A DNA stretch of 64,000 nucleotides, from positions 48,747 through 112,746 of the forward strand of contig CBDCFW010000002.1 in NCBI GenBank assembly GCA_965216465.1. The letters run 5' to 3'. The first letter of the stretch is position 1. Every line of letters begins with the position of its first letter. A program made the position numbers and the translations under genes. The notes beneath the pieces were generated by a model. That model saw only the letters and a list, made by a program, of their open reading frames with translations, ran no database searches and had not been told where the DNA came from. Positions 1 through 64,000 of the stretch are shown in pieces. This stretch comes from Bacteroidia bacterium (GTDB taxonomy: Bacteria > Bacteroidota > Bacteroidia > NS11-12g > UBA9320).

Positions 1-990
1 CTTGACCTTGGCAAGATTTGAAAGGTTGTTTATTGATGGAGTGGCAAGTGAGCCATCCGAATTCTCAGGATTTTTATAAAAATCAATGGTAATGGTTATT
101 TCATCTCCTTTTGCAACATCGCTCGTATTGAAGTGAAACGGAGTATTCATGATTGATTGGTACTCAATCTCTAAATAGTCTAGTTTTTCAAGAAGTAGTT
201 CACTGTCGAAGCTTTTGGCAAATTGAACAGCTTGCGTGCCCCAGCTTTGAACCATTTTGTTGTAACCTTCACCTTCAAAACCTCCGGAAGCTCCACGTGT
301 TGTAGCGTATTTCTGATAAGCAGCTTCGAAGTTTTGTACGTAGCTATTGAGTTTCGCAACATCGCTGTTTACTGTGCTATTGATTTGATTTGCAACCATT
401 AGGAAGTCTTGCGTTTCAACCGTAGATTGACCAAATAAGCTCGATACCAATTCGTGCGTAAATGCCTTGATAGAATCTGTTGGCAGGTATGGATTGTATT
501 TAAGCTTATGAACCTTTTGCATTACAAAATCAATATTGTTTGTCATTTGCTCAGCTTGGTATAGTGTCATATAAGCATCTTGAACTTTTTCTAAAGCAAG
601 TGTGGCTTTAGGGTCCGAAAACAAGCCCCCTCTAGAAGTTTCAGTTCCGGTTGTAATACTGTTTAGGAAGGAGGATCCCCCAGTTGGAAGACCTAGAGGG
701 CTAATCATACTTAAGAAGTTCAAATTCGGTGCGTCTTGAATTTCTTTAGTCGAGTATGAGGCAACTGCAGTATATACAAATGGATTGTAATTTGATACTT
801 GAACTTTAACATTATGGTTGCGAGTTACCATTGCTCTGCTAATTTGTTTCTTTACTCCATCTTTACTCACTTCGTAGTAAGTAAAATCGTCGTTCAGAAA
901 ATCATAATCAACCAATAAACGTTGAGAAAAAACATCTTGAGTGAATAGTATACAGAGGGATAAGAATGTGGTTTTAAATACTTTTTTCAT
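1..990 (-). CDS. Exported hypothetical protein, 3'-truncated at the window edge (missing from the ORF track)
   Basis: Manual translation from ATG at 990 (MKKVFKTTFLSLCILFTQDVFSQRLLVDYDF...) stays open to position 1 (330 codons); N-terminus looks like a Sec signal peptide. Confidence 0.8.
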   Translation of the reverse strand, partial: MKKVFKTTFLSLCILFTQDVFSQRLLVDYDFLNDDFTYYEVSKDGVKKQISRAMVTRNHNVKVQVSNYNPFVYTAVASYSTKEIQDAPNLNFLSMISPLGLPTGGSSFLNSITTGTETSRGGLFSDPKATLALEKVQDAYMTLYQAEQMTNNIDFVMQKVHKLKYNPYLPTDSIKAFTHELVSSLFGQSTVETQDFLMVANQINSTVNSDVAKLNSYVQNFEAAYQKYATTRGASGGFEGEGYNKMVQSWGTQAVQFAKSFDSELLLEKLDYLEIEYQSIMNTPFHFNTSDVAKGDEITITIDFYKNPENSDGSLATPSINNLSNLAKVK

Positions 991-1086
991 GATTTTGGCT
1001 TTATTGGTTAGTTCACCTTTCGAACTGATTGTAAATGCAAATCGTTCTTCAAATATGGTTTTTTACATTAGGATTACAAAGGCTAG

Positions 1087-2013
1087 TTATTTGTTAATCA
1101 AATCTTTAATGGGAGCAGCATCAACATCGTCAAGCACACTGATATTGTCGTAAATGATTTTGTTGAGCTTGTGGTTTTTACTGCTCTCTGTAATTTTTGC
1201 GATGATGTCAAAGTCTCCTTGGCCATAGCATTTTTTCCATTGTCCGCGTTTGCTCATACAGAAAGTAGCTGATCTAGGAGGGAGATAAGAATATCCCGAG
1301 ACTGGGATGTTTTTAAATGTAGTTACTGTGTCTCCAACCACTATGTTTCTTATGGGTAAATAAAACTTCCCAAATGACAACTGAGAATGGATTACACCTT
1401 GATCATCTATCCAGTTGGCCAGAATATCCATTTCTAAATCTAAGTTAATCATTTGCTGCTCTTTCATAAAAACGGTCCAAGGAGTGAACCATTTTTTGTC
1501 ATTCATCTTCACTTTGGCAAATTGTACTGATATGCTATCACATTTGAGATAAAACTTAGATTGGGTATAGATATCAATCAGTTTTGATTCATCTAAACTA
1601 AAACTAGCAGTTAGTGCAACGTCTCGTCCATCTTCTAACATTATAGACCGGGTTATGGTAAATCCTTTGAATTTGATGTTTTCTGGATCGAGCATTCCCT
1701 GCTTCGAGTTTTGAGCGTAAAAAGTATTGTTGAACAAACTGGCTACATACTCTTGATGATACTTCTCGGCACTCTTTTGTATGGCACTTTTAACTCCATC
1801 GAAGGCAAAATCGATTCCTTTAATTAAAAGCTCTGCCGATACCAAAGCTCTGCTCGAATCATTGGTCAATCCCATGGCTACTTTTTTATAAGTTAGCGGG
1901 GTGTCATAGGCTAAAGTCTCGATTGAGAGTTGTTCACCTTCAGACTTGTTGCTCACCTTGGTCGAAACGCAAGCCGTGAGAAATACACTAAGAATAATGA
2001 AATATTTTTTCAT
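1087..2013 (-). CDS. Hypothetical lipoprotein
   Basis: 308 aa; lipobox-like LTAC after a hydrophobic stretch; no recognisable domain. Confidence 0.75.
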   Translation of the reverse strand: MKKYFIILSVFLTACVSTKVSNKSEGEQLSIETLAYDTPLTYKKVAMGLTNDSSRALVSAELLIKGIDFAFDGVKSAIQKSAEKYHQEYVASLFNNTFYAQNSKQGMLDPENIKFKGFTITRSIMLEDGRDVALTASFSLDESKLIDIYTQSKFYLKCDSISVQFAKVKMNDKKWFTPWTVFMKEQQMINLDLEMDILANWIDDQGVIHSQLSFGKFYLPIRNIVVGDTVTTFKNIPVSGYSYLPPRSATFCMSKRGQWKKCYGQGDFDIIAKITESSKNHKLNKIIYDNISVLDDVDAAPIKDLINK

Positions 2014-2069
2014 ATTGATTTATACAAAGAAAAGGCAAATGGTAAATTTTTGCTCACAAAATATCGCAT

Positions 2070-2077
2070 TATCTTTG
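2070..2077 (+). promoter_or_regulatory. Bacteroidota primary-sigma -7 element upstream of oxyR
   Basis: TATCTTTG matches TAnnTTTG, 18 nt before ATG 2096. Confidence 0.55.
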
Positions 2078-2095
2078 TATGGTATACCATTTATA

Positions 2096-3040
2096 ATGCT
2101 GAACATATCACTAATTCAAATTCAATACCTAATCGCTTTAGACGAACACCGAAACTTCATAAAAGCAGCAGAAGCAAGCTTTGTAACACAGCCTACGCTA
2201 AGTATGCAAATGAAGAAGTTAGAAGATGAGCTTGGGGTGCTGATTTTTGACAGAAGCAAACAGCCTATAGAACCCACCTTGATCGGTGAGCAAATCATAA
2301 AACAGGCGAGAGTAATTTATAATGAAACTTCAAGAATTGAAGGGATTTTGAAAGAATTCACGGGTGAAGTTTCAGGAGTATTAAAAATTGGAGTTATTCC
2401 CACCATTGCTAATTCGCTTATACCTCGATTAATTGGAGAAGTTGCCCGAAAATATCCAGATTTAAAATTGACTATTAAAGAATCTCTAACTCATGAAATA
2501 GTTGAAGATCTGGAAAACAATCGTCTTGATGTTGGTGTAATTTCGGTTCCCTTGGGGAACGAAAAACTAGTAGAACGCTTTTTGTATGTTGAGAAGTTTC
2601 GCATCTACGCCAATCCCAACCACCCAAGTTTTGGAACCCGTTCTTGGCATGTAGAAGATCTTTTGGCCGACAAATTGTGGTTGCTGTCTGAAGGAAACTG
2701 TTTTAGAACCCAAACAATTAATTTATGTGCCTTGCCAGATGAAGAATTGAACCACATGGCCTTGAGCTATGAGAGTGGAAGTCTACAAACGTTGAAGAAA
2801 GTTGTTGACCTAGAGGGAGGTGCTACCATTATTCCAGAGTGGGAAGCAGGAGAGTTGGATGACGAATCACTTAATAACCTTCGTGCCTTCAAAGACGATA
2901 AAGCGGGAAGGGCAGTAGGCTTGGTTTATACTAAATTCTATGCGAAAGAGGGAGTAATAAATAAACTTGAACAGATGATACAGGAATCGTTGCCCAAATA
3001 TGTATCGGGGAACAAAGACTTAGATATTATAGAATTTTAA
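2096..3040 (+). CDS. oxyR: Hydrogen peroxide-inducible LysR-family regulator OxyR
   Basis: LysR HTH (NFIKAAEASFVTQPTLSMQMKKLEDELG) and redox cysteine pair GNCFRTQTINLC; start moved to ATG 2096 because the longer ORF start overlaps the divergent gene. Confidence 0.9.
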   Translation: MLNISLIQIQYLIALDEHRNFIKAAEASFVTQPTLSMQMKKLEDELGVLIFDRSKQPIEPTLIGEQIIKQARVIYNETSRIEGILKEFTGEVSGVLKIGVIPTIANSLIPRLIGEVARKYPDLKLTIKESLTHEIVEDLENNRLDVGVISVPLGNEKLVERFLYVEKFRIYANPNHPSFGTRSWHVEDLLADKLWLLSEGNCFRTQTINLCALPDEELNHMALSYESGSLQTLKKVVDLEGGATIIPEWEAGELDDESLNNLRAFKDDKAGRAVGLVYTKFYAKEGVINKLEQMIQESLPKYVSGNKDLDIIEF

Positions 3041-3043
3041 CAT

Positions 3044-3075
3044 AAAAAAAGCCTCAACATCGTTGAGGCTTTTTT
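3044..3075. terminator. Bidirectional rho-independent terminator between convergent oxyR and sucB
   Basis: AAAAAAA-GCCTCAAC-ATC-GTTGAGGC-TTTTTT: perfect stem flanked by A and T tracts. Confidence 0.9.
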
Positions 3076-3076
3076 C

Positions 3077-4312
3077 TTACATGCCCATAAGAACATCTAA
3101 AGGATCTTTTCCGAACAGCATGGTTTCTGGATTTTCGAGGTAATTCTTAACCGTTACCAAGAACCCTACTGACTCTTTACCGTCAATAATTCGGTGGTCA
3201 TAACTTAGTGCTACAAACATTACAGGACGAGCAACAATTTCACCTTTTTCAACTACAGGTCGCTCAACAATGTTGTGCATTCCTAAAATTGCACTTTGAG
3301 GTGGGTTGATGATTGGGGTACTTAACATACTTCCAAATACTCCACCATTTGTAATGGTAAATGTACCTCCTGTCATTTCAGGTATGGTGAGCTTTCCATC
3401 TCTAGCTTTGAGAGCTAGTCGTTTAACTTCGGCTTCAATTTCCCACATGGTCATGGCTTCTACGTTACGCATTACAGGAACCATCAATCCTTTTGGACTA
3501 CTTACCGCAATTGATACATCAACAAAGTCGTTGATAACCATTTCTTCACCGTCGAGGTAAGCATTCACCTTAGGGTATTTCTGCAATGCAAGTGCACATG
3601 CTCGTGTAAAGAAGCTCATGAATCCTAGGTTTACACCATGAATCTCTCGGAATTTCTCTTTGTATTTAGCTCGCGTGTCAAAAATAGGCTGCATGTTAAC
3701 CTCATTAAATGTGGTTAACATGGCTGTTTCATTCTTAGCAGCTACTAATCTTCTTGCAACTGTTTTTCTTAAGTTGCTTAGTTTTTCTCTGTGTTGTTCT
3801 CTAGAAGGCTCAGAAGGCGATGAGTAATCCATTGCTCCAGCTTCAGCAAGTAGGGCATCGTATTTGGTAATTCTTCCATCTTTCCCGGTTCCAACCACGT
3901 TGGTTGCGGCAATTCCTTTTTCTGCTAATATTTTTGATGCAGCAGGACTTGGTGTTCCCGTTGCATAATTTTGATTTGCTGGTTTTGCTTTAGCTTCAGA
4001 TTTAGGAGCTTCTTTTATTTCGGCTGCGGGTGCTGGAGTTTCTTCAGCTTGAGGTGCTGCTCCTTCTGGAGCTTTAGCTTCCGTATCAATTGTGGCCACA
4101 ACAGCTCCAATTTCAACATCTTCGCCTTCCTCAACCAAAATTTTTAAGGCTCCTGATTGTTCTGCGTTAAGCTCTACCGTTGCTTTGTCACTTTCCAGTT
4201 CTGCAACTGCTTCGTCCATTTCCACGTAGTCTCCATCTTCTTTCAACCACGTTGCAATTGTTACTTGTGTAACAGATTCTCCTACAGAAGGAATTTTTAA
4301 TTCTATTGCCAT
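3077..4312 (-). CDS. sucB: 2-oxoglutarate dehydrogenase E2, dihydrolipoyllysine-residue succinyltransferase
   Basis: Lipoyl domain [11 protein letters not shown]3-binding domain ([10 protein letters not shown]), catalytic [20 protein letters not shown]. Confidence 0.97.
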
Positions 4313-4329
4313 CTTCTTTTAGAACGCGT

Positions 4330-4337
4330 CAAAGTTA
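4330..4337 (-). promoter_or_regulatory. -7 promoter element for sucB
   Basis: TAACTTTG on the minus strand, 17 nt upstream of the start. Confidence 0.55.
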
Positions 4338-4395
4338 AAATAGATTTTTAACTTCCTTTGTTTTAAAAATAAAGAATTCAAATTTGTAAGACGAA

Positions 4396-6039
4396 ATGAA
4401 TGTAAATCGCTGTTTAAATGCTTTTGTGCAAGAGTTAAATGCTTCTTATGCAGTTATTTCTCCTGGAAGCAGAAATGCACCTCTTATATATGCACTTGAT
4501 CAGATGAACATTCGCAATTTTTCTGTTGTTGATGAGCGAAGTGCAGCATTTATTGCACTTGGTATTGCAAAGCATACGCGAAAACCTGTTATTTTGAGTT
4601 GCACCAGTGGCACAGCTGCATTGAATTACTACCCTGCCATAGCTGAAGCATTTTATGCTCGAGTTCCTCTTATAATTTTAACAGCCGATCGACCACCTGA
4701 GCAAATTGATGCATGGGATGGCCAAGCTATTCGGCAAAGAAATGTTTTTGCCAAACATGTTAGAGCCTCATTTGATACCCCCGACGATTACAATGAATCA
4801 AATCGATTTAAGGCCATCGCAGAAAAGGTAAACAGATATTGGAATGATAATATTCCTGGCCCGATACACATCAACATTCCGATTCGAGAACCTTTCTATG
4901 AGTTTGAATCTTTAGAGGCTCGTGAATCTTCTCATGTGAATGAAGAAGACCCTATTGTTTCAGTTACTATTCCCTCCATTGCAGCACATTTGAATCAAAG
5001 CTTTAGCGATAAGAAAGTTTTGATTTTTAATGGAATGGATGATGGGGAGAGTGTGGTAGTTGCAAATGGTAACGACGGAGTAATGCTGTCAGACTTAACA
5101 TCGAATCAAACCAGTGATGTATTCTATTGGGATGCTATGCTGTTTTCAGCTCAGTCGAAGCCTGATGGGTTAGATAAATTAAGGTCACTAGCTCCCGATG
5201 TCTTAATAACAACTGGAACAACGACCATATCAAAAGGACTAAAACGCTTTTTAAACTTATGTAAGCCACAACGGCACTATCATCTTTCAAGTTACAATGA
5301 AGTAGGGAATATGTTTGGGACAAATCCCACAATAATTGACCCTAAAAAAATCTCTGCTGTTCCTGAAATTGATGGCGATGTTGACGGTTTGCGCGATGGT
5401 CCATTTGTTAAGCATTGGTTAGAAACTTGCCGAGAATTTGAAGATCGCTTTAGTCGATTAGAATGGACTAGCTACAACGAGTTTTCAGTTGTGAACTACG
5501 TGGTCAATAATGTGGCCAAAGATGCAATTATTCACTTGTCGAATTCAATGCCGGTGCGTTATGCCTCGTTTCTGATGAACAGTGGTGTAGCCAACAATCT
5601 GGTTTACAGCAATAGAGGAACTTCTGGCATAGACGGTTGTACCTCAACAGCAATTGGAAATGCTTTGGTAGCAGATAAACAAGTATACCTACTTACGGGT
5701 GATCTTGCATTTTTCTACGACATCAATGCATTTTTTAACAAGCATGTGCCGGCTAATTTTAAGGTTGTAATTTTAAATAATTCTGGTGGCAGAATATTTG
5801 AGATGATTAGTGGACCCGAAAAAATGGGAGAAGCAATTCAACTTCAAACTACACCACATCATTTTACAGCTGAGCAACTTTCAGAGCATTTTAAGTTTAA
5901 ATATATTCCAGTGAAGAACATTTCTGATCTCGCAGATGGAATGGAAGAGCTAATTTATTCTGATGTTTGCACAGTAATGGAGATCTTTACAGATACCGAT
6001 GAAAATGCTGATTTTTTCGAGAAATTTAAAGCACTTTAA
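4396..6039 (+). CDS. menD: SEPHCHC synthase MenD (ThDP-dependent, menaquinone biosynthesis)
   Basis: SPGSRNAPL, DERSAAF, CTSGTA, TADRP, SNRGTSGIDG and GDLAFFYD...NN ThDP motif. Confidence 0.95.
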   Translation: MNVNRCLNAFVQELNASYAVISPGSRNAPLIYALDQMNIRNFSVVDERSAAFIALGIAKHTRKPVILSCTSGTAALNYYPAIAEAFYARVPLIILTADRPPEQIDAWDGQAIRQRNVFAKHVRASFDTPDDYNESNRFKAIAEKVNRYWNDNIPGPIHINIPIREPFYEFESLEARESSHVNEEDPIVSVTIPSIAAHLNQSFSDKKVLIFNGMDDGESVVVANGNDGVMLSDLTSNQTSDVFYWDAMLFSAQSKPDGLDKLRSLAPDVLITTGTTTISKGLKRFLNLCKPQRHYHLSSYNEVGNMFGTNPTIIDPKKISAVPEIDGDVDGLRDGPFVKHWLETCREFEDRFSRLEWTSYNEFSVVNYVVNNVAKDAIIHLSNSMPVRYASFLMNSGVANNLVYSNRGTSGIDGCTSTAIGNALVADKQVYLLTGDLAFFYDINAFFNKHVPANFKVVILNNSGGRIFEMISGPEKMGEAIQLQTTPHHFTAEQLSEHFKFKYIPVKNISDLADGMEELIYSDVCTVMEIFTDTDENADFFEKFKAL

Positions 6040-6186
6040 TCCAGTTTTCATGCTGTAAGCAGGCTACCAGAATACCAAATTTGAGGAGTCACCCGTTAAT
6101 TGAAATGGGTATTTAAAAAAAGTTAAGTATCTTTCCAAAGGTTTTCCAAAACCCCCTTTCGAATTGCTAATCAATCAAATTTAGAA

Positions 6187-9100
6187 ATGATACGGTTATT
6201 ATTCATTTTAGTTGTATTCTCGGTAAACCTTAGCCTAGCACAATCTCTATATCCCGAAATTCAGACAGGTCACATGGATCAAATCACGTCGATGCAATTT
6301 ACCGATGATGATAAACGCTTACTGACCGGGTCTATGGATGAAATGCTAGTACAATGGAGTATCAATACTCAAGTTCACGATGCGAAGGTCTTAAACTTAC
6401 TCAAAGGGGTGAGCTGCTTTAAGTTCAATGAAGAGGCAAAACTATTAGCAGTAGCAACCTATAACAAGCAAGTTGTTATTTACGACTTTAAGGATTCAAC
6501 AGTATTTGGTCCAAAATGGACTTACGATTTTACTCACCATGTAAAGTTTATTGATGTCAATAATGCAGGAAGCCATATCGCAGCCTCTTCGGGATACAAT
6601 ATTTGTGTTATGGATACGGCGGGTGAAATGTCGACTGTATTTGGAGGCGACGATATAATGGGACTTCGGTTTTTGTCGGATAACAAAACATTAGTTTTTG
6701 GCAATTACGACGGAGATATATTTAAATATAATACTCAGCTTCCATCATCGGTCGGAATGAATAAACTGTTCAATGTTGGGAATATCATTAGTGAAATAGC
6801 GTTGGACGATTCTGAACGATACTTGGCCTATGGCACAAGCGGAGGTCCTAAGCTTGGAGGAGAAATTGGTGTTTTTGATTTGAAAAAGAACAAGCTGGTT
6901 AGCAAGCAAAAGAATTTCATTGTTTATCTAGGTGCACAATTTGGTTCAATTCACTTCATTGACAAGAAGAGTCTTATTTATGTTAACAAGGATGGAGGTA
7001 TAAATAGGTGGAACTTCAAGAGAGATCGAGACGTAAACATCGTCAGCAAGGCAGTTAATTTATCGATAGATGTTTCTAACAACAAAGAGTGGCTAGCTTA
7101 CGCTATTGATGCCGATTGCTATGTAACCAAACTGGGTTCTACTAGTCAACCACTTAAATTTACTGGATATGCGGAGAATCCAATTCGGTTTGTTGGTTTG
7201 CACGGTCATACGATGATGGTTGAATATCCCTCTGGCATTAAAAAATGGGATCTCAAAGAACTTCGAACCGAAATGGTCTTGGAAAAGTTTTATGATGGAG
7301 ATTGGAGTTACACTGCTTTCAGTCATGATTTAGAACTAAAAGCCAATAATGATTTCATTAGAAATGTCAAAACAGGAGAGTTTGTTGAATACTATATGGG
7401 AACTTCCGCAAATTCTCGGTTTGGAGGATTTTCAGGAGATAAACGTTTTTACAGTTTTTTAGACCAAAGTGGGCAGTTGACGATTTGCTGCTTGGACACG
7501 GCCAAATTGCCCTTTTGGACAGAAAAACACCTCAGACATTGGAATTATAACAAGCAATATGCTCTGATTAATATCGATGATTTAATCATTAACCCTTATA
7601 AAAATGAAATGGTGTTGCTAACCAAAGGATTTGATTACATCAACTTAGAAACTGGTGAATACAAGCAGATGACAAACAAGGTTAGAGGAGATAATCCTTC
7701 ACTCCCAGCTTTGTTCGACCCAGTTCAAAACAAGCTATTAGTGGCAACAAGCAGAACGGTTTATGACAGTATTGCATACGAAGGTCGAGAGGGTTACGCA
7801 TCTGAATGGACCAGCTTAAAAAGAAGCATGGGTGGAAGCTCTGGTGATCGCTACTTGAACAAAAAGAGCGGAACGATAAGCATTTACAATTTGGATGATA
7901 TGACCGCACCATACTATTTGGTAAAGGATAGCTATATTGATAAGATGGCGGAGGTGACCGCAATGACCTATGATCCAAACTACAACATAATATATGTAGC
8001 ATACGGCGATGGAACAGTAAAGTTGCTTAAAACCACAGATTCGGGATATTATTCGTATAACTGGACCCGGTTTACTTCGGCAGTTCATGATATGGTGGTT
8101 TCAGACGATGGTCTTCAATTGTACATCATAAACAAGTATGGAGCGGTTGGAGTGGTTGACGTCTTAACTTTAGACTACCTGGTTTCCCTGGTTGCGACCA
8201 GTGATAATGAGTTTATAGCCATAGATCAAAAAGGTTTTTATAAGCGCTCAAAGAATGCTCAAAACGCAGTGGCGTTTGTGCAAGGAGAATACATTCTTAA
8301 GTTAAATCAAGTTGATGATAGGTTGAACAAGCCACATGTAATTTACAAAGACATGGATTTGTTGGAGTTTGATAGGCTTAAACTAATTCAAAAACTTGCC
8401 GGAGGTGAGGATGTAGAAGAAGTAAAACAAATTGTTGGCCCAGAACTAAAAATTCTAAAAAGTGAAAAACTAGATATTACAACATCGAAAAGCTTTATCA
8501 AGATATCGACAGAAGCCGTTTCAACAATTTCAAATTTGAGTCATATGCAAATATGGGTTAATGGTATTCCTCAGTACAAGAAAGGAAGTGAACCCAAAGC
8601 AAAATCAAAGGTTAAGTGGACAAATAAGTGGAAAGTCGGATTGAGAAGAGGAAGGAATTCTATTCGGTTTGTTTGTTATGACGAAGATGGTACTGGCTCA
8701 TTGGAAAAATTTGTAGTGATAGAATGTCAGAAAGAATACGAAAAACCAAACTTGTATGTTGCATTGGTTTCTGTTTCAAAGTATCAGAACTCAACCATGA
8801 ATCTGCAATATGCTGTGAAAGATGGTCGAGACTTTGCCAAAGTTTACATAGACAGCATTGGAAGGAAGCAAATTGGATTTCCTAGCAGGTTTGGTAAGGT
8901 CGTGTTAGATACTTTTTTTAATGAGAATGCCACCCGTGATAAAGTAGTACAATGGAAGTCAAAGCTGAAAAAAACCAAACCAGAAGACTATGTCTTGTTA
9001 TACGTTTCTGGACATGGGTTGCTTGATACAGGCTTTAATTTTTGGTTTGGACTGCACGACATTAATTTCGATGATCCTGCACAAGGAGGAATATCTTTTA

Positions 9101-9600
9101 ATGAACTCGAAGATTTATTGGTTGGAATTCCAGCACAGCAGAAATTGTTCTTGATGGATGCCTGTCATAGCGGTGAAATTTTGGATGAAGAAATCAGAGT
9201 TGATAGCACTTTTATTTTACCCGATGGGTCGAGAGGTCAACTTACTGGATATTCTTATAAAGGAGGAGGAATTGCTGATTTTGACGAAGAGACTATAAAT
9301 AAAACAGAGCTCAAACAAGAATTATTTAGTAACTACAATAGCAGATCTGGAGCAACTGTGATCTCAGCTGCAGCAGGAAATAGTTTTGCACTAGAAAGTC
9401 CTGAATGGAGCAATGGAGTCTTTACCTATACAATAATTGGAGGGTTGGTATATAGATGGGCTGATGCCAATGATGATGGAGAAGTGAGTGTTGTTGAATT
9501 AAGTAGATATGTAACTAAAATGGTTAAGGAGCAAACTGGAGGCATGCAGGTACCAAACGATAGGCAAGAAAACATTGAAAATAACTTTAGAGTATGGTAA
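6187..9600 (+). CDS. Exported WD40/beta-propeller protein with C-terminal caspase-like (peptidase C14) domain
   Basis: Signal peptide; WD40-like blades (GHMDQITSMQFTDDDKRLLTGSMD); caspase dyad motifs YVSGHG and LMDACHSG; ALESPEWSNGVFTY; EF-hand-like DANDDGEVS. Confidence 0.85.
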   Translation: MIRLLFILVVFSVNLSLAQSLYPEIQTGHMDQITSMQFTDDDKRLLTGSMDEMLVQWSINTQVHDAKVLNLLKGVSCFKFNEEAKLLAVATYNKQVVIYDFKDSTVFGPKWTYDFTHHVKFIDVNNAGSHIAASSGYNICVMDTAGEMSTVFGGDDIMGLRFLSDNKTLVFGNYDGDIFKYNTQLPSSVGMNKLFNVGNIISEIALDDSERYLAYGTSGGPKLGGEIGVFDLKKNKLVSKQKNFIVYLGAQFGSIHFIDKKSLIYVNKDGGINRWNFKRDRDVNIVSKAVNLSIDVSNNKEWLAYAIDADCYVTKLGSTSQPLKFTGYAENPIRFVGLHGHTMMVEYPSGIKKWDLKELRTEMVLEKFYDGDWSYTAFSHDLELKANNDFIRNVKTGEFVEYYMGTSANSRFGGFSGDKRFYSFLDQSGQLTICCLDTAKLPFWTEKHLRHWNYNKQYALINIDDLIINPYKNEMVLLTKGFDYINLETGEYKQMTNKVRGDNPSLPALFDPVQNKLLVATSRTVYDSIAYEGREGYASEWTSLKRSMGGSSGDRYLNKKSGTISIYNLDDMTAPYYLVKDSYIDKMAEVTAMTYDPNYNIIYVAYGDGTVKLLKTTDSGYYSYNWTRFTSAVHDMVVSDDGLQLYIINKYGAVGVVDVLTLDYLVSLVATSDNEFIAIDQKGFYKRSKNAQNAVAFVQGEYILKLNQVDDRLNKPHVIYKDMDLLEFDRLKLIQKLAGGEDVEEVKQIVGPELKILKSEKLDITTSKSFIKISTEAVSTISNLSHMQIWVNGIPQYKKGSEPKAKSKVKWTNKWKVGLRRGRNSIRFVCYDEDGTGSLEKFVVIECQKEYEKPNLYVALVSVSKYQNSTMNLQYAVKDGRDFAKVYIDSIGRKQIGFPSRFGKVVLDTFFNENATRDKVVQWKSKLKKTKPEDYVLLYVSGHGLLDTGFNFWFGLHDINFDDPAQGGISFNELEDLLVGIPAQQKLFLMDACHSGEILDEEIRVDSTFILPDGSRGQLTGYSYKGGGIADFDEETINKTELKQELFSNYNSRSGATVISAAAGNSFALESPEWSNGVFTYTIIGGLVYRWADANDDGEVSVVELSRYVTKMVKEQTGGMQVPNDRQENIENNFRVW

Positions 9601-10226
9601 GGGTGAGTTTAGAAGGGAGTTTAGTTATTATGTGCTTAGTATTATTGAGCGGATGTAAGCTCTTGCAGACTAACCAACAAAAGATTGATACGCTTGATCT
9701 TCGCCCAAACTATCAAATTAATTACAATATTGCACAAGGTGGTGAACGCTATCAATTCATTGTAGATCTTATTGAGATGAATCCTTATCGAACGTTTAAG
9801 TTTACAATGACCAATAGCAATGAAACGTCTGCTCTGATTGCAATTACTCCTAAGGCACTAGATTCTGGTGATATTGAAAAGAACTACTTCCCCAATTATT
9901 CAGACACTTTAAATGATAATACCTTAACGGTGTGGTTTAGCCGGAAAATGTTCGAGACCATAATTAATAACGACACGGCAATATTTAATGGTAATTATAG
10001 AGGATTTGGAAGCAAGAAGACAAAGTTTTATAACAATGGAACGGAGTTGTATCATTATGAGCTAAATGGAGTACCTCAAACCATTGAAGTAATTCATGTG
10101 AAAGAAGCCAACCGAGGAGGGAAGCAATTTTGGGTACTTAATAATCCAGAGAATCCCTTGATAGTGAAAATGAATGTGGGTTGGGAGATCTGGCTGAAAG
10201 AAGTGAATCACAATTATGATGACTAA
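9594..10226 (+). CDS. Hypothetical lipoprotein
   Basis: LSGC lipobox; overlaps the caspase gene stop by 7 nt (start may instead be the later ATG of MCLVLL). Confidence 0.7.
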   Translation: MVRVSLEGSLVIMCLVLLSGCKLLQTNQQKIDTLDLRPNYQINYNIAQGGERYQFIVDLIEMNPYRTFKFTMTNSNETSALIAITPKALDSGDIEKNYFPNYSDTLNDNTLTVWFSRKMFETIINNDTAIFNGNYRGFGSKKTKFYNNGTELYHYELNGVPQTIEVIHVKEANRGGKQFWVLNNPENPLIVKMNVGWEIWLKEVNHNYDD

Positions 10227-10243
10227 ACCAAAGGGTATTTAAA

Positions 10244-11128
10244 ATGAACAGAAAAGAATTTATCGTAAAATCTGCCGGAACGGTAGCAGCTTTAACCCTT
10301 AGTAAGTGGATTCATGCACAGCAAATTGAATCTCCGACTGAAGGAGGCTTCTTGTTTTTTTACAAACATGTAAAGGAAACTAAAAACGGATCTGTTTTTG
10401 ATGTTCAATACTTCTTTGAAATTTCAGATTCCCTTAAGAACTGTGAAGAAGGAGTGATTAAGCTACGTGTATCACAACTCCCTGAGGGGATTTCAGATGA
10501 AAGCTTGAGCCAAGTTGCAATCTATACAGCACAAATGAAGAAGTGCAAGCCCGAAGGAGAATTCCCAGTTTATGCCTCGATCAAATGTAAAAAATGGGAC
10601 TTACAAGAGGGGCCGAACCTTTTACAATTCACCTCGATAGACAAAAGCCTGAAAAGAAAGTTTATTCTTGAGTTGTCGAGAAGAGGAGATACAAATTACT
10701 TGGAGTTAAAACGTAAGAAAAAGTCCTTGCTGTATGCAGAAGAATATGAAATCGCACCAGAGAGTAGCGGCTCAGATGATGGATGTTACCTAACGACTAT
10801 TTGTGTTGAACACTTACGTAAGCCAGATGATTGCTATGAGTTAAATACACTACGTAGGTTTAGAGACGAGTATGTCAGCAAATTTGAAAATGGTGAATGG
10901 GTTAAAAAGTACTATGAAATTGCTCCAGGAATTGTAGAATTCATCAGAAAGCAAAAGCACGCAGAAAACATTTTAAGCCTGATGTATAATGACTTGGTTT
11001 TGCACACAATTCAACGAATAGAACGAAACGATTTAAAAGGTGCAATGGATTATTATATGGATTATTCTATGACTTTAAGTGGGCTGATATCCGACAAAAC
11101 TGCTCTTATAAGTGATTCTTATGATTAG
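10244..11128 (+). CDS. Tat-like signal protein with C-terminal CFI-box-CTERM-like domain
   Basis: N-terminal MNRKEFI (Tat-like, RK variant); C-terminal GCYLTTIC...CYELNTLRRFRD...YYEIAP matches the CFI-box pattern (GCFIATA...LRxFRD...YY..P). Confidence 0.7.
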   Translation: MNRKEFIVKSAGTVAALTLSKWIHAQQIESPTEGGFLFFYKHVKETKNGSVFDVQYFFEISDSLKNCEEGVIKLRVSQLPEGISDESLSQVAIYTAQMKKCKPEGEFPVYASIKCKKWDLQEGPNLLQFTSIDKSLKRKFILELSRRGDTNYLELKRKKKSLLYAEEYEIAPESSGSDDGCYLTTICVEHLRKPDDCYELNTLRRFRDEYVSKFENGEWVKKYYEIAPGIVEFIRKQKHAENILSLMYNDLVLHTIQRIERNDLKGAMDYYMDYSMTLSGLISDKTALISDSYD

Positions 11129-11246
11129 CAGTTTTAAGATGAATTGGTAGGATTCTGAGCCATCTAATTGTGTCAGCCATGTTGTGCCCATTCTATTCTG
11201 AAATAAAGCTTGTTCAAAACCAAAAGGAAATTGTTAATTTGCACCT

Positions 11247-12356
11247 ATGTCAACAGAGAGCACATCACTTAAGCGAACTTCGCTTTACAATAAGCACATC
11301 GAGCTAGGAGCTAAAATGGTTCCATTTGCAGGTTACGAAATGCCCGTTCAATATGAAGGCTTGACCCCAGAACATCATGCAGTTAGAGATTCTGTAGGAA
11401 TGTTTGATGTTAGTCACATGGGTGAATTTGGCGTAAAGGGTAAAGATGCTGAAGCATTAGTTGCTTGGATTTGTTCAAACAACATAAGCAAAGTTGTTGA
11501 TATGCAGGCACAATACAACTGCATGCCAAATGATGAAGGAGGTATTGTTGATGACCTAATCGTTTACCGATGGAATCAGGAAGAGTACACCTTAGTTGTT
11601 AATGCAAGCAATATTGAAAAAGACTGGAATTGGATTCAAAAAAAGAAAGAAGAAAAAGGATTCGAATGTCAGCTTGAAAATATGTCTGAAGATGTGTCGT
11701 TAATTGCTGTTCAAGGTCCAAATGCGATTAAAGTAGTACAGAAATTAACTGAAATCGATTTATCTGCAATAAAATTCTATCACTTTGCCGCTGGAGCATT
11801 AGGAGGAAGTAACGATGTCGTTATATCAAATACAGGTTATACCGGTTCTGGAGGATTTGAACTTTATGTTTGGAACAAAGAGGCTGAAATGATTTGGGAT
11901 GCATTGGTTGAAGCTGGTGACGAATTTAACATCAAACCATGTGGTCTTGGAGCAAGAGACACACTGCGCTTAGAAAAAGGATACTGCCTATACGGCAACG
12001 ATATTGATGATACCACTTCTCCAATAGAAGCAGGATTGGGTTGGATTACCAAATTTGCTGAACCTTTTAATAATCAAGCTTACCACAAAGACTTAAAAGA
12101 GAATGGTGTAAGCCGAAAACTTGTTGGATTTGAAATGATTGATAGAGGCATTCCTCGTCAGCATTATGAATTGGTTGACGGTGAAGGAAATGTGATTGGA
12201 GAAGTTACTAGTGGAACGCAAAGCCCTAGTCTTGGAAAGGCCATAGGTATGGGTTATGTGAAGCCTGAATTTACTGCCGTTGATACGGAGATTTTTGTTC
12301 AGGTTCGTAAAAAACAACTGAAAGCCAAAGTGGTTAAAATTCCATTTCTCTCTTAA
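11247..12356 (+). CDS. gcvT: Glycine cleavage system aminomethyltransferase T
   Basis: MVPFAGYEMPVQY, FDVSHMGEF, TGYTGSGGFE, GLGARDTLRLEKG. Confidence 0.97.
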   Translation: MSTESTSLKRTSLYNKHIELGAKMVPFAGYEMPVQYEGLTPEHHAVRDSVGMFDVSHMGEFGVKGKDAEALVAWICSNNISKVVDMQAQYNCMPNDEGGIVDDLIVYRWNQEEYTLVVNASNIEKDWNWIQKKKEEKGFECQLENMSEDVSLIAVQGPNAIKVVQKLTEIDLSAIKFYHFAAGALGGSNDVVISNTGYTGSGGFELYVWNKEAEMIWDALVEAGDEFNIKPCGLGARDTLRLEKGYCLYGNDIDDTTSPIEAGLGWITKFAEPFNNQAYHKDLKENGVSRKLVGFEMIDRGIPRQHYELVDGEGNVIGEVTSGTQSPSLGKAIGMGYVKPEFTAVDTEIFVQVRKKQLKAKVVKIPFLS

Positions 12357-12358
12357 GT

Positions 12359-13345
12359 TTGAGATCTCTTCTTGGAATACTATGCTTATTTATTCTTATT
12401 GATTCTGCACGGAGTCAAAACGATAGTATACATTTAGTTTTTGGATATGCTGACAGCACAGAAATTGCAGTTGAGGTATTATCCGACAATCCAGATCTTG
12501 AACCTAAATCAATAGTACTTGCTGGACTTGGCAGCATTGGGAGTGCAGAAAGTGGTGCACTTGCCACACAGCTCGAATTTCGTCAAGTACTTGGTCAATA
12601 TTTAAGTTTTGATGCACGATGGGCTGGAACAATTCAAGACGCTAGTAAGGATTTAAAAAGTTCTATCGATCTTATTGCTCATTTAGCCTTATTTAACATG
12701 CAATCTAAAGCTCCCATGAGTATTAAGCTGTTAGATGTTAAAGTAGAGGATGATAAAAGAACCTACAAGCAACCATTCTATGCCCAACATCCTTTTCAAG
12801 TTAGGCACGATGTGAGAATGGATTTCGGAATATCGGTTGTGAGTGATCGATCAAAACACCATTTTAATACCATTAATGCTAAACAAAGCTTTTATACAGG
12901 TTCGAGCTTCAATAACACAAACGCTTTATTAGGCTTAAGTTATTCGAGAACAAGAAGGGTGAAGCTAAAGATCAATGGATTGAAAGAAAGTGATTACTAT
13001 GGGAAACTAAACATAGGTGCCCATGCAGCTTATAATCTTTCTAACTCTGCAACATTTAGTTTGTGTGCTTTTAATACGGATACAATTTGCATAGCACAAA
13101 ACCTCGATGAAATTGAGTCTTTGGACCTGTATAAATTAGGTTATGGATTTGATGTAGGATACACCTTTTTAACAGCTAAGCCAAAATGGGTTATGTCGTT
13201 TGAGTTTAAAGGCAGATTTATTCCTGCATATTTTGGCGATGCTCATTTCTATGACGATAATGCCTATGAACTAATTGAAGATTATAAGTTTGGTTCTAGT
13301 ATTTGGGTAATGCCTTCCATATCAGTTGGGTACATACTTAATTAG
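12359..13345 (+). CDS. Exported hypothetical protein, probable outer-membrane beta-barrel
   Basis: TTG start, signal peptide, amphipathic strands, C-terminal ISVGYILN. Confidence 0.6.
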   Translation: MRSLLGILCLFILIDSARSQNDSIHLVFGYADSTEIAVEVLSDNPDLEPKSIVLAGLGSIGSAESGALATQLEFRQVLGQYLSFDARWAGTIQDASKDLKSSIDLIAHLALFNMQSKAPMSIKLLDVKVEDDKRTYKQPFYAQHPFQVRHDVRMDFGISVVSDRSKHHFNTINAKQSFYTGSSFNNTNALLGLSYSRTRRVKLKINGLKESDYYGKLNIGAHAAYNLSNSATFSLCAFNTDTICIAQNLDEIESLDLYKLGYGFDVGYTFLTAKPKWVMSFEFKGRFIPAYFGDAHFYDDNAYELIEDYKFGSSIWVMPSISVGYILN

Positions 13346-13389
13346 CAATATAAATCCATTCTAAAGACATGATTTTATAACTTCGTCGC

Positions 13390-13899
13390 ATGGCGAAAGA
13401 ATTGTTTGAGGTACGATTACGATTCAAGAAGTTATCTCCAGAAACACCGGAACAAATAGTAGAGAAAGTTAAGGGCATCCTGGCTCAGAATCAAGATAAG
13501 ATTGTTGGAAGGATAACACACAATCACATTCGAATTAGAATAGCCGAAAAGGATCGCCACTTTTGGTCTCCCCAATTATCACTCAATCTCGAAGAAACAG
13601 GATTAGGTACTGAGATTAGGGGTCTATATGGGCCTAAACCTGATATTTGGCTAGGTTACATGTTTACTTACTTCTTTCTAGGTTTTGTGACACTGGCCGT
13701 TTCAGTGGTTGGATTCTCACGCTATAACTTGGGGATGTCTTCTTATATCTTGTGGGCGATTCCTTTTATTCTGGGCGGGGTTTTTGTACTATGGATAACG
13801 AGCAGAACAGGTCAAAGGCTAGGTAAAGATGAAACACATCTTATTCATAATCTTATCAAACCAGAAATACTTGCTCAAGCAAAAGACATTGAAGACTAA
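13390..13899 (+). CDS. Conserved hypothetical membrane protein (two TM helices)
   Basis: 169 aa, HFWSPQLSL motif, two C-terminal hydrophobic helices; TAACTTCG -7-like element just upstream. Confidence 0.7.
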   Translation: MAKELFEVRLRFKKLSPETPEQIVEKVKGILAQNQDKIVGRITHNHIRIRIAEKDRHFWSPQLSLNLEETGLGTEIRGLYGPKPDIWLGYMFTYFFLGFVTLAVSVVGFSRYNLGMSSYILWAIPFILGGVFVLWITSRTGQRLGKDETHLIHNLIKPEILAQAKDIED

Positions 13900-13946
13900 A
13901 GCTTAAAAATTGTGTGGAATAAACTAAGGCTAATTACCTTTGTGCC

Positions 13947-14393
13947 ATGAGTCTTTCAGAACAAATATCAGATCAGCTTAAAACCGCCATGAAGGCTAAA
14001 GATCAAGCTGCACTACGTGCTTTAAGAGCAATAAAGTCTGCACTTCTGCTTTTGCAAACGCAAGAAGGAAATAAGGAGGTTACCCCTCAAGATGAAGTTG
14101 CAGCATTGGTTAAGATGGCGAAACAACGCAAAGACTCCATTAAAATTTATCTGGAACAGAATAGAGAAGATTTAGCTACTACAGAACAAGAAGAGCTGGA
14201 GGTTATAGAACGTTTTCTTCCTAAACAACTAAGTGAAGCGGAGGTAGAAGCAGAGGTGTCAGCCATCATCGCTCAAACTGGAGCTGAAGGTATGAAAGAT
14301 ATGGGTAAGGTAATGGGTGTAGCATCAGGCAAACTAAAAGGTAAAGCTGAAGGAAAGATGATTGCTGACGTTGTAAAACGAATGCTAGCTTAA
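13947..14393 (+). CDS. GatB/YqeY domain protein
   Basis: LKTAMKAKD, KQRKDSI, FLPKQLSE, GMKDMGKVMG. Confidence 0.92.
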   Translation: MSLSEQISDQLKTAMKAKDQAALRALRAIKSALLLLQTQEGNKEVTPQDEVAALVKMAKQRKDSIKIYLEQNREDLATTEQEELEVIERFLPKQLSEAEVEAEVSAIIAQTGAEGMKDMGKVMGVASGKLKGKAEGKMIADVVKRMLA

Positions 14394-16298
14394 AATAGCT
14401 CGGAGGTCATCAAAGACCTCATAATTCCTGGCGTAAAGCTTATTCAAGTTGTCTTGAAACTGAGGAGACGACTGTTTTAACATGTAATTTGTTGTAATTA
14501 CTCCAGGTCGCAAGCTTGGTAGGTCCTCTAAATTATCTCCGGCATATCCAACCCATGTTTTGGCTCCGAACATCACATTAAAGATGTTAAGTATTAATTT
14601 GTTTTTGGCTGGTATAAAGAATAGTACAGGAGTGAGGCATAATACCACTAGAGACGCAATGATATCGAAACCTCTTTTACGTCTTCGGTACTCGCTTTTA
14701 GATAAATTCAGTTCAATTTGTTCTCCAAAGTACAAGCCGTTGGCATTTTTGCTCTGGCTTCCGATAACAAAATCGCTGTTAGCGGGTATGGTAAAATAAT
14801 TTACTCCTGAACCAATTTTATTCATGTATTGGAGCGTTTGTGCAGTGCTTACAAAATCTCCACTGAAAATTATTTCGTTGATGTTGTATATCTTAACAAT
14901 CTCCTCAAGCTGATTTAACTGCCCAAGCCAATTAGCATCATCAGACTTTTCATCGAACACGAAACCTATTTGCTGGTAGTTTTTGCCTGTCGACTTTAAG
15001 ATATCAGTGACCATTGACCACTTCTTTGGAGAGCCGACTAAGATGCTTTTTGTTGAGCTTCTTTGGCTGAAATCAAAGGTTCTATACTTGATAAAGTGAT
15101 AAATAAATCGCTCAATAAGCAATGTTGCAGTAACCACTAGGGTTCCAAAAAGTATTATACCCCGACTGAAATGCAATTCGTTGGGAAGCAATCCATAAAT
15201 GGTTACAATCAAAATTGTTCCTATTGCTATTCCGCGAAAGAGTTTACTGAAGTTGAAAGGGCTGCTATAACTTCCTATAAACCATAAACTTAACACCCAA
15301 GTTATAGTGTAATATGGGAGGTGTATCGTCATCATTTCCCTTGGATATGATTTAATGAATTTTATATGTTCTTCCCAGTATTCTTTCAGGCTAACCATTG
15401 CAAAGAATATTAAGGCTATTTCAATTATTGGAAGCCAAAATTTCTTTATAAAGTTAGCGACTAGTGCAACGGTTGCTCGTGCGTAAATGGCTAGGTTAAT
15501 AAAAAACGTAAAGAGGTTTTTATTGCTACCTGTATAGTGTTTTTGAGCGAAGATGATCATCGCATTATAAAACACGCGAACATAATTGGTGCTTAATCGT
15601 TTCGTACTTTCTCCCTTATAGTGTATGATTGAGGTGTCAGCAAAGTAGAAATTCTTGTAGCCCGCTTGTGTAATTCTGTAGCTGAGGTCTATGTCTTCAC
15701 CGTACATGAAAAAGGTTTCATCCAGTAAACCAACCTCGTCCAGAACACTTTTTTTCATGAACATGAAGGCTCCAGAAAGAATTTCAACTTCATTGGTCTC
15801 ATTTTTAGGAAGGTATCCCAAGTGGTACTTGCCAAATTTTTTAGATCGAGGAAACAATCGGTTAAGTCCAATCATTTTGTACAATGCCACCTCTGGAGTT
15901 GGCAGTCCTCTTTTGCTTTCAGGAAGGAAGTTTCCCTGGCCATCGACCATATGAACTCCACACGCACCAAATCGATCTTGACTTTCGGCAAATTGGAGCA
16001 GTTTCGCAAAGCAATCTTCTGGAACTACAGTGTCAGGATTTAGCAACAAAACATAGTCTCCCGTGCTCGCTTTTATAGCTTGATTATTTGCCTTGCTAAA
16101 GCCAACATTTTCAGAATTGCTTATCAGCTTAACACTAGGAAATTTCTGTGAGACCATTTCACATGAGCCGTCAACCGAATTGTTGTCCACAACAAACACC
16201 TCTGCCTCAATACCAGGAATGGCAGATTCAACCGACTTCAAGCATTGCTCTAAAAAGTGCTTTACGTTGTAATTTACTATGACGATTGAAAGCTTCAT
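14385..16298 (-). CDS. GT2 glycosyltransferase fused to TM segments, a Rossmann-like domain and a truncated phosphoglycosyl-transferase-like tail
   Basis: IVIVNYN, VVDNNSVDGS, LLLNPD, FFMYGEDID; four to five TM helices; KRGFDIIAS near the C-terminus. Confidence 0.85.
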   Translation of the reverse strand: MKLSIVIVNYNVKHFLEQCLKSVESAIPGIEAEVFVVDNNSVDGSCEMVSQKFPSVKLISNSENVGFSKANNQAIKASTGDYVLLLNPDTVVPEDCFAKLLQFAESQDRFGACGVHMVDGQGNFLPESKRGLPTPEVALYKMIGLNRLFPRSKKFGKYHLGYLPKNETNEVEILSGAFMFMKKSVLDEVGLLDETFFMYGEDIDLSYRITQAGYKNFYFADTSIIHYKGESTKRLSTNYVRVFYNAMIIFAQKHYTGSNKNLFTFFINLAIYARATVALVANFIKKFWLPIIEIALIFFAMVSLKEYWEEHIKFIKSYPREMMTIHLPYYTITWVLSLWFIGSYSSPFNFSKLFRGIAIGTILIVTIYGLLPNELHFSRGIILFGTLVVTATLLIERFIYHFIKYRTFDFSQRSSTKSILVGSPKKWSMVTDILKSTGKNYQQIGFVFDEKSDDANWLGQLNQLEEIVKIYNINEIIFSGDFVSTAQTLQYMNKIGSGVNYFTIPANSDFVIGSQSKNANGLYFGEQIELNLSKSEYRRRKRGFDIIASLVVLCLTPVLFFIPAKNKLILNIFNVMFGAKTWVGYAGDNLEDLPSLRPGVITTNYMLKQSSPQFQDNLNKLYARNYEVFDDLRAILS

Positions 16299-16455
16299 TT
16301 CAACTTGGCAAACTTAACTTTTTCTCTGCTACTCTGGATGTTTCGCTAATTTTTGGTCGAATTAGTCTCATAAAATGATAAATAGTTAGAAACAGACATA
16401 TAGTTTCTACTTAAAATGTGCGTTGTACCAGAAGTCAAATTAAATTCGCAGAGAA

Positions 16456-18462
16456 TTGATGCAGTTTCACAATCCAAATTTTCTATGGGCTCTTGGGTGT
16501 TTAGCAATACCTGTCATCATACACCTATTTAATTTTAGAAGGTATAAGCGTGTGGTGTTCAGCAACGTTGAAATGTTGAAACAGATAAAGACACAAAGCC
16601 AGAAAACGAGGCAACTCAAAAAGTATTTAGTTCTTATATCAAGACTCTTAGCAATTGCATGCATTGTATTAGCCTTTGCTCGTCCTTACTTGCCAATAGA
16701 AGGGAAAGTGTCGGGTTCAAGTTTATACAGTATCTATCTCGATAACTCAAATAGCATGAATGCGGTTGGAGAGAAGGGGCAATTGTTTGAAGAATCAAAA
16801 AATGCTGCAAGAGAAATTGTTCAATCTCTTCCACAATCGGCAGAAGTGCAAATTATTGACAATAACTTTAATCGCAGAAGTGCAAAGGTTATATCAACAA
16901 CAAGTGCATTAAGCTTAATCGATGAGCTAGAGATCAGCAATGAGCCAAATGATATTAATCTAGCGTTTCAAAAAGCAAATAAGGCATATAACGAACAAGG
17001 GTTTGAAGGATTAAATGTTTTTGTTGTTAGTGACTTGCAGAAAACAGTTGAACTTCAAGAATCGGAGTTGGATTCAAATACTTCAATGTATTTGGTGAAG
17101 CCAGAGCCATTGGCACTTCAAAACTTATCCATAGACTCTGCATGGCTTGAATCTCCAATAAATAAATTGGGAGACCCGATTAGCGTGCAAGTTCAAATCA
17201 GTAATAATGGTGATGCATATGTTGAGTCTGCAACGCTCAATTTGGAAGTAAACGATGCAAATCATGGCTTAGAAAGTTTTGAAATTGACGCTCATTCTTC
17301 TCTGGTTTTAACCATGGCTTTTATTCCTCGGGAGACCGGATGGTTAACAGGTAGTTTTTCAATAAATGATGTTCCAGTAGTTTTTGATAACGATTACTAT
17401 TTCAGTCTCTACGTTAAAAAGAAATTACGCATTCTTGAAATAGGAGAGCAAAGTGAAAATTTACAAAAAGTTTTTATGCAGGATGAAGCATTTGAGCTAG
17501 TGAATCAGGGTGTTGGTGGGCTGTCTTACAGTGATCTAGGGTCTTTCGACTTTATTATTACAAACGAGTTAAAAACCATCAGTTCTGGCATGGCTGAACA
17601 GCTTAAACTTTATGTTGAGAACGGTGGAGTGCTTTGCATTGTTCCTGGTGTTAATAGCCCTGAGTATGATGACCTTTTAAGTCAATTACCGCTGCATCAA
17701 TACGGAAGGTTGGTCAAGAAAGACATTAGTATTGATCCTAAAGGACTTAACAATCCCTTTTTTGATGGCATATATAAACGCAAGCCAGAGAATAGTTTCT
17801 TGCCAAAGCTAAAAAGTAGTTACAAGCTGTCGGGGAGTACGCGAAGTCAGCAACTACTGGCACTAAAAGATGGTTCTCCTGTTTTAAGTATGATGAACTG
17901 GAAGAAGGGAGTAGTTTACCAGTTTGGGATGCCAATGGATGCTTCTATAAGTAATTTCTCAAGTCATGAGTTGTATGTTCTTACCTTGCTTAAAATGGCT
18001 TTTAGCAAATCAAGCAAGCAAGAACTGGCAACGACTTTATCCAATCGACAAGGCATAGAATTACCCTACTTTGAAGACCAATCGGAATTGGTGAAATTGA
18101 AAAACGATGAATCTGAGGTAGTTGTTGAGTCGTCGTTCTCTGGAGGAATAGCAAGAATTTGGTTGAACGAAGCCGTGTCAAATGCCGGAGTATATCAAGT
18201 ACTCGATGAGAAGGACCAATTGAAGTCGTATTGTGCAATTAATAATTCGAGAAGAGAGTCGCGACAAGAATATTATTCCAATGAAGAATTGGTTGATGCG
18301 TTTGGAGCTTCAAATATTAAAATACTTAAACCCAATACAGCATCAATAGCAACAGTTGCTAACGATATTTCGTCGGGTCGTCAGCTGTGGAAAGTCTTCA
18401 TTATTCTAAGTTTGATTTTTCTAATGGTTGAAATACTTTTGTTGAGATTTATTAAATCATAA
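16456..18462 (+). CDS. BatA-domain / vWA-like membrane protein
   Basis: N-terminal BatA motif (FHNPNFLWAL..IPVIIHLFNFRRYKRVVFSN), YLDNSNSM vWA MIDAS-like motif, VVSDLQ, C-terminal TM LWKVFIILSLIFLMVE. Confidence 0.85.
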   Translation: MMQFHNPNFLWALGCLAIPVIIHLFNFRRYKRVVFSNVEMLKQIKTQSQKTRQLKKYLVLISRLLAIACIVLAFARPYLPIEGKVSGSSLYSIYLDNSNSMNAVGEKGQLFEESKNAAREIVQSLPQSAEVQIIDNNFNRRSAKVISTTSALSLIDELEISNEPNDINLAFQKANKAYNEQGFEGLNVFVVSDLQKTVELQESELDSNTSMYLVKPEPLALQNLSIDSAWLESPINKLGDPISVQVQISNNGDAYVESATLNLEVNDANHGLESFEIDAHSSLVLTMAFIPRETGWLTGSFSINDVPVVFDNDYYFSLYVKKKLRILEIGEQSENLQKVFMQDEAFELVNQGVGGLSYSDLGSFDFIITNELKTISSGMAEQLKLYVENGGVLCIVPGVNSPEYDDLLSQLPLHQYGRLVKKDISIDPKGLNNPFFDGIYKRKPENSFLPKLKSSYKLSGSTRSQQLLALKDGSPVLSMMNWKKGVVYQFGMPMDASISNFSSHELYVLTLLKMAFSKSSKQELATTLSNRQGIELPYFEDQSELVKLKNDESEVVVESSFSGGIARIWLNEAVSNAGVYQVLDEKDQLKSYCAINNSRRESRQEYYSNEELVDAFGASNIKILKPNTASIATVANDISSGRQLWKVFIILSLIFLMVEILLLRFIKS

Positions 18463-18465
18463 CAA

Positions 18466-19728
18466 GTGCCTAAATCGTATATCATTCGCAATGCTACATT
18501 AGTCAATTCAGGGCATTCTAAGCATTTAAAAAAGACAGACATTTTAATCTCCAATGGAGTTATTCAAAAAATTGGTTCAAAGCTTAAAGGTGATGAGGTA
18601 ATTAGTGGCGATGAGCTTTACGTAAGCTCAGGTTGGGTTGATTTAAGAGTGCATCTTTCCGATCCAGGAGAAGAGTATAAAGATTCTGTAGGTACGCTAT
18701 TAGAAACAGCAAGCAGTTCGGGCTTTACAACCATTTGCACACTACCAAATTCGAAACCAGCGATTAACAATAAGTCTGCAATTCAATATCTTTTGAGCAA
18801 TGCCGGCAATAATCTGGTGAATTTGCTTCCAACAGGCTTGCTTTCAGATGCGAAAAACGCTGAAAATCTTTCTGAATTGTTTGATATGCACAATACAGGA
18901 GCCGTTGCATTTACAAATGGTGACCAACCTATAAGTGCGGGAGTGCTGAAAAAAGCCTTGTTGTACACTAAGCCCTTTAATGCACCTGTAATGACCTTGC
19001 CCATGGATGAGTCTTTACACAAAGGAGGGTTAATCAACGAAAGCGAAACAACTATTCATACTGGATTGAAAACAAGTCCTGGTATTGCAGAGTATATTGC
19101 TGTTAGACAACAGCTTGACATTGCCAAATATTGCGATGCTCCAATTCATCTAAGTAATATCACCACTAAGGAGTCTGTTGAGTTAATCGCTGCTGCAAAA
19201 AAGAGTGGGATTGAAGTAACTTGCGATGTCAGTATCTTCCATTTGTGTTTCACGGATAATGAAGTATTGTCGTTTGATGAAAACTTTAAGCTTTATCCAC
19301 CGCTTCGTTCTGAGAAAGATAGAAAGGCACTTATTAAAGGAGTGAATAACGGAACAATTGATGCTATTTCAAGCAATCATCATCCACAGGATATTGAGTC
19401 AAAACAAATGGAGTTTGACTACGCTGAGTTCGGGTCACTGAGCCAGCAATTTGTATACCCATGGTATTTGAAGTATCTTTCGAAACAAATTGATTTAGAA
19501 GTATTTGTTACTAAATTGACCAACGGGGCAACCAATGTGTTGAGAAGAGAGTCTTCAGAACTGAAGGAAGGCAGCATTGCAAATGTTACGGTGTTTGACG
19601 CGAAACGAAGTTGGAAATTTAACGAGAAGACCAATCAATCGAACTCAAAAAATACGCACATGTGGCAACAAGAATTACAAGGAGGAGTTGTGGCTGTGTT
19701 TAACAATAAAAAACTAAAGAAATATTAA
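18466..19728 (+). CDS. Dihydroorotase-like protein, probably catalytically inactive
   Basis: Amidohydrolase fold (GFTTICTLPNSKP, FKLYPPLRSEKD), but metal and catalytic ligands are substituted (DLRVH, AFTNG, SSNHHP). Confidence 0.8.
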   Translation: MPKSYIIRNATLVNSGHSKHLKKTDILISNGVIQKIGSKLKGDEVISGDELYVSSGWVDLRVHLSDPGEEYKDSVGTLLETASSSGFTTICTLPNSKPAINNKSAIQYLLSNAGNNLVNLLPTGLLSDAKNAENLSELFDMHNTGAVAFTNGDQPISAGVLKKALLYTKPFNAPVMTLPMDESLHKGGLINESETTIHTGLKTSPGIAEYIAVRQQLDIAKYCDAPIHLSNITTKESVELIAAAKKSGIEVTCDVSIFHLCFTDNEVLSFDENFKLYPPLRSEKDRKALIKGVNNGTIDAISSNHHPQDIESKQMEFDYAEFGSLSQQFVYPWYLKYLSKQIDLEVFVTKLTNGATNVLRRESSELKEGSIANVTVFDAKRSWKFNEKTNQSNSKNTHMWQQELQGGVVAVFNNKKLKKY

Positions 19729-19729
19729 T

Positions 19730-20281
19730 ATGGAAAATTATAAACCAGTAATTAAAAGAGGTGTAATGATGGGGGTTATTGGAATCCTCATATTCGTGAT
19801 TGTTTATGCAATCGACCCGATGTTCTTTGCTAAAATGCAAGGTTGGATTCTCATGTTCGGTGTAAACCTGCTTGCTTTACCTATCGTATTTATGATATTA
19901 GGAGCACGAGATTGCAAGCCTAACTTTTCTCCTTACAAGTTTGGTAATGCATTTAACGCAGCATTTTTTACAGGTATTGTGTCAGCAGTTGTGGTATTAC
20001 TTTTCAATATCCTTTTCATAACGGTAATCGATCCAGGATGGGAGGCAGAATTGAAACAAGCTTCACTTGAAACTTCAGCAGAAATGATGGAGAAATTTGG
20101 AGCCAGTGAAGAAGATATCGAGAAAAACATGGAGATTGCTGAAGAGAAAATTGCTAACGCTCCATCAGGAGTCATGAATCAAATAATGTCAACAGGCCAG
20201 GGCTTGGTTTGGTATGCGATTTTAGCACTCATAATTGGTGCGGTTCAAAAAGATAAAAAACTGCAAGTAGTTGAAGAATAA
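19730..20281 (+). CDS. DUF4199-like membrane protein
   Basis: Four TM helices with an acidic helical loop after VIDP; usual position upstream of GT2 in Bacteroidota. Confidence 0.7.
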   Translation: MENYKPVIKRGVMMGVIGILIFVIVYAIDPMFFAKMQGWILMFGVNLLALPIVFMILGARDCKPNFSPYKFGNAFNAAFFTGIVSAVVVLLFNILFITVIDPGWEAELKQASLETSAEMMEKFGASEEDIEKNMEIAEEKIANAPSGVMNQIMSTGQGLVWYAILALIIGAVQKDKKLQVVEE

Positions 20282-21242
20282 CTTGGATATATCTATAGTC
20301 ATACCGCTACTTAATGAAGCGGAATCACTTCCGGAGCTCTTTGCTTGGATAAAACGAGTGATGGACGAAAATAAATTTTCGTTTGAGGTTGTTTTTGTTG
20401 ATGATGGATCAACGGATGATTCTTGGAAGATCATTCAAGATCTTAAAACGAATAACCCTGATCAGGTGCGTGGACTGAAGTTTAGAAGAAACTATGGTAA
20501 GTCTGCTGCACTAAATGAGGGATTTGCAGTTACCAGAGGGAAATCTGTATTCACTATGGATGCCGATTTACAAGACAGTCCTGATGAATTGCCTGAAATG
20601 CATCGCATGCTGTGGGAAGATGGATTTGATTTAGTGAGTGGATGGAAGAAAAAACGTTACGATCCAATTACGAAAACGGTGCCTACCAAGCTTTATAATT
20701 GGGCTACACGAATGATGAGCGGAATTAAGCTGCACGACTTTAACTGTGGTCTGAAAGCATATAAAGGAGATGTGGTGAAAAGCATTGAAGTATATGGTGA
20801 AATGCACCGCTATATTCCGGTGATTGCAAAGCGAGCTGGGTATAAAAAGATAGGTGAAAAAGTAGTTCAACATCAGTCGCGTAAGTATGGTACTACGAAG
20901 TTTGGAGTAGGGCGTTTTGTTAAAGGCCCTCTTGACTTGATGAGCATTATATTTATGTCTCGCTTCGGCAAAAGACCAATGCACTTTTTTGGTCTTTGGG
21001 GTGCAGTTGCTTTTATTCTTGGTTTCTTGCTCACAGCGTATGTTTTGATTGCTAAATTTATTGCCATCAGCAATGGAGTTCGTCAAACGTTAGTTGCCGA
21101 TAATCCACTTTTCTATCTTGCTTTAGTGATGCTAATTGTGGGTACACAGCTGTTCATGGGAGGATTCCTAGGCGAAATGATAAGCAGAAATTCTCCAGAT
21201 CGTAACCGATATCAAATTTCAGAAAGACTAGGTTTTGAGTAA
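20271..21242 (+). CDS. GT2 polyprenol-phosphate glycosyltransferase (ArnC/GtrB-like)
   Basis: VIPLLNE, VDDGSTD, RNYGKSAAL, MDADLQD, HDFNCGLKAY, GEMHRYIP; two C-terminal TM helices. Confidence 0.9.
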   Translation: MKNNLDISIVIPLLNEAESLPELFAWIKRVMDENKFSFEVVFVDDGSTDDSWKIIQDLKTNNPDQVRGLKFRRNYGKSAALNEGFAVTRGKSVFTMDADLQDSPDELPEMHRMLWEDGFDLVSGWKKKRYDPITKTVPTKLYNWATRMMSGIKLHDFNCGLKAYKGDVVKSIEVYGEMHRYIPVIAKRAGYKKIGEKVVQHQSRKYGTTKFGVGRFVKGPLDLMSIIFMSRFGKRPMHFFGLWGAVAFILGFLLTAYVLIAKFIAISNGVRQTLVADNPLFYLALVMLIVGTQLFMGGFLGEMISRNSPDRNRYQISERLGFE

Positions 21243-22359
21243 GCGTATAGTAATTGTTGGGCCGGCTTTCCCACTTCGAGGTGGATTGGCTACCTATAAT
21301 CAATTGCTGGCATCAAAACTTCAAGAACAAGGACATGAGGTTAAAATTGTAACCTTTAGTCTTCAGTATCCTACACTGCTTTTTCCAGGTAAAACTCAAT
21401 ATTCTACAGATCCTAAACCTGATAATCTAAATATAGAAGTATCGCTAAATTCGATTAACCCATTCAATTGGATTGCATTAGGACGAAAGCTCAAGAAAGA
21501 GAAACCTGATTTAGTAATCTTTCGCTATTGGATGTCTTTTATGGCTCCTGCCTTAGGAACACTTGGCAGTATAATTCGAAGGAATAAGAGTACTCGGGTA
21601 GTGGCTATTACGGATAACATTATTCCGCATGAGAAAAGATTTTTCGATCGTGTGTTTACTAGGTATTTCTTAAAGCGTTGCGATGGATTTGTGACCATGA
21701 GTGAATCGGTTTTGGAAGACTTGAAAGCCTTTAAGTTGGGTAAGCCTGCATTGTATAATCCTCATCCGATGTATGAGAGTTTTGGTCCGGAGTTGGATAA
21801 AAATAAGGCTAAGCAAAGTCTGGGTTTGGAAGAAGATTGGAATTATCTGCTATTCTTTGGATTTATTCGAAAGTATAAAGGCTTGGATATATTGCTAAAA
21901 GCATTTTCCGATCAACGTTTGAGAGAGCTTAAAGTGAAATTGATTATAGCGGGGGAGTATTATGACAAGCCCGACGACTATAAGGCTATCATTGAACAAA
22001 ACGGATTAGAAGATTGGGTAATTGAACGAAATGATTTCATTCCAGACTCAAAAGTGAGTACTTACTTTTCCGCTTGCGACATGGTTGTTCAGACCTATAA
22101 AACTGCAACACAGAGTGGTGTTACACAAGTTGCGTATTACTATAATAAACCGATGTTGGTAACCAATGTAGGTGGTTTAGCAGAATTAGTACCTCATGAA
22201 CGTGTGGGCTACGTTACCCAAGTTGATGTAAAGGAAATTGCAGATGCACTGATTGATTTCTACACCAATAATCGCCACGACGAATTTGTAAGCCATGTAA
22301 AGGTTGAACGCAATCGCTTTACATGGGACAGTATGATTGAAAAGCTACTTAACGTGTAG
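21235..22359 (+). CDS. GT4 (GT-B) glycosyltransferase
   Basis: PLRGGLATY, FFGFIRKYKGLDIL, ATQSGV, TNVGGLAE. Confidence 0.9.
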   Translation: MSKRIVIVGPAFPLRGGLATYNQLLASKLQEQGHEVKIVTFSLQYPTLLFPGKTQYSTDPKPDNLNIEVSLNSINPFNWIALGRKLKKEKPDLVIFRYWMSFMAPALGTLGSIIRRNKSTRVVAITDNIIPHEKRFFDRVFTRYFLKRCDGFVTMSESVLEDLKAFKLGKPALYNPHPMYESFGPELDKNKAKQSLGLEEDWNYLLFFGFIRKYKGLDILLKAFSDQRLRELKVKLIIAGEYYDKPDDYKAIIEQNGLEDWVIERNDFIPDSKVSTYFSACDMVVQTYKTATQSGVTQVAYYYNKPMLVTNVGGLAELVPHERVGYVTQVDVKEIADALIDFYTNNRHDEFVSHVKVERNRFTWDSMIEKLLNV

Positions 22360-25300
22360 CTATTGAACGATAAAGCGTGTTTCGCTTAATCCTTGACTTG
22401 TTTCTAAGACGAGAATGTAGTTTCCTCTTGCAAGACCAGTGCACTGTACATTGAACTTGCCTCTTCCTTTTCGATTTATACTTGCATTGATAACTCTTCC
22501 ATTTAAGTCTAGAACAGATGCTCGTTCAATCTCAACACCTTCTGTAACGTCGACTGTAAAGCTGCCGTTGTTCGGGTTAGGATAAATCAATGCTCTCAGC
22601 TTGCCGTTAATTACAACACCGGTACTGTTAACCACTTTGATCGAGAATCCTTGTTTTTTGTATAAATTTCCTGAAGAATCCATGCCAATAGAGTCGGAGT
22701 ATGTTGATCTGCAATTCACGTTATTCACCGTCAAGCTTACCAGATATTTTCCAAAAGTATCGTAGTCGTGGGTTGGATTTTGAACTGTAGAAGAACCTCC
22801 ATCTCCCCATAGCCATAAATAACTTAAAGATGCACCCGAGGAACTATCATGAAGTAATACGCTATAAGTACTTGTAGTGTCTTTCGAGAACGAGAACTTG
22901 GCATTGCACCCACCGATGTTAACGGTTTGGCAACTATCCGCCTCGCAATTTGAAGTGTCTCTAACTGTTAAACATATGTCGCGTACACCAGAGCTAGTAT
23001 AATTGTACGCGGAGTTATAAGCATGTGTTGTGTCGTTATTTTCTCCCCAATCCCAAACATAAGAGTTCCCATTATAGCCTTCATTAATTGTAGTAAGATC
23101 AAAGTTGTTTACGCTGTAGGTAAAACTCGGTTGTGCTGCTGAGGGGCCTGGATTAATTGTAACATTCATTGTAATGGAGTCAACACACCCCCAAACGCTT
23201 GCAACAATTAATTTGACAGCAAAGGTGCCTGCTGATTGAAATTCATGAACAGGATGCTGAAGGTTGCTCTTAGGTGATCCGTCACCAAAATCCCATGTCC
23301 AACTGTTAGGTGCGTAGCCTCCTGTTTGCTCTGTAGAATCACCAAATTGAACTTTATAATGGCATCCTGCCGTCTGGTCTATATATCCAAAATTGGCTTG
23401 AAGATTTGTTGCGGTGACATTCAGGAAGGTGGTGTCTGTACAATTGTTCGAGTCTATTGCAACCACAGTAACTACGTAATCTCCAGGATCATCGTATATC
23501 TGATTTAGGGTTAAGCTTCTTTCAAAACTATAGCCATCAGTTGAATCCCAGTCAGCTTTGAAAACTTCTATGTTTGATAAATAACGAATAGGATCGTGCC
23601 AGTAATTAACTGGCCAAATGGGAAAGGTTGGAGGATCCATTTCACCATACTGATAGTATCGTATTGAGTCATTCAGTTGGACATTTAATCCTTCGCAGAT
23701 TGAATCATCGCTCAGCCCAAAATTGGCCATGAACCCGACGTTTAGTAACTCTGCACCACGACGTTCACATCCTTTAAGATTTCTAAGAAAAACTGTAGGA
23801 ACCATTGGACCTACATTATCTTTTAGTGTCGAATCCTTCTCATCAAAGTACTGATAACGATGAGCCCAGACTCCAAAAGTGGTATCTGTTCCGTTAATCA
23901 GCGTATCATAACCCTGCAAAGATGAGTCTCTGAAATGCAAGATGTGAGCGATCTCTAGCGAATCAGTCTTGGCTGCATTGGTATAGCGGTAACGCTTATT
24001 ACCATGCTGTATAACACTTTCACTATTGCGATTGTGTTCTTCATAATTCAATTCGAAAAACGAGCTTAACCCCGTGGTATCAATGCAACCAAAAGTTCCG
24101 TCTCCAAGCATTGCCAATAATTGTTCATCTGTAAACTCGTGGTAACACATATTTGTGACCATTTGATCCTGTAGAAAAATCATTGCGTCGTCATAAAGCG
24201 TAACTCGCCAGTCTTTGATTATTGCGCTCACAATCGTATCTATATCTTCTATTCCTGAGTTAATTAGCTTTTTTCGAACCACATAATTGTACTTCCAATT
24301 TTGGCCACTATAATTAATGTCTCGGTCATTTCTACTAGGTGAAGGCCCTAAATAATCTTCTAAGTAATAAAATTCTTCAAAGTAAGCTTGTTCAAACTCA
24401 AGAGCATTAACTCCTTGGTCTCCCCAATAAAACCTGAGCACCTCAATGTTATCTTGTATTTCATCTTCTATTTTAAAATATGCAGTATCTCCCTTGCACA
24501 TGGTCTTGGTAGTACCGCTTGGTTCTAAAATGTCGAAATTAGCATTGAGAGGTTGAAATTGGACTAAGTCGTGATACCAAAACGTATCAACGCAAATAGG
24601 CTGTCCCGAAATCAATGGGCCGTTTCCTACAATTAGCCCAACGGTTATGGCATCGTTTGGATGTGCTCCTGGAGAGCCAATTTCACCAGCTGTATAGCCC
24701 TTAATAAACTCATCACCATAGGTTCCTGTTAAGTCGTAAGGGTAAATAAAAGGTATTGGGGTTCCGGGAGCTGGAGGTGCTAAAATTGCTCCAGAATTAA
24801 AAGCAAGGAAGTTCGAAGGATTTGCAAAAGAATCGAAATTTACAGCAAAGTATGACTGACTTTGGGTGTTCATGTCGAAATGAAGAGAATAGTCCAAATT
24901 GTTGCCATCCATAGGGCATTCTATACCCGAAATTACTTCCAATTTACTTGCATCCGGTCGAGTGTTGATGATGTCAACTGTCGACATAGATTCTCTGCCT
25001 GATACGGTGTCTTTTAAGTATAAAGTTGCAAGATAATTGTGTGCAACAGTCTTGTGAAATATCGCTTCATGCCTTGAGTCAGTTGTATCAATCATGGCAT
25101 TTACACACGAATTTGTGCCAGAGTTGTATTGTACCTCGCACAATGGCGTATTGGTCAAATAGTAGTCGTTGTAATAAACACTATCCCAGTTTTTATATTG
25201 ATGAACCGGAAACTCATCCTCACTGTAATTGCAATTTACACCTATATTGAGTCCCTTGGCCGTTGATGTCGTGCAAGGCAAAGCAAATTCATCACCAAAG

Positions 25301-26187
25301 TCCCAGATTCTTTTTATGCGGCTATCACCTCTGTTGTTGATGTGTTGAGCTGTAGTGATTGCACTTTGATCTCCCTGACCAGTACTTAGATCGTAATTAA
25401 AAACCAATCGCGATTGACCATTTACCGTAATTATTGAATCTTCATCAGTAGAATTGTCGTCATTTCTGTAGTAAGAAGAATGGTTGGTGAAATGTATGGA
25501 ATCATTGCTACCACATTGGTATTTCTCACTTAGAGGAATGCGATCAAATGGTACTTCAATTATGGCATTTGGTCCGTGTACTTCCAGAGTATCTAAAAAT
25601 ACCTTGAGACATCCTCCAACTTGAGCAGTAAATGAAATTAAATAAGCGCCAACTCCATAAGCGTGTTCTCCTTCAATATTTTGGTTATCAAAGTTTTGTG
25701 GGCCAGATGGAGGATCTCCATAATTCCACAAGAAATAAGTGAGGTCAGGACTGATATTGTCGAATTTAAAGGCGTAACGAGACTGGCCAATCTCTTGGTG
25801 AGTGATCTTACCATCGAATTCTGTAACGGTGATAATTGAACTTACTGCCGTATCTCGACAGCCTGAATCGGTTAAAACGGTCAAGGTAATGAGGTATGAT
25901 CCACCAGAATTGTAGGTGTGGTTAAATTTGAAATCATTGTTAGTCCCGTTCCACCAAGCAGTATTGGTTATAGAATCTCCAATTATCAAACTTCCATCCC
26001 CAAAATCCCATTTGAATTCTGCAATAGTACTCAAGTCAAGGGGTGACGTATTGATAATAGTCAACTCCAATGAATCGCAGCCTTCTGTATTATTTAAGCT
26101 AAATGATATACCAGTGCTTGGTGGACATTGAGCAAAAGAAAAGAGGTAGGTAAAAGCAAATAATAGAGTTAGTAAGGTAGATTTCAT
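22360..26187 (-). CDS. Large PKD-repeat protein with T9SS type A C-terminal sorting domain
   Basis: Several WDFGDG/WxWGD PKD motifs; CTD IYPNPNNG...GNYIL...RFIVQ; start at ATG 26187 (MKSTLL), 9 nt downstream of a TACTTTTG -7 element. Confidence 0.85.
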   Translation of the reverse strand: MKSTLLTLLFAFTYLFSFAQCPPSTGISFSLNNTEGCDSLELTIINTSPLDLSTIAEFKWDFGDGSLIIGDSITNTAWWNGTNNDFKFNHTYNSGGSYLITLTVLTDSGCRDTAVSSIITVTEFDGKITHQEIGQSRYAFKFDNISPDLTYFLWNYGDPPSGPQNFDNQNIEGEHAYGVGAYLISFTAQVGGCLKVFLDTLEVHGPNAIIEVPFDRIPLSEKYQCGSNDSIHFTNHSSYYRNDDNSTDEDSIITVNGQSRLVFNYDLSTGQGDQSAITTAQHINNRGDSRIKRIWDFGDEFALPCTTSTAKGLNIGVNCNYSEDEFPVHQYKNWDSVYYNDYYLTNTPLCEVQYNSGTNSCVNAMIDTTDSRHEAIFHKTVAHNYLATLYLKDTVSGRESMSTVDIINTRPDASKLEVISGIECPMDGNNLDYSLHFDMNTQSQSYFAVNFDSFANPSNFLAFNSGAILAPPAPGTPIPFIYPYDLTGTYGDEFIKGYTAGEIGSPGAHPNDAITVGLIVGNGPLISGQPICVDTFWYHDLVQFQPLNANFDILEPSGTTKTMCKGDTAYFKIEDEIQDNIEVLRFYWGDQGVNALEFEQAYFEEFYYLEDYLGPSPSRNDRDINYSGQNWKYNYVVRKKLINSGIEDIDTIVSAIIKDWRVTLYDDAMIFLQDQMVTNMCYHEFTDEQLLAMLGDGTFGCIDTTGLSSFFELNYEEHNRNSESVIQHGNKRYRYTNAAKTDSLEIAHILHFRDSSLQGYDTLINGTDTTFGVWAHRYQYFDEKDSTLKDNVGPMVPTVFLRNLKGCERRGAELLNVGFMANFGLSDDSICEGLNVQLNDSIRYYQYGEMDPPTFPIWPVNYWHDPIRYLSNIEVFKADWDSTDGYSFERSLTLNQIYDDPGDYVVTVVAIDSNNCTDTTFLNVTATNLQANFGYIDQTAGCHYKVQFGDSTEQTGGYAPNSWTWDFGDGSPKSNLQHPVHEFQSAGTFAVKLIVASVWGCVDSITMNVTINPGPSAAQPSFTYSVNNFDLTTINEGYNGNSYVWDWGENNDTTHAYNSAYNYTSSGVRDICLTVRDTSNCEADSCQTVNIGGCNAKFSFSKDTTSTYSVLLHDSSSGASLSYLWLWGDGGSSTVQNPTHDYDTFGKYLVSLTVNNVNCRSTYSDSIGMDSSGNLYKKQGFSIKVVNSTGVVINGKLRALIYPNPNNGSFTVDVTEGVEIERASVLDLNGRVINASINRKGRGKFNVQCTGLARGNYILVLETSQGLSETRFIVQ

Positions 26188-26229
26188 AATGACTACCAAA
26201 AGTACTCAAGAAACAGTGTAAATGCAATC

Positions 26230-27654
26230 TTAGAATTGACTTTCCAAGGCACCTAAATCTGGTAGCCCTGTACGGGTTCTATCACAAAAATCATCTGTAA
26301 TTGCTGGATTCAGAATTAATCCGGCATCCTTAGCAGGAGATAATGTGTCTAGCTCAAAATTGAGTTGGTATGTATCGAGCAAGAGTGGGTCTTGGTCAAC
26401 AATGTTATTTGAGCCTGGAGCACTGTAAAACGCTTCATTGGTGAGCAACAAATTATAATCTACCACAGACGGGTTAATTATTTTGGAAGCGTCTAAATCG
26501 TTACCGATTTCACCATCTTGATTAGAACCGTAAATGATATTATTCAAGAAGGTAAATTGAATAGGGTGGGTGCTAATAATTTGTTGAAACTCATCGCGAT
26601 GAACATTCAAAAATGCAAATGTTGGTCCGTTGCGGCTGAAATCGCGGGAGTCCATATAGAATGTACTGTTTTTTACCGTGTAGTCTCCACCAAATGACCC
26701 GAGAAAGGTAAAACGGCCGCAATTGGTTACGATAGAATTTTCGACTTCGATGGTAGCATATCTTCCTGCAATACCATCAAAGTTCATGTTGCGAATAAAA
26801 GACTTTCGGATAGTAATGTTAGGGTTGTTTGGGTCACCACTAACCGTATCGCAGTAAACACCTACTGTCGCATTTTTAATGACGGCATGTTCTATTTCAC
26901 TGCTGTGTGAAGGGTAGTTAATCCAAATTCCGCCCCATTGGCCAGGTGATTCTTCCCAGCTTGGTTGTAAGCGATCCCCTTGCATGAGCACAGGCTCGTC
27001 TTTTGCGCCTTGAATATTCACTTTACCTTCAACAAATAACCAGCTCGAAGGAGCGAAATGAATGTTCATGCCTTTTTCTATGGTCAATGTAACATCTGGC
27101 TTTACATAACAATATCCATAAACAACAATGGGTAAATTATCATTGGCCCAGGTAGTATCTGACTCGATGCTGTCTCTAAAAATATAGTGTGCGTCTTGTC
27201 CCCAACCAATTAAGTTGACTTTTTGCTCGTTGCCATTTGTGCTAAACATTAACGAATCGCGAATAATTAGTGGGTTATAATCCGGGTTATTGTTATTTGG
27301 ATCAGGATGAACCTCAACAAAAAGAAATATGCTATCGTTCGGAAAGATTTCGATGTTCTCAAAGTTGTGACCGGGCTCGCCATCAACATTTAGTCTGAAA
27401 TGAGAACCTGTTCCTCCAGCTAATCGAATACTTGTTCTGATACTTTGATCATGCGGGTTTTTAACAAGAATCTGTTTGTTAACCGATTTTGGAACTCCGC
27501 CACGAACATTGGTGAATACGGTGTCGAACCATAATGTATCGGTATTGATTATGACCGTGTCACTGCCACTTGTTGTGAATTCTTCTTTTTTACACGAAGT
27601 AAAAAGACCATACACGACAAGGAAGAATAATGCGTATTTAAGTAAACCTTTCAA
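26230..27654 (-). CDS. Lipoprotein with Ig-like and parallel beta-helix (pectin-lyase-fold-like) regions
   Basis: TSC lipobox; FDTVFT, PGQWGGIW, C-terminal SPAKDAG...PDLGALE motif typical of beta-helix proteins. Confidence 0.7.
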   Translation of the reverse strand: MKGLLKYALFFLVVYGLFTSCKKEEFTTSGSDTVIINTDTLWFDTVFTNVRGGVPKSVNKQILVKNPHDQSIRTSIRLAGGTGSHFRLNVDGEPGHNFENIEIFPNDSIFLFVEVHPDPNNNNPDYNPLIIRDSLMFSTNGNEQKVNLIGWGQDAHYIFRDSIESDTTWANDNLPIVVYGYCYVKPDVTLTIEKGMNIHFAPSSWLFVEGKVNIQGAKDEPVLMQGDRLQPSWEESPGQWGGIWINYPSHSSEIEHAVIKNATVGVYCDTVSGDPNNPNITIRKSFIRNMNFDGIAGRYATIEVENSIVTNCGRFTFLGSFGGDYTVKNSTFYMDSRDFSRNGPTFAFLNVHRDEFQQIISTHPIQFTFLNNIIYGSNQDGEIGNDLDASKIINPSVVDYNLLLTNEAFYSAPGSNNIVDQDPLLLDTYQLNFELDTLSPAKDAGLILNPAITDDFCDRTRTGLPDLGALESQF

Positions 27655-27746
27655 TGCTGTACTAACGAGTGTACAAAGGAAATATTTTATTTAGATTTAC
27701 AAGGGAATGTCAGCAGTTTAGCATCTTCACTTTACAAAGTGAAAAC

Positions 27747-29081
27747 TTAAAACGCTCTTCGTACAGATAACTGAGTTCCGAAGTGTCGCGAGCGCATTTC
27801 AAGGGGATACTCATCAACATTCCAGTTGGTTAAATACGAATTGAAATACGGCTTGAGTAAAATGCTTGAATTTTGAGTTAAATCAGCTTCTAAAACGAGT
27901 TGAGCTGCAAATCCGATTCCCAAACTTGACTTATAGATGCCTTCATTCTCAACCCGTGAAACAGTGTACTCGTCAATCAAGAGTTTGCCATTGGTTCGGA
28001 GCAACATGTTGTACATTAATCCACCTTCGACTGCTAACTTGATTCGGTGTTTTTTGGGATTGTTAATTCGGTAACCTAGTTGAACAATTCCATTTACCGT
28101 GCTATAACGAATTTCGCCTTCACTGATATAGGTAATTTGTTGGGTGTTTCCGATTTCTCCTTGGCCTTTTTCAATGATTAACTTGTTAATTGAATCTCTT
28201 CTGTAATAGAATTGATCCTTTTGTTGAGACCAGTTAATTGTAGTAAGCCCGTATACTCTTTTCGTAAAGTTTAATCCCGCACTTACCGATCCGCTCCAAG
28301 TGTACCAAGCAGATTCAGATTCATTTCTAAGGGTAGTCAGGCTCCCTTCTGGTGATAAGGATTTGCTTTGAAACCCTATGCCTAAGCTTCCTTCAACAAA
28401 GTATGCATTTCGTTTTCTTCTCGACAAGGTGGTGTTTTGAGACGAAGGCAAGTTGCTTTGAAGACTTTCATCTTTTTCGTTAGGAGTATTCTCGGCTACT
28501 TCCGCATAGTCATAGACAATTACTTCATCTTCCGGCGTAAACTTAGCCTCTGGTATAGTTGCATCAATTCCCAGATATTCAGCCGATTGACCTGCTGAAG
28601 CGACTGGTTTTACAGGATCCTCGTCAGTAAACAATATCGGCTCTGCATCTTCATTACTAAGGATTTTAGGGCTAGTCTTTTCTGCAATCTTAACAGGCTT
28701 GGTAAGAGAAAGAAAAGTTGGTTTCTCAAGCTTGGATTTTTCATCGGTTGCTAAATCGAGATCTTCGGAATTCGAGTTAGCATCTTTTACGTTCTGCTCG
28801 GATAGGGTTTGCACAACTTCTTTAACAGGTGCATCTGCCTGTACTAGATTATCAGCATAATTTGTCTGTTCGGTTACTTTGTCTTGTTTGTCAAGCCCCA
28901 TCCATATTGCACCTGCACCCGCAACTGCAATAAAAAGCAGCAAAATCATACCTGATCGATGTGCTGGTTTCGAACGTAGATTTTTTTCTATTCCGTCCCA
29001 AACTCCGGTAGGTGGGAGGGTCGATTCATTTCTTTCTAAATCTCTAAATCGTTGATCTGTATTTCTATTCTTCTCCATCAT
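27747..29081 (-). CDS. Putative anti-sigma factor: N-terminal cytoplasmic domain, TM helix, long linker, C-terminal outer-membrane beta-barrel
   Basis: PPTGVWDGIE motif, single TM, low-complexity linker, amphipathic strands ending in Phe; ATGA overlap with the ECF sigma gene. Confidence 0.7.
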   Translation of the reverse strand: MMEKNRNTDQRFRDLERNESTLPPTGVWDGIEKNLRSKPAHRSGMILLLFIAVAGAGAIWMGLDKQDKVTEQTNYADNLVQADAPVKEVVQTLSEQNVKDANSNSEDLDLATDEKSKLEKPTFLSLTKPVKIAEKTSPKILSNEDAEPILFTDEDPVKPVASAGQSAEYLGIDATIPEAKFTPEDEVIVYDYAEVAENTPNEKDESLQSNLPSSQNTTLSRRKRNAYFVEGSLGIGFQSKSLSPEGSLTTLRNESESAWYTWSGSVSAGLNFTKRVYGLTTINWSQQKDQFYYRRDSINKLIIEKGQGEIGNTQQITYISEGEIRYSTVNGIVQLGYRINNPKKHRIKLAVEGGLMYNMLLRTNGKLLIDEYTVSRVENEGIYKSSLGIGFAAQLVLEADLTQNSSILLKPYFNSYLTNWNVDEYPLEMRSRHFGTQLSVRRAF

Positions 29082-29629
29082 TTTTGCAATCTTAATTGAG
29101 TTAAGTGTTTGTCTTTATTAATCAATTCTTGTAAAAGTTTTCTCGCCTTATACAATTGACTTCTAGACGTGCTTTCGGAGCAATTAAGCTCTTGAGCAAT
29201 TTCCGCATGCGACAATTCTTCAAACACGTATAAGCTAAATACCGTTTGATATCCAATCGGCATCGACTTGAGTAATTTAATTAGCTTGTTGTACGTGTAC
29301 TTGTCAAAATCTATCTTCATTTCGTATTCTTGGTCGTGAGCAAAACTTTCGTCTAACGAAACGAATAATTGGTTTTTTCGTAAAGAACTTAATGCTGTAC
29401 GCACCATGATCATTCGCACCCATGCAGCTATATTTCCTTCGTTTCTAAATTGGTGAATGTTGTTAAAAACCTTAATAAAACCTTCTTGTAAAACATCAGC
29501 GGCATCGCCAGAATTTTTACAATAGCGAAGGCAGATGGTGTACATCTGCCCGCTTAAGAGTTCATAGAGCTTCTTTTGGCTTTTTGGGTGATTTTTTTTA
29601 CACCCCGCTATGCACTCATCAATACTCAT
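29078..29629 (-). CDS. ECF-type RNA polymerase sigma factor
   Basis: Region 2 DVLQEGFIKVF...WVRMIMV; region 4 LSHAEIAQELNCSESTSRSQLYKARK. Confidence 0.92.
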   Translation of the reverse strand: MSIDECIAGCKKNHPKSQKKLYELLSGQMYTICLRYCKNSGDAADVLQEGFIKVFNNIHQFRNEGNIAAWVRMIMVRTALSSLRKNQLFVSLDESFAHDQEYEMKIDFDKYTYNKLIKLLKSMPIGYQTVFSLYVFEELSHAEIAQELNCSESTSRSQLYKARKLLQELINKDKHLTQLRLQK

Positions 29630-31335
29630 GGACCATTGAACTGGAACGTGCCTAAGAATTGTTCAGGTTGACCGTTTACATTTAAAAGCATTTTGACAGA
29701 ACCTGTATATACATTTGCTTCTTCATCGAATATCACAGTAATTGTACTTCCTCCTCCGGATGAGAGGTATTCTTTGCCTGCTATTCTGTCATAGAATTTT
29801 TCGAAATGAATGGAGTATGTGTCGGGATTACCTGTGGTATCCTTCCAATACCATCCAACTTCTAATCTACCTGCAGCACTTTCTGCTTTAAAATGAATCT
29901 CTTGGGTATTAAAAACGTCGAGAGTGAATTCGTCGAGGTATACATCCAATCCAATATTTGCACAAGTATAATTACAGAATTCTTCGACTTTAGTGCAAGC
30001 TTCAAGTTGACCAAGACTGACTTCGTTTGAAGTAACGTCAATATCTCCTGAAACTATATTGTTGTTATCCCTGTCAATTAACGTATAAAATATTTTAGTT
30101 GGTCTGTTTCCACAATAGTTCACCAATGAGTTAATTTTTCCATCGGTTACATTAAAAAACTTACCGCTTATGCCAATTAGGCCATTGGTAATAGGTTGGC
30201 CTTCACAGTTTAATAAAGTTCCTTCTATGCTCAGGGTTTTTTCACCGAACTTTTCAATTACTAAGTCTCCAATACCCATTTCTCCAGTGAACGGTCCAAA
30301 GTCGGCAAGATGAGCACCCCAAAATGGGTCTATACACTCTCCATTTGCTAAGAATAATTCAAGGTCTCTGTTTGCTGGCAATCGAGTTGAAAAGCTTCCA
30401 TCTTCGTTTGTGTTTACCGACCCCGCCAAACGACCTTCTGGTGTTTTTATGGATGCGATAACATTTTTAACCGGTTCACCATCGGTATCAATTAATCGGC
30501 CAGAAACAATGGCAGCAGAATTTGGAACATCATAATTCCATGTACTGAAGTGACTAACTTCTCCGATATATTTTGACCCAATTTTCGATGCCATACCTTC
30601 CTCTTCCCAAAGACCAGTTTCTTCATTAAAGTGCCAAAGCGGAATAGTCTCAGGGGCACTGGCTACCAAATATTGGGGAATTTCCGTTTCCATAATAACT
30701 GTATTGCCCGGTTTAATATTTAGATCAATATTGCCATTGCCTTTGAGCTCGACTGTAACCATGCCATAGCTGCTCAGGGTTTCAAACTCATCTTGTTCGT
30801 TTATGGCAGATAAATCACCAGGCATTTCAGAAAAAGCAAGTGGGTCAATGTAGGCAGTTTTGACCTCAACTTGGCCATTGTACGCATCTCCATTTGGCAG
30901 GATGAAAGCATTGGCAGGAAACTTAAGGCTTCCATTTACGATGGCAATAATGGCTTCGCTTGAAGAACTTATTGTACTGCTTTGTGTATTGGCCAACAAC
31001 GTGGTGAGTTGATTAATCGTTCGCGGTTTGTCTGTTCTAAATGTTCTAAACCCGTCGAAGTATCCAATTTTAGAAATCTTAATAAAATTGTGTTGACTAC
31101 CTACACTGACATTATGAAATTCATAGACTCCATGCTGGTCAGTCATGGCAACTTGATCATTGTATTCAACTTGTGCTCCAGAAATCGGTTGGTTGGTTTT
31201 GTCAAGAACCAAACCAACAATGTCTGATACGTGCGTGTCTTCCTGAGTAATAATGAGTTCTTCACGATCTTTCTTACAACCAAAGAAAAATAAGAGAACG
31301 ACTAAGGTTGAAGCGAATAGTTTTTTGATAGTCAT
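29626..31335 (-). CDS. Lipoprotein with carboxypeptidase-regulatory-like (Cna-B) domains and a VSHFSTWN-type domain
   Basis: Start at ATG 31335 (MTIKK...FFGC lipobox); QPISGAQV...TDQHGVY, LWHFNEETGLWEEEG, VSHFSTWNYD; ATGA overlap with the sigma gene. Confidence 0.75.
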   Translation of the reverse strand: MTIKKLFASTLVVLLFFFGCKKDREELIITQEDTHVSDIVGLVLDKTNQPISGAQVEYNDQVAMTDQHGVYEFHNVSVGSQHNFIKISKIGYFDGFRTFRTDKPRTINQLTTLLANTQSSTISSSSEAIIAIVNGSLKFPANAFILPNGDAYNGQVEVKTAYIDPLAFSEMPGDLSAINEQDEFETLSSYGMVTVELKGNGNIDLNIKPGNTVIMETEIPQYLVASAPETIPLWHFNEETGLWEEEGMASKIGSKYIGEVSHFSTWNYDVPNSAAIVSGRLIDTDGEPVKNVIASIKTPEGRLAGSVNTNEDGSFSTRLPANRDLELFLANGECIDPFWGAHLADFGPFTGEMGIGDLVIEKFGEKTLSIEGTLLNCEGQPITNGLIGISGKFFNVTDGKINSLVNYCGNRPTKIFYTLIDRDNNNIVSGDIDVTSNEVSLGQLEACTKVEEFCNYTCANIGLDVYLDEFTLDVFNTQEIHFKAESAAGRLEVGWYWKDTTGNPDTYSIHFEKFYDRIAGKEYLSSGGGSTITVIFDEEANVYTGSVKMLLNVNGQPEQFLGTFQFNGP

Positions 31336-31354
31336 GTTTCGTGTCTTTTTTAAT

Positions 31355-31383
31355 ATGAGCAGCTTAAATTTGAATTCGTTGCC
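31355..31383 (-). promoter_or_regulatory. Candidate ECF-sigma promoter for the lipoprotein-sigma-antisigma operon
   Basis: GGCAAC-N17-GCTCAT on the minus strand, about 20 nt upstream of ATG 31335. Confidence 0.4.
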
Positions 31384-31592
31384 CAGAATTTTCATTTTTT
31401 GTGAAGTTAGCACTTAATGCCTGCAATTCGAAATACGATTAACAAGCGGGAAAGCCAAATTGGGAGGTGGGATAGAGTTAATGGGTCAATTGAGAAGGTC
31501 GTTAGTTTGTTCATAGTTATTATTTTGACACGTGGTTTTAGAAATGGTTGCAAGCTCATCGAACAAAGAATCTCGTTATCTTTGTTTTAGGC

Positions 31593-32441
31593 ATGGCTAT
31601 TTTCACGCTGAAGACTCAAACAAAAGAATACTACGAAGACCAATTTGATACCCAAGGAGAAATTGTGGTAGAGGAGGATTTATTGGGTTTTAACGAATAT
31701 GCCAACACTGGAATCTTTAAATACAAGTCTTTGGTCTTAGAACATGTAAGTTCAGTGTGCTTTGAAGATAGCGATGGGCCATCATTGCAAATCTGGTCGT
31801 CACTCAGAGAGTTTACTTTTCAGTATGATAATGGCAAGCAATACTGCATTGAAACCATATCGAGAGATGTTTCTATTGGGTATCCTAAGTACTCCATTCT
31901 GGAAATTATTAAATTCTTTTTTGAAGAAGACATTGAGACAAAATTGCGACTGGAAGATATACGAGAAGAGCAAGAAGTTGAGACTTCAATGATAAAATAT
32001 AAAATCAGCACCAAAAGAGTGTTAGCCTACTTTTGGTATAATATTTTTATAGCGATTGTTATAATGCTTTTGTTAGCGACAGGTGAAAATGTCACTATCT
32101 TCTATCCAATAGCATTTTCAATTTTGTTGATGCATCAACTGCTAATGCTTGTTTTTTATTGGTATAAGAATCGGGGAACTCAAGTGTTTGTTGATTTTAG
32201 GAATCATAGATTACGAGTAATTCAAGATGGGAAGGATTTAAGCTTTAAACGGTCAGACGTGGACTACATTTTAACCGATATTCTAATTGGTAAAAGTGAT
32301 CAACGCCTACCCCATAATACAAAGGTGTTTCTAAAATCAGGGGAAAGGGTCTATTTAAGCTGTATCCTCATTCCCAGCGATCGTGTAATTTCTTGTTTAG
32401 ATATGAGAGGAAAATGGTTGAAGTCGGTTTTCCCAATTTGA
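31593..32441 (+). CDS. Hypothetical membrane protein
   Basis: Two TM helices in the C-terminal half; start at ATG 31593 follows a TATCTTTG -7 element. Confidence 0.6.
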   Translation: MAIFTLKTQTKEYYEDQFDTQGEIVVEEDLLGFNEYANTGIFKYKSLVLEHVSSVCFEDSDGPSLQIWSSLREFTFQYDNGKQYCIETISRDVSIGYPKYSILEIIKFFFEEDIETKLRLEDIREEQEVETSMIKYKISTKRVLAYFWYNIFIAIVIMLLLATGENVTIFYPIAFSILLMHQLLMLVFYWYKNRGTQVFVDFRNHRLRVIQDGKDLSFKRSDVDYILTDILIGKSDQRLPHNTKVFLKSGERVYLSCILIPSDRVISCLDMRGKWLKSVFPI

Positions 32442-32475
32442 TGTATTTTTTGATTGTGGCTATATTCGAACAACG

Positions 32476-32952
32476 ATGAGCAAAGTTCTGAGATACAGTT
32501 TCATTAGCATGCTGATGTTCAGCATTCAAAGTAATCTCCTCGCTCAATCCGACTCTATTTCACAACAGCAGAAAGGAAGTTTTTATGCAACAGCAACACC
32601 CTTGATTGTTTATAATACCTTGGGCATTAGCTATGAGCACAATTTGTGGAAGGCAAATAACCTTAAGCACAACAATCGCTTTAGACTGACTGCAGGGGCT
32701 AAGGTGTATACCTTTATGGGTTTTGAAATGGAGGAATTTGTCTCACTTCAGTATCAATACATTTATGGAATAAAAAACCAACTGGATATGGGTGTTGGAA
32801 TTCAGTATTATAACACCTGGGAGAATCGTTGGGTAACTGAAATGTCGTTTAATCTCGGCGGTCGTAAATTAAATAAGGATGGTAAACACATCTTCAATTA
32901 TGGAGTAGGCTATCCTGAATTGATTTATGCTGGATACGGTGTTGTCTTTTGA
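32476..32952 (+). CDS. Small exported protein, probable beta-barrel
   Basis: Signal peptide; amphipathic strands; ends YAGYGVVF. Confidence 0.6.
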   Translation: MSKVLRYSFISMLMFSIQSNLLAQSDSISQQQKGSFYATATPLIVYNTLGISYEHNLWKANNLKHNNRFRLTAGAKVYTFMGFEMEEFVSLQYQYIYGIKNQLDMGVGIQYYNTWENRWVTEMSFNLGGRKLNKDGKHIFNYGVGYPELIYAGYGVVF

Positions 32953-33023
32953 GTTGAATCCAACATCCGACGATATAAAAAGTTAGCTGATTAGACCTCT
33001 CTTTCGACAAAAATAGCTAGCTG

Positions 33024-33060
33024 AAAATAAAAAAAGGCCTTGTTTTACCAAGGCCTTTAA
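33024..33060 (-). terminator. Rho-independent terminator (probably bidirectional)
   Basis: AAAGGCCTTG-TTTTAC-CAAGGCCTTT stem with an A-tract on its left, between convergent genes. Confidence 0.8.
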
Positions 33061-33078
33061 GTTCGTTTGATGAACCTC

Positions 33079-34920
33079 TTATTGAATAATTAGTCTTTCA
33101 GTATAAGATCCGTTTTCTGTAGCTACTTTGATGAAGTAGATGCCAGATTCAAACGCTGAAACATTTATGGCTTTAAATACTTTGCTTTGATTAACATCTT
33201 CAGACATTATAGTTTGTCCATTGATGGTGATAATTGAGTAGTTTAGAACCACACCTTGGCTTACTTCGAAATCAAGTGTTAACTTGTCAGAAGCAGGATT
33301 TGGATACACATTAAATGTGTTAAAATCTGGAAGATTTCTAACCGATGCACCATTTCCTTTGCTAAAGAATAGATTATCTAGATAAATTACACTTGAACCA
33401 GTTGGTTGAGAAACCAATATGATTTGAGCCATGTTGTTAGTCGCCGTTAAACCTGTAAAGTCTGCAAGTGGAATTCTGTAATTAATCCACTGCTCTGTTG
33501 CAGGAGCATCAAATACCAATTCATGCTCAGTGTCATCTCCGCCACCAAAAGCCTGATCAGCACCAAAGTCAACAAGCTTAATTTTAAACTGCGTTGAATT
33601 TGGCGACCAAATATCGAAGTTAATGTGGTCCATATCAGATGCATCAACAAGGTTTGCACCTACAGTCTCAATACCTACAAAATCCATTGAAGAGTATTTT
33701 TTAGCGTCATTTCCATCGATTTGAACATCAGTTAAGGTAGCACTTGACCAAGGAGTTCTCCATGTGTCAACCGTTACATCAGTGTAAACTCCACTGAACA
33801 GAGATATTACATTAGCCGCATCAAAAGACGGGTCATCTGGACCAGCCATTGGTTCAGCTAAAGAACTTCCTTTACTAAAGAACATATTGTCTAAGTAAAT
33901 AACACTTGTTCCGCTTGGTTGCGATACTAAAATGTATTGAGCTAAGTTAGAAGTCGCTCCTAGACCGGTAAAGTCTGTTAATGGAATATGATAATTAACC
34001 CATTCTTCTGTTGCTGGGGCGTCGAAAACTAATTCATGCTCGGTATCATCGCCACCACCAAATGCTTGGTCCGCACCAAAGTCAACTAGTTTAATTTTGA
34101 ATTGAGTAGAATTGTGTGACCAAATATCAAAGTTGAGATGTTCCATTCCAGATGCATCAATCAAGTTGCCACCAACTGTTTCAATACCAACAAAGTCTAG
34201 TCCTGAATATTTTTTTACATCATTTCCAGCAACTTGAACATCGCTAAGGGTAGCACTTGACCAAGGCGTTCTCCAGGTATCAACAGTTACATCGGTGTAA
34301 ACATTGCTAAACATAGAAATAACACTGTCTTCATGGAACTCAGGGTCTGCAGCAGCAACAGTAGGCTCTGGAACGCTTGCAGCAGGGCTAAATGTAATAT
34401 TGTCGAAATAACAAATGTTCTCAGAGGATCTTGCTTGGAAATCCATGAAAATTACGATTTGATCATATTCTATTCCTGCTCTGGAAGAGAAATCAAAAGT
34501 TAATTCTTCCCATTCGTTGGTTTTTGTATTTGCAACCTTAATTTCACCTAAAGATCCACTATTGTTCTCAACCAGTTTAATACCAACATCGCTGATCACC
34601 GGCTTGTAAACCATTATTTTAATAGTAGAAGTATTTGCATCTAAGGTGAATTTACCAATTCCTGCCCCGTGCAACGTTTCACATCCAGCCCAAGGCTGGC
34701 CGGTCGACCTAGCAGTAAACTTAGCTACAGAATCGCTGGTGTTTGGAGCCAACTTACTGGGATTAGCGACAATCTCTAAAGCAGGGTTGTCGTCGTTTTC
34801 AAATGTGGTCCATGTCCACGAAGCTCCGTTTCCTCCAGACTCAAAGTCGATAGGAACGTTTTGCGCAAAACTTAGGCTTGATACAAGCACGAGTAGGCAA
34901 AGTAGTGTATGTTTTTTCAT
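33079..34920 (-). CDS. T9SS-secreted non-catalytic glycan-binding protein (three CBM-like modules)
   Basis: Start ATG 34920 (MKKHTLL...FAQ); one jelly-roll module plus two duplicated ~167-aa modules; CTD VYPNPASD...GIYFIKV; no GH catalytic motif seen; adjacent to the beta-glucan locus. Confidence 0.75.
   Translation of the reverse strand: MKKHTLLCLLVLVSSLSFAQNVPIDFESGGNGASWTWTTFENDDNPALEIVANPSKLAPNTSDSVAKFTARSTGQPWAGCETLHGAGIGKFTLDANTSTIKIMVYKPVISDVGIKLVENNSGSLGEIKVANTKTNEWEELTFDFSSRAGIEYDQIVIFMDFQARSSENICYFDNITFSPAASVPEPTVAAADPEFHEDSVISMFSNVYTDVTVDTWRTPWSSATLSDVQVAGNDVKKYSGLDFVGIETVGGNLIDASGMEHLNFDIWSHNSTQFKIKLVDFGADQAFGGGDDTEHELVFDAPATEEWVNYHIPLTDFTGLGATSNLAQYILVSQPSGTSVIYLDNMFFSKGSSLAEPMAGPDDPSFDAANVISLFSGVYTDVTVDTWRTPWSSATLTDVQIDGNDAKKYSSMDFVGIETVGANLVDASDMDHINFDIWSPNSTQFKIKLVDFGADQAFGGGDDTEHELVFDAPATEQWINYRIPLADFTGLTATNNMAQIILVSQPTGSSVIYLDNLFFSKGNGASVRNLPDFNTFNVYPNPASDKLTLDFEVSQGVVLNYSIITINGQTIMSEDVNQSKVFKAINVSAFESGIYFIKVATENGSYTERLIIQ
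33355..34368 (-). repeat. Intragenic tandem duplication: two 501-bp copies (33355-33855 and 33868-34368)
   Basis: Both encode VIS.FS.VYTDVTVDTWRTPWSSATL...FKIKLVDFGADQAFGGGDDTEHELVFDAPATE...VIYLDN.FFSKG. Confidence 0.9.
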
Positions 34921-34964
34921 TGCATTAATTTTTATATGTGCCATCAAAGAAAGAGAAAAAAACT

Positions 34965-34984
34965 TAAAGTACAAAACACCATAA
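34965..34984. promoter_or_regulatory. Candidate NrtR-family operator in the divergent promoter region
   Basis: GT-ACAAAAC-AC (GT-N7-AC core, 34969-34979) with AT-rich flanks. Confidence 0.4.
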
Positions 34985-35042
34985 GTATCATTTTTCCATA
35001 TATTTGTCATTATCTAGTTTATATATATTTGTCATCACAGAG

Positions 35043-35768
35043 ATGAAAAATCCACAAACCTATTTTTTTACAGAAGAGAATTCATCACTCGGTGAATTCT
35101 TAAGTTTCGGACTGTCAGTAGATTGTGTGGTATTTGGATATCACGAAGGTGAGGTTCAAGTATTATTGGTTGAACGTGGAGCTGAACCCTATAAAGGAAG
35201 TTGGGCGTTGGTTGGAGATTTGGTACACCCAAGAACAGACTTGGCAAGTTCTGCAGATCGTATTTTAGAAAACTTAACAGGACTCAAAGGAATTTTTATG
35301 GAGCAGTTTCATACCTTCGATGAAATTGACAGACACCCACTTGGTCGTGTGGTAACGGTGGGCTATTACTCTCTAGTGCAATCTAAACACTATCATCCTG
35401 TTGCATCGGCTTGGGCTAAGTCAACGCGGTGGTTTAGTATTAGAAATCTTCCTGAGTTGGCATTTGATCATCAGGTTATACTCGATCGTGGTATTCGTAC
35501 CTTAAAGCGACGTGTGCGTTATCGACCGGTAGGATTTGAGTTATTGCCTCCAAAATTTACATTAGGAGAGCTTCAATCTTTATATGAGGCTTTACTCGAC
35601 TGTAAATTTGATAAACCTAACTTTAGAAAAAAGATTCTGAAAATGAATTTAATAACTCCTTTGGACGAATATGAAGAGAATGTTTCTCACCGTCCGGCTA
35701 AGCTATATGCTTTTGACGAAGCGCAATACAATGCCCTCAGAAAAGAAGGGTTTGCTTTCGAACTTTAA
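35043..35768 (+). CDS. NrtR/AraR-family Nudix-wHTH transcriptional regulator
   Basis: SVDCVVFG, WALVG, RHPLGRVVTVGY, LAFDH, FTLGELQSLYE, NFRKKIL, HRPAKLY; degenerate Nudix box; start at ATG 35043. Confidence 0.88.
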   Translation: MKNPQTYFFTEENSSLGEFLSFGLSVDCVVFGYHEGEVQVLLVERGAEPYKGSWALVGDLVHPRTDLASSADRILENLTGLKGIFMEQFHTFDEIDRHPLGRVVTVGYYSLVQSKHYHPVASAWAKSTRWFSIRNLPELAFDHQVILDRGIRTLKRRVRYRPVGFELLPPKFTLGELQSLYEALLDCKFDKPNFRKKILKMNLITPLDEYEENVSHRPAKLYAFDEAQYNALRKEGFAFEL

Positions 35769-35879
35769 ACCGCTTTTCTTAACTCAAAGTCCATCTTTTT
35801 CACATATTAATTGTTATTTGATTTAAGGAACTATTTTTTTAATAGGTCTGTAAGCCTTGTAATGACGCGAAATTTTTAG

Positions 35880-35900
35880 ATATAGTAAAAATTACAAAAA
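35880..35900. promoter_or_regulatory. Candidate NrtR-family operator overlapping the beta-glucan operon promoter
   Basis: ATATAGT-AAAAATT-ACAAAAA (GT-N7-AC core, 35885-35895), just upstream of the -7-like TACATTCG. Confidence 0.45.
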
Positions 35901-35937
35901 GTTATTACATTCGTAGAATTAAGTTATTCTTTAAATC

Positions 35938-38900
35938 ATGTTTAATAAAATCTTACCATTCATTGTCTTGTTGAGTTTTACGCTAAATTCAACAGGCAAA
36001 AGCGGTGAAAGGTTGAACAATAATCCAAATGATTATTTAATTGCTGAACTAAATAATTCAGCACTAGTTAGCCATCCGCTTACATCACAAAATGTCCAAG
36101 TAGTTAGAACATCAAGCGGGTATAGATTAGAAGTCGATGGCAAGCCTTTTTTTGTCAATGGGATGAACTGGGATTATTTTCCAATAGGAACCAACTTCAA
36201 TTACAGTTTATGGAAGCAATCAGATGATCTGATTAAGTCAGCACTTGACGCTGAAATGTCTCTGCTTCAAAATATGGGAGTCAATTGTGTTCGTATGTAT
36301 ACAGGAGTGCCAGCAAAGTGGATCGAATACATTTATAACAACTATGGGATTTACACCATGCTTAATCATTCATTTGGTCGATATGGTCTAAATATAGATG
36401 GCAATTGGTATCCAAATACAGACTACTCCAATCCAAAAGTTCAAGAGCTGTTAATTGACGAAGTGACAACCATGGTTTCAGACTATCAAAATACACCAGG
36501 GTTACTTCTTTTCCTTTTAGGCAATGAAAATAATTACGGGCTATTTTGGAGAGGTGCAGAAACTGAAGATATTCCAATTCAAGATAGACAGTCAACAAAA
36601 GACGCTCAAAGCATGTATAAGCTTTTCAATGATGCTACAATAGCGATGAAGAAGATTAGTACTACTCGACCAATTGCAATTTGTAATGGCGATTTGCTTT
36701 TCTTAGAAATTATTGCTAGTGAATGCAAGGATGTTGACATTTTGGGTATTAATGCCTACAGAGGATTGACATTTACAGATATGTTTGATCGTGTAAATTC
36801 AGAACTTGGTAAACCCGTATTGCTAACAGAGTTTGGGTCTGATGCATTTAATGCAATTGAAAACCAAGAAGATCAAGCCTACCAAGCCGAGGTGCTTATA
36901 AGCAATTGGAAGCACATTTATGCCAATGCAGATGGTATGGGAAACAACAACAATGTTTTGGGTGGATTTACTTTTCAATTTAGCGATGGATGGTGGAAAA
37001 CGGGTCAAACCAAAGAACTTGATATTCACAACGCTCAGGCCTCATGGTCTAACGGCGGATATCGAAATGATTTTGAAGAAGGAGAGAATAATATGAATGA
37101 GGAGTGGTTTGGAATATGTGCAAAGGGGCCGACAAATGAAAGAGGAACCTACGAGCTCTATCCAAGAGCTGCATATTATGCGTTGAAGGAAGTTCACATG
37201 CTCAACCCTTACACCTCAGGTCCAGCAGCTTTAAACACAGTTCAAGAAGTTTCTGTTATGGGGGCCATGCTCAAAGCTCGTGGAGATAAGGCGGCATTGG
37301 CAGCTAATGATAAAGGAAAGTTGTATCTAAGTAACCTTCAAGCGAACTTCAATACCTACAATACAGGTGGGGATTTGATATCAACTCCGGTTAATGCTGA
37401 CCCAAGTGGCACAACATATCCATCAAATTTAGGATTTGATCACCTTCAATCTTTTAATGTTGGCGTTACCGCTAAACCTACATCAAACATGAGAGCGACG
37501 GTTCAGTTTAATGTTTTAGGGAATGTTGCAACCAACCCTATTGATGAGATTTTTTATGAAAATAGAGGAAGACCAGTAATGGTTCAAACCTTGAACGGAC
37601 CTCAACAGATTAACTCTAATAATAGAGTTCAATTGTATAGGGCCGATTACAGTTGGGATACTCGGGCCTTCAAAATGACTGGCTTCTATAGAACTGGTCA
37701 TTATCACTGGGGGTATGAAGGAGACTTTTTCGGTCTATATCCCGAAGCCAACTACGGCCCTAATATTGACATATATAACGGAAATGCACCTTTTGGTTTT
37801 GAAATGGAAGGTAAAAAGTATCTCGAAGGATTAAAATTTGCATTTGGTCCTGAATTATGGTGGGGGGCTAACCCGGCATTCTTGTTAAAGTACAGCAAAA
37901 AGGTGGCTGGTATGGACGTGACTGGAATTTTCCATGAAGACATCACACAGCGAAACAACTTACAAAGTTCATTTGCTGTGCCGGTTCCGAAGACAAGAAG
38001 AGCGACTCTAGTTGTAGCCAAAAAAATGGAGAAACTCACATTTGACCTGGGTGGTATGTGGGGTGGACAACCGCTAAATGGTAGAACTTTTCAAATTGTT
38101 AGCGAAAATGTAGTTTATGAAGATAAGATTCAGTCGAGCGACAACTTTGGAGGAAAGGTTAAACTAACCTTTAGTAGCGGACCTATTAAATGGTATGGTT
38201 TAGCATCTTATATGGGACTTGTAGCCAATGGTGGTTACGATCAAACTCAAACCTTTACAGGATGGAGATTGAAAGATATTGGAAGCGGAAATATGTACAA
38301 CGCCCTAACTGGTTTTACATACAATGTTGGTGACATTCAAATTGCACCTAACTTCCTATTTCAGAAACCTCTGGCTGGGCCAATTCCAACAACGTTTGAA
38401 GCTCCTGCTCGTCCTAGAAACATTTTAAGTGATCCTTTTTCGGTTAGAGGAAATCGAGAAACGGTCGGAGGGGAGTTATTAATTACGTATGATCCAACTC
38501 CTGCTACTTGGATGTATCAATGGGATAATGATCGAATGGAAGATGCAAAATTTGCCATGAGTACAGGCTTTGTATATCGCCATTTGCCTACAGTTCAGGA
38601 TGCTGCAATTGGTATTTTGGGTAACGGGCGTACCACTTTTGTATTCCCGGGATCTGCTCCTGCACAAGACTTGTGGGAGATGAATGTAAGAATGGTTTCT
38701 AAGATTAGTCCGGAGTTTGGAATAATTGGAAATGTTCTTGTAGGAAACGGTCAAGCAAATGGAAGTGATGAACGGACCATTAATCGTTATGGGGTTGACG
38801 TACGTACGATTTACAAAAAAATGAAACTAATCGCCATTGCTAAATTTGACGATTGGGGACCTTTTGATTATCATCGAGATTTTAACCAAACCTATCCACT

Positions 38901-39138
38901 TCAACTGATTGGAGATATTTCATTGGAAATTGGTAAACCCGATTGGTTTATGTTACCGGGTACAAAGATTGGCTTACGTACAACATATAGAACGCTAGAT
39001 CAATATTCTAACCGTTATGCACCTGCATATATGATAAACAATTCTGGAATCCTAGTGCCTGATCCAACAGCACCTGGGTTCCCAAATGGAAATGAATGGG
39101 AAGTTAGAACCTATATTCAAATCAACATTAATAATTAG
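35938..39138 (+). CDS. Clan GH-A glycoside hydrolase (GH2 TIM-barrel/GH158-like) fused to a predicted outer-membrane beta-barrel
   Basis: Signal peptide; VDGKPFFVNGMNW, GVNCVRMY, LGNENNYG (acid/base), LLTEFG (nucleophile), NEEWFG; C-terminal ~600 aa of amphipathic strands ending WEVRTYIQININN. Confidence 0.75.
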   Translation: MFNKILPFIVLLSFTLNSTGKSGERLNNNPNDYLIAELNNSALVSHPLTSQNVQVVRTSSGYRLEVDGKPFFVNGMNWDYFPIGTNFNYSLWKQSDDLIKSALDAEMSLLQNMGVNCVRMYTGVPAKWIEYIYNNYGIYTMLNHSFGRYGLNIDGNWYPNTDYSNPKVQELLIDEVTTMVSDYQNTPGLLLFLLGNENNYGLFWRGAETEDIPIQDRQSTKDAQSMYKLFNDATIAMKKISTTRPIAICNGDLLFLEIIASECKDVDILGINAYRGLTFTDMFDRVNSELGKPVLLTEFGSDAFNAIENQEDQAYQAEVLISNWKHIYANADGMGNNNNVLGGFTFQFSDGWWKTGQTKELDIHNAQASWSNGGYRNDFEEGENNMNEEWFGICAKGPTNERGTYELYPRAAYYALKEVHMLNPYTSGPAALNTVQEVSVMGAMLKARGDKAALAANDKGKLYLSNLQANFNTYNTGGDLISTPVNADPSGTTYPSNLGFDHLQSFNVGVTAKPTSNMRATVQFNVLGNVATNPIDEIFYENRGRPVMVQTLNGPQQINSNNRVQLYRADYSWDTRAFKMTGFYRTGHYHWGYEGDFFGLYPEANYGPNIDIYNGNAPFGFEMEGKKYLEGLKFAFGPELWWGANPAFLLKYSKKVAGMDVTGIFHEDITQRNNLQSSFAVPVPKTRRATLVVAKKMEKLTFDLGGMWGGQPLNGRTFQIVSENVVYEDKIQSSDNFGGKVKLTFSSGPIKWYGLASYMGLVANGGYDQTQTFTGWRLKDIGSGNMYNALTGFTYNVGDIQIAPNFLFQKPLAGPIPTTFEAPARPRNILSDPFSVRGNRETVGGELLITYDPTPATWMYQWDNDRMEDAKFAMSTGFVYRHLPTVQDAAIGILGNGRTTFVFPGSAPAQDLWEMNVRMVSKISPEFGIIGNVLVGNGQANGSDERTINRYGVDVRTIYKKMKLIAIAKFDDWGPFDYHRDFNQTYPLQLIGDISLEIGKPDWFMLPGTKIGLRTTYRTLDQYSNRYAPAYMINNSGILVPDPTAPGFPNGNEWEVRTYIQININN

Positions 39139-39160
39139 TACGAAATTTAAGAGAAACGAA

Positions 39161-40567
39161 ATGAATACGAATCAAAAATATATTAGAGTAGTTGGCTTTT
39201 TGGTGTTGGTGATGGCATTTATGGGTTGTGAAAGAGAGTTGTCAGATGATGCTGTTCTGCCTTCTTTTTCTACAACAGCAGAAATCTTTTTAGATGATTT
39301 TATTGGTTTAGGAACAGATTTTTATCTGCCTTTCGCCGATGCGAAACCAGATGTATTTTCGGTAGACCGCTCAGAAGGATTTGAGAGCAACGCATCAATA
39401 AGAATTGATGTACCTAATGCAACAGACCCTTCAGGAAGTTATGCCGGAGCAATTTTTAGAGTTGATGGTCCGGGTAGAGACTTAACAGGATATGACGTTT
39501 TAACGTTTTATGTTAAAGCTTCACAGGGCATAAGTTTAGGAAGCGTGGGGCTTGGTCTAAACTATGAGGGAGATGCATATCGTGTCGCCTTAAATAATGT
39601 TAATGTCGGTACAAATTGGACTAAAATTACCGTTCCAATTCCGGATCCTTCAAAATTAAGTGAAGAGCGCGGATTGTTTTGGTTCGCTGCTGGAACCCAA
39701 GGAACTAACGGATCGGGATATGCACTATGGTTTGATGAGATTAAATACGAAAAGATGCCTACTATTCGACAAGTAAGTTCTGAAATTTTTGATGGGAACA
39801 ACAATTCAGTAAAGGCATTTACAGGATCATCGTTAACCATAACAGGGTTAAATCAAGTTTTTAATTTGGAGAATGGCGAAGATGTAATATCAACTGCAGC
39901 ACCAGCATACTATGAATTCGTATCAACAGATACCGCAGTAGCCAAAGTTAATGCGTTGGGAGAAGTTGACGTTGTTGGAGCTGGAAATGCAGAAATAACA
40001 GCCTCATTAGCAGGTGAGCCTTCTTTGGGCAAAGTGAGCATTGAATCGTTAGGACCATTGCCACCATCACCGGTGCCTACAAGAGCCGCAGCCGATGTTT
40101 TATCTATTTTCAGTGATGCTTATTCGACTGCTACGGTTCCAAACTTTACACCCGGATTTGGAGGTTCAACTACCGAAACAACAGTGTTAACGACAAGCAA
40201 TGGAGAAGTTTTGCAGTATACAAGTAATAACTTTACAGGAATCATGTTTGTTGATGATCTTTTAGATGGAAGTGCAATGAATTACCTCCATATAGATGCA
40301 TATGTTCAACAGGCTGGAGTTTCGATTGGTGTACAAATTAGAGATGTAGGTCCAAATCAGAATATCGAAACCAATATATTCAATGGGTTGCCAGAAGGAG
40401 ATGATAAAGATTATCGAGCCACTTTGAACGGATTCCAAGTTGGGGTATGGAAATCATTTGATATTCCTCTAGCCGGAAACATTGCAAACCAGAAGAATAA
40501 CTTGGGAGCTATTATTATTACGGATGGACCAAACTTCATTTTAGACAACATATATTTTTACAAGTAA
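39161..40567 (+). CDS. Surface lipoprotein with CBM-like, Ig-like (Big2) and glycan-binding modules
   Basis: Start ATG 39161, FMGC lipobox; STDTAVAKVNALGEV Big2 motif; C-terminal module (VLSIFSDAY...LDNIYFYK) resembles the repeats of 33079-34920. Confidence 0.75.
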   Translation: MNTNQKYIRVVGFLVLVMAFMGCERELSDDAVLPSFSTTAEIFLDDFIGLGTDFYLPFADAKPDVFSVDRSEGFESNASIRIDVPNATDPSGSYAGAIFRVDGPGRDLTGYDVLTFYVKASQGISLGSVGLGLNYEGDAYRVALNNVNVGTNWTKITVPIPDPSKLSEERGLFWFAAGTQGTNGSGYALWFDEIKYEKMPTIRQVSSEIFDGNNNSVKAFTGSSLTITGLNQVFNLENGEDVISTAAPAYYEFVSTDTAVAKVNALGEVDVVGAGNAEITASLAGEPSLGKVSIESLGPLPPSPVPTRAAADVLSIFSDAYSTATVPNFTPGFGGSTTETTVLTTSNGEVLQYTSNNFTGIMFVDDLLDGSAMNYLHIDAYVQQAGVSIGVQIRDVGPNQNIETNIFNGLPEGDDKDYRATLNGFQVGVWKSFDIPLAGNIANQKNNLGAIIITDGPNFILDNIYFYK

Positions 40568-40570
40568 GTT

Positions 40571-41398
40571 ATGAAGAGATTTAGCAAAGCAGAAATTTTC
40601 ATCTTTAGCGTAGCCTTAATATTTGCTTTAGGAGTAAGCAGTTGTAATGATCAAAGTGGGGTCACTGTTCCAGAAAGAAATTACGAATTAGTTTGGAGTG
40701 ACGAATTTAATGACGATCAAGGTTCGTCTGTAGATCCAACCAAATGGGCCTTTGATATTGGAAGAGGAGGAAATGGCTGGGGAAACAATGAACTTCAAAG
40801 CTATACAGATAACACCAATAACGTTGCACATGATGGTGAAGGAAACCTTGTTATAACTGCACGAAAAAGCGGAAGTTCATACACTTCAGGAAGAATAAAA
40901 ACCAAAGACCTCTATACTCAACAATATGGTAGAGTAGAGGCACGTATAAAAACACCTCGTGGCCATGGAATGTGGCCAGCGTTTTGGATGCTAGGACAGA
41001 ATATTGATGAAGTAGGTTGGCCCAAGTGTGGTGAGATAGACATTATGGAGCAGAAAGGTCAATATCCTTTTACGACTCATGGTAGTTTGCACGGCCCTAG
41101 CTATTTTGCTGGTAATGCGGTGACAAATACCATGAGATTAGATACCGGAAATTTTACAGACGATTTTTATGTTTATGCCGTTGAATGGGGTGAAGACTAC
41201 ATTGATTTCTTTGTCGATGACGAACTATATCATAGAACAACAGCAACTCGTGTGCCTGGAGATTGGGTGTATAATCAACCATTTTTTCTAATTTTAAACC
41301 TTGCAGTTGGTGGAAGTTTTGTTGGTCCACCCAATGACAATACCCCATTCCCAGGGTCTATGTATGTTGATTACGTAAGAGTTTACAAAGAGATCTAG
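40571..41398 (+). CDS. GH16 endo-beta-1,3-glucanase (laminarinase), lipoprotein
   Basis: LVWSDEF, GWGNNELQSY, WPAFWMLG, catalytic EIDIME, LILNLAVGG, VDYVRVY; SSC lipobox. Confidence 0.93.
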   Translation: MKRFSKAEIFIFSVALIFALGVSSCNDQSGVTVPERNYELVWSDEFNDDQGSSVDPTKWAFDIGRGGNGWGNNELQSYTDNTNNVAHDGEGNLVITARKSGSSYTSGRIKTKDLYTQQYGRVEARIKTPRGHGMWPAFWMLGQNIDEVGWPKCGEIDIMEQKGQYPFTTHGSLHGPSYFAGNAVTNTMRLDTGNFTDDFYVYAVEWGEDYIDFFVDDELYHRTTATRVPGDWVYNQPFFLILNLAVGGSFVGPPNDNTPFPGSMYVDYVRVYKEI

Positions 41399-41412
41399 AC
41401 CTTTAAAGATTT

Positions 41413-44400
41413 ATGCAAACGAGCACAATGGAATCTCAAGAAGTGGAAATTGATATTAGCAGAACCATCATTGATGGTGAGAAATTCTTCCGAATTACAA
41501 ACCATGACTTCATGCGTCCGTTTTTTATGAGCATTGTTAGCGATTCGAATCACTGGATGTTTATATCAAGCAATGGTGGATTAACTGCTGGAAGAAAAAA
41601 TTCTGAATATGCTCTATTTCCGTATTACACAGATGATAAAATAACTGAATCATCAGAGACAACAGGTTCAAAAACGATTATTAGGGTCAAAGGAGAAGGC
41701 AAAACTCATGTTTGGGAGCCTTTTTCAGTTCGCTCCGATGGATTCTATTCAACAACTCGAAACTTGTACAAAAATATCTTTGGCAACAAGATAATTTTTG
41801 AAGAGATCAATCACGATTTAGAGCTGGTATTCAGATATAAGTGGTCTTCAAGCAACAGGTTTGGTTTTGTTCGCAAGGCATGGATCGAGAATATCTCAAA
41901 TGAAGAAAAAGAATTCTCCTTTGTTGATGGCATACAAAATATTATGCCGGCGGCTGTTGGATCTGATATACAAAATACAACCAGCAACCTTGTCGATGCA
42001 TACAAGAGAAGCGAGCTAATCAAAAAAGTTGGTCTAGGGATATATGCTTTAAGTGCAGTTATTGTCGACAAGGCAGAACCTAGCGAAGCTCTAAAGTCGA
42101 ATGTGGTATGGTCTTACGGATTAGATGCTCCTATGTATCTACTTTCGACCTTGCAACTTACCAAGTTTAGAAAGGGGCTTCCATTAAAAGAAGAAACAGA
42201 TGTAAAAGCTGAAAAAGGAGCCTATTTTCTTCAATCCTCAGCGGTGCTAAAGCCTGGGGATTCCAAACAATGGACCATTTTAGCTGATGTGAACAAAGAT
42301 CATCGATCGATAGCGCAGCTTGTTCATGATATTAAGTCTAATCCCTCAATAGCTGAAGTTGTAAATTCAAATATTGATTTGGGTACAAAACGGCTCACAG
42401 CGTTGAATGCTTCTGCAGATGGACTTCAGTTAACTGCAGATAAGTTCAAAAATGCAAGGCATTATTCAAACACGTTGTTTAATGTTATGCGGGGAGGAGT
42501 GTTTGATAACAATTACAAGATTGAAAAACGTGATTTTACGAATTATATAAAAGCGGCAAATACGCGAGTGTATGAGCGTCAACAAGGCACGATTGAGTCG
42601 CTAAAATCAGAATTTTCATGGTTTGATTTGAATGATATTTCAAAGTCTACCACTGACATGGACTTTAAGAGGCTTTGTACAGAATACATGCCTTTAAAAT
42701 TTAGCCGTAGACATGGTGATCCGAGTAGACCATGGAATAAATTCTCGATAAACACAAGAAGTGAGATTGACGGTTCTAAGATTTTAGATTATGAGGGAAA
42801 TTGGCGAGACATATTTCAAAATTGGGAGGCATTGGCATTGTCGTTTCCTGCTTTTTCAGAAAGCATGATCTACAAGTTTTTAAATGCTTCCACCTTTGAA
42901 GGGTACAACCCTTATCGCGTTACCAAAGACGGTTTCGATTGGGAAACAATCGAGCCAGATAACCCTTGGTCGTATATCGGATATTGGGGTGATCACCAAA
43001 TTATATATCTATTAAAACTCTTAGAGCTTACAGATAAACATTATCCGAATAAACTTAAAGGCTATTTTGATGAAGAGAGCTTTGTTTATGCGAATGTTCC
43101 GTATAAAATTAAGAGTTATGAGCAGATTTTAGAAAACCCGAAGGATACCATAGAGTTTGACGAAAATCTTGATGCTGATATCAGGCGAAGAAGGTTAGAA
43201 ATAGGTGGCGATGCAGCACTCGTACAAGATGAGAATGCGGCCATTTACAAGGTTACGTTTATTGAGAAAATGCTAGCTATGGTGTTGTCTAAGTTGTCTA
43301 ATTTTATTCCTGAAGGCGGCATTTGGATGAATACACAACGACCTGAATGGAATGACGCAAACAATGCCTTAGTCGGCAATGGGGTTTCGATGGTAACACT
43401 ATATTACCTGAGAAGATTTTTGGTGTTCTTCCAAAAACAAATCTCAGAAGGAACACAAGAACGTGTTGCGGTTTCTAACGAATTAATCATCTTCTATAAA
43501 AAGGTGAGAGAAACGTTTGAAGAAAACAAAGCTCTGTTAGTCGGTTCAATAGGCGATGAAGATCGACGTGCAATTCTCGATGCGGTAGGATTAGCCGGTA
43601 GCAAATACAGAGAACACATTTACAAGCAAGGCTTTTGGGGTGAAAAACGTACGATTTCGTATAGCGGCTTAAATCGTTTTGTTTCTCTGAGCTTAGACTT
43701 TATAGATCACAGTATTCAAGCCAATATTCGAAAAGATGGTCTTTATCATGCGTATAATCTGATGACTGTCGAAAATGAAAAGAGTGTTAGCATTTCATAT
43801 CTCAATGAAATGCTCGAGGGACAAGTTGCAGTGTTAAGCTCTGGTTTCCTTTCACCTATTGAAGCGCTAGAAGTACTCAATGCACTGAAGCAAAGTGCGT
43901 TATTTAGAGACAATCAGTACAGCTACTTGCTATATCCGGAAAAGGATTTAGCAGGATTTATGGATCGCAATACAATTCCGGCTTCGGAAGTAGAAAAATC
44001 TCAATTATTAACTGCTCTGATCGAGAAGAACAACGATCAAGTAATTACCAAAGATGTTAATGGAGAATATCACTTCAATGGGAATTTTAAGAATGCTGCT
44101 GATCTCAAATCAGCCTTGAATAGATTAGAAGGAACTGAATTTTCATCTTTAGCCAAAGAAGAATCAGCTAGTGTTTTGGCCATATTTGAAAAAGTATTTA
44201 ATCACAAATCATTTACCGGGAGGTCTGGAACCTTTTATGGGTATGAAGGATTAGGCTCGATATATTGGCACATGGTTTCTAAGCTCTTGTTAGCAGTTCA
44301 AGAGGTTTGCCTACAAGCTGTTGAGGCTGAAGAGAGTGATAAAACGATTGGAAAATTACTTGAGCATTATTATGAGATTTACGCTGGACTTGGTGTTCAC

Positions 44401-44865
44401 AAATCTCCTGAATTGTATGGAGCTTTTCCTACTGACCCCTATTCGCATACACCAGCTGGAAAAGGTGCCCAACAGCCAGGAATGACAGGCCAAGTTAAGG
44501 AAGATGTACTATGCAGGTTTGGAGAGTTAGGCGTTTTTGTCAACGAGGGAAACATAATGTTTTATCCTTGTCTACTGCTTAAAGACGAGTTCATTAAGAA
44601 ACCTCGCACATTTGAGTTCGTTGATATTGAAGGCAATGAGCAAAGCGTCAATCTAAACATCGGCTCGCTGGCATTTACTTACTGTCAGGTGCCTGTTGTT
44701 TACATCATTGCAGATAAGGGCCGACTAGAGATTGAAAAGAATGATGGCAGCTTATTGGTAAATAATTCTCTCAAGCTCGACAAAAGCGTGAGTAGAGAAA
44801 TGTTTAGCAGAACAGGTGTTATTAGCAAAATAACTGTTTATGTGGATGAGTCCATTTTAAAATAG
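41413..44865 (+). CDS. GH149 beta-1,3-glucan phosphorylase
   Basis: 1150 aa, no signal peptide; RRHGDPSRPWN, YEGNWRDIFQNWE, EWNDANNAL, YEGLGSIYWHM, GAQQPGMTGQVKE; laminarin-locus context. Confidence 0.85.
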   Translation: MQTSTMESQEVEIDISRTIIDGEKFFRITNHDFMRPFFMSIVSDSNHWMFISSNGGLTAGRKNSEYALFPYYTDDKITESSETTGSKTIIRVKGEGKTHVWEPFSVRSDGFYSTTRNLYKNIFGNKIIFEEINHDLELVFRYKWSSSNRFGFVRKAWIENISNEEKEFSFVDGIQNIMPAAVGSDIQNTTSNLVDAYKRSELIKKVGLGIYALSAVIVDKAEPSEALKSNVVWSYGLDAPMYLLSTLQLTKFRKGLPLKEETDVKAEKGAYFLQSSAVLKPGDSKQWTILADVNKDHRSIAQLVHDIKSNPSIAEVVNSNIDLGTKRLTALNASADGLQLTADKFKNARHYSNTLFNVMRGGVFDNNYKIEKRDFTNYIKAANTRVYERQQGTIESLKSEFSWFDLNDISKSTTDMDFKRLCTEYMPLKFSRRHGDPSRPWNKFSINTRSEIDGSKILDYEGNWRDIFQNWEALALSFPAFSESMIYKFLNASTFEGYNPYRVTKDGFDWETIEPDNPWSYIGYWGDHQIIYLLKLLELTDKHYPNKLKGYFDEESFVYANVPYKIKSYEQILENPKDTIEFDENLDADIRRRRLEIGGDAALVQDENAAIYKVTFIEKMLAMVLSKLSNFIPEGGIWMNTQRPEWNDANNALVGNGVSMVTLYYLRRFLVFFQKQISEGTQERVAVSNELIIFYKKVRETFEENKALLVGSIGDEDRRAILDAVGLAGSKYREHIYKQGFWGEKRTISYSGLNRFVSLSLDFIDHSIQANIRKDGLYHAYNLMTVENEKSVSISYLNEMLEGQVAVLSSGFLSPIEALEVLNALKQSALFRDNQYSYLLYPEKDLAGFMDRNTIPASEVEKSQLLTALIEKNNDQVITKDVNGEYHFNGNFKNAADLKSALNRLEGTEFSSLAKEESASVLAIFEKVFNHKSFTGRSGTFYGYEGLGSIYWHMVSKLLLAVQEVCLQAVEAEESDKTIGKLLEHYYEIYAGLGVHKSPELYGAFPTDPYSHTPAGKGAQQPGMTGQVKEDVLCRFGELGVFVNEGNIMFYPCLLLKDEFIKKPRTFEFVDIEGNEQSVNLNIGSLAFTYCQVPVVYIIADKGRLEIEKNDGSLLVNNSLKLDKSVSREMFSRTGVISKITVYVDESILK

Positions 44866-44866
44866 C

Positions 44867-46147
44867 ATGATGAAAAACAGAATTCGCTCATATCAAATTA
44901 TCTTACTTGTAATGGTTATTTGGTCATGCAATTCACAATCAGAACAAAAAGACAAACTACAACATATGAATACAACTACTGCTTCTCAAATATTAGGCAA
45001 CTCAAAAACCAAGGCGATAAGCTATGGGGGATATCGGGGTACAAGCAGAGATGAACAACCGACTATTGATCAATTGAAGCAAGACATGAGAATCTTGTCG
45101 TCCATAAACATAAATTTGCTGCGTACGTACAATGTGCAATTCGAGCATGCTGGTAATGTACTTCAGGCAATTAGCGAGCTAAAAGCTGAAGACTCGACTT
45201 TCGAAATGCATGTCATGTTGGGAGCATGGATCGATTGTGAAAATGCCTGGACGGATACAACGCCCAATCACAATGCTGAAGACAGAGAAGGAAATACAGC
45301 TGAAATCGCTCGTACTGTTGACTTAGCAAAAAAGTACCCTGACATTGTTAAAATAATTGCGGTTGGAAATGAGGCTATGGTAAAGTGGGCTCACAATTAC
45401 TATGTGCAACCTGGTGTCATTCTTGGTTGGGTAAATCATCTTCAAAAGCTGAAAGCCGAGGGTGAGCTAGATAAAGACCTCTGGATAACTAGCTCTGACA
45501 ACTTTGCATCGTGGGGTGGAGGAGATTCCAGTTATCACGTAAAAGATTTAGAACAACTAATTAAGGCCGTAGATTTTGTGTCGCTCCATACCTACCCTAT
45601 GCACGACACACACTTCAATCCAAGCTTTTGGGGTGTCATGGACGCCGAACTTCATCTTTCACCAGAAGAAACTCTAGATGCGGTTATGGAGCGTGCTTTG
45701 CTTTATGCTAAGAAACAGTATGCCAACACGGTTAGTTATGTTCATAGCATAGATAGCACCAAGCCAGTTCATATCGGTGAAACAGGATGGGCTAGCAAAT
45801 CATCAGGCTATTATGGCGAAAATGGCTCAAAGGCTTGCGATGAATACAAGCAAGGTGAGTACTATAAGAAGATTAGAAATTGGACAGACAAAGCAGGAAT
45901 AACGTGTTTCTATTTTGAAGCTTTTGATGAAAAATGGAAGGATGCAGCAAACCAGAACGGCTCAGAAAATCACTTTGGTCTATTTACCGCGGATGGAAAA
46001 GCCAAATATGCGGTGTGGAATGAAATAGAGAAAGACGGTTTTAACGATTTAACAAGAGATGGCAATCCGATTACAAAAACCTATTCGGGAAGTGTTGATT
46101 CGCTGTTGCTTGAAGTAGAACTGCCATTGATAAAACAACTTAAATAG
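44867..46147 (+). CDS. GH17 beta-1,3-glucanase/glucosidase, lipoprotein
   Basis: WSC lipobox; ISYGGYR, LLRTY, IAVGNEAM, IGETGW, YFEAFDEKWK, ENHFGLF. Confidence 0.88.
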   Translation: MMKNRIRSYQIILLVMVIWSCNSQSEQKDKLQHMNTTTASQILGNSKTKAISYGGYRGTSRDEQPTIDQLKQDMRILSSININLLRTYNVQFEHAGNVLQAISELKAEDSTFEMHVMLGAWIDCENAWTDTTPNHNAEDREGNTAEIARTVDLAKKYPDIVKIIAVGNEAMVKWAHNYYVQPGVILGWVNHLQKLKAEGELDKDLWITSSDNFASWGGGDSSYHVKDLEQLIKAVDFVSLHTYPMHDTHFNPSFWGVMDAELHLSPEETLDAVMERALLYAKKQYANTVSYVHSIDSTKPVHIGETGWASKSSGYYGENGSKACDEYKQGEYYKKIRNWTDKAGITCFYFEAFDEKWKDAANQNGSENHFGLFTADGKAKYAVWNEIEKDGFNDLTRDGNPITKTYSGSVDSLLLEVELPLIKQLK

Positions 46148-46152
46148 ATCGA

Positions 46153-47634
46153 TTGAAAAAACTTCCAATCATATCAGCTTTAGTGTTTTTGATGGCTTGC
46201 CAAAACAAAATGAATTTGAATGTAAATGTATACCAAACTTCAGCTGGTGGAGACCAACTTTCGCCAAAAACGGAATTTGTGCTCTCCGGTTCTCTTTCTT
46301 CAATTGTAATTAAGCCGGAAGAAAAGTTTCAAACGATTTTAGGCTTTGGTGGTTCGTTTACCGAGTCTTCGGCTTACCTTTTAAACGGTCTTAGTGAAGA
46401 CAAGAGAAATGAAGTTTTACAAGCTTATTTTGGTGATGACGGAGCAAGATATTCATTGACCAGAACGCATATGAACTCGTGCGACTTCTCATTGACTCAG
46501 TATTCTTATGCACCTGAGGAGGATCTATCGCTTGACAGCTTTTCAATACACGAAGATCTAGACGACATTGTACCCATGATTAAAGATGCGATGGATGTTA
46601 GTTCTGATGGATTTAAATTGATTAGCTCTCCATGGACCGCTCCGCCGTGGATGAAAGACAATAACAGTTATGTTGGCGGTAAACTACTTCCTAAATACTA
46701 CGATACATGGGCCCTGTTCTTTTCAAAGTACTTAGATGCTTATAGTTCGGAAGGAATTGATATTTGGGGATTTACAGTAGAAAACGAGCCTCATGGCAAC
46801 GGGAATAACTGGGAGAGTATGCTTTATTCACCGAAAGAAATGACCGACTTCGTTCGCGAGCACTTGGGTCCAAGATTAGAGCAGGATGGTTATGGCGACA
46901 AGATAATTCTCGGTTACGACCAAAACCGTGCAGGTTTGCAAGAATGGGTCGATGAAATGTATAAAGACGAAGCCTCAAGTAAGTACTTTGATGGTGTTGC
47001 TATCCATTGGTATGAAAGCACATTCGAGGTGTTTCCTGATGCACTTCAATACGCACATAACAAAGCTCCAAATAAATACATAATTGAGACAGAAGGCTGT
47101 GTAGATTCTGAAGTTCCTAAATGGAAGGGTGATAAATGGTATTGGTCTAAAGAAGCAACCGATTGGGGATGGGATTGGGCACGTGAAGAAGAAAAATACT
47201 TACACCCGAAATATGCCCCAGCTAATCGCTATGCAAGAGATATTATTGGATGTCTAAACAACTGGGTTGAAGGGTGGATTGACTGGAACATGGTTTTAGA
47301 CAAACAAGGTGGTCCCAATTGGTTTAAGAATTGGTGTGCGGCCCCTGTCCTGGTAGATACTGAAACTGACGAGGTGTACTATACTCCGTTGTACTATGTC
47401 ATGGCACATTTCAGTAAGTATATCCGTCCAGGAGCAACCCGAATAGGAATTGAAACCAGCGATGATGAGCTACAAGCTAGTGCTGCTCAAAATACAGACG
47501 GTCAGATTGTTGTGGTAGTTTTTAATGAGGGATTGACGGCTAAATCGTTCAGGTTGGAAATTAACGGTGTAAGCACAGAAATTTTGATAGAAGCTCAGGC
47601 CATACAAACCATATTAACTCAACAAAACGAATAA
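46153..47634 (+). CDS. GH30 (GH30_1-like) beta-1,6-glucosidase/glucanase, lipoprotein
   Basis: TTG start, MAC lipobox; GFGGSFTE, SPWTAPPWMK, TVENEP, IETEGC, WIDWNMVLD, HFSKYIRPGA. Confidence 0.88.
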   Translation: MKKLPIISALVFLMACQNKMNLNVNVYQTSAGGDQLSPKTEFVLSGSLSSIVIKPEEKFQTILGFGGSFTESSAYLLNGLSEDKRNEVLQAYFGDDGARYSLTRTHMNSCDFSLTQYSYAPEEDLSLDSFSIHEDLDDIVPMIKDAMDVSSDGFKLISSPWTAPPWMKDNNSYVGGKLLPKYYDTWALFFSKYLDAYSSEGIDIWGFTVENEPHGNGNNWESMLYSPKEMTDFVREHLGPRLEQDGYGDKIILGYDQNRAGLQEWVDEMYKDEASSKYFDGVAIHWYESTFEVFPDALQYAHNKAPNKYIIETEGCVDSEVPKWKGDKWYWSKEATDWGWDWAREEEKYLHPKYAPANRYARDIIGCLNNWVEGWIDWNMVLDKQGGPNWFKNWCAAPVLVDTETDEVYYTPLYYVMAHFSKYIRPGATRIGIETSDDELQASAAQNTDGQIVVVVFNEGLTAKSFRLEINGVSTEILIEAQAIQTILTQQNE

Positions 47635-47637
47635 ATT

Positions 47638-49053
47638 TTGAATGCAATAACGAATAACAAAGTACCAATGGGGCAAAAAATTGCCTTTGGTCTAGGAATG
47701 CTTGCGAATCAAATGTTTCCTGCAGTGATGGGAATATTTATGGTCGTTTTAGTACAAGACCTCGGTTTCCCAGGTTGGATGTGGGGAGTGATCTTTTTTC
47801 TTCCTCGGGTATTTGATTCCATTACAGACCCTATCATGGGATTTATCTCAGACAATACCAAATCAAAGTGGGGTAGGCGCAGGCAGTATGTGTTTATCGG
47901 AGCCTTGATTATGGGCATTTCCTTCTGTGTTTTGTGGCAGCTGTACAAGTCGAATACAGTTGAATACAACTTTGTTTATTTCATGTGCTGGTCGTTTGTT
48001 TTTTACCTAGGATTAACCATTTTCAGTGTTCCCTATGTTGCTATGGGCTACGAAATGAGCGACGACTTTCACGAAAGAACGAGCATAATGGCTGTTGCAC
48101 AATGGATAGGTCAATGGGCATGGGTAATAGCCCCTTGGTTATGGGTAATTATGTATGATAAAGGCTGGTTTGATTCTGCTGAAGTGGCAACACGTACTTT
48201 AGCAGTATGGGTTGGAATAATTTTTATGCTCTGTGCTATGGTTCCTGCAATTTTTATAAAGAGTCGATCTACATTAGATGAAGACTACATGCCAATAAAT
48301 TTAAAAAATGTAGGAGGGAGCCTAACCTACATTTTTAATGGATTTATAGAAGCTTTTAAGATAAAGCCATTCCGAAAACTGTGTATTTCAACGTTTCTCA
48401 TCTTCAATGCATTTAATACGGTAGCAACATTTACTTTCTTCATAATTGTGTATCACCTTTTTAATGGAGATGACGGAGCAGCAGGTATTTGGCCAACATT
48501 GTTTGGAAGTATAGGAGCGTTAATTACGACGTTCTTAGTCATACCAACCGTGGCATTTATGTCGAAGCGTTTGGGCAAAAAGAGGGCGTTTATTTGGTCA
48601 CAAGGCATCTCAATAGTTGGTTACATTATGCTCTGGTTTCTGTTGATTCCAGGTAGACCGTATATGTTCATATTCACCTTGCCATTTTTTTCTTTTGGAA
48701 TTGGAAGCCTATTTACTTTAATGATGTCGATGACTGCAGATGTTATTGACCTCGACGATTTAAATACAGGCCAAAGACGTGAGGGAATATTTGGTGCTAT
48801 TTACTGGTGGATGGTGAAATTTGGTTTTGCAATAGCAGGATTAGCAAGTGGTGCAATTTTATCGTTAGTTGGATTTGATGCCAATTTAGATGTACAACCC
48901 GATGGTGCCATTACAGGACTGCGGCTGTTCTTTTCAGGACTACCAATCGCCGGTACGCTGATAGCCATCGCGGTAATGTGGAATTATGATGTAACCGAAG
49001 AAAAAGCGAAAAAAGTAAGTGCCGCTTTAAAGGCAAGAGCAGAATCTGAATAA
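47638..49053 (+). CDS. MFS transporter, GPH (glycoside-pentoside-hexuronide) family
   Basis: DSITDPIMGFISDNTKSKWGRRR, TGQRREGIF, about 12 TM helices. Confidence 0.9.
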   Translation: MNAITNNKVPMGQKIAFGLGMLANQMFPAVMGIFMVVLVQDLGFPGWMWGVIFFLPRVFDSITDPIMGFISDNTKSKWGRRRQYVFIGALIMGISFCVLWQLYKSNTVEYNFVYFMCWSFVFYLGLTIFSVPYVAMGYEMSDDFHERTSIMAVAQWIGQWAWVIAPWLWVIMYDKGWFDSAEVATRTLAVWVGIIFMLCAMVPAIFIKSRSTLDEDYMPINLKNVGGSLTYIFNGFIEAFKIKPFRKLCISTFLIFNAFNTVATFTFFIIVYHLFNGDDGAAGIWPTLFGSIGALITTFLVIPTVAFMSKRLGKKRAFIWSQGISIVGYIMLWFLLIPGRPYMFIFTLPFFSFGIGSLFTLMMSMTADVIDLDDLNTGQRREGIFGAIYWWMVKFGFAIAGLASGAILSLVGFDANLDVQPDGAITGLRLFFSGLPIAGTLIAIAVMWNYDVTEEKAKKVSAALKARAESE

Positions 49054-49065
49054 AAATTCAATAAA

Positions 49066-49947
49066 ATGAGTAGAAGAGCAGGAAGAAAACTAGCCTTAGC
49101 TGGAGTTGATAACACAACTTCAATTGAGGATTTGAGAAAGATGTCAAAAACCGTACTAGAGACTGGAATGCATGGCATTTGCTTTAGCATGTACGAAGAT
49201 GGCCAAGAGCCAGGAGATATAATAACCGAAGATCAAATTCGAAGAAGGATAGCGGTCTTGGCTCCATATACCCAATGGATAAGAAGTTTTTCTTGTACAG
49301 AAGGCAATGAATTGGTGTCAAAAGTAGCAAAGGAATATGGGCTCAAGACGTTGGTTGGAGCATGGTTAGGACCCGATAAAGAAAAGAACCAAACCGAAAT
49401 GGACGGTTTAAAGAAATTGGTTGATAAAGGCTTGGTTGATATTGCAGCAATTGGCAACGAGGTAATGTACAGAAAAGACCTAACGGAGGATGAATTGTTG
49501 GCTTACATGCATGATTTCAAAGCTGCTTGTCCGGAGGTTGAAATGGGCTATGTAGATGCCTATTACGAGTTTGGAGCTCGCCCGAGAATAACTGAAGCGT
49601 GTGATGTGATACTTTCCAACTGCTATCCATTCTGGGAGGGTTGCCCGATAGATTATGCCTTGCCTTATATGAAAGATATGTACCATCAAGCTGTGCGAGC
49701 AGGCGACGGTAAAAAAGTAATCATTACTGAAACAGGTTGGCCAAGTGAGGGTGGAGGATTTGAAGGTTCTACCGCATCAGAGCGAAACTTTTTGAAATAC
49801 TTTATCGACGCTCAGAAATGGTCGGTAAACGAAGAGATTGAGATGTTCTATTTTTCATCGTTCGATGAATCGTGGAAGGTAGGTGATGAAGGCGATGTGG
49901 GAGCTTATTGGGGCTTGTGGGATAAGGATGAGAAGCTGAAGTTTTAG
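49066..49947 (+). CDS. GH17 beta-1,3-glucosidase, cytoplasmic (no signal peptide)
   Basis: WIRSFS, AIGNEV, NCYPFWEG, ITETGWPS, FSSFDESWK, YWGLW. Confidence 0.88.
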   Translation: MSRRAGRKLALAGVDNTTSIEDLRKMSKTVLETGMHGICFSMYEDGQEPGDIITEDQIRRRIAVLAPYTQWIRSFSCTEGNELVSKVAKEYGLKTLVGAWLGPDKEKNQTEMDGLKKLVDKGLVDIAAIGNEVMYRKDLTEDELLAYMHDFKAACPEVEMGYVDAYYEFGARPRITEACDVILSNCYPFWEGCPIDYALPYMKDMYHQAVRAGDGKKVIITETGWPSEGGGFEGSTASERNFLKYFIDAQKWSVNEEIEMFYFSSFDESWKVGDEGDVGAYWGLWDKDEKLKF

Positions 49948-50615
49948 ATACGCCCATCCCACCAATAAAAAAACACCTTTTGCTTTCGTGCCGAATTCTT
50001 GTGGCCAATAATTCCGTTTTTGCGTTTTCTGAGTTTAATCGCATTTTGTAGAAATGGATTCATTGCTGGACGAGGCAGAAAAAGTTTTATCGAGTCAGAG
50101 TTATCAATCACGATACTGTTTAAACCAAAGGTCAATTGAGATCCTGAATATCTTTCTTTAGCAAGCGAAACAGAATTGAAACTATACATCTGAAACGAAG
50201 TATCGATGTTTTTGGCAGCTGAGAATATGCTTACTGTTTCGCTGATAGCACGATTGCGACCACCATTGAAGAAGTAAATGTTTATATGGTCAGCTAAAGT
50301 ATCTGATCTGCTTGTTTTTATGTGATGGTTGAAGGCCGTGTCGTATTCAAGCAGGTAATATTTGTCCGATTCCTTGAACTTACCTTTAGCATAGTAATGG
50401 TCGCCATATTTGGTCCAAGCTATTCGTGTGAATTTTCCGCTATCGGAGTTTTGGTCGGTTTTATAAAACCGATAGGCTTCGGAGTAATCTTTGTCATTGT
50501 ATAGGTATCGGGTGGTGTCTTGTGCGAAAGACGAAGAAGCATGAAGTTGCAATAAACCAATAATTAAAATCACTGCCTTATTCCAATTATGAAACTGAGG
50601 TAAAAGTAGCTTCAT
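49944..50615 (-). CDS. Exported hypothetical protein
   Basis: 223 aa, signal peptide ending SFAQ; its 3' end overlaps the GH17 stop. Confidence 0.6.
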   Translation of the reverse strand: MKLLLPQFHNWNKAVILIIGLLQLHASSSFAQDTTRYLYNDKDYSEAYRFYKTDQNSDSGKFTRIAWTKYGDHYYAKGKFKESDKYYLLEYDTAFNHHIKTSRSDTLADHINIYFFNGGRNRAISETVSIFSAAKNIDTSFQMYSFNSVSLAKERYSGSQLTFGLNSIVIDNSDSIKLFLPRPAMNPFLQNAIKLRKRKNGIIGHKNSARKQKVFFYWWDGRI

Positions 50616-50632
50616 TAGTCTGTGATTGTAAA

Positions 50633-51046
50633 TTATTTAGAATAGGAAACCGAGCGAGCATATATCATTACCCAGCTTCCGGAACGTTCACCACCTAGAT
50701 CGGTTGAAGGAGCATTTTCTAAATCAATATCGAATACGAACATCTTGCGGTCATCAGTATTTTCAGGATATTCAATACGGATGCCATTTTCTAATTCTTC
50801 ATACTGAACCTCAAATCCGAGGCTATGCATTTTAGCAACATCTCCTTCTTGTGATGGCCTTGCTTCTTTAGAAACAATTGCGTTTCCATCGTTATCCATA
50901 TTGATAGTTAACGTGACATACTCATCGTTCACATTACTCAGTCCCGAGACCGTAAAATCTGCCGGCAGTTCAGGCTTGGTAGTTGAGCACGAGGCAATTA
51001 GAACCATGAGAAGTGCATAAATAGGGGTGGTGTAGAGGTTTTTCAT
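50633..51046 (-). CDS. Hypothetical lipoprotein
   Basis: IASC lipobox; TATCTTTG element 5 nt upstream. Confidence 0.7.
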   Translation of the reverse strand: MKNLYTTPIYALLMVLIASCSTTKPELPADFTVSGLSNVNDEYVTLTINMDNDGNAIVSKEARPSQEGDVAKMHSLGFEVQYEELENGIRIEYPENTDDRKMFVFDIDLENAPSTDLGGERSGSWVMIYARSVSYSK

Positions 51047-51173
51047 GTTACCAAAGATAGTGGATTGAAGTTGAATCGTCGATTAACAAGCATATGCCTT
51101 ATTGGTTACTTGGATGAGGCCCTTCATAAATCCAGCATGTTTTATTCCCAGAGTATAGCTATCTTCGGTATCC

Positions 51174-51740
51174 ATGCGAAATCTCTTTTTACTCTTCCTA
51201 CTTGGAGCATCGGTCTTTGCTCATGCCCAAACAGGCTATGAAGTCATCGATAAGGCCGAAAAACTATATGAGCGAGGACGGTATACTAAAGCCTTGGTGC
51301 TTCTAAAGCGTGCTGAAAACATGAATTATGGGTTTTGCGGTAATGCTTGGATGTCGGCCCACAGGTCTATTGGTTTGTTGAGGTCAAGCATCTATATCGA
51401 ACAGGGTAAATATCAACGTGCACGAAACACATTGGATTCACTTTTGTCTTTGTATCCAGATGATAATGGAGATTCCATTCGTATCGTTTCTTATCAATTG
51501 GAGTACGGAAAGGATACGCTCAGTAAATATATAGACGAGGGGTTGGAAAACGTCAGGTTTCATGATGTGGATTTCCTCCTTTTTGTTGAAATTCCATTAA
51601 GCAATGGCATCATTATACGCTTGAAACCACAAATACTCGAAGTGTCTAGGTTGTATACCAAGAATCGCAATGAACAAATTCCATATTGGAGAGAAGAATT
51701 TAAAAAGTCCTCAAATTATAAGCTTATTAAAGGAGGATAA
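51174..51740 (+). CDS. Exported TPR-like helical protein
   Basis: Signal peptide AHAQ; AEKLYERGRYTKAL and IYIEQGKYQRAR TPR-like helices; FCGNAW motif. Confidence 0.6.
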   Translation: MRNLFLLFLLGASVFAHAQTGYEVIDKAEKLYERGRYTKALVLLKRAENMNYGFCGNAWMSAHRSIGLLRSSIYIEQGKYQRARNTLDSLLSLYPDDNGDSIRIVSYQLEYGKDTLSKYIDEGLENVRFHDVDFLLFVEIPLSNGIIIRLKPQILEVSRLYTKNRNEQIPYWREEFKKSSNYKLIKGG

Positions 51741-51742
51741 AT

Positions 51743-52780
51743 TCAATGGATAGTGCATCCTTTAGGCAAATAATTTAAGCCCGAGTGTACATATTCTCTG
51801 TGCCTAAACCGTTTCAACTTTGTAAGTTTTGCAGTTTCAGGGGGAAGTGCCACCTTGCCATAGAATAGCAATTCTAACTCTTCAAGCTGGGTAATTAAAC
51901 CTATTTCGGAAGGCAGATTAATAATATCAGAACTGTAATCGTAGATGAGTAATTTTCTGAGATTTGGCATCTGTGAGAGTGTTTCTAATGGACTAGCAAA
52001 TTCTTTAAAGTTTTGATCTGTGATATACAGCGTTCGTAAAGTTTTGAGCTCCACGATATTCTCCGGAATCTTCTTTACATTCGGAAGATTGAGATGATTA
52101 AGCTTAGGAAGTTTTGAGAACAGATCAAGGGTTTTTGTGAGATTGAGTCTTTTGCTGCCATTAATGTTGATGTGCTTGAGGTTTTCAAGCTTGGTTAAAG
52201 TCACCGGAAAACTTTTGAGCTGATTGTCAATCAACATTAATGTTCTAAGTGCTTTCAATTCTCCTATTTCATCAGGTAGATTTTTAATTTGACTTCCGTT
52301 AAGTCTTAACGATTCCAGTTTCTTTAGTTCACCAATTTCCTTAGGAAGCTTTTTAAATGGATTCCAACTCAAATCTAAGATCTGTAGCTGTGCTAGTTTC
52401 CTAATTTCTGGTGGGATAGATTTAAACTGATTGCTGGCCAGATATAGTTCTTCTAGCTTACTGAGTTCAAAAAGTTCTGGAGGTAATTCGGTGATGTTGT
52501 TGCTATTTACAAATCCTACACCTTGAACAAAGCCTAAATGTAAGACCTGCAGATTTTTTAGTTTAAAAACATCCTTGGGTATGGTATCAAGATTGGAGCC
52601 AGAAAGATCCAATATTGAAACCTTGTCAGGAGTTGCCATTGCCAGCTCTAGCGAAGTAAATACCTCTTCATAGCTCGGCCGATGCCTGTAGTTCAATAAT
52701 TGAGCATTGGCACTTTGATATGCGTTAAACAACAAAAGAACTGCTAGTAACTTAATGCTTGAAGTGCTCGATGTTTTCAT
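51743..52780 (-). CDS. Exported leucine-rich repeat protein
   Basis: Signal peptide; repeated LxxLxLxxNxLxxLPxEI. Confidence 0.9.
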   Translation of the reverse strand: MKTSSTSSIKLLAVLLLFNAYQSANAQLLNYRHRPSYEEVFTSLELAMATPDKVSILDLSGSNLDTIPKDVFKLKNLQVLHLGFVQGVGFVNSNNITELPPELFELSKLEELYLASNQFKSIPPEIRKLAQLQILDLSWNPFKKLPKEIGELKKLESLRLNGSQIKNLPDEIGELKALRTLMLIDNQLKSFPVTLTKLENLKHININGSKRLNLTKTLDLFSKLPKLNHLNLPNVKKIPENIVELKTLRTLYITDQNFKEFASPLETLSQMPNLRKLLIYDYSSDIINLPSEIGLITQLEELELLFYGKVALPPETAKLTKLKRFRHREYVHSGLNYLPKGCTIH

Positions 52781-52813
52781 TAGTTATTATGAGTCTTTCC
52801 AAAATTAAGCAAC

Positions 52814-53752
52814 TTAGTCAAGATCTTTAGTCAATTTCTGTTTTACGGTGTAGTTCTTGAAGCTGTTCCTTTTTCCAACTACGATTTTGATTGGAATTTT
52901 GCCTTCGTCGTAGAAATACTTTTGATTCCTATCGCGATGAAATCTAAACTTAATTTTTGTAAGCCGGTTTTCTTTATCGTAGATAAATTTTTGGTTTTTA
53001 ATGCAAACAATTTCGTCATAATAACGGCCTCGAAATTTAGCTTTCTTAAGCTGTTCATGTGAGTTGATTTTGTACGTCTGTGACTTAATTTCACGCACTG
53101 TCCAATGGGCTCGCGACTCCCACTTTCCAATTCTGGCAGGAGAATCAAGGCCATAGTTGGAGAACATATATTCTTCTTTGAAAATTGTTTTTCTATCTAT
53201 ATTTGAGATAGCTGATAAAGAAACAAATGTCGAATCTTTACTGAATGTAAAAGTACTATCTAAATTCCCGGTTTTGTTGTAGTAAAATGAACTCCTGGAG
53301 GTGTCATTCCAGCTGTGTATGCTATTAATAAATGGGTCGTCAGGGTTTTTGGTAATGCTCAGAAACTCACCAAATCCGAAATTTCTATCTATATACTTCC
53401 AAGAGCTAAAGAAATAATATTCATGCTCTAAACTAGGGGTTGAAATGGTCTCAATTAAAACCTCGTCGCTTATTAGACCTGTTTCAAAATAGCGAATCGT
53501 TAGTGAATCACTATACACTGTTCCTTTTGATTTTTTAGTTTTAACAAATAAGCTAGAGTCACTTCGTGAATAATGAAAGCTTCGATCTTGATCATCTTCG
53601 CATTCTACATAAATTTCAGCAAGGCTATCACCATAAAAGTTAAAAATGGATTGTGGGTCTCCATCAATCAAACTGGGTAATGGCACTTGAGCAATAGCAG
53701 ATATTGTCCATAATTTAAATATTAGAAGAATTAGGACAATAGTGTGTTTCAT
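52814..53752 (-). CDS. Exported hypothetical protein
   Basis: Probable start at ATG 53752 (MKHTIV...AIAQ); YD-like segments (FIYDKENRLTKI, YFYDEGK). Confidence 0.6.
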   Translation of the reverse strand: MKHTIVLILLIFKLWTISAIAQVPLPSLIDGDPQSIFNFYGDSLAEIYVECEDDQDRSFHYSRSDSSLFVKTKKSKGTVYSDSLTIRYFETGLISDEVLIETISTPSLEHEYYFFSSWKYIDRNFGFGEFLSITKNPDDPFINSIHSWNDTSRSSFYYNKTGNLDSTFTFSKDSTFVSLSAISNIDRKTIFKEEYMFSNYGLDSPARIGKWESRAHWTVREIKSQTYKINSHEQLKKAKFRGRYYDEIVCIKNQKFIYDKENRLTKIKFRFHRDRNQKYFYDEGKIPIKIVVGKRNSFKNYTVKQKLTKDLD

Positions 53753-53799
53753 GCTGGATAAACGTAGATATAGCATGAAAAATTTTGAAGGTAATCGAA

Positions 53800-54576
53800 T
53801 TACTCCTTCACCAACTTGCTGCGAAAGACTTGCTCGTCTAAAACATATTCAACAAAGTAAACTCCAGTTGAAAGGTCACTTATGTCATAGCTTTCAGTAG
53901 CGGTAAATACCTTCACTTCTTGGCCTTGTTGGTTCAGAAGTGTTACTTGTTCAGGTTGTCGTTCTCCTTTAAAAGTAAAAGAACCAATGGTGGGGTTCGG
54001 GTGCAAAATAAGTTGCTTTCTTGGTTCATCTATGTTTGCAATTTCACCAACTTTCACCACGCTGACAGAATCAATAAATCCACACACATTTGCATGCAGA
54101 TCTGATGAAATCCAAATTTGAGCAAAATGAGCCTTAGCAGTAGCCTCAGTTCGCGAACTAAGGGTTATCCACTCTGGATTTACTGCACGTGTGCCTTTAG
54201 CCCGGCCAGATAGAAAATTGGTGTCTTGGTCAAATAATAGAAGTCCCTAGGAAACATTCCCCGGATCAATTCCGGGAGTGCATTGTAAAGCTTTAAATTG
54301 TATACTTAATTGGTTAATTGAATTGGGTTCAATTTCAAAAATGCTCGATCTGAAGTCAACTGATACAAAATAACTAGTGTCGATAATTTTCATGCAATAT
54401 TTCCCGGAATATGCTGAATTTGAGTCAAGCTCTACAATACCATTTTTTATTTCCCAGTTGCTCGGAAAGCCATCAATAACTTCCTCAAAATTTTGATTCT
54501 TAACGGTTTGTGCAGTTGCATTTGAAGTTAGAAATGATGTTAGGAGCAATACAATTATTTGAATAGAATGCTTCAT
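53800..54576 (-). pseudogene. T9SS-secreted CBM-like protein interrupted by one in-frame TAG (54247-54249)
   Basis: ORFs 54247-54576 and 53800-54087 share a frame; the intervening 54088-54246 is open (GLLLFDQDTNFLSGRAKG...QIWISSDLHAN), giving signal peptide, jelly-roll domain and CTD in 258 codons. Confidence 0.75.
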
Positions 54577-54868
54577 AATTAAGTAAAATTAATCACAACA
54601 ATTCTTTGTAGGCAATTGAGTTTGTAAACGTACAATTTTAGTTTACATCATGAGCTTTAATTAACTAGAGTAGACATTACGTATCATTATTTCTCTTATT
54701 CTTTAATTATTTTAGTTCTGAAAGTTTGCTCGTCTAAAACATACTCAACAAAGTAAACTCCAGTTGAAAGGTCACTTATGTCATAGCTTTCAGCAGCGGT
54801 AAACACCCTGATTTCTTGTCCTTGTTGGTTCAAAATTGTTACCTGCTCAGGTTGTCGTTCTCCTTTAA
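53830..54868. repeat. 143-bp direct repeat encoding the T9SS CTD (53830-53972 and 54726-54868)
   Basis: Ungapped alignment by eye shows about 11 mismatches in 143 bp (~92% identity). Confidence 0.88.
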
Positions 54869-55991
54869 TTGAAAAGAAGTTTGTTGTCGGATTTGGATAC
54901 AACTCTATTTGGGCTTCCGTAATTTCAAATAGATTTGATAGGTGCGTGTTGTTCTTGTAGTATTGGAATTTGCCATAATACTCTCCAATCAACAGATCTT
55001 CGTCACCATCTCCATCAAAATCAGCAAAGACCGGTGCAGCTAAGTAATACGTTGAATTCACTCCGTTAGCATTGTAAACAGGACTTTCAAAGCTCGGATT
55101 GGTTACTGTTCCGATGTTTTTAAAGTAATAAGTTGCTCCTTCATAACCTCCAACAAGCATGTCCAAATCGCCATCCTCATCTACATCTGAGAACGAAGGA
55201 ATATTTACATATCCCAAAGGAGGGGCAATGTCAAATGGATTAGCTTGCGATGCGGCAAATTGCGGATTTGATTTAGTTCCTGTATTCTCATAATACCTCA
55301 ATGTACCATAGTACTCGCCAACCATGAGGTCTAAGTCACCATCTTGATCGAGGTCAACAAACGTAGGGAAGGCAAAATTGTATGACGCTGTTAAACCAAA
55401 CGGATTTTCTACAGGGTCATCGAAATTCGGATTTGATTTATCTCCTATATTCTCATAGTAAAACAGTGAGCCATAATATCCTCCTGCCAAAAGGTCTAAA
55501 TCTCCATCATCATCCAGGTCAGCAAAGGTAGGAGCGTTGATATAGCCGTAAGATGGGTTGATATTAAAAGGGTTGGAAGTTGGAACCGCAAAATATGGAT
55601 TTGTCGACGTGCCAACATTTTTGAAATATTTAAATTGGCCATAATATTCTCCAACCAATAAGTCTAAATCTCCATCATCGTCTAAGTCTGCAGCTGCAGG
55701 AAGAGCAAAATATGTCGTAGCTTTTAAGCCATAAGGATTTTCTGTCGGGCCACTAAAAACTTGTGCTTTTGCAGAATCACCAAATCCAAACAAAACTGCA
55801 GCAGAACCTAAAATATGCTTCAGTTTCATTCTGGTGATAATTGAAGATAAATCGTTAATCAAAGATCTGATTTGAGCCAGCAAGGTGTCAATAGTTGCTG
55901 AACTGTAATTCTTAGTTTGGTTAAGGTAGAAATTTAGTGTGCTAACCAGCTCTTGAAGCCGTTTAATTTTTTTGTGAGGAGTTTTCTTCAT
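54696..55991 (-). CDS. FG-GAP/VCBS repeat protein with T9SS CTD and an extended N-terminal leader
   Basis: Five DxDxDGDxDLxxG repeats about 55 aa apart; CTD LYPNPT; ~55-aa helical extension before the signal peptide; TATATTTG 7 nt upstream of ATG 55991. Confidence 0.85.
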   Translation of the reverse strand: MKKTPHKKIKRLQELVSTLNFYLNQTKNYSSATIDTLLAQIRSLINDLSSIITRMKLKHILGSAAVLFGFGDSAKAQVFSGPTENPYGLKATTYFALPAAADLDDDGDLDLLVGEYYGQFKYFKNVGTSTNPYFAVPTSNPFNINPSYGYINAPTFADLDDDGDLDLLAGGYYGSLFYYENIGDKSNPNFDDPVENPFGLTASYNFAFPTFVDLDQDGDLDLMVGEYYGTLRYYENTGTKSNPQFAASQANPFDIAPPLGYVNIPSFSDVDEDGDLDMLVGGYEGATYYFKNIGTVTNPSFESPVYNANGVNSTYYLAAPVFADFDGDGDEDLLIGEYYGKFQYYKNNTHLSNLFEITEAQIELYPNPTTNFFSIKGERQPEQVTILNQQGQEIRVFTAAESYDISDLSTGVYFVEYVLDEQTFRTKIIKE

Positions 55992-56013
55992 TTCCTAACA
56001 AATATAGAAAAAA

Positions 56014-57084
56014 TTAGTCACCACCTTGAGCCCAAAAAGTAGCATTTGGAATCATTAAGCCTTCCGTATGTCTGGGAGTGCTGGTATTTAAGATATTGGG
56101 CCTTGTTTTTTCGGGTAAAACTTTGATGTCGTAGATCTCATCAACCGAAGTGAGATAGGTGATCTTACCGGCTATACTTCCCGTAGGAAGGTGAACGATT
56201 AAGATGCCTGCTTCCTGTGCTTTGTCTGCAAAAGGTAACTTAGAAAATGTCGATGAATTTTTACGAAGTTTAGACATTCCAATGAACAAGTAATCACCGT
56301 ATAAGTCCATTCCTCTCAAAAAAGCGTCAACTTTCAGAATAGGATTAGATCTGCCATTATTTGTGTCAATTTGTGACAATTCTCCTTTCGCAGACTGGAG
56401 TAAATACAATTGGTTGTTGTGCAACATTGGCGAGTGAGGCATTCCTAGGTTGTTTGAAATTACCTCACTGCTTTCCACATCAAATACAACCCCAGAAGTT
56501 GTTACATTTTCTCTCCAGCTTTGGTGGCTGTTGCCTGTATTAAATGCCGTGCAATATTTCGGCAAGCCATTCATCATAGCCATTCCGTTTAAATGGCAGC
56601 GATCTTCAGAAACCAATTCGGTAATGAATGAAGGTGTCCAGTAAGGAGTGAAATTGTAATCTTGAGTGAGTTCAACCACGGTTGAAAATAGTGTGTTTAC
56701 TGCAAATAGCCGTTGGTCTTTGCCAAAGTGCAAATCATGAATGTCGAGCGGACCAGTATGATAAGTTAGTCTAGGCATGTATAACCCGTCGTAAGTGTTC
56801 GGGTTAGGAGGATAATGAGTAGCTAAATCGTTTGAATTTGCAAAAAGAACAATCTCTTTCTTCGTTGCTAGTGCTAATTTATCTGAGGTGCCATCGTAGG
56901 CAATTCCCATGGGTTTGCTAAAAGTTCGAGGCAATTGTACTAGACTATGTTCGTCTTTGGCCGAAATAAAAATCAGTTTACCAGCTTGATAGGTTGATAT
57001 CGCTAAGGTGCAGTTGAGCCTGGCCAATAATTCAGGTACTTGCGGAGTATATTGACAACTAAATGGAGCTAGAGCTTTATTCAT
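56014..57084 (-). CDS. TIGR03032/DUF4915 family protein
   Basis: LAISTYQAGKL, TGPLDIHDL, VNTLFS, EDRCHLNGMA, MPHSP, FLRGM, EIYDI. Confidence 0.85.
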   Translation of the reverse strand: MNKALAPFSCQYTPQVPELLARLNCTLAISTYQAGKLIFISAKDEHSLVQLPRTFSKPMGIAYDGTSDKLALATKKEIVLFANSNDLATHYPPNPNTYDGLYMPRLTYHTGPLDIHDLHFGKDQRLFAVNTLFSTVVELTQDYNFTPYWTPSFITELVSEDRCHLNGMAMMNGLPKYCTAFNTGNSHQSWRENVTTSGVVFDVESSEVISNNLGMPHSPMLHNNQLYLLQSAKGELSQIDTNNGRSNPILKVDAFLRGMDLYGDYLFIGMSKLRKNSSTFSKLPFADKAQEAGILIVHLPTGSIAGKITYLTSVDEIYDIKVLPEKTRPNILNTSTPRHTEGLMIPNATFWAQGGD

Positions 57085-57197
57085 TAAGTCAAAAATAGGA
57101 GAAATTGGCAGACTTAAAATGGAGTGCTTAAAATAGGATTTTCTTGAAGTAATTCAATAATGTGTAATTTGTAAACTTCTAAACAAATAGAAAAACT

Positions 57198-57722
57198 TTG
57201 AGCTATTTAAACTTTACAGAACTGGAAACGGAAAGACTGATATTGTCTCGACTAGAAGAGTCGGATTGGAAAGAAATTATGTTCTTAAGAAGTGATAAGC
57301 GTGTTAATCAATTCGTGAAAAGAAAACCTGCTGATACAAAGGCAAAGTCTTTAAAGTTTATTGTGAATATTCAAAAGGGAGTTGCGAACTACAGTTTTTA
57401 CTATTGGAAAATTCGGTTGAAATCAAGCAGAACTATGATTGGCAGCGTTTGCTTATGGAACTTTTCTGAAGATAGAAAAGTAGCTGAGCTTGGGTATGAC
57501 TTGATGCCTGAATTTCAAGGAAAGGGAATTATGAGTGAAGCGGTAGAAAAGGTGATTCAATTTGGAACTCAATCGTTAGAATTAAAAACCATTCAAGCCT
57601 ATACACACGGCCAAAATCTTCCTTCCATAGCCTTACTCGAGCGTCACGGCTTTAAGTTAAATCGATCATTGCGTGATGATTCAAACAGTGATAATGTTGT
57701 GTTTGAGTTAGAGGTGGGTTGA
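57198..57722 (+). CDS. GNAT N-acetyltransferase, RimJ/RimL family
   Basis: LETERLIL, AELGYDLMPEFQGKGIMSEA, NLPSIALLERHGF. Confidence 0.9.
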   Translation: MSYLNFTELETERLILSRLEESDWKEIMFLRSDKRVNQFVKRKPADTKAKSLKFIVNIQKGVANYSFYYWKIRLKSSRTMIGSVCLWNFSEDRKVAELGYDLMPEFQGKGIMSEAVEKVIQFGTQSLELKTIQAYTHGQNLPSIALLERHGFKLNRSLRDDSNSDNVVFELEVG

Positions 57723-57861
57723 GAGAGAAGGAGTAGAGTTGATTTGGCTTAGTCAGTTGCTAAATTTTACTGCATAAGCGAGTGATCTCAAAGTTGTTGA
57801 GCGTTTAGTCCATTGCAAGTGCGTACTTATAAATTTGGAACTCCAGTACCTAGATATAAGG

Positions 57862-57890
57862 TGCAACATCTTATTTATTATCTTCGTCTA
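57862..57890 (+). promoter_or_regulatory. Candidate ECF-sigma promoter upstream of the Kelch gene
   Basis: TGCAAC-N17-CGTCTA; overlaps a -7-like TATCTTCG. Confidence 0.35.
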
Positions 57891-57895
57891 TCAAT

Positions 57896-59125
57896 TTGAT
57901 GATCAGACTAATTGCTTTTTGTGTTGGGGTTGTATTCTCCCTGGTTGGAGCTGGGCAGATTTGGTCAGCAATGGATTCTTTGCCCGGACCTGCAAGACAC
58001 CATCCCGTTACTTTTAGTCTGGGAAAATTTGGCTATGTGCTCACCGGTTCTACGACTACAGGCGTTACAAATGATTTTTATAGATACGATTCTGATTCAA
58101 ATTCTTGGACACGGTTAGAAGACTTCCCTGGCGAGGGGCGTAGTTATTCCTATGGAGTTACGTCAGATAGTGTTGCATATCTTGGCTTTGGAAGTGGAAC
58201 AACTTTCTTAAACGACTTATGGAGGTTCGACCCATCTACATCAAAGTGGTCACAACTCAAAAGCTGCGATTGTACGCCTCGAATGCATCCAGCCTTGGTC
58301 TATCTAAACGGGAAGATATATGTTGGACTAGGTGCAGGTCCTACGGGTAGCTTTCCACCTTATTCTGATCTAAATGATTGGTGGGAATACGACATTAAAT
58401 CCAACAAATGGTCAAGAAAAGCCGATTTTATTGGTGAAAAAAGACATCACCCATACTACTTTACTATAAAAAACAAGGTTTACGTAGGGTTTGGACACGG
58501 AGAAATCGTTTACAACGATATTTATTCGTATGACCCTCTGGCCGACAAGTGGGAGCGATTGAATTATTTTGACGCGGGGTCTCGAGTTGCTGGAACACAG
58601 TTTTCTTTTAATGGAAAAGGTTATGTTTTAAGTGGCCAGAACGGTCACCATCGCCATATGGAATTCGGTGAATTTTGGGAGTATTCTCCAGAAGACGATT
58701 CGTGGAAGGAGTTGACGCCACATCCTGGTAAGAGTAGATGGGCCCCAGGCAGCTTTGTGATTGACAGTACCCTTTATTTGATAGGAGGAGGGCTTGAAGA
58801 TTTTCAACATAATGTTACTTATCTAAATGATGTTTGGAAATATGATTTGAGGGAACTGACAAAGGCCGATTCCTTTTCAAATAGTGCAGAACTGTATGTT
58901 GAAGTTGATGTTGAGTCTAAACGGATTAGAGTAATAGGTAACAATAAAAAGGAGGTGCTCTTCTCTTCAATTGAGTTATTTGACATGCAGGGAGCAAGTG
59001 TTCTGAAATACCGCAATTTAGGTTCAAATTCATGGATACCAATTCAACCACTTGCAAGCGGCATTTATATACTGCGTGTACAGCATGAAGGGCAATTCAA
59101 AGTCTTTAAATTGCTTACCTACTAG
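57896..59125 (+). CDS. Kelch-repeat beta-propeller protein with T9SS CTD-like tail
   Basis: Six Kelch repeats (GYVLTG...NDFYRYD...W); tail LFDMQG...LASGIYILRV...FKLL. Confidence 0.85.
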   Translation: MMIRLIAFCVGVVFSLVGAGQIWSAMDSLPGPARHHPVTFSLGKFGYVLTGSTTTGVTNDFYRYDSDSNSWTRLEDFPGEGRSYSYGVTSDSVAYLGFGSGTTFLNDLWRFDPSTSKWSQLKSCDCTPRMHPALVYLNGKIYVGLGAGPTGSFPPYSDLNDWWEYDIKSNKWSRKADFIGEKRHHPYYFTIKNKVYVGFGHGEIVYNDIYSYDPLADKWERLNYFDAGSRVAGTQFSFNGKGYVLSGQNGHHRHMEFGEFWEYSPEDDSWKELTPHPGKSRWAPGSFVIDSTLYLIGGGLEDFQHNVTYLNDVWKYDLRELTKADSFSNSAELYVEVDVESKRIRVIGNNKKEVLFSSIELFDMQGASVLKYRNLGSNSWIPIQPLASGIYILRVQHEGQFKVFKLLTY

Positions 59126-59201
59126 TAGATATTTACGTTTAGTTCTTTTGCACAAGCTTTGTCTTAGGGTAAACTTTTTTAGTTTTTGAAATACTTTTAC
59201 A

Positions 59202-59230
59202 TGCAGCGTTTTAATTCTTTGAGACTCTAT
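59202..59230 (+). promoter_or_regulatory. Candidate autoregulatory ECF promoter
   Basis: TGCAGC-N17-CTCTAT immediately upstream of the ECF sigma gene. Confidence 0.4.
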
Positions 59231-59244
59231 AAGAAAAAAGCACC

Positions 59245-59856
59245 TTGACCATTAAAGCAATTGCATTAGACCAGAAGTTTATCTACCCAATGATCTATGA
59301 AGATTCATTGAAGATTGATGAAGCACTTTTGATTGAAGAATGCAAGAAGCAAAAACGTCAAGCACAAGCAGTTCTGTATGAAAAGTATTATGCTAAATTG
59401 GTAGGAGTCAGTCAACGCTATATGTCTGATCTTTCTTCAGCACAAGATGTGACTCAAGATTGCTTCATTAAGATTTTTAAGGCCATTAAAAAGTTTAGAG
59501 GAGACTCTGCAATCTATAGCTGGATGTCACGGATTGTGGTACATGAATCAATTAGAAGACTAAAAAAGAGTAAGATTTTAACCTTCGACAGCATTCCCGA
59601 AGCTTGGGTGGAGACTGAAGAGATTCAAGAACATGAAGTAGACTCCCTTCAAGTAGATGTACTTTTTCAATTAATCATGGAATTGCCTGTTGGCTATCGG
59701 TCAGTGCTTAGTATGTACTCGATTGAAGGGTTCTCGCATAAGGAAATAGCCAAAGAACTGGGAATATCCGAAAGCAGTTCGCGGTCTCAGTTAGCTAGAG
59801 CAAGATCCCTTCTCAGAAAGAAATTAAAGAATATTAAACATGGAAAGAACAGCTAA
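59245..59856 (+). CDS. ECF-type RNA polymerase sigma factor
   Basis: AQDVTQDCFIKIF...WMSRIVV; GFSHKEIAKELGISESSSRSQLARAR; start uncertain (TTG 59245 or ATG 59290). Confidence 0.92.
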   Translation: MTIKAIALDQKFIYPMIYEDSLKIDEALLIEECKKQKRQAQAVLYEKYYAKLVGVSQRYMSDLSSAQDVTQDCFIKIFKAIKKFRGDSAIYSWMSRIVVHESIRRLKKSKILTFDSIPEAWVETEEIQEHEVDSLQVDVLFQLIMELPVGYRSVLSMYSIEGFSHKEIAKELGISESSSRSQLARARSLLRKKLKNIKHGKNS

Positions 59857-61018
59857 AATGAACATACTCCAGTCAAAACTCATGGATTATGCTCCTGATG
59901 TTACCGTTGATTTTGCTCAGTTCGAAGCACGGCAAAAACAAGGCAAGAAGAGACTCGTGCTTTTTGTGTTAATCTTAGGAGTTGCTTTGCTTTCTGCTAC
60001 TGTTGTAATGAAATTGACTATGAACTCTAAATCTTACAATATCAAACATGCAGGAGACTTAAATTTAGGCCCGTCAATAGTTTCTCCTTCAGCGGAGGAG
60101 GAACAAGATCAAGAAGCACAGGAGCAATCCATAGATTATGAATTAGTAAAGGAAGCAAGCATTGAAGTGGTGCCAATGGTATTGGAAGTGCATGAGTCAC
60201 AACAACGAGAAGTAACCACTTTCGAAAACTCTTTATTGTCCAGACCGTTTAAAGGCTTCCCAATTGAGGTATCAAGAATATATAACATGCCGTTTAAAGG
60301 TTGTCAATCTGCTCAGGAAGAGTCTAAAAACAGATGGTCAATCGATTTTCAAGTAGGCTCAATGATTTCAGAACAAAGCGTCAACCTAAACACGGGTGCA
60401 GATCGATATATTCACGATGCGTTTCCAGATGTCTGGAATTCAACCGTGAATGTCGCTTGGTCATGGAATGTTCAGTCGAGGTTGCATTATGATTTGACTC
60501 GAAACATTTCCATGCATACAGGTCTAGGTCTTGGAGAATCTGCTGTAAATGGCCGATATAAATTTACGCTAGATAGTGTGCCTGTTTATGATCTAGATAA
60601 AACCATAGCAGGTTATGTCACGGTAAACGATAGTGCCCGAAGAAACATTGATTTAGGCTCAGCTTCACAACGTTTTAACCAACTTAGAATTCCTCTAGGA
60701 ATGAGTTACAACAGTCAATTTAAGGGCTACACGTTGCGACTGCATGCTGGGGTTGAATGGACTTGGGCGTTCAATTCTCAAGGAAACACGCTAAATGCAT
60801 ACAACCTGCTGGAGGCCAATGATATTAAGACTGTCTTAAACCCCACAGGATTAAATTATTACGGCGGACTAGAAGTCACCAAGCCCTTATTTAATGGAGC
60901 CGATATCGGTCTATCCTTTAACCAAAAAACAAGGGTCAATTCGTTGCACACTGCCGAACATTATAATGCATCAACCAAGATGTATACCGTTTCACTTCTA
61001 TACCGATACAAGCTATGA
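59840..61018 (+). CDS. Putative anti-sigma factor with TM helix, linker and C-terminal beta-barrel
   Basis: Short N-terminal domain, one TM, acidic linker, barrel strands (LRIPLGMSY; C-terminal VSLLYRYKL); overlaps the sigma gene. Confidence 0.7.
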   Translation: MERTAKMNILQSKLMDYAPDVTVDFAQFEARQKQGKKRLVLFVLILGVALLSATVVMKLTMNSKSYNIKHAGDLNLGPSIVSPSAEEEQDQEAQEQSIDYELVKEASIEVVPMVLEVHESQQREVTTFENSLLSRPFKGFPIEVSRIYNMPFKGCQSAQEESKNRWSIDFQVGSMISEQSVNLNTGADRYIHDAFPDVWNSTVNVAWSWNVQSRLHYDLTRNISMHTGLGLGESAVNGRYKFTLDSVPVYDLDKTIAGYVTVNDSARRNIDLGSASQRFNQLRIPLGMSYNSQFKGYTLRLHAGVEWTWAFNSQGNTLNAYNLLEANDIKTVLNPTGLNYYGGLEVTKPLFNGADIGLSFNQKTRVNSLHTAEHYNASTKMYTVSLLYRYKL

Positions 61019-63351
61019 AAAAGATTTTACTATTGATTTTGCTGACATCAATCGGCCAATGGAGTTTTGGACAGGTGACTTTATTTGACATGCCTGCTTT
61101 TCACCAAGGGAAGAATCGGGTTTTTGATGGAGGTTATGCTAACGCACCCTTTTTTGAATTGAATGACACTATTTACTGCATTACAAAACTTACTGGCAAA
61201 CCGGCTCCCAAACCATTCCATATTTACAGAGTTGATGGCAATCAACTGGTCAATGTTGATAGCTTCTCAGCAAATAGTGGTGGATCGTCACCAGGTCCAG
61301 GATATGGAGAGCATCCTTACGTTCAAGTAATTGGTGATACAGCTTATTTTTCAACGGTGTCAGACTTTTTCAAGTGGAGTGATACGCTAATTGAAGACAC
61401 TACAATTCGTTATAGAGGAACCAATCCCAATGGCGTGAGAGTCAATTTTTTAACGAAAAGTGTGGATGGAAAACTCATGGCAATGTACGACGACCACTAC
61501 GCAGCACTCTACCACGCCGGTTCTTGGACCTATGATACCATTCGAACTCCTGAAATTTGGGAATTTAAACGCCTAGAATACGATGGGGATACCATGTATG
61601 CTATGGGACGCATGAACATTATGAAGAGGTATGACACAACCAAAGTGTTCAGTTTTACTCCACACTACAGGAGAGAGTCCTCAGGATTTGTTACTAATCC
61701 GCACGCAATGCTACCTTATAATGGAGGGGTGTTTTTTCATCAGCGTGAGTTTTATGTAGGCTTTTATGACGGTGACTCTGGGGATATATTTTCGAACACC
61801 ATCTACTTTGATCGCTCTGAAACCAATCGGTTTTGGCATGTTCACGATTTAGTCTTGCATCAAAATAAACTATGGGCCGCAGCGAAGAAAACTGAGGATC
61901 AGGAAGAATATGAACTCTATGTTCTTGAAGATAGCATGTGGTACAACGTGAATAATATTCGTGCTCAACACTTTTATACCGTAGGAAACCAAGTCTTTTT
62001 TGATGGGGAGATTCCTGGGATGTTGGATTCAATTGCTTTAGTTCAAGGCAATGTGTACTACGATAAAAATGGAAATTGCACCTTAGACACACTCGATGAA
62101 ATTATTGATGCTGTTGTTCACGTTGATCAGCTAAACAAACCAATTCGGGCCATAAAAGGAAAGTATACATTCATTGGTATACCAGGTGAGACATACATAG
62201 TTCAACCCGATACACATTATCTAGCTTCAGGCTTTGTTTGTCGGGCTGGAATTGATACCATTTATGTAGCTCAAGGTGATACCTCATATAAGTCAGATTT
62301 TATTTTGGAAAAAGACACTACTCTTCCTGATTTGAGTGTATCGCTTTCCTCGTTTCCGCTCATACGAGGTCGAACAAGACAGGTTAATGCTTTAATCACC
62401 AATCACGGAGAAACGAGTTTCGACTCAGTAACACTCAAGGTATATCTTGATGGTGGATTGAGCATTGTAAGTTCTTCGTATGCCTATACCGCAAATGAAG
62501 ATACAGTATGTTTTGAGCTAGGAACTATTTCAGCTGGAGTGAAGCACAATGTTGATTTTAAGATGCATGTCGATACCAGTTGGCATGTTGGAGACACTTT
62601 GTGTATTTCAGCAGAACATTTGAGCGTTGACAGTTTTGATTACAATGATGTCGACACCCTTTGCAAGATAGTCTTGGGGCCTCATGACCCAAATTTTAAA
62701 GAGTCGTTCCCTTCTGAAAAAGTGCTTGAGCCTATAGAAAAGATTGATTATACAATTCACTTTCAAAACTTGGGAACATCTGATGCAGTAAACGTTACCA
62801 TCGTAGATTCATTAGATCTTAGAATGCCGGTTGCGTATATTAGAGTTACGGGAACAAGTCATCCTGAATCGTATAATTTACGAGTGAGGGATAATGTTCT
62901 GTACTGGGATTTTATAGGAATAGATCTTCCTCCAAAAGAAGAAGATGAAGCCAAGTCAATGGGGTATGTTGCTTATGAAGCAGTGGTAAAAGAGGGCTTC
63001 AGTAACCCTGGAGACCGATTAACAAACAAGGCTTACATTTACTTTGATTTTGAAGATGCAATCATCACAAATACAGCTATAGTAGAACTGGATGAGCATG
63101 TTTTTGGAGGCTGGCCTTTACCCGACTCGATCGAAAACGAAATGGTTTGCTATCCAAATCCGTTTTTGGAAAGTTTCTGTGTTACGGGGATAAAGCCTGA
63201 CACAGAATACACCTTATACAACAGCTTCGGCCAAGCGGTTAAAAGAGGAGTTGCTAGTCAAGGTCAGCAAATTCAAGTTAGTCAAGAACTGGCTCCTGGA
63301 CTGTATATTCTTTCTGTAAATGGAGTGAGCTTTAAGCTGATTAAAATGTAA
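61015..63351 (+). CDS. T9SS-secreted protein with propeller-like N-terminus, DUF11/DUF7619-like Ig domains and CTD
   Basis: GNVYYDKNGNC, GPHDPNFK, YTIHFQNLGT, NKAYIYFDFEDAIITN, CYPNPF...GLYIL. Confidence 0.85.
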   Translation: MKKILLLILLTSIGQWSFGQVTLFDMPAFHQGKNRVFDGGYANAPFFELNDTIYCITKLTGKPAPKPFHIYRVDGNQLVNVDSFSANSGGSSPGPGYGEHPYVQVIGDTAYFSTVSDFFKWSDTLIEDTTIRYRGTNPNGVRVNFLTKSVDGKLMAMYDDHYAALYHAGSWTYDTIRTPEIWEFKRLEYDGDTMYAMGRMNIMKRYDTTKVFSFTPHYRRESSGFVTNPHAMLPYNGGVFFHQREFYVGFYDGDSGDIFSNTIYFDRSETNRFWHVHDLVLHQNKLWAAAKKTEDQEEYELYVLEDSMWYNVNNIRAQHFYTVGNQVFFDGEIPGMLDSIALVQGNVYYDKNGNCTLDTLDEIIDAVVHVDQLNKPIRAIKGKYTFIGIPGETYIVQPDTHYLASGFVCRAGIDTIYVAQGDTSYKSDFILEKDTTLPDLSVSLSSFPLIRGRTRQVNALITNHGETSFDSVTLKVYLDGGLSIVSSSYAYTANEDTVCFELGTISAGVKHNVDFKMHVDTSWHVGDTLCISAEHLSVDSFDYNDVDTLCKIVLGPHDPNFKESFPSEKVLEPIEKIDYTIHFQNLGTSDAVNVTIVDSLDLRMPVAYIRVTGTSHPESYNLRVRDNVLYWDFIGIDLPPKEEDEAKSMGYVAYEAVVKEGFSNPGDRLTNKAYIYFDFEDAIITNTAIVELDEHVFGGWPLPDSIENEMVCYPNPFLESFCVTGIKPDTEYTLYNSFGQAVKRGVASQGQQIQVSQELAPGLYILSVNGVSFKLIKM

Positions 63352-63398
63352 ACTAAAACCGTACATTTTTGATTTGTTAGGAGTTTTATATTTGTTGA

Positions 63399-63668
63399 AT
63401 GACTACGGAGAATAAAACAAAACTTAAAAAACCTATTCGTCTCTTCATTGGAATCCTCGTATTTGCACTCGGCTTTCTGGTTCCTATTATTAAAATCTCG
63501 ATAATGGAAAATGGTGTGTACAGAGAAGGGGGGCTAGAAGAAATTCTTCCAGATAGTCTAGGTTGGCTCAAATATGCAGCTTTTATCGCACTGGTTATAA
63601 CTGGATTTGCCCTAATGGTAACCTCGTACCAGAAAGCGGATCAGGAAGGTAATAACTTTAGGAATTGA
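63399..63668 (+). CDS. Small two-TM membrane protein
   Basis: 89 aa with two hydrophobic helices; TATATTTG 4 nt upstream of the ATG. Confidence 0.65.
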   Translation: MTTENKTKLKKPIRLFIGILVFALGFLVPIIKISIMENGVYREGGLEEILPDSLGWLKYAAFIALVITGFALMVTSYQKADQEGNNFRN

Positions 63669-63680
63669 GCCTAAATACGT

Positions 63681-64000
63681 TTAGCGAATTCTTCGCACCG
63701 ACTGCTCAAGATCCTCTTCGCCACTAACATACAACGCAAATGTGTTGTACTTGGTAGAAACAATATATTGTGTGACTATTTTATCTTGAAAGTCACTTGA
63801 AATGTGATATTTTACCTTAATGATTTGCTTGCTTGTTGTTCTTGTAAAATGGCTTTCAAGAAGCTCAAAATCGAGGCCCATGCTACCCCATGTTTTTTCA
63901 AGATGTGCTTGCTGCTCACTTATGATGTAAGTTGCCAAATCTTTGGTCAAATAAGTGTGCTGACCTTTGGAAAAACTTACATAACTGTTGAGGTCTGAAG
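63681..64000 (-). CDS. Hypothetical protein, 5'-truncated at the window edge
   Basis: The frame of ORF 63681-63950 stays open to the window end (SDLNSYVSFSKGQHTYLTKD...). Confidence 0.6.
   Translation of the reverse strand, partial: SDLNSYVSFSKGQHTYLTKDLATYIISEQQAHLEKTWGSMGLDFELLESHFTRTTSKQIIKVKYHISSDFQDKIVTQYIVSTKYNTFALYVSGEEDLEQSVRRIR

Follow-up and report, generated by a model that had tools for sequence, protein, structure and literature searches.

Among the closest described systems is the laminarin 'PUL 2' of Formosa sp. Hel1_33_131 (FORMB_24670-24750; Unfried et al. 2018, PMC6246565, Suppl. Table S3), which runs from a first gene listed as 'GH2 family' or hypothetical through a second hypothetical gene, GH16, a PKD protein, GH149, GH17, GH30, and an MFS transporter to a further GH17, and which contains no SusC/SusD, as is the case here (PMC6246565). 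The first gene product, FORMB_24670, is SignalP positive with a BOMP score of 1, and in the membrane proteome it reached 1.19 %riBAQ on laminarin versus 0.006 on glucose (196-fold), exceeding two laminarin-induced TonB-dependent receptors (0.46 and 0.45 %riBAQ) (PMC6246565). Two laminarin-induced SusC/SusD pairs lie elsewhere in this strain (Formosa B), in PUL 1 and PUL 3. According to the available text of that paper, the PUL 2 locus is laminarin-induced, its FbGH17A, FbGH30, and GH17B module have been biochemically characterized, and 'selfish' uptake is attributed to SusCD (PMC6246565).

The same gene order, shared with our locus, is found in a Muricauda lutaonensis laminarin locus (PMC13188888). 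In the available text of both papers, the first gene bears the label GH2 family enzyme or hypothetical protein, without discussion of its barrel (PMC6246565, PMC13188888). The accessible part of Kuhaudomlarp et al. 2018 (PMC5827456) also places Bacteroidetes GH149 genes together with GH16, GH17, GH30, or GH3, some in PULs and others in 'CAZyme clusters lacking susCD', and names no outer-membrane component for the latter. An earlier note on the DNA analyzed here was right to regard the gene set as already known in marine Bacteroidota, with Formosa, Muricauda, and these susCD-less clusters as precedents. The locus type is known in marine Formosa; the fusion protein that opens the operon has been little noticed so far.

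A complete laminarin operon

The window (the whole 64,000-nt stretch of Bacteroidia DNA analyzed) contains, at positions 33079-49947, a T9SS-sorted CBM-like protein, an NrtR/AraR-type regulator, and an eight-gene operon with intervals of only 1-22 nt. Pfam and NCBIfam searches bear out the earlier gene list, with all 10 genes found at their noted coordinates:

33079..34920, minus strand: T9SS-secreted CBM-like protein (ORF to 35010; probable start at Met codon 31)
35043..35768, plus strand: NrtR/AraR-type Nudix-related regulator (ORF from 35004; probable Met start at 35043)
35938..39138, plus strand: fusion protein, 1066 aa, with predicted GH-A glucanase domain and 26-strand barrel (AF2)
39161..40567, plus strand: lipoprotein partner, 468 aa (ORF 39086-40567; probable start at inner Met 39161)
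40571..41398, plus strand: GH16 endo-beta-1,3-glucanase, lipoprotein (PF00722 E 3.8e-24; lipobox VSSC)
41413..44865, plus strand: GH149 beta-1,3-glucan phosphorylase (NF058639, 1761 bits; cut-off 1150)
44867..46147, plus strand: GH17 endo-beta-1,3-glucanase, lipoprotein (PF00332; lipobox IWSC)
46153..47634, plus strand: GH30 beta-1,6-glucosidase or glucanase (debranching), lipoprotein (PF02055 E 7.8e-74, PF17189; lipobox LMAC)
47638..49053, plus strand: GPH-family MFS symporter, inner membrane (MFS_2 E 9.8e-65; TIGR00792 184 bits)
49066..49947, plus strand: short GH17 without signal peptide (PF00332 E 1.3e-9)

The locus is a complete laminarin (beta-1,3/1,6-glucan) utilization operon. GH16 matches the laminarinases 2hyk, 3atg, and 3azx in the PDB (E 1e-72 to 1e-66), with the beta-1,3-glucanase 2hyk as its best match (E 1.9e-72), and GH149 matches the beta-1,3-oligosaccharide phosphorylase 6hq6 with 1645 bits. 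The first GH17 aligns over its full length with the endo-laminarinase 6fcg of Formosa Hel1_33_131 (E 1e-176) and is a close homolog of FbGH17A, while GH30 scores 241 bits with NF053856, below the cut-off. Both GH149 and the short GH17 are predicted to be cytoplasmic because they lack a signal peptide; the latter shares 23% identity with the first GH17 and corresponds to the GH17B module that is fused to the MFS transporter in some marine strains (available text of PMC6246565).

Upstream, gene 35004-35768 carries NrtR_WHD (E 2.8e-26), AraR_C, and NUDIX matches in Pfam and is therefore assigned as a regulator (NF050029, 130 bits, below cut-off); it is not conserved with the locus, being present in 5 of 79 related loci. 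In the T9SS protein, three CBM-like repeats precede the sorting domain at the C terminus (PF18962 59 bits; TIGR04183). It shows weak Pfam matches to CBM_11 (E 0.0047) and CBM_48, a weak match of aa 62-177 to PDB 8qx6 (E 0.0023), and 27% identity between aa 387-551 and the module at the C terminus of the operon lipoprotein. Of the 'two CBM-like binding proteins' proposed earlier, both are present, but the CBM label rests on weak similarity, and the T9SS protein, encoded on the minus strand, falls outside the operon and should not be counted as a member of it.

Family searches also agree with the earlier statement that the operon has no SusC, SusD, or GH3: TonB-dependent receptor, Plug, SusD, and GH3 families had no match in the 10 locus proteins (E <= 0.01) or in 38 other scanned ORFs of the window (E <= 1e-4). 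Genome-wide, two SusC-family genes exceed the cut-off, giving only two SusC/SusD pairs, one in an alpha-glucan-type PUL with a divergent T9SS GH16 adjoining and the other in a locus without CAZymes; 16 further TonB-dependent-receptor-like frames score below the SusC cut-off. A dedicated laminarin SusC/SusD is thus not evident in this genome. The search suggested by the earlier note found neither pair in a laminarin-type locus, but the one beside a T9SS GH16 leaves that result less than clear-cut.

The glucanase-barrel fusion and its lipoprotein partner

The first operon gene encodes a signal peptide (aa 1-20), a clan GH-A glucanase domain (aa ~50-437, nt 36085-37248), a helix (aa 440-457), and a predicted 26-strand barrel (aa 462-1065, nt 37321-39132). 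The AF2 model of the full-length protein has a pLDDT of 84.5 and a pTM of 0.76, and that of the C-terminal part alone 86.4 and 0.83, with 26 long strands in both. Pfam gives a sole, weak match (Glyco_hydro_2_C, aa 103-330), and no Pfam family matched the ~600 C-terminal residues.

As modeled, the N-terminal part is a glucanase domain of clan GH-A whose nearest families are GH158 and GH157. Laminarinases of these two families are the best Foldseek matches (E 5e-15 to 4e-13) and reach Z 28.8 and 28.3 in the VIA structural comparison, where GH2 and GH5 structures come within 1-2 Z units of them; a family profile places GH158 (6pal) first at E 8.2e-10, before beta-galactosidases at 1e-5. Single-sequence search with the fusion did not find the GH158/GH157 structures. 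Of 35 alignment rows, 30 retain both catalytic glutamates, E197 and E298. Eight stand-alone homologs of the domain carry a plain signal peptide in three cases and otherwise a lipobox, mostly without an acidic surface-export signal; none of the eight has a T9SS domain. A distant family member (P0151) has a CBM_4_9 ahead of the enzyme domain.

The C terminus is predicted to form a very large outer-membrane beta-barrel of 26 strands. Its strand connections alternate between long (18, 36, 34, ...) and short (2, 3, 6, 2, ...), and the strands are amphipathic (Kyte-Doolittle +1.22 on one face versus -0.97 on the other). Among the 50 matches that Foldseek lists and the 50 that VIA-align lists, every one is a membrane beta-barrel; almost all of them come from outer membranes, with a few mitochondrial and chloroplast barrels. 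The best are the usher FimD (Z 14.5, 356 residues aligned) and AlgE (Z 14.4), followed among those listed by TonB-dependent transporters, MtrB (Z 11.8, 412 residues aligned), LptD, and sugar porins; large barrels align over the whole domain, and no family stands out among the matches listed (identity 6-12%, TM-scores 0.2-0.4). At the sequence level, the barrel had no family match in Pfam, NCBIfam, or the PDB, and the fusion had none to Plug, TonB-dependent receptor, or TIGR04056; hhalign gives a probability of 0.09% against the SusC of the same genome, which holds no paralog of the barrel. Searched alone, the barrel shows 75-88% identity in the best 120 of 5240 matches, spanning several orders. 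Among close relatives it shows higher conservation than the enzyme domain. Conservation of its loops matches that of its strands (0.39 versus 0.40), and loops L3, L4, and L12 reach 0.56-0.69. Judged from these alignments, the barrel is under strong constraint.

The second gene, only 22 nt downstream, encodes a predicted lipoprotein (468 aa when read from the inner Met) whose lipobox FMGC is followed by acidic residues, Cys23 being the probable lipidation site. From N to C terminus it consists of a beta-rich domain, a Big_2 Ig-like domain, and a CBM-like domain; Cys23 and aromatic residues are invariant in the alignment. Its profile matches an Ig-like domain in the PDB at E 4.5e-17 and, weakly, 1wmx and 1v0a (endoglucanase H, E 0.05-0.1), and Pfam found no SusD family match. 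In 72 of the 79 related loci, the gene directly behind the fusion encodes a homolog. AF2 models and fold searches thus agree with the earlier description of the first two operon genes as a hydrolase-barrel fusion and a lipoprotein, a position kept in those 72 loci.

Routes across the outer membrane

As the best reading, with a probability of about 0.45, we propose that the fusion forms a TonB-independent channel for glucan, its glucanase tethered in the periplasm, and that the lipoprotein binds at the surface. The barrel may be an entry gate for laminarin, and the operon would tentatively have an outer-membrane component of its own in place of SusC/SusD. The barrel topology and the signal peptides of the stand-alone homologs favor a periplasmic enzyme domain, and chains would therefore be channeled first and cut afterward. 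In this respect the order of the earlier 'cut and channel' proposal may be reversed. Laminarin would be captured at the surface by the T9SS CBM-like protein and the lipoprotein, and cut to oligosaccharides by the GH16 lipoprotein. The barrel would pass chains without TonB energy, and cleavage by the tethered glucanase at its periplasmic mouth would block back-diffusion, acting as a ratchet. GH30 would then strip beta-1,6 branches and the GH17 lipoprotein shorten the chains, and the GPH symporter would import short oligosaccharides for conversion by the cytoplasmic short GH17 and GH149 phosphorylase to glucose and glucose-1-phosphate, sparing ATP. We infer both which way the enzyme domain faces and any contact of the fusion with the lipoprotein.

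The order of fusion, lipoprotein, GH16, and GH149 recurs across Bacteroidota in 79 related loci from many families (GH16 in 71, GH149 in 62), and the arrangement is hence not due to chance. SusC/SusD occurs within 10 kb in only one of these loci (L062), compared with a pair in 6 of 29 other GH149 loci. In two of nine genomes with a barrel-less enzyme homolog, this homolog adjoins GH149 behind a SusC-SusD(-CBM)-GH16 unit, and in a third it lies ~13 kb from such a unit. Neither barrel nor nearby SusC/SusD is found in 6 of 9 GH149 loci with the barrel-less enzyme and in 15 of 20 without any enzyme-domain homolog, so outer-membrane uptake for many GH149 clusters can be encoded elsewhere. In the survey of fusion versus susCD that the earlier note had called for, SusC/SusD is nearly absent beside the fusion, and many clusters have neither.

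These clusters lend weight to an alternative that we regard as somewhat unlikely, in which the barrel anchors or scaffolds a periplasmic glucanase on the outer membrane's inner face and the operon is a downstream processing module, with oligosaccharides entering via a SusC/SusD, another TonB-dependent transporter, or a porin whose genes lie elsewhere. The co-occurrence of fusion and SusC/SusD in L062 fits this alternative, as do the SusC/SusD pair beside the T9SS GH16 and the 16 receptor-like frames of this genome, and some laminarin PULs have been suggested as helper modules (available text of Kappelmann 2019). In Formosa B, two SusC/SusD PULs are induced together with PUL 2 (PMC6246565); half of what the earlier note had named as counterevidence, a co-induced SusCD elsewhere, is therefore found in that strain. 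However, a 600-residue, 26-strand barrel would be a costly anchor, because for the stand-alone homologs a plain signal peptide or lipid anchor is enough. The barrel's conservation above that of the enzyme domain, with loops on a par with strands, the conserved lipoprotein behind the fusion, and the contrast between 1 of 79 and 6 of 29 loci also argue against it.

Type Va autotransporters have the order passenger, helix, barrel, and the fusion, with its 18-residue helix directly before strand 1 in the AF2 model, fits this order. The glucanase could accordingly be threaded out through its own barrel, leaving helix 440-457 in the pore, to act at the surface beside GH16 and the lipoprotein while uptake uses another route; the CBM_4_9 of the distant family member and the phrase 'cell surface glycosidases' in the title of the BuGH158 paper are in keeping with this. 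Autotransporter barrels, however, have 12 strands rather than the 26 modeled here, and no autotransporter is among the 50 matches listed in either fold search. Surface cutting is already covered by the GH16 lipoprotein, and the export signals of the stand-alone homologs point away from the surface, all of which makes threading distinctly unlikely. Highly improbable, finally, is a barrel that serves as translocon or docking platform for the partner lipoprotein and passes no glucan, since the strict gene pairing and conserved, potentially binding loops would fit but the fusion to a glucanase is left unexplained, and to our knowledge surface lipoproteins elsewhere in Bacteroidota manage without so large a dedicated barrel.

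Comparison with described systems

The fusion and its partner, as predicted, resemble SusC/SusD in layout: a canonical pair likewise consists of a ~1000-residue outer-membrane barrel followed by a ~470-residue surface lipoprotein. A SusC barrel has 22 strands, whereas the modeled fusion has 26, and the N-terminal enzyme is too large for a plug. In canonical laminarin PULs (Kappelmann 2019 variants A and B; the BguR-containing PUL of F. agariphila), SusC/SusD are likewise the first two genes, upstream of a surface GH16, and the enzymes (GH16_3, GH17, GH30_1, GH149, GH158) are of the same families as here.

Endo-beta-1,3-glucanases of GH158 and GH157 (BuGH158, 6pal; GH158(Pro), 9oro, processive according to the available part of its report; LaGH157, 9fz9) share the clan GH-A (beta/alpha)8 fold with the fusion domain and are similarly linked to beta-1,3-glucan loci, but identity is only 11-20%, and none of the solved enzymes has a barrel. 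Conversely, ScrY, LamB, chitoporin, AlgE, the ushers FimD/PapC, LptD, and MtrB have the outer-membrane beta-barrel fold in common with the fusion, but, judged by entry titles, none is fused to a glycoside hydrolase.

Compared with Formosa PUL 2, our locus lacks the PKD protein between GH16 and GH149, its MFS transporter and second GH17 are separate genes, and no further laminarin SusC/SusD PULs like those of Formosa are evident in the genome. The regulator is of NrtR type, in contrast to the LuxR type reported for Muricauda clusters in the available text of PMC13188888. FORMB_24670 is a candidate full-length fusion, judged by gene order, annotation, and BOMP score.

Gene content of the beta-1,3-glucan locus

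Ten genes lie between positions 33079 and 49947, eight of them in an operon with intergenic gaps of 1-22 nt.

Features of the locus
33079-35010, minus strand: P0003, the product of a 643-codon ORF, with three CBM-like repeats between a signal peptide and a T9SS sorting domain
Divergent from P0003, plus strand: NrtR/AraR-type Nudix-related regulator
From 35938, plus strand: eight-gene operon in the order P0001 (the predicted fusion of glucanase domain and barrel, 1066 aa, 35938-39138), P0002 (the lipoprotein, which probably starts at 39161), GH16, GH149, GH17, GH30, GPH-type MFS transporter, short GH17

An earlier note had read this region as a complete laminarin utilization locus, and that description holds: the locus is real and complete. 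The GH16 protein resembles solved laminarinases (E 1e-72), the GH149 protein scores 1760.9 bits against the curated equivalog NF058639 (cut-off 1150) and 1645 bits against 6hq6, a solved beta-1,3-oligosaccharide phosphorylase, and the first GH17 hits PDB 6fcg, the Formosa enzyme FbGH17A, at E 1e-176. The fusion begins with a plain signal peptide, lipoboxes are present on P0002, GH16, the first GH17, and GH30, and GH149 and the second GH17 are without a signal. In the broader sense of CAZymes (here GH16, GH149, two GH17, and GH30) co-located and co-oriented with the binding proteins and regulator that serve a single glycan, the locus is a polysaccharide utilization locus (PUL); the adjacent susC-like/susD-like pair of the strict definition is absent from it. 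It is almost certainly a beta-1,3-glucan utilization operon of a known, widespread type.

Upstream of the operon, an operator search returned no inverted repeat of at least 10 nt, and a sigma-70 promoter scan gave 2 sites against 4.4 expected, an uninformative result. Bacteroidota promoters depart from the sigma-70 consensus.

P0003 ends in the C-terminal sorting domain of T9SS type A cargo, matching PF18962 with 59 bits (cut-off 27) and TIGR04183 with 52.5 bits (cut-off 23). Its residues 62-177 align weakly (E 0.0023) with PDB 8qx6, a 165-aa "PKD domain-containing protein" that may be the crystal structure of the laminarin-binding "CBMxx" module of Zuehlke et al.; sequence and profile searches against the PDB gave no match of P0002 to 8qx6. 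In the alignment of P0002 (38 rows), the lipidated cysteine and several aromatic residues are invariant. The middle of its profile matches Ig-like Big_2 domains (E 4.5e-17), its two ends weakly match 1wmx (E 0.046) and 1v0a (endoglucanase H; E 0.11), and Pfam and NCBIfam gave nothing for it past a weak Big_2 match. With 27% identity between its C-terminal module and one P0003 repeat, the label "CBM-like" is plausible but weakly supported for P0002. The lipoprotein that follows the fusion in other genomes ranges from 463 to 990 residues (loci L024, L034, L041, L051, L054, L055, L079, L086, and others), and the longer forms keep conserved N- and C-terminal parts with extra modules in between, as in multi-CBM surface glycan-binding proteins.

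Elsewhere in the window, 6187-9600 (plus strand) encodes a 1137-aa protein with WD40 beta-propeller repeats and a C-terminal caspase-like Peptidase_C14 domain. Further T9SS cargo is encoded at 22360-26199 (minus), 54696-55991 (minus), and 57896-59125 (plus): in order, a 1279-aa PKD-repeat protein, an FG-GAP repeat protein, and a Kelch-repeat protein. ECF-type sigma factors are encoded twice, in the regions 27747-31413 (minus) and 59245-63351 (plus); after one gene, which adjoins a 595-aa CarboxypepD_reg protein, come unassigned ORFs, and after the other come an unassigned ORF of 392 aa and a DUF7619/DUF11 protein of 778 aa.

Predicted architecture of the fusion protein

The full-length AlphaFold2 model of the fusion, built on a 38-row alignment (mean pLDDT 84.5, pTM 0.76), runs from the signal peptide through a disordered stretch to a (beta/alpha)8 domain (aa ~50-437), a helix (aa 440-457), and 26 antiparallel strands that continue to the C-terminus. 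The best Foldseek matches of the enzyme domain are GH158 laminarinases (9p26, 9oro, and 6pal; E 5e-15 to 8e-14), with GH157 (9g5g) also among the best, and VIA-align gives Z 28.8 for GH157 and, for GH158, Z 28.3 (9oro) and 25.9 (6pal), with GH2 and GH5 enzymes 1-2 Z units below the top scores and thus nearly tied. Searched against the PDB, the family profile (A1) finds 6pal (E 8.2e-10) and 9oro (1.4e-9) over ~190 positions and beta-galactosidases at E 1e-5; the single fusion sequence returned beta-galactosidases alone, at E 0.09-0.55, and neither of the GH158 structures 6pal and 9oro. The modeled domain has the clan GH-A (beta/alpha)8 fold expected of GH158 as well as two candidate catalytic glutamates, E197 (GNENNYG) and E298 (TEFG), each retained in 30 of the 35 rows with a residue there. 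By analogy within clan GH-A, E197, in an N-E motif, is presumably the acid/base and E298 the nucleophile. Judging from the two models and the fold searches, the product of the first gene is very likely an outer-membrane barrel with a glucanase joined to it. In P0151, a distant full-length family member of 1218 aa, a CBM_4_9 module stands ahead of the enzyme domain, which bears on the side of the membrane that the enzyme faces.

Because the VIA-align search with the full-length model covered aa 46-452, the barrel was folded separately. Modeled alone on 43 rows, aa 440-1066 form the same 26 strands (pLDDT 86.4, pTM 0.83), and the best 50 Foldseek and best 50 VIA-align rows are all membrane beta-barrels, nearly all of them from the outer membrane, with a few mitochondrial or chloroplast barrels (Tom40, VDAC, SAM, TOC) among the VIA-align rows. 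VIA-align lists FimD, an usher, at Z 14.5 (356 aligned residues, spanning 22-627 of the model) together with AlgE (Z 14.4), MtrB (Z 11.8, 412 aligned), the SusC protein BT1762 (Z 11.7), and BtuB (Z 11.4), Foldseek lists the TonB-dependent transporter PfeA at E 1e-8, and Occ porins, PapC, LptD, ScrY, and chitoporin are also among the matches listed. Identity to these barrels is 6-12%; TonB-dependent transporters and SusC score no better than ushers, AlgE, and porins, and the sugar porins 1a0t, 1mal, 7vtz, and 5mdo score like many other barrels. Sugar-specific porins are marked by a sugar-binding constriction in the pore; the barrel has one conserved loop rich in aromatic residues, L3. Since no family stands out, we assign the barrel to none, and families that are not among these best 50 rows, autotransporters included, are not thereby absent.

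Connections between the strands are alternately long and short, and the strands have one hydrophobic face (Kyte-Doolittle +1.22 vs -0.97). In the models this is what an outer-membrane barrel shows when strand 1 begins on the periplasmic face. Pfam and NCBIfam gave no match to the barrel, PF07715, PF00593, and TIGR04056 had no match in the fusion, and hhalign of the family profile against the SusC of the same genome returned a probability of 0.09%. The plug, TonB box, and receptor barrel family match that mark a TonB-dependent transporter are not found in the fusion.

The barrel may be an outer-membrane passage for laminarin oligosaccharides, with the tethered enzyme working at its periplasmic exit, a reading to which we give a probability of about 0.45. 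Alternatively, the barrel could act as an anchor or scaffold and the genes for uptake could lie in another place, and the locus would then be an ordinary, already described laminarin cluster. Mean per-column conservation over 27 divergent rows is 0.40 in strands, 0.39 in loops, and 0.41 in turns, with higher values in the aromatic-rich loop L3 (aa 585-618; 0.56), loop L4 (0.69), loop L12 (0.60), and the long turn 852-872 (0.58). Loops conserved to the same degree as strands are, as we see it, unlike what would be expected of a mere membrane anchor. We consider this explanation unlikely. The succession of passenger (aa 50-437), linker helix (aa 440-457), and barrel (aa 462-1065) is that of a type Va autotransporter and could point to an autotransporter-like device for surface display. 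A type Va barrel has 12 strands, however, against 26 long strands in both of our models, and we regard display as improbable. Least weight of all falls to the barrel as a carrier for the lipoprotein, for which we see very little chance.

SusC/SusD pairs and the distribution of the fusion

None of the ten locus proteins and 38 other ORFs in the window has a family match to SusC, SusD, TonB_dep_Rec, Plug, or GH3. Across the genome (3.23 Mb in six contigs, rated 100% complete), TIGR04056 (SusC) has 18 matches, 2 above the cut-off and 0 on contig C2, of which the window is the stretch 48747-112746, and PF07980 has a single match, on C3, where the SusC gene has an adjoining SusD. The search of the remaining genome that the earlier note had called for, as a check on its suggestion that uptake here is independent of SusC/SusD, yielded two such pairs, neither evidently in a laminarin-type locus. 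No paralogue of the barrel, of the enzyme domain, or of the lipoprotein occurs elsewhere in the genome.

The locus of the C3 pair (C3:5000-24999) also contains two unassigned proteins, an MFS transporter, GH65, a HAD phosphatase/mutase, and a kinase-like gene. A divergent GH13-CBM48 protein that has a T9SS tail lies there too, as do a divergent T9SS GH16 of 549 aa and a second regulator of the NrtR/AraR type, so that this unusual regulator type is common to both glucan loci of the genome. Apart from one odd GH16, the content is that of an alpha-glucan-type PUL. The assignment of its SusC relies on the GH13/GH65/beta-phosphoglucomutase-like surroundings; sequence identities, 25-29% to the GH149-linked SusC proteins of other genomes and 30-36% among the latter (two pairs at 54% and 79%), do not settle the substrate. 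In the second locus (C6:88000-107999), which is without CAZymes, SusC precedes a SusD-like_2 protein, an Ig-like surface protein, and a "Lipid_bd putative hydrolase." The sole GH3 match in the genome (C6:825836-826786, in a 988-codon frame) is far from any glucan locus.

Relatives of the fusion are numerous. Of 8000 candidates scored in a word-indexed search, 5408 proteins reached E <= 0.001; the best 120 of these are 73-100% identical over their full length, and the listed relatives go by source names such as "glycosidase," "GH2 TIM barrel-domain containing," and "hypothetical." In an exhaustive search of 50%-identity representatives, 1975 clusters passed E <= 0.001 and 300 passed E <= 1e-30, with full-length members reaching down to ~27% identity, and the barrel part alone retrieved 5240 proteins (best 120 at 75-88% identity). 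In a collection of one genome per species, 602 stretches contain a relative of the fusion. The 79 loci kept for synteny come from Flavobacterium, Algoriphagus, Chitinophagaceae, Saprospiraceae, Cytophagales, Balneola, Mariniphaga, and others, the nearest named ones being MAGs labeled Bacteroidia or Sphingobacteriales; Flavobacterium degerlachei DSM 15718, Algoriphagus taiwanensis, and Flavilitoribacter nigricans are among the carriers with a species name. Their ORFs were compared by phmmer (E < 1e-8) with the window proteins and three SusC/SusD pairs.

Gene families in loci with the fusion: all 79 loci, then the 62 with at least 9 kb downstream. The loci are those most similar to the query and are mutually related, and the counts are not independent.
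Lipoprotein homologue next after the fusion: 72/79; 61/62
GH16: 71/79; 62/62
GH149: 62/79; 57/62
GH17: 48/79; 45/62
GH30: 47/79; 44/62
MFS: 46/79; 45/62
NrtR-type regulator: 5/79; 4/62
SusC/SusD: 1/79 (locus L062); 1/62

We also sampled the phylum with 401 genomes at least 90% complete, the present one included. GH149 occurs in 75 of them and a fusion match at E <= 1e-20 in 51, all but one of which (50/51) also have GH149. A full-length fusion frame is present in 42 of the 51; the other nine have the enzyme part only, in frames of 404-536 codons, two of them interrupted. Up to 40 kb around the GH149 or enzyme gene was inspected in these nine genomes and in 20 of the 25 that have GH149 but no match. 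Three of the nine place the barrel-less enzyme near a SusC/SusD pair: G011 has SusC, SusD, a CBM protein, GH16, the enzyme, GH149, GH17, and MFS, G163 has SusC, SusD, GH16, the enzyme, and GH149, and in G207 a unit of SusC, SusD, GH16, and GH149 lies ~13 kb from the enzyme gene. The remaining six had no SusC in the fetched span, some of their contigs being short. Among the 20 GH149 loci without a match, 3 have a SusC/SusD pair, 2 a SusC-like gene alone, and 15 neither.

The synteny of GH149 loci, another check proposed in the earlier note, therefore places SusC/SusD nearby in 1 of 79 loci with the full-length fusion versus 6 of 29 elsewhere. A pair close by is thus rare where the fusion is full length and commoner elsewhere, and many clusters are without any outer-membrane gene.

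In 7 of the 20 no-match loci, a ~335-residue lipoprotein that is a distant relative of the enzyme domain adjoins GH149. The seven genomes (G095, G167, G175, G227, G267, G339, and G391) form one genus-level group and also have two to three GH17 genes and an MFS transporter, with no barrel or SusC/SusD within ~18 kb; theirs is a third layout of the laminarin pathway. Surface export of lipoproteins follows an acidic stretch after the cysteine. The stand-alone enzymes have a plain signal peptide at three of eight readable N-termini and a lipobox at five, mostly without such a stretch, which fits a periplasmic location as far as sequence can indicate it.

A candidate import route and its published counterparts

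If the barrel is a passage, the surface lipoprotein would feed a beta-1,3-glucan chain to a 26-strand outer-membrane channel into which chains slide, and the glucanase tethered at the periplasmic mouth would cut them, possibly processively, with one-way transport driven by hydrolysis and not by proton-motive force. The fusion and lipoprotein together might then represent a second machine for glycan import in Bacteroidota, one independent of TonB, which we put forward tentatively. Such a machine would be a widespread device, given 602 relatives at one genome per species and a full-length copy in 42 of 401 sampled Bacteroidota genomes, and would carry part of the marine and freshwater laminarin turnover now credited to SusC/SusD. 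Titles and abstracts place laminarin among the largest marine carbon fluxes, and field studies take SusC/SusD expression as the sign of which organisms consume it (PMC6298971). An uptake gate without SusC/SusD or TonB would be a widespread route missed by surveys based on SusC/SusD, and the rule that susCD defines Bacteroidota glycan loci would have to admit a second class. In that case a hydrolase covalently attached to its channel would also be a new way of importing polymers in one direction. The barrel half of the fusion, with its regular lipoprotein partner, makes the long-standing assumption that SusC/SusD is the glycan gate of the phylum directly testable.

Gene clusters of this kind have been reported. 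Kuhaudomlarp et al. (2018; PMC5827456) place Bacteroidetes GH149 genes partly in PULs and partly in "CAZyme clusters lacking susCD-like gene pairs," with GH16, GH17, GH30, or GH3 as companions. Other reports name the first gene of a Muricauda locus "GH2 beta-glycosidase" (PMC13188888), describe "GH149-GH0-..." laminarin PULs (Sidhu et al. 2023), and, in the BguR preprint, list GH158 among the enzymes of a F. agariphila PUL that has SusCD. In the main texts searched, "FORMB_24670" does not appear, we found no Bacteroidota paper that combines "TonB-independent" with laminarin, and no description of the barrel was found, the PUL figures in the PDF supplements of PMC6246565 being outside this search. 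PMC13440311 and PMC11345257 offered nothing on the subject. These genes are known as a set; the barrel half and the strict pairing with the lipoprotein are under-described.

The closest published counterpart is in Formosa sp. Hel1_33_131, for which Unfried et al. (2018; PMC6246565) report three laminarin-induced PULs. PUL 2, FORMB_24670 to 24750 in Supplementary Table S3, is without SusC/SusD and comprises FORMB_24670 ("hypothetical protein" or "glycoside hydrolase, GH2 family"; SignalP yes, BOMP 1), 24680 (hypothetical), 24690 (GH16), 24700 (PKD), 24710 (GH149), 24720 (GH17A), 24730 (GH30), 24740 (MFS), and 24750 (GH17). In the membrane fraction, FORMB_24670 reaches 1.186 %riBAQ on laminarin versus 0.006 on glucose, above the receptors of PUL 1 (0.459) and PUL 3 (0.449), whose SusC/SusD are likewise laminarin-induced (PMC6246565). 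By these data it is among the most strongly laminarin-induced Formosa membrane proteins, which makes the question of the gate directly testable in cultured strains. From its gene order, annotation, and BOMP score, FORMB_24670 (AOR29484) is probably the same fusion, and the order in Formosa PUL 2 (GH2-like/hypothetical, hypothetical, GH16, GH149, GH17, GH30, MFS, GH17) is matched by the locus described here.
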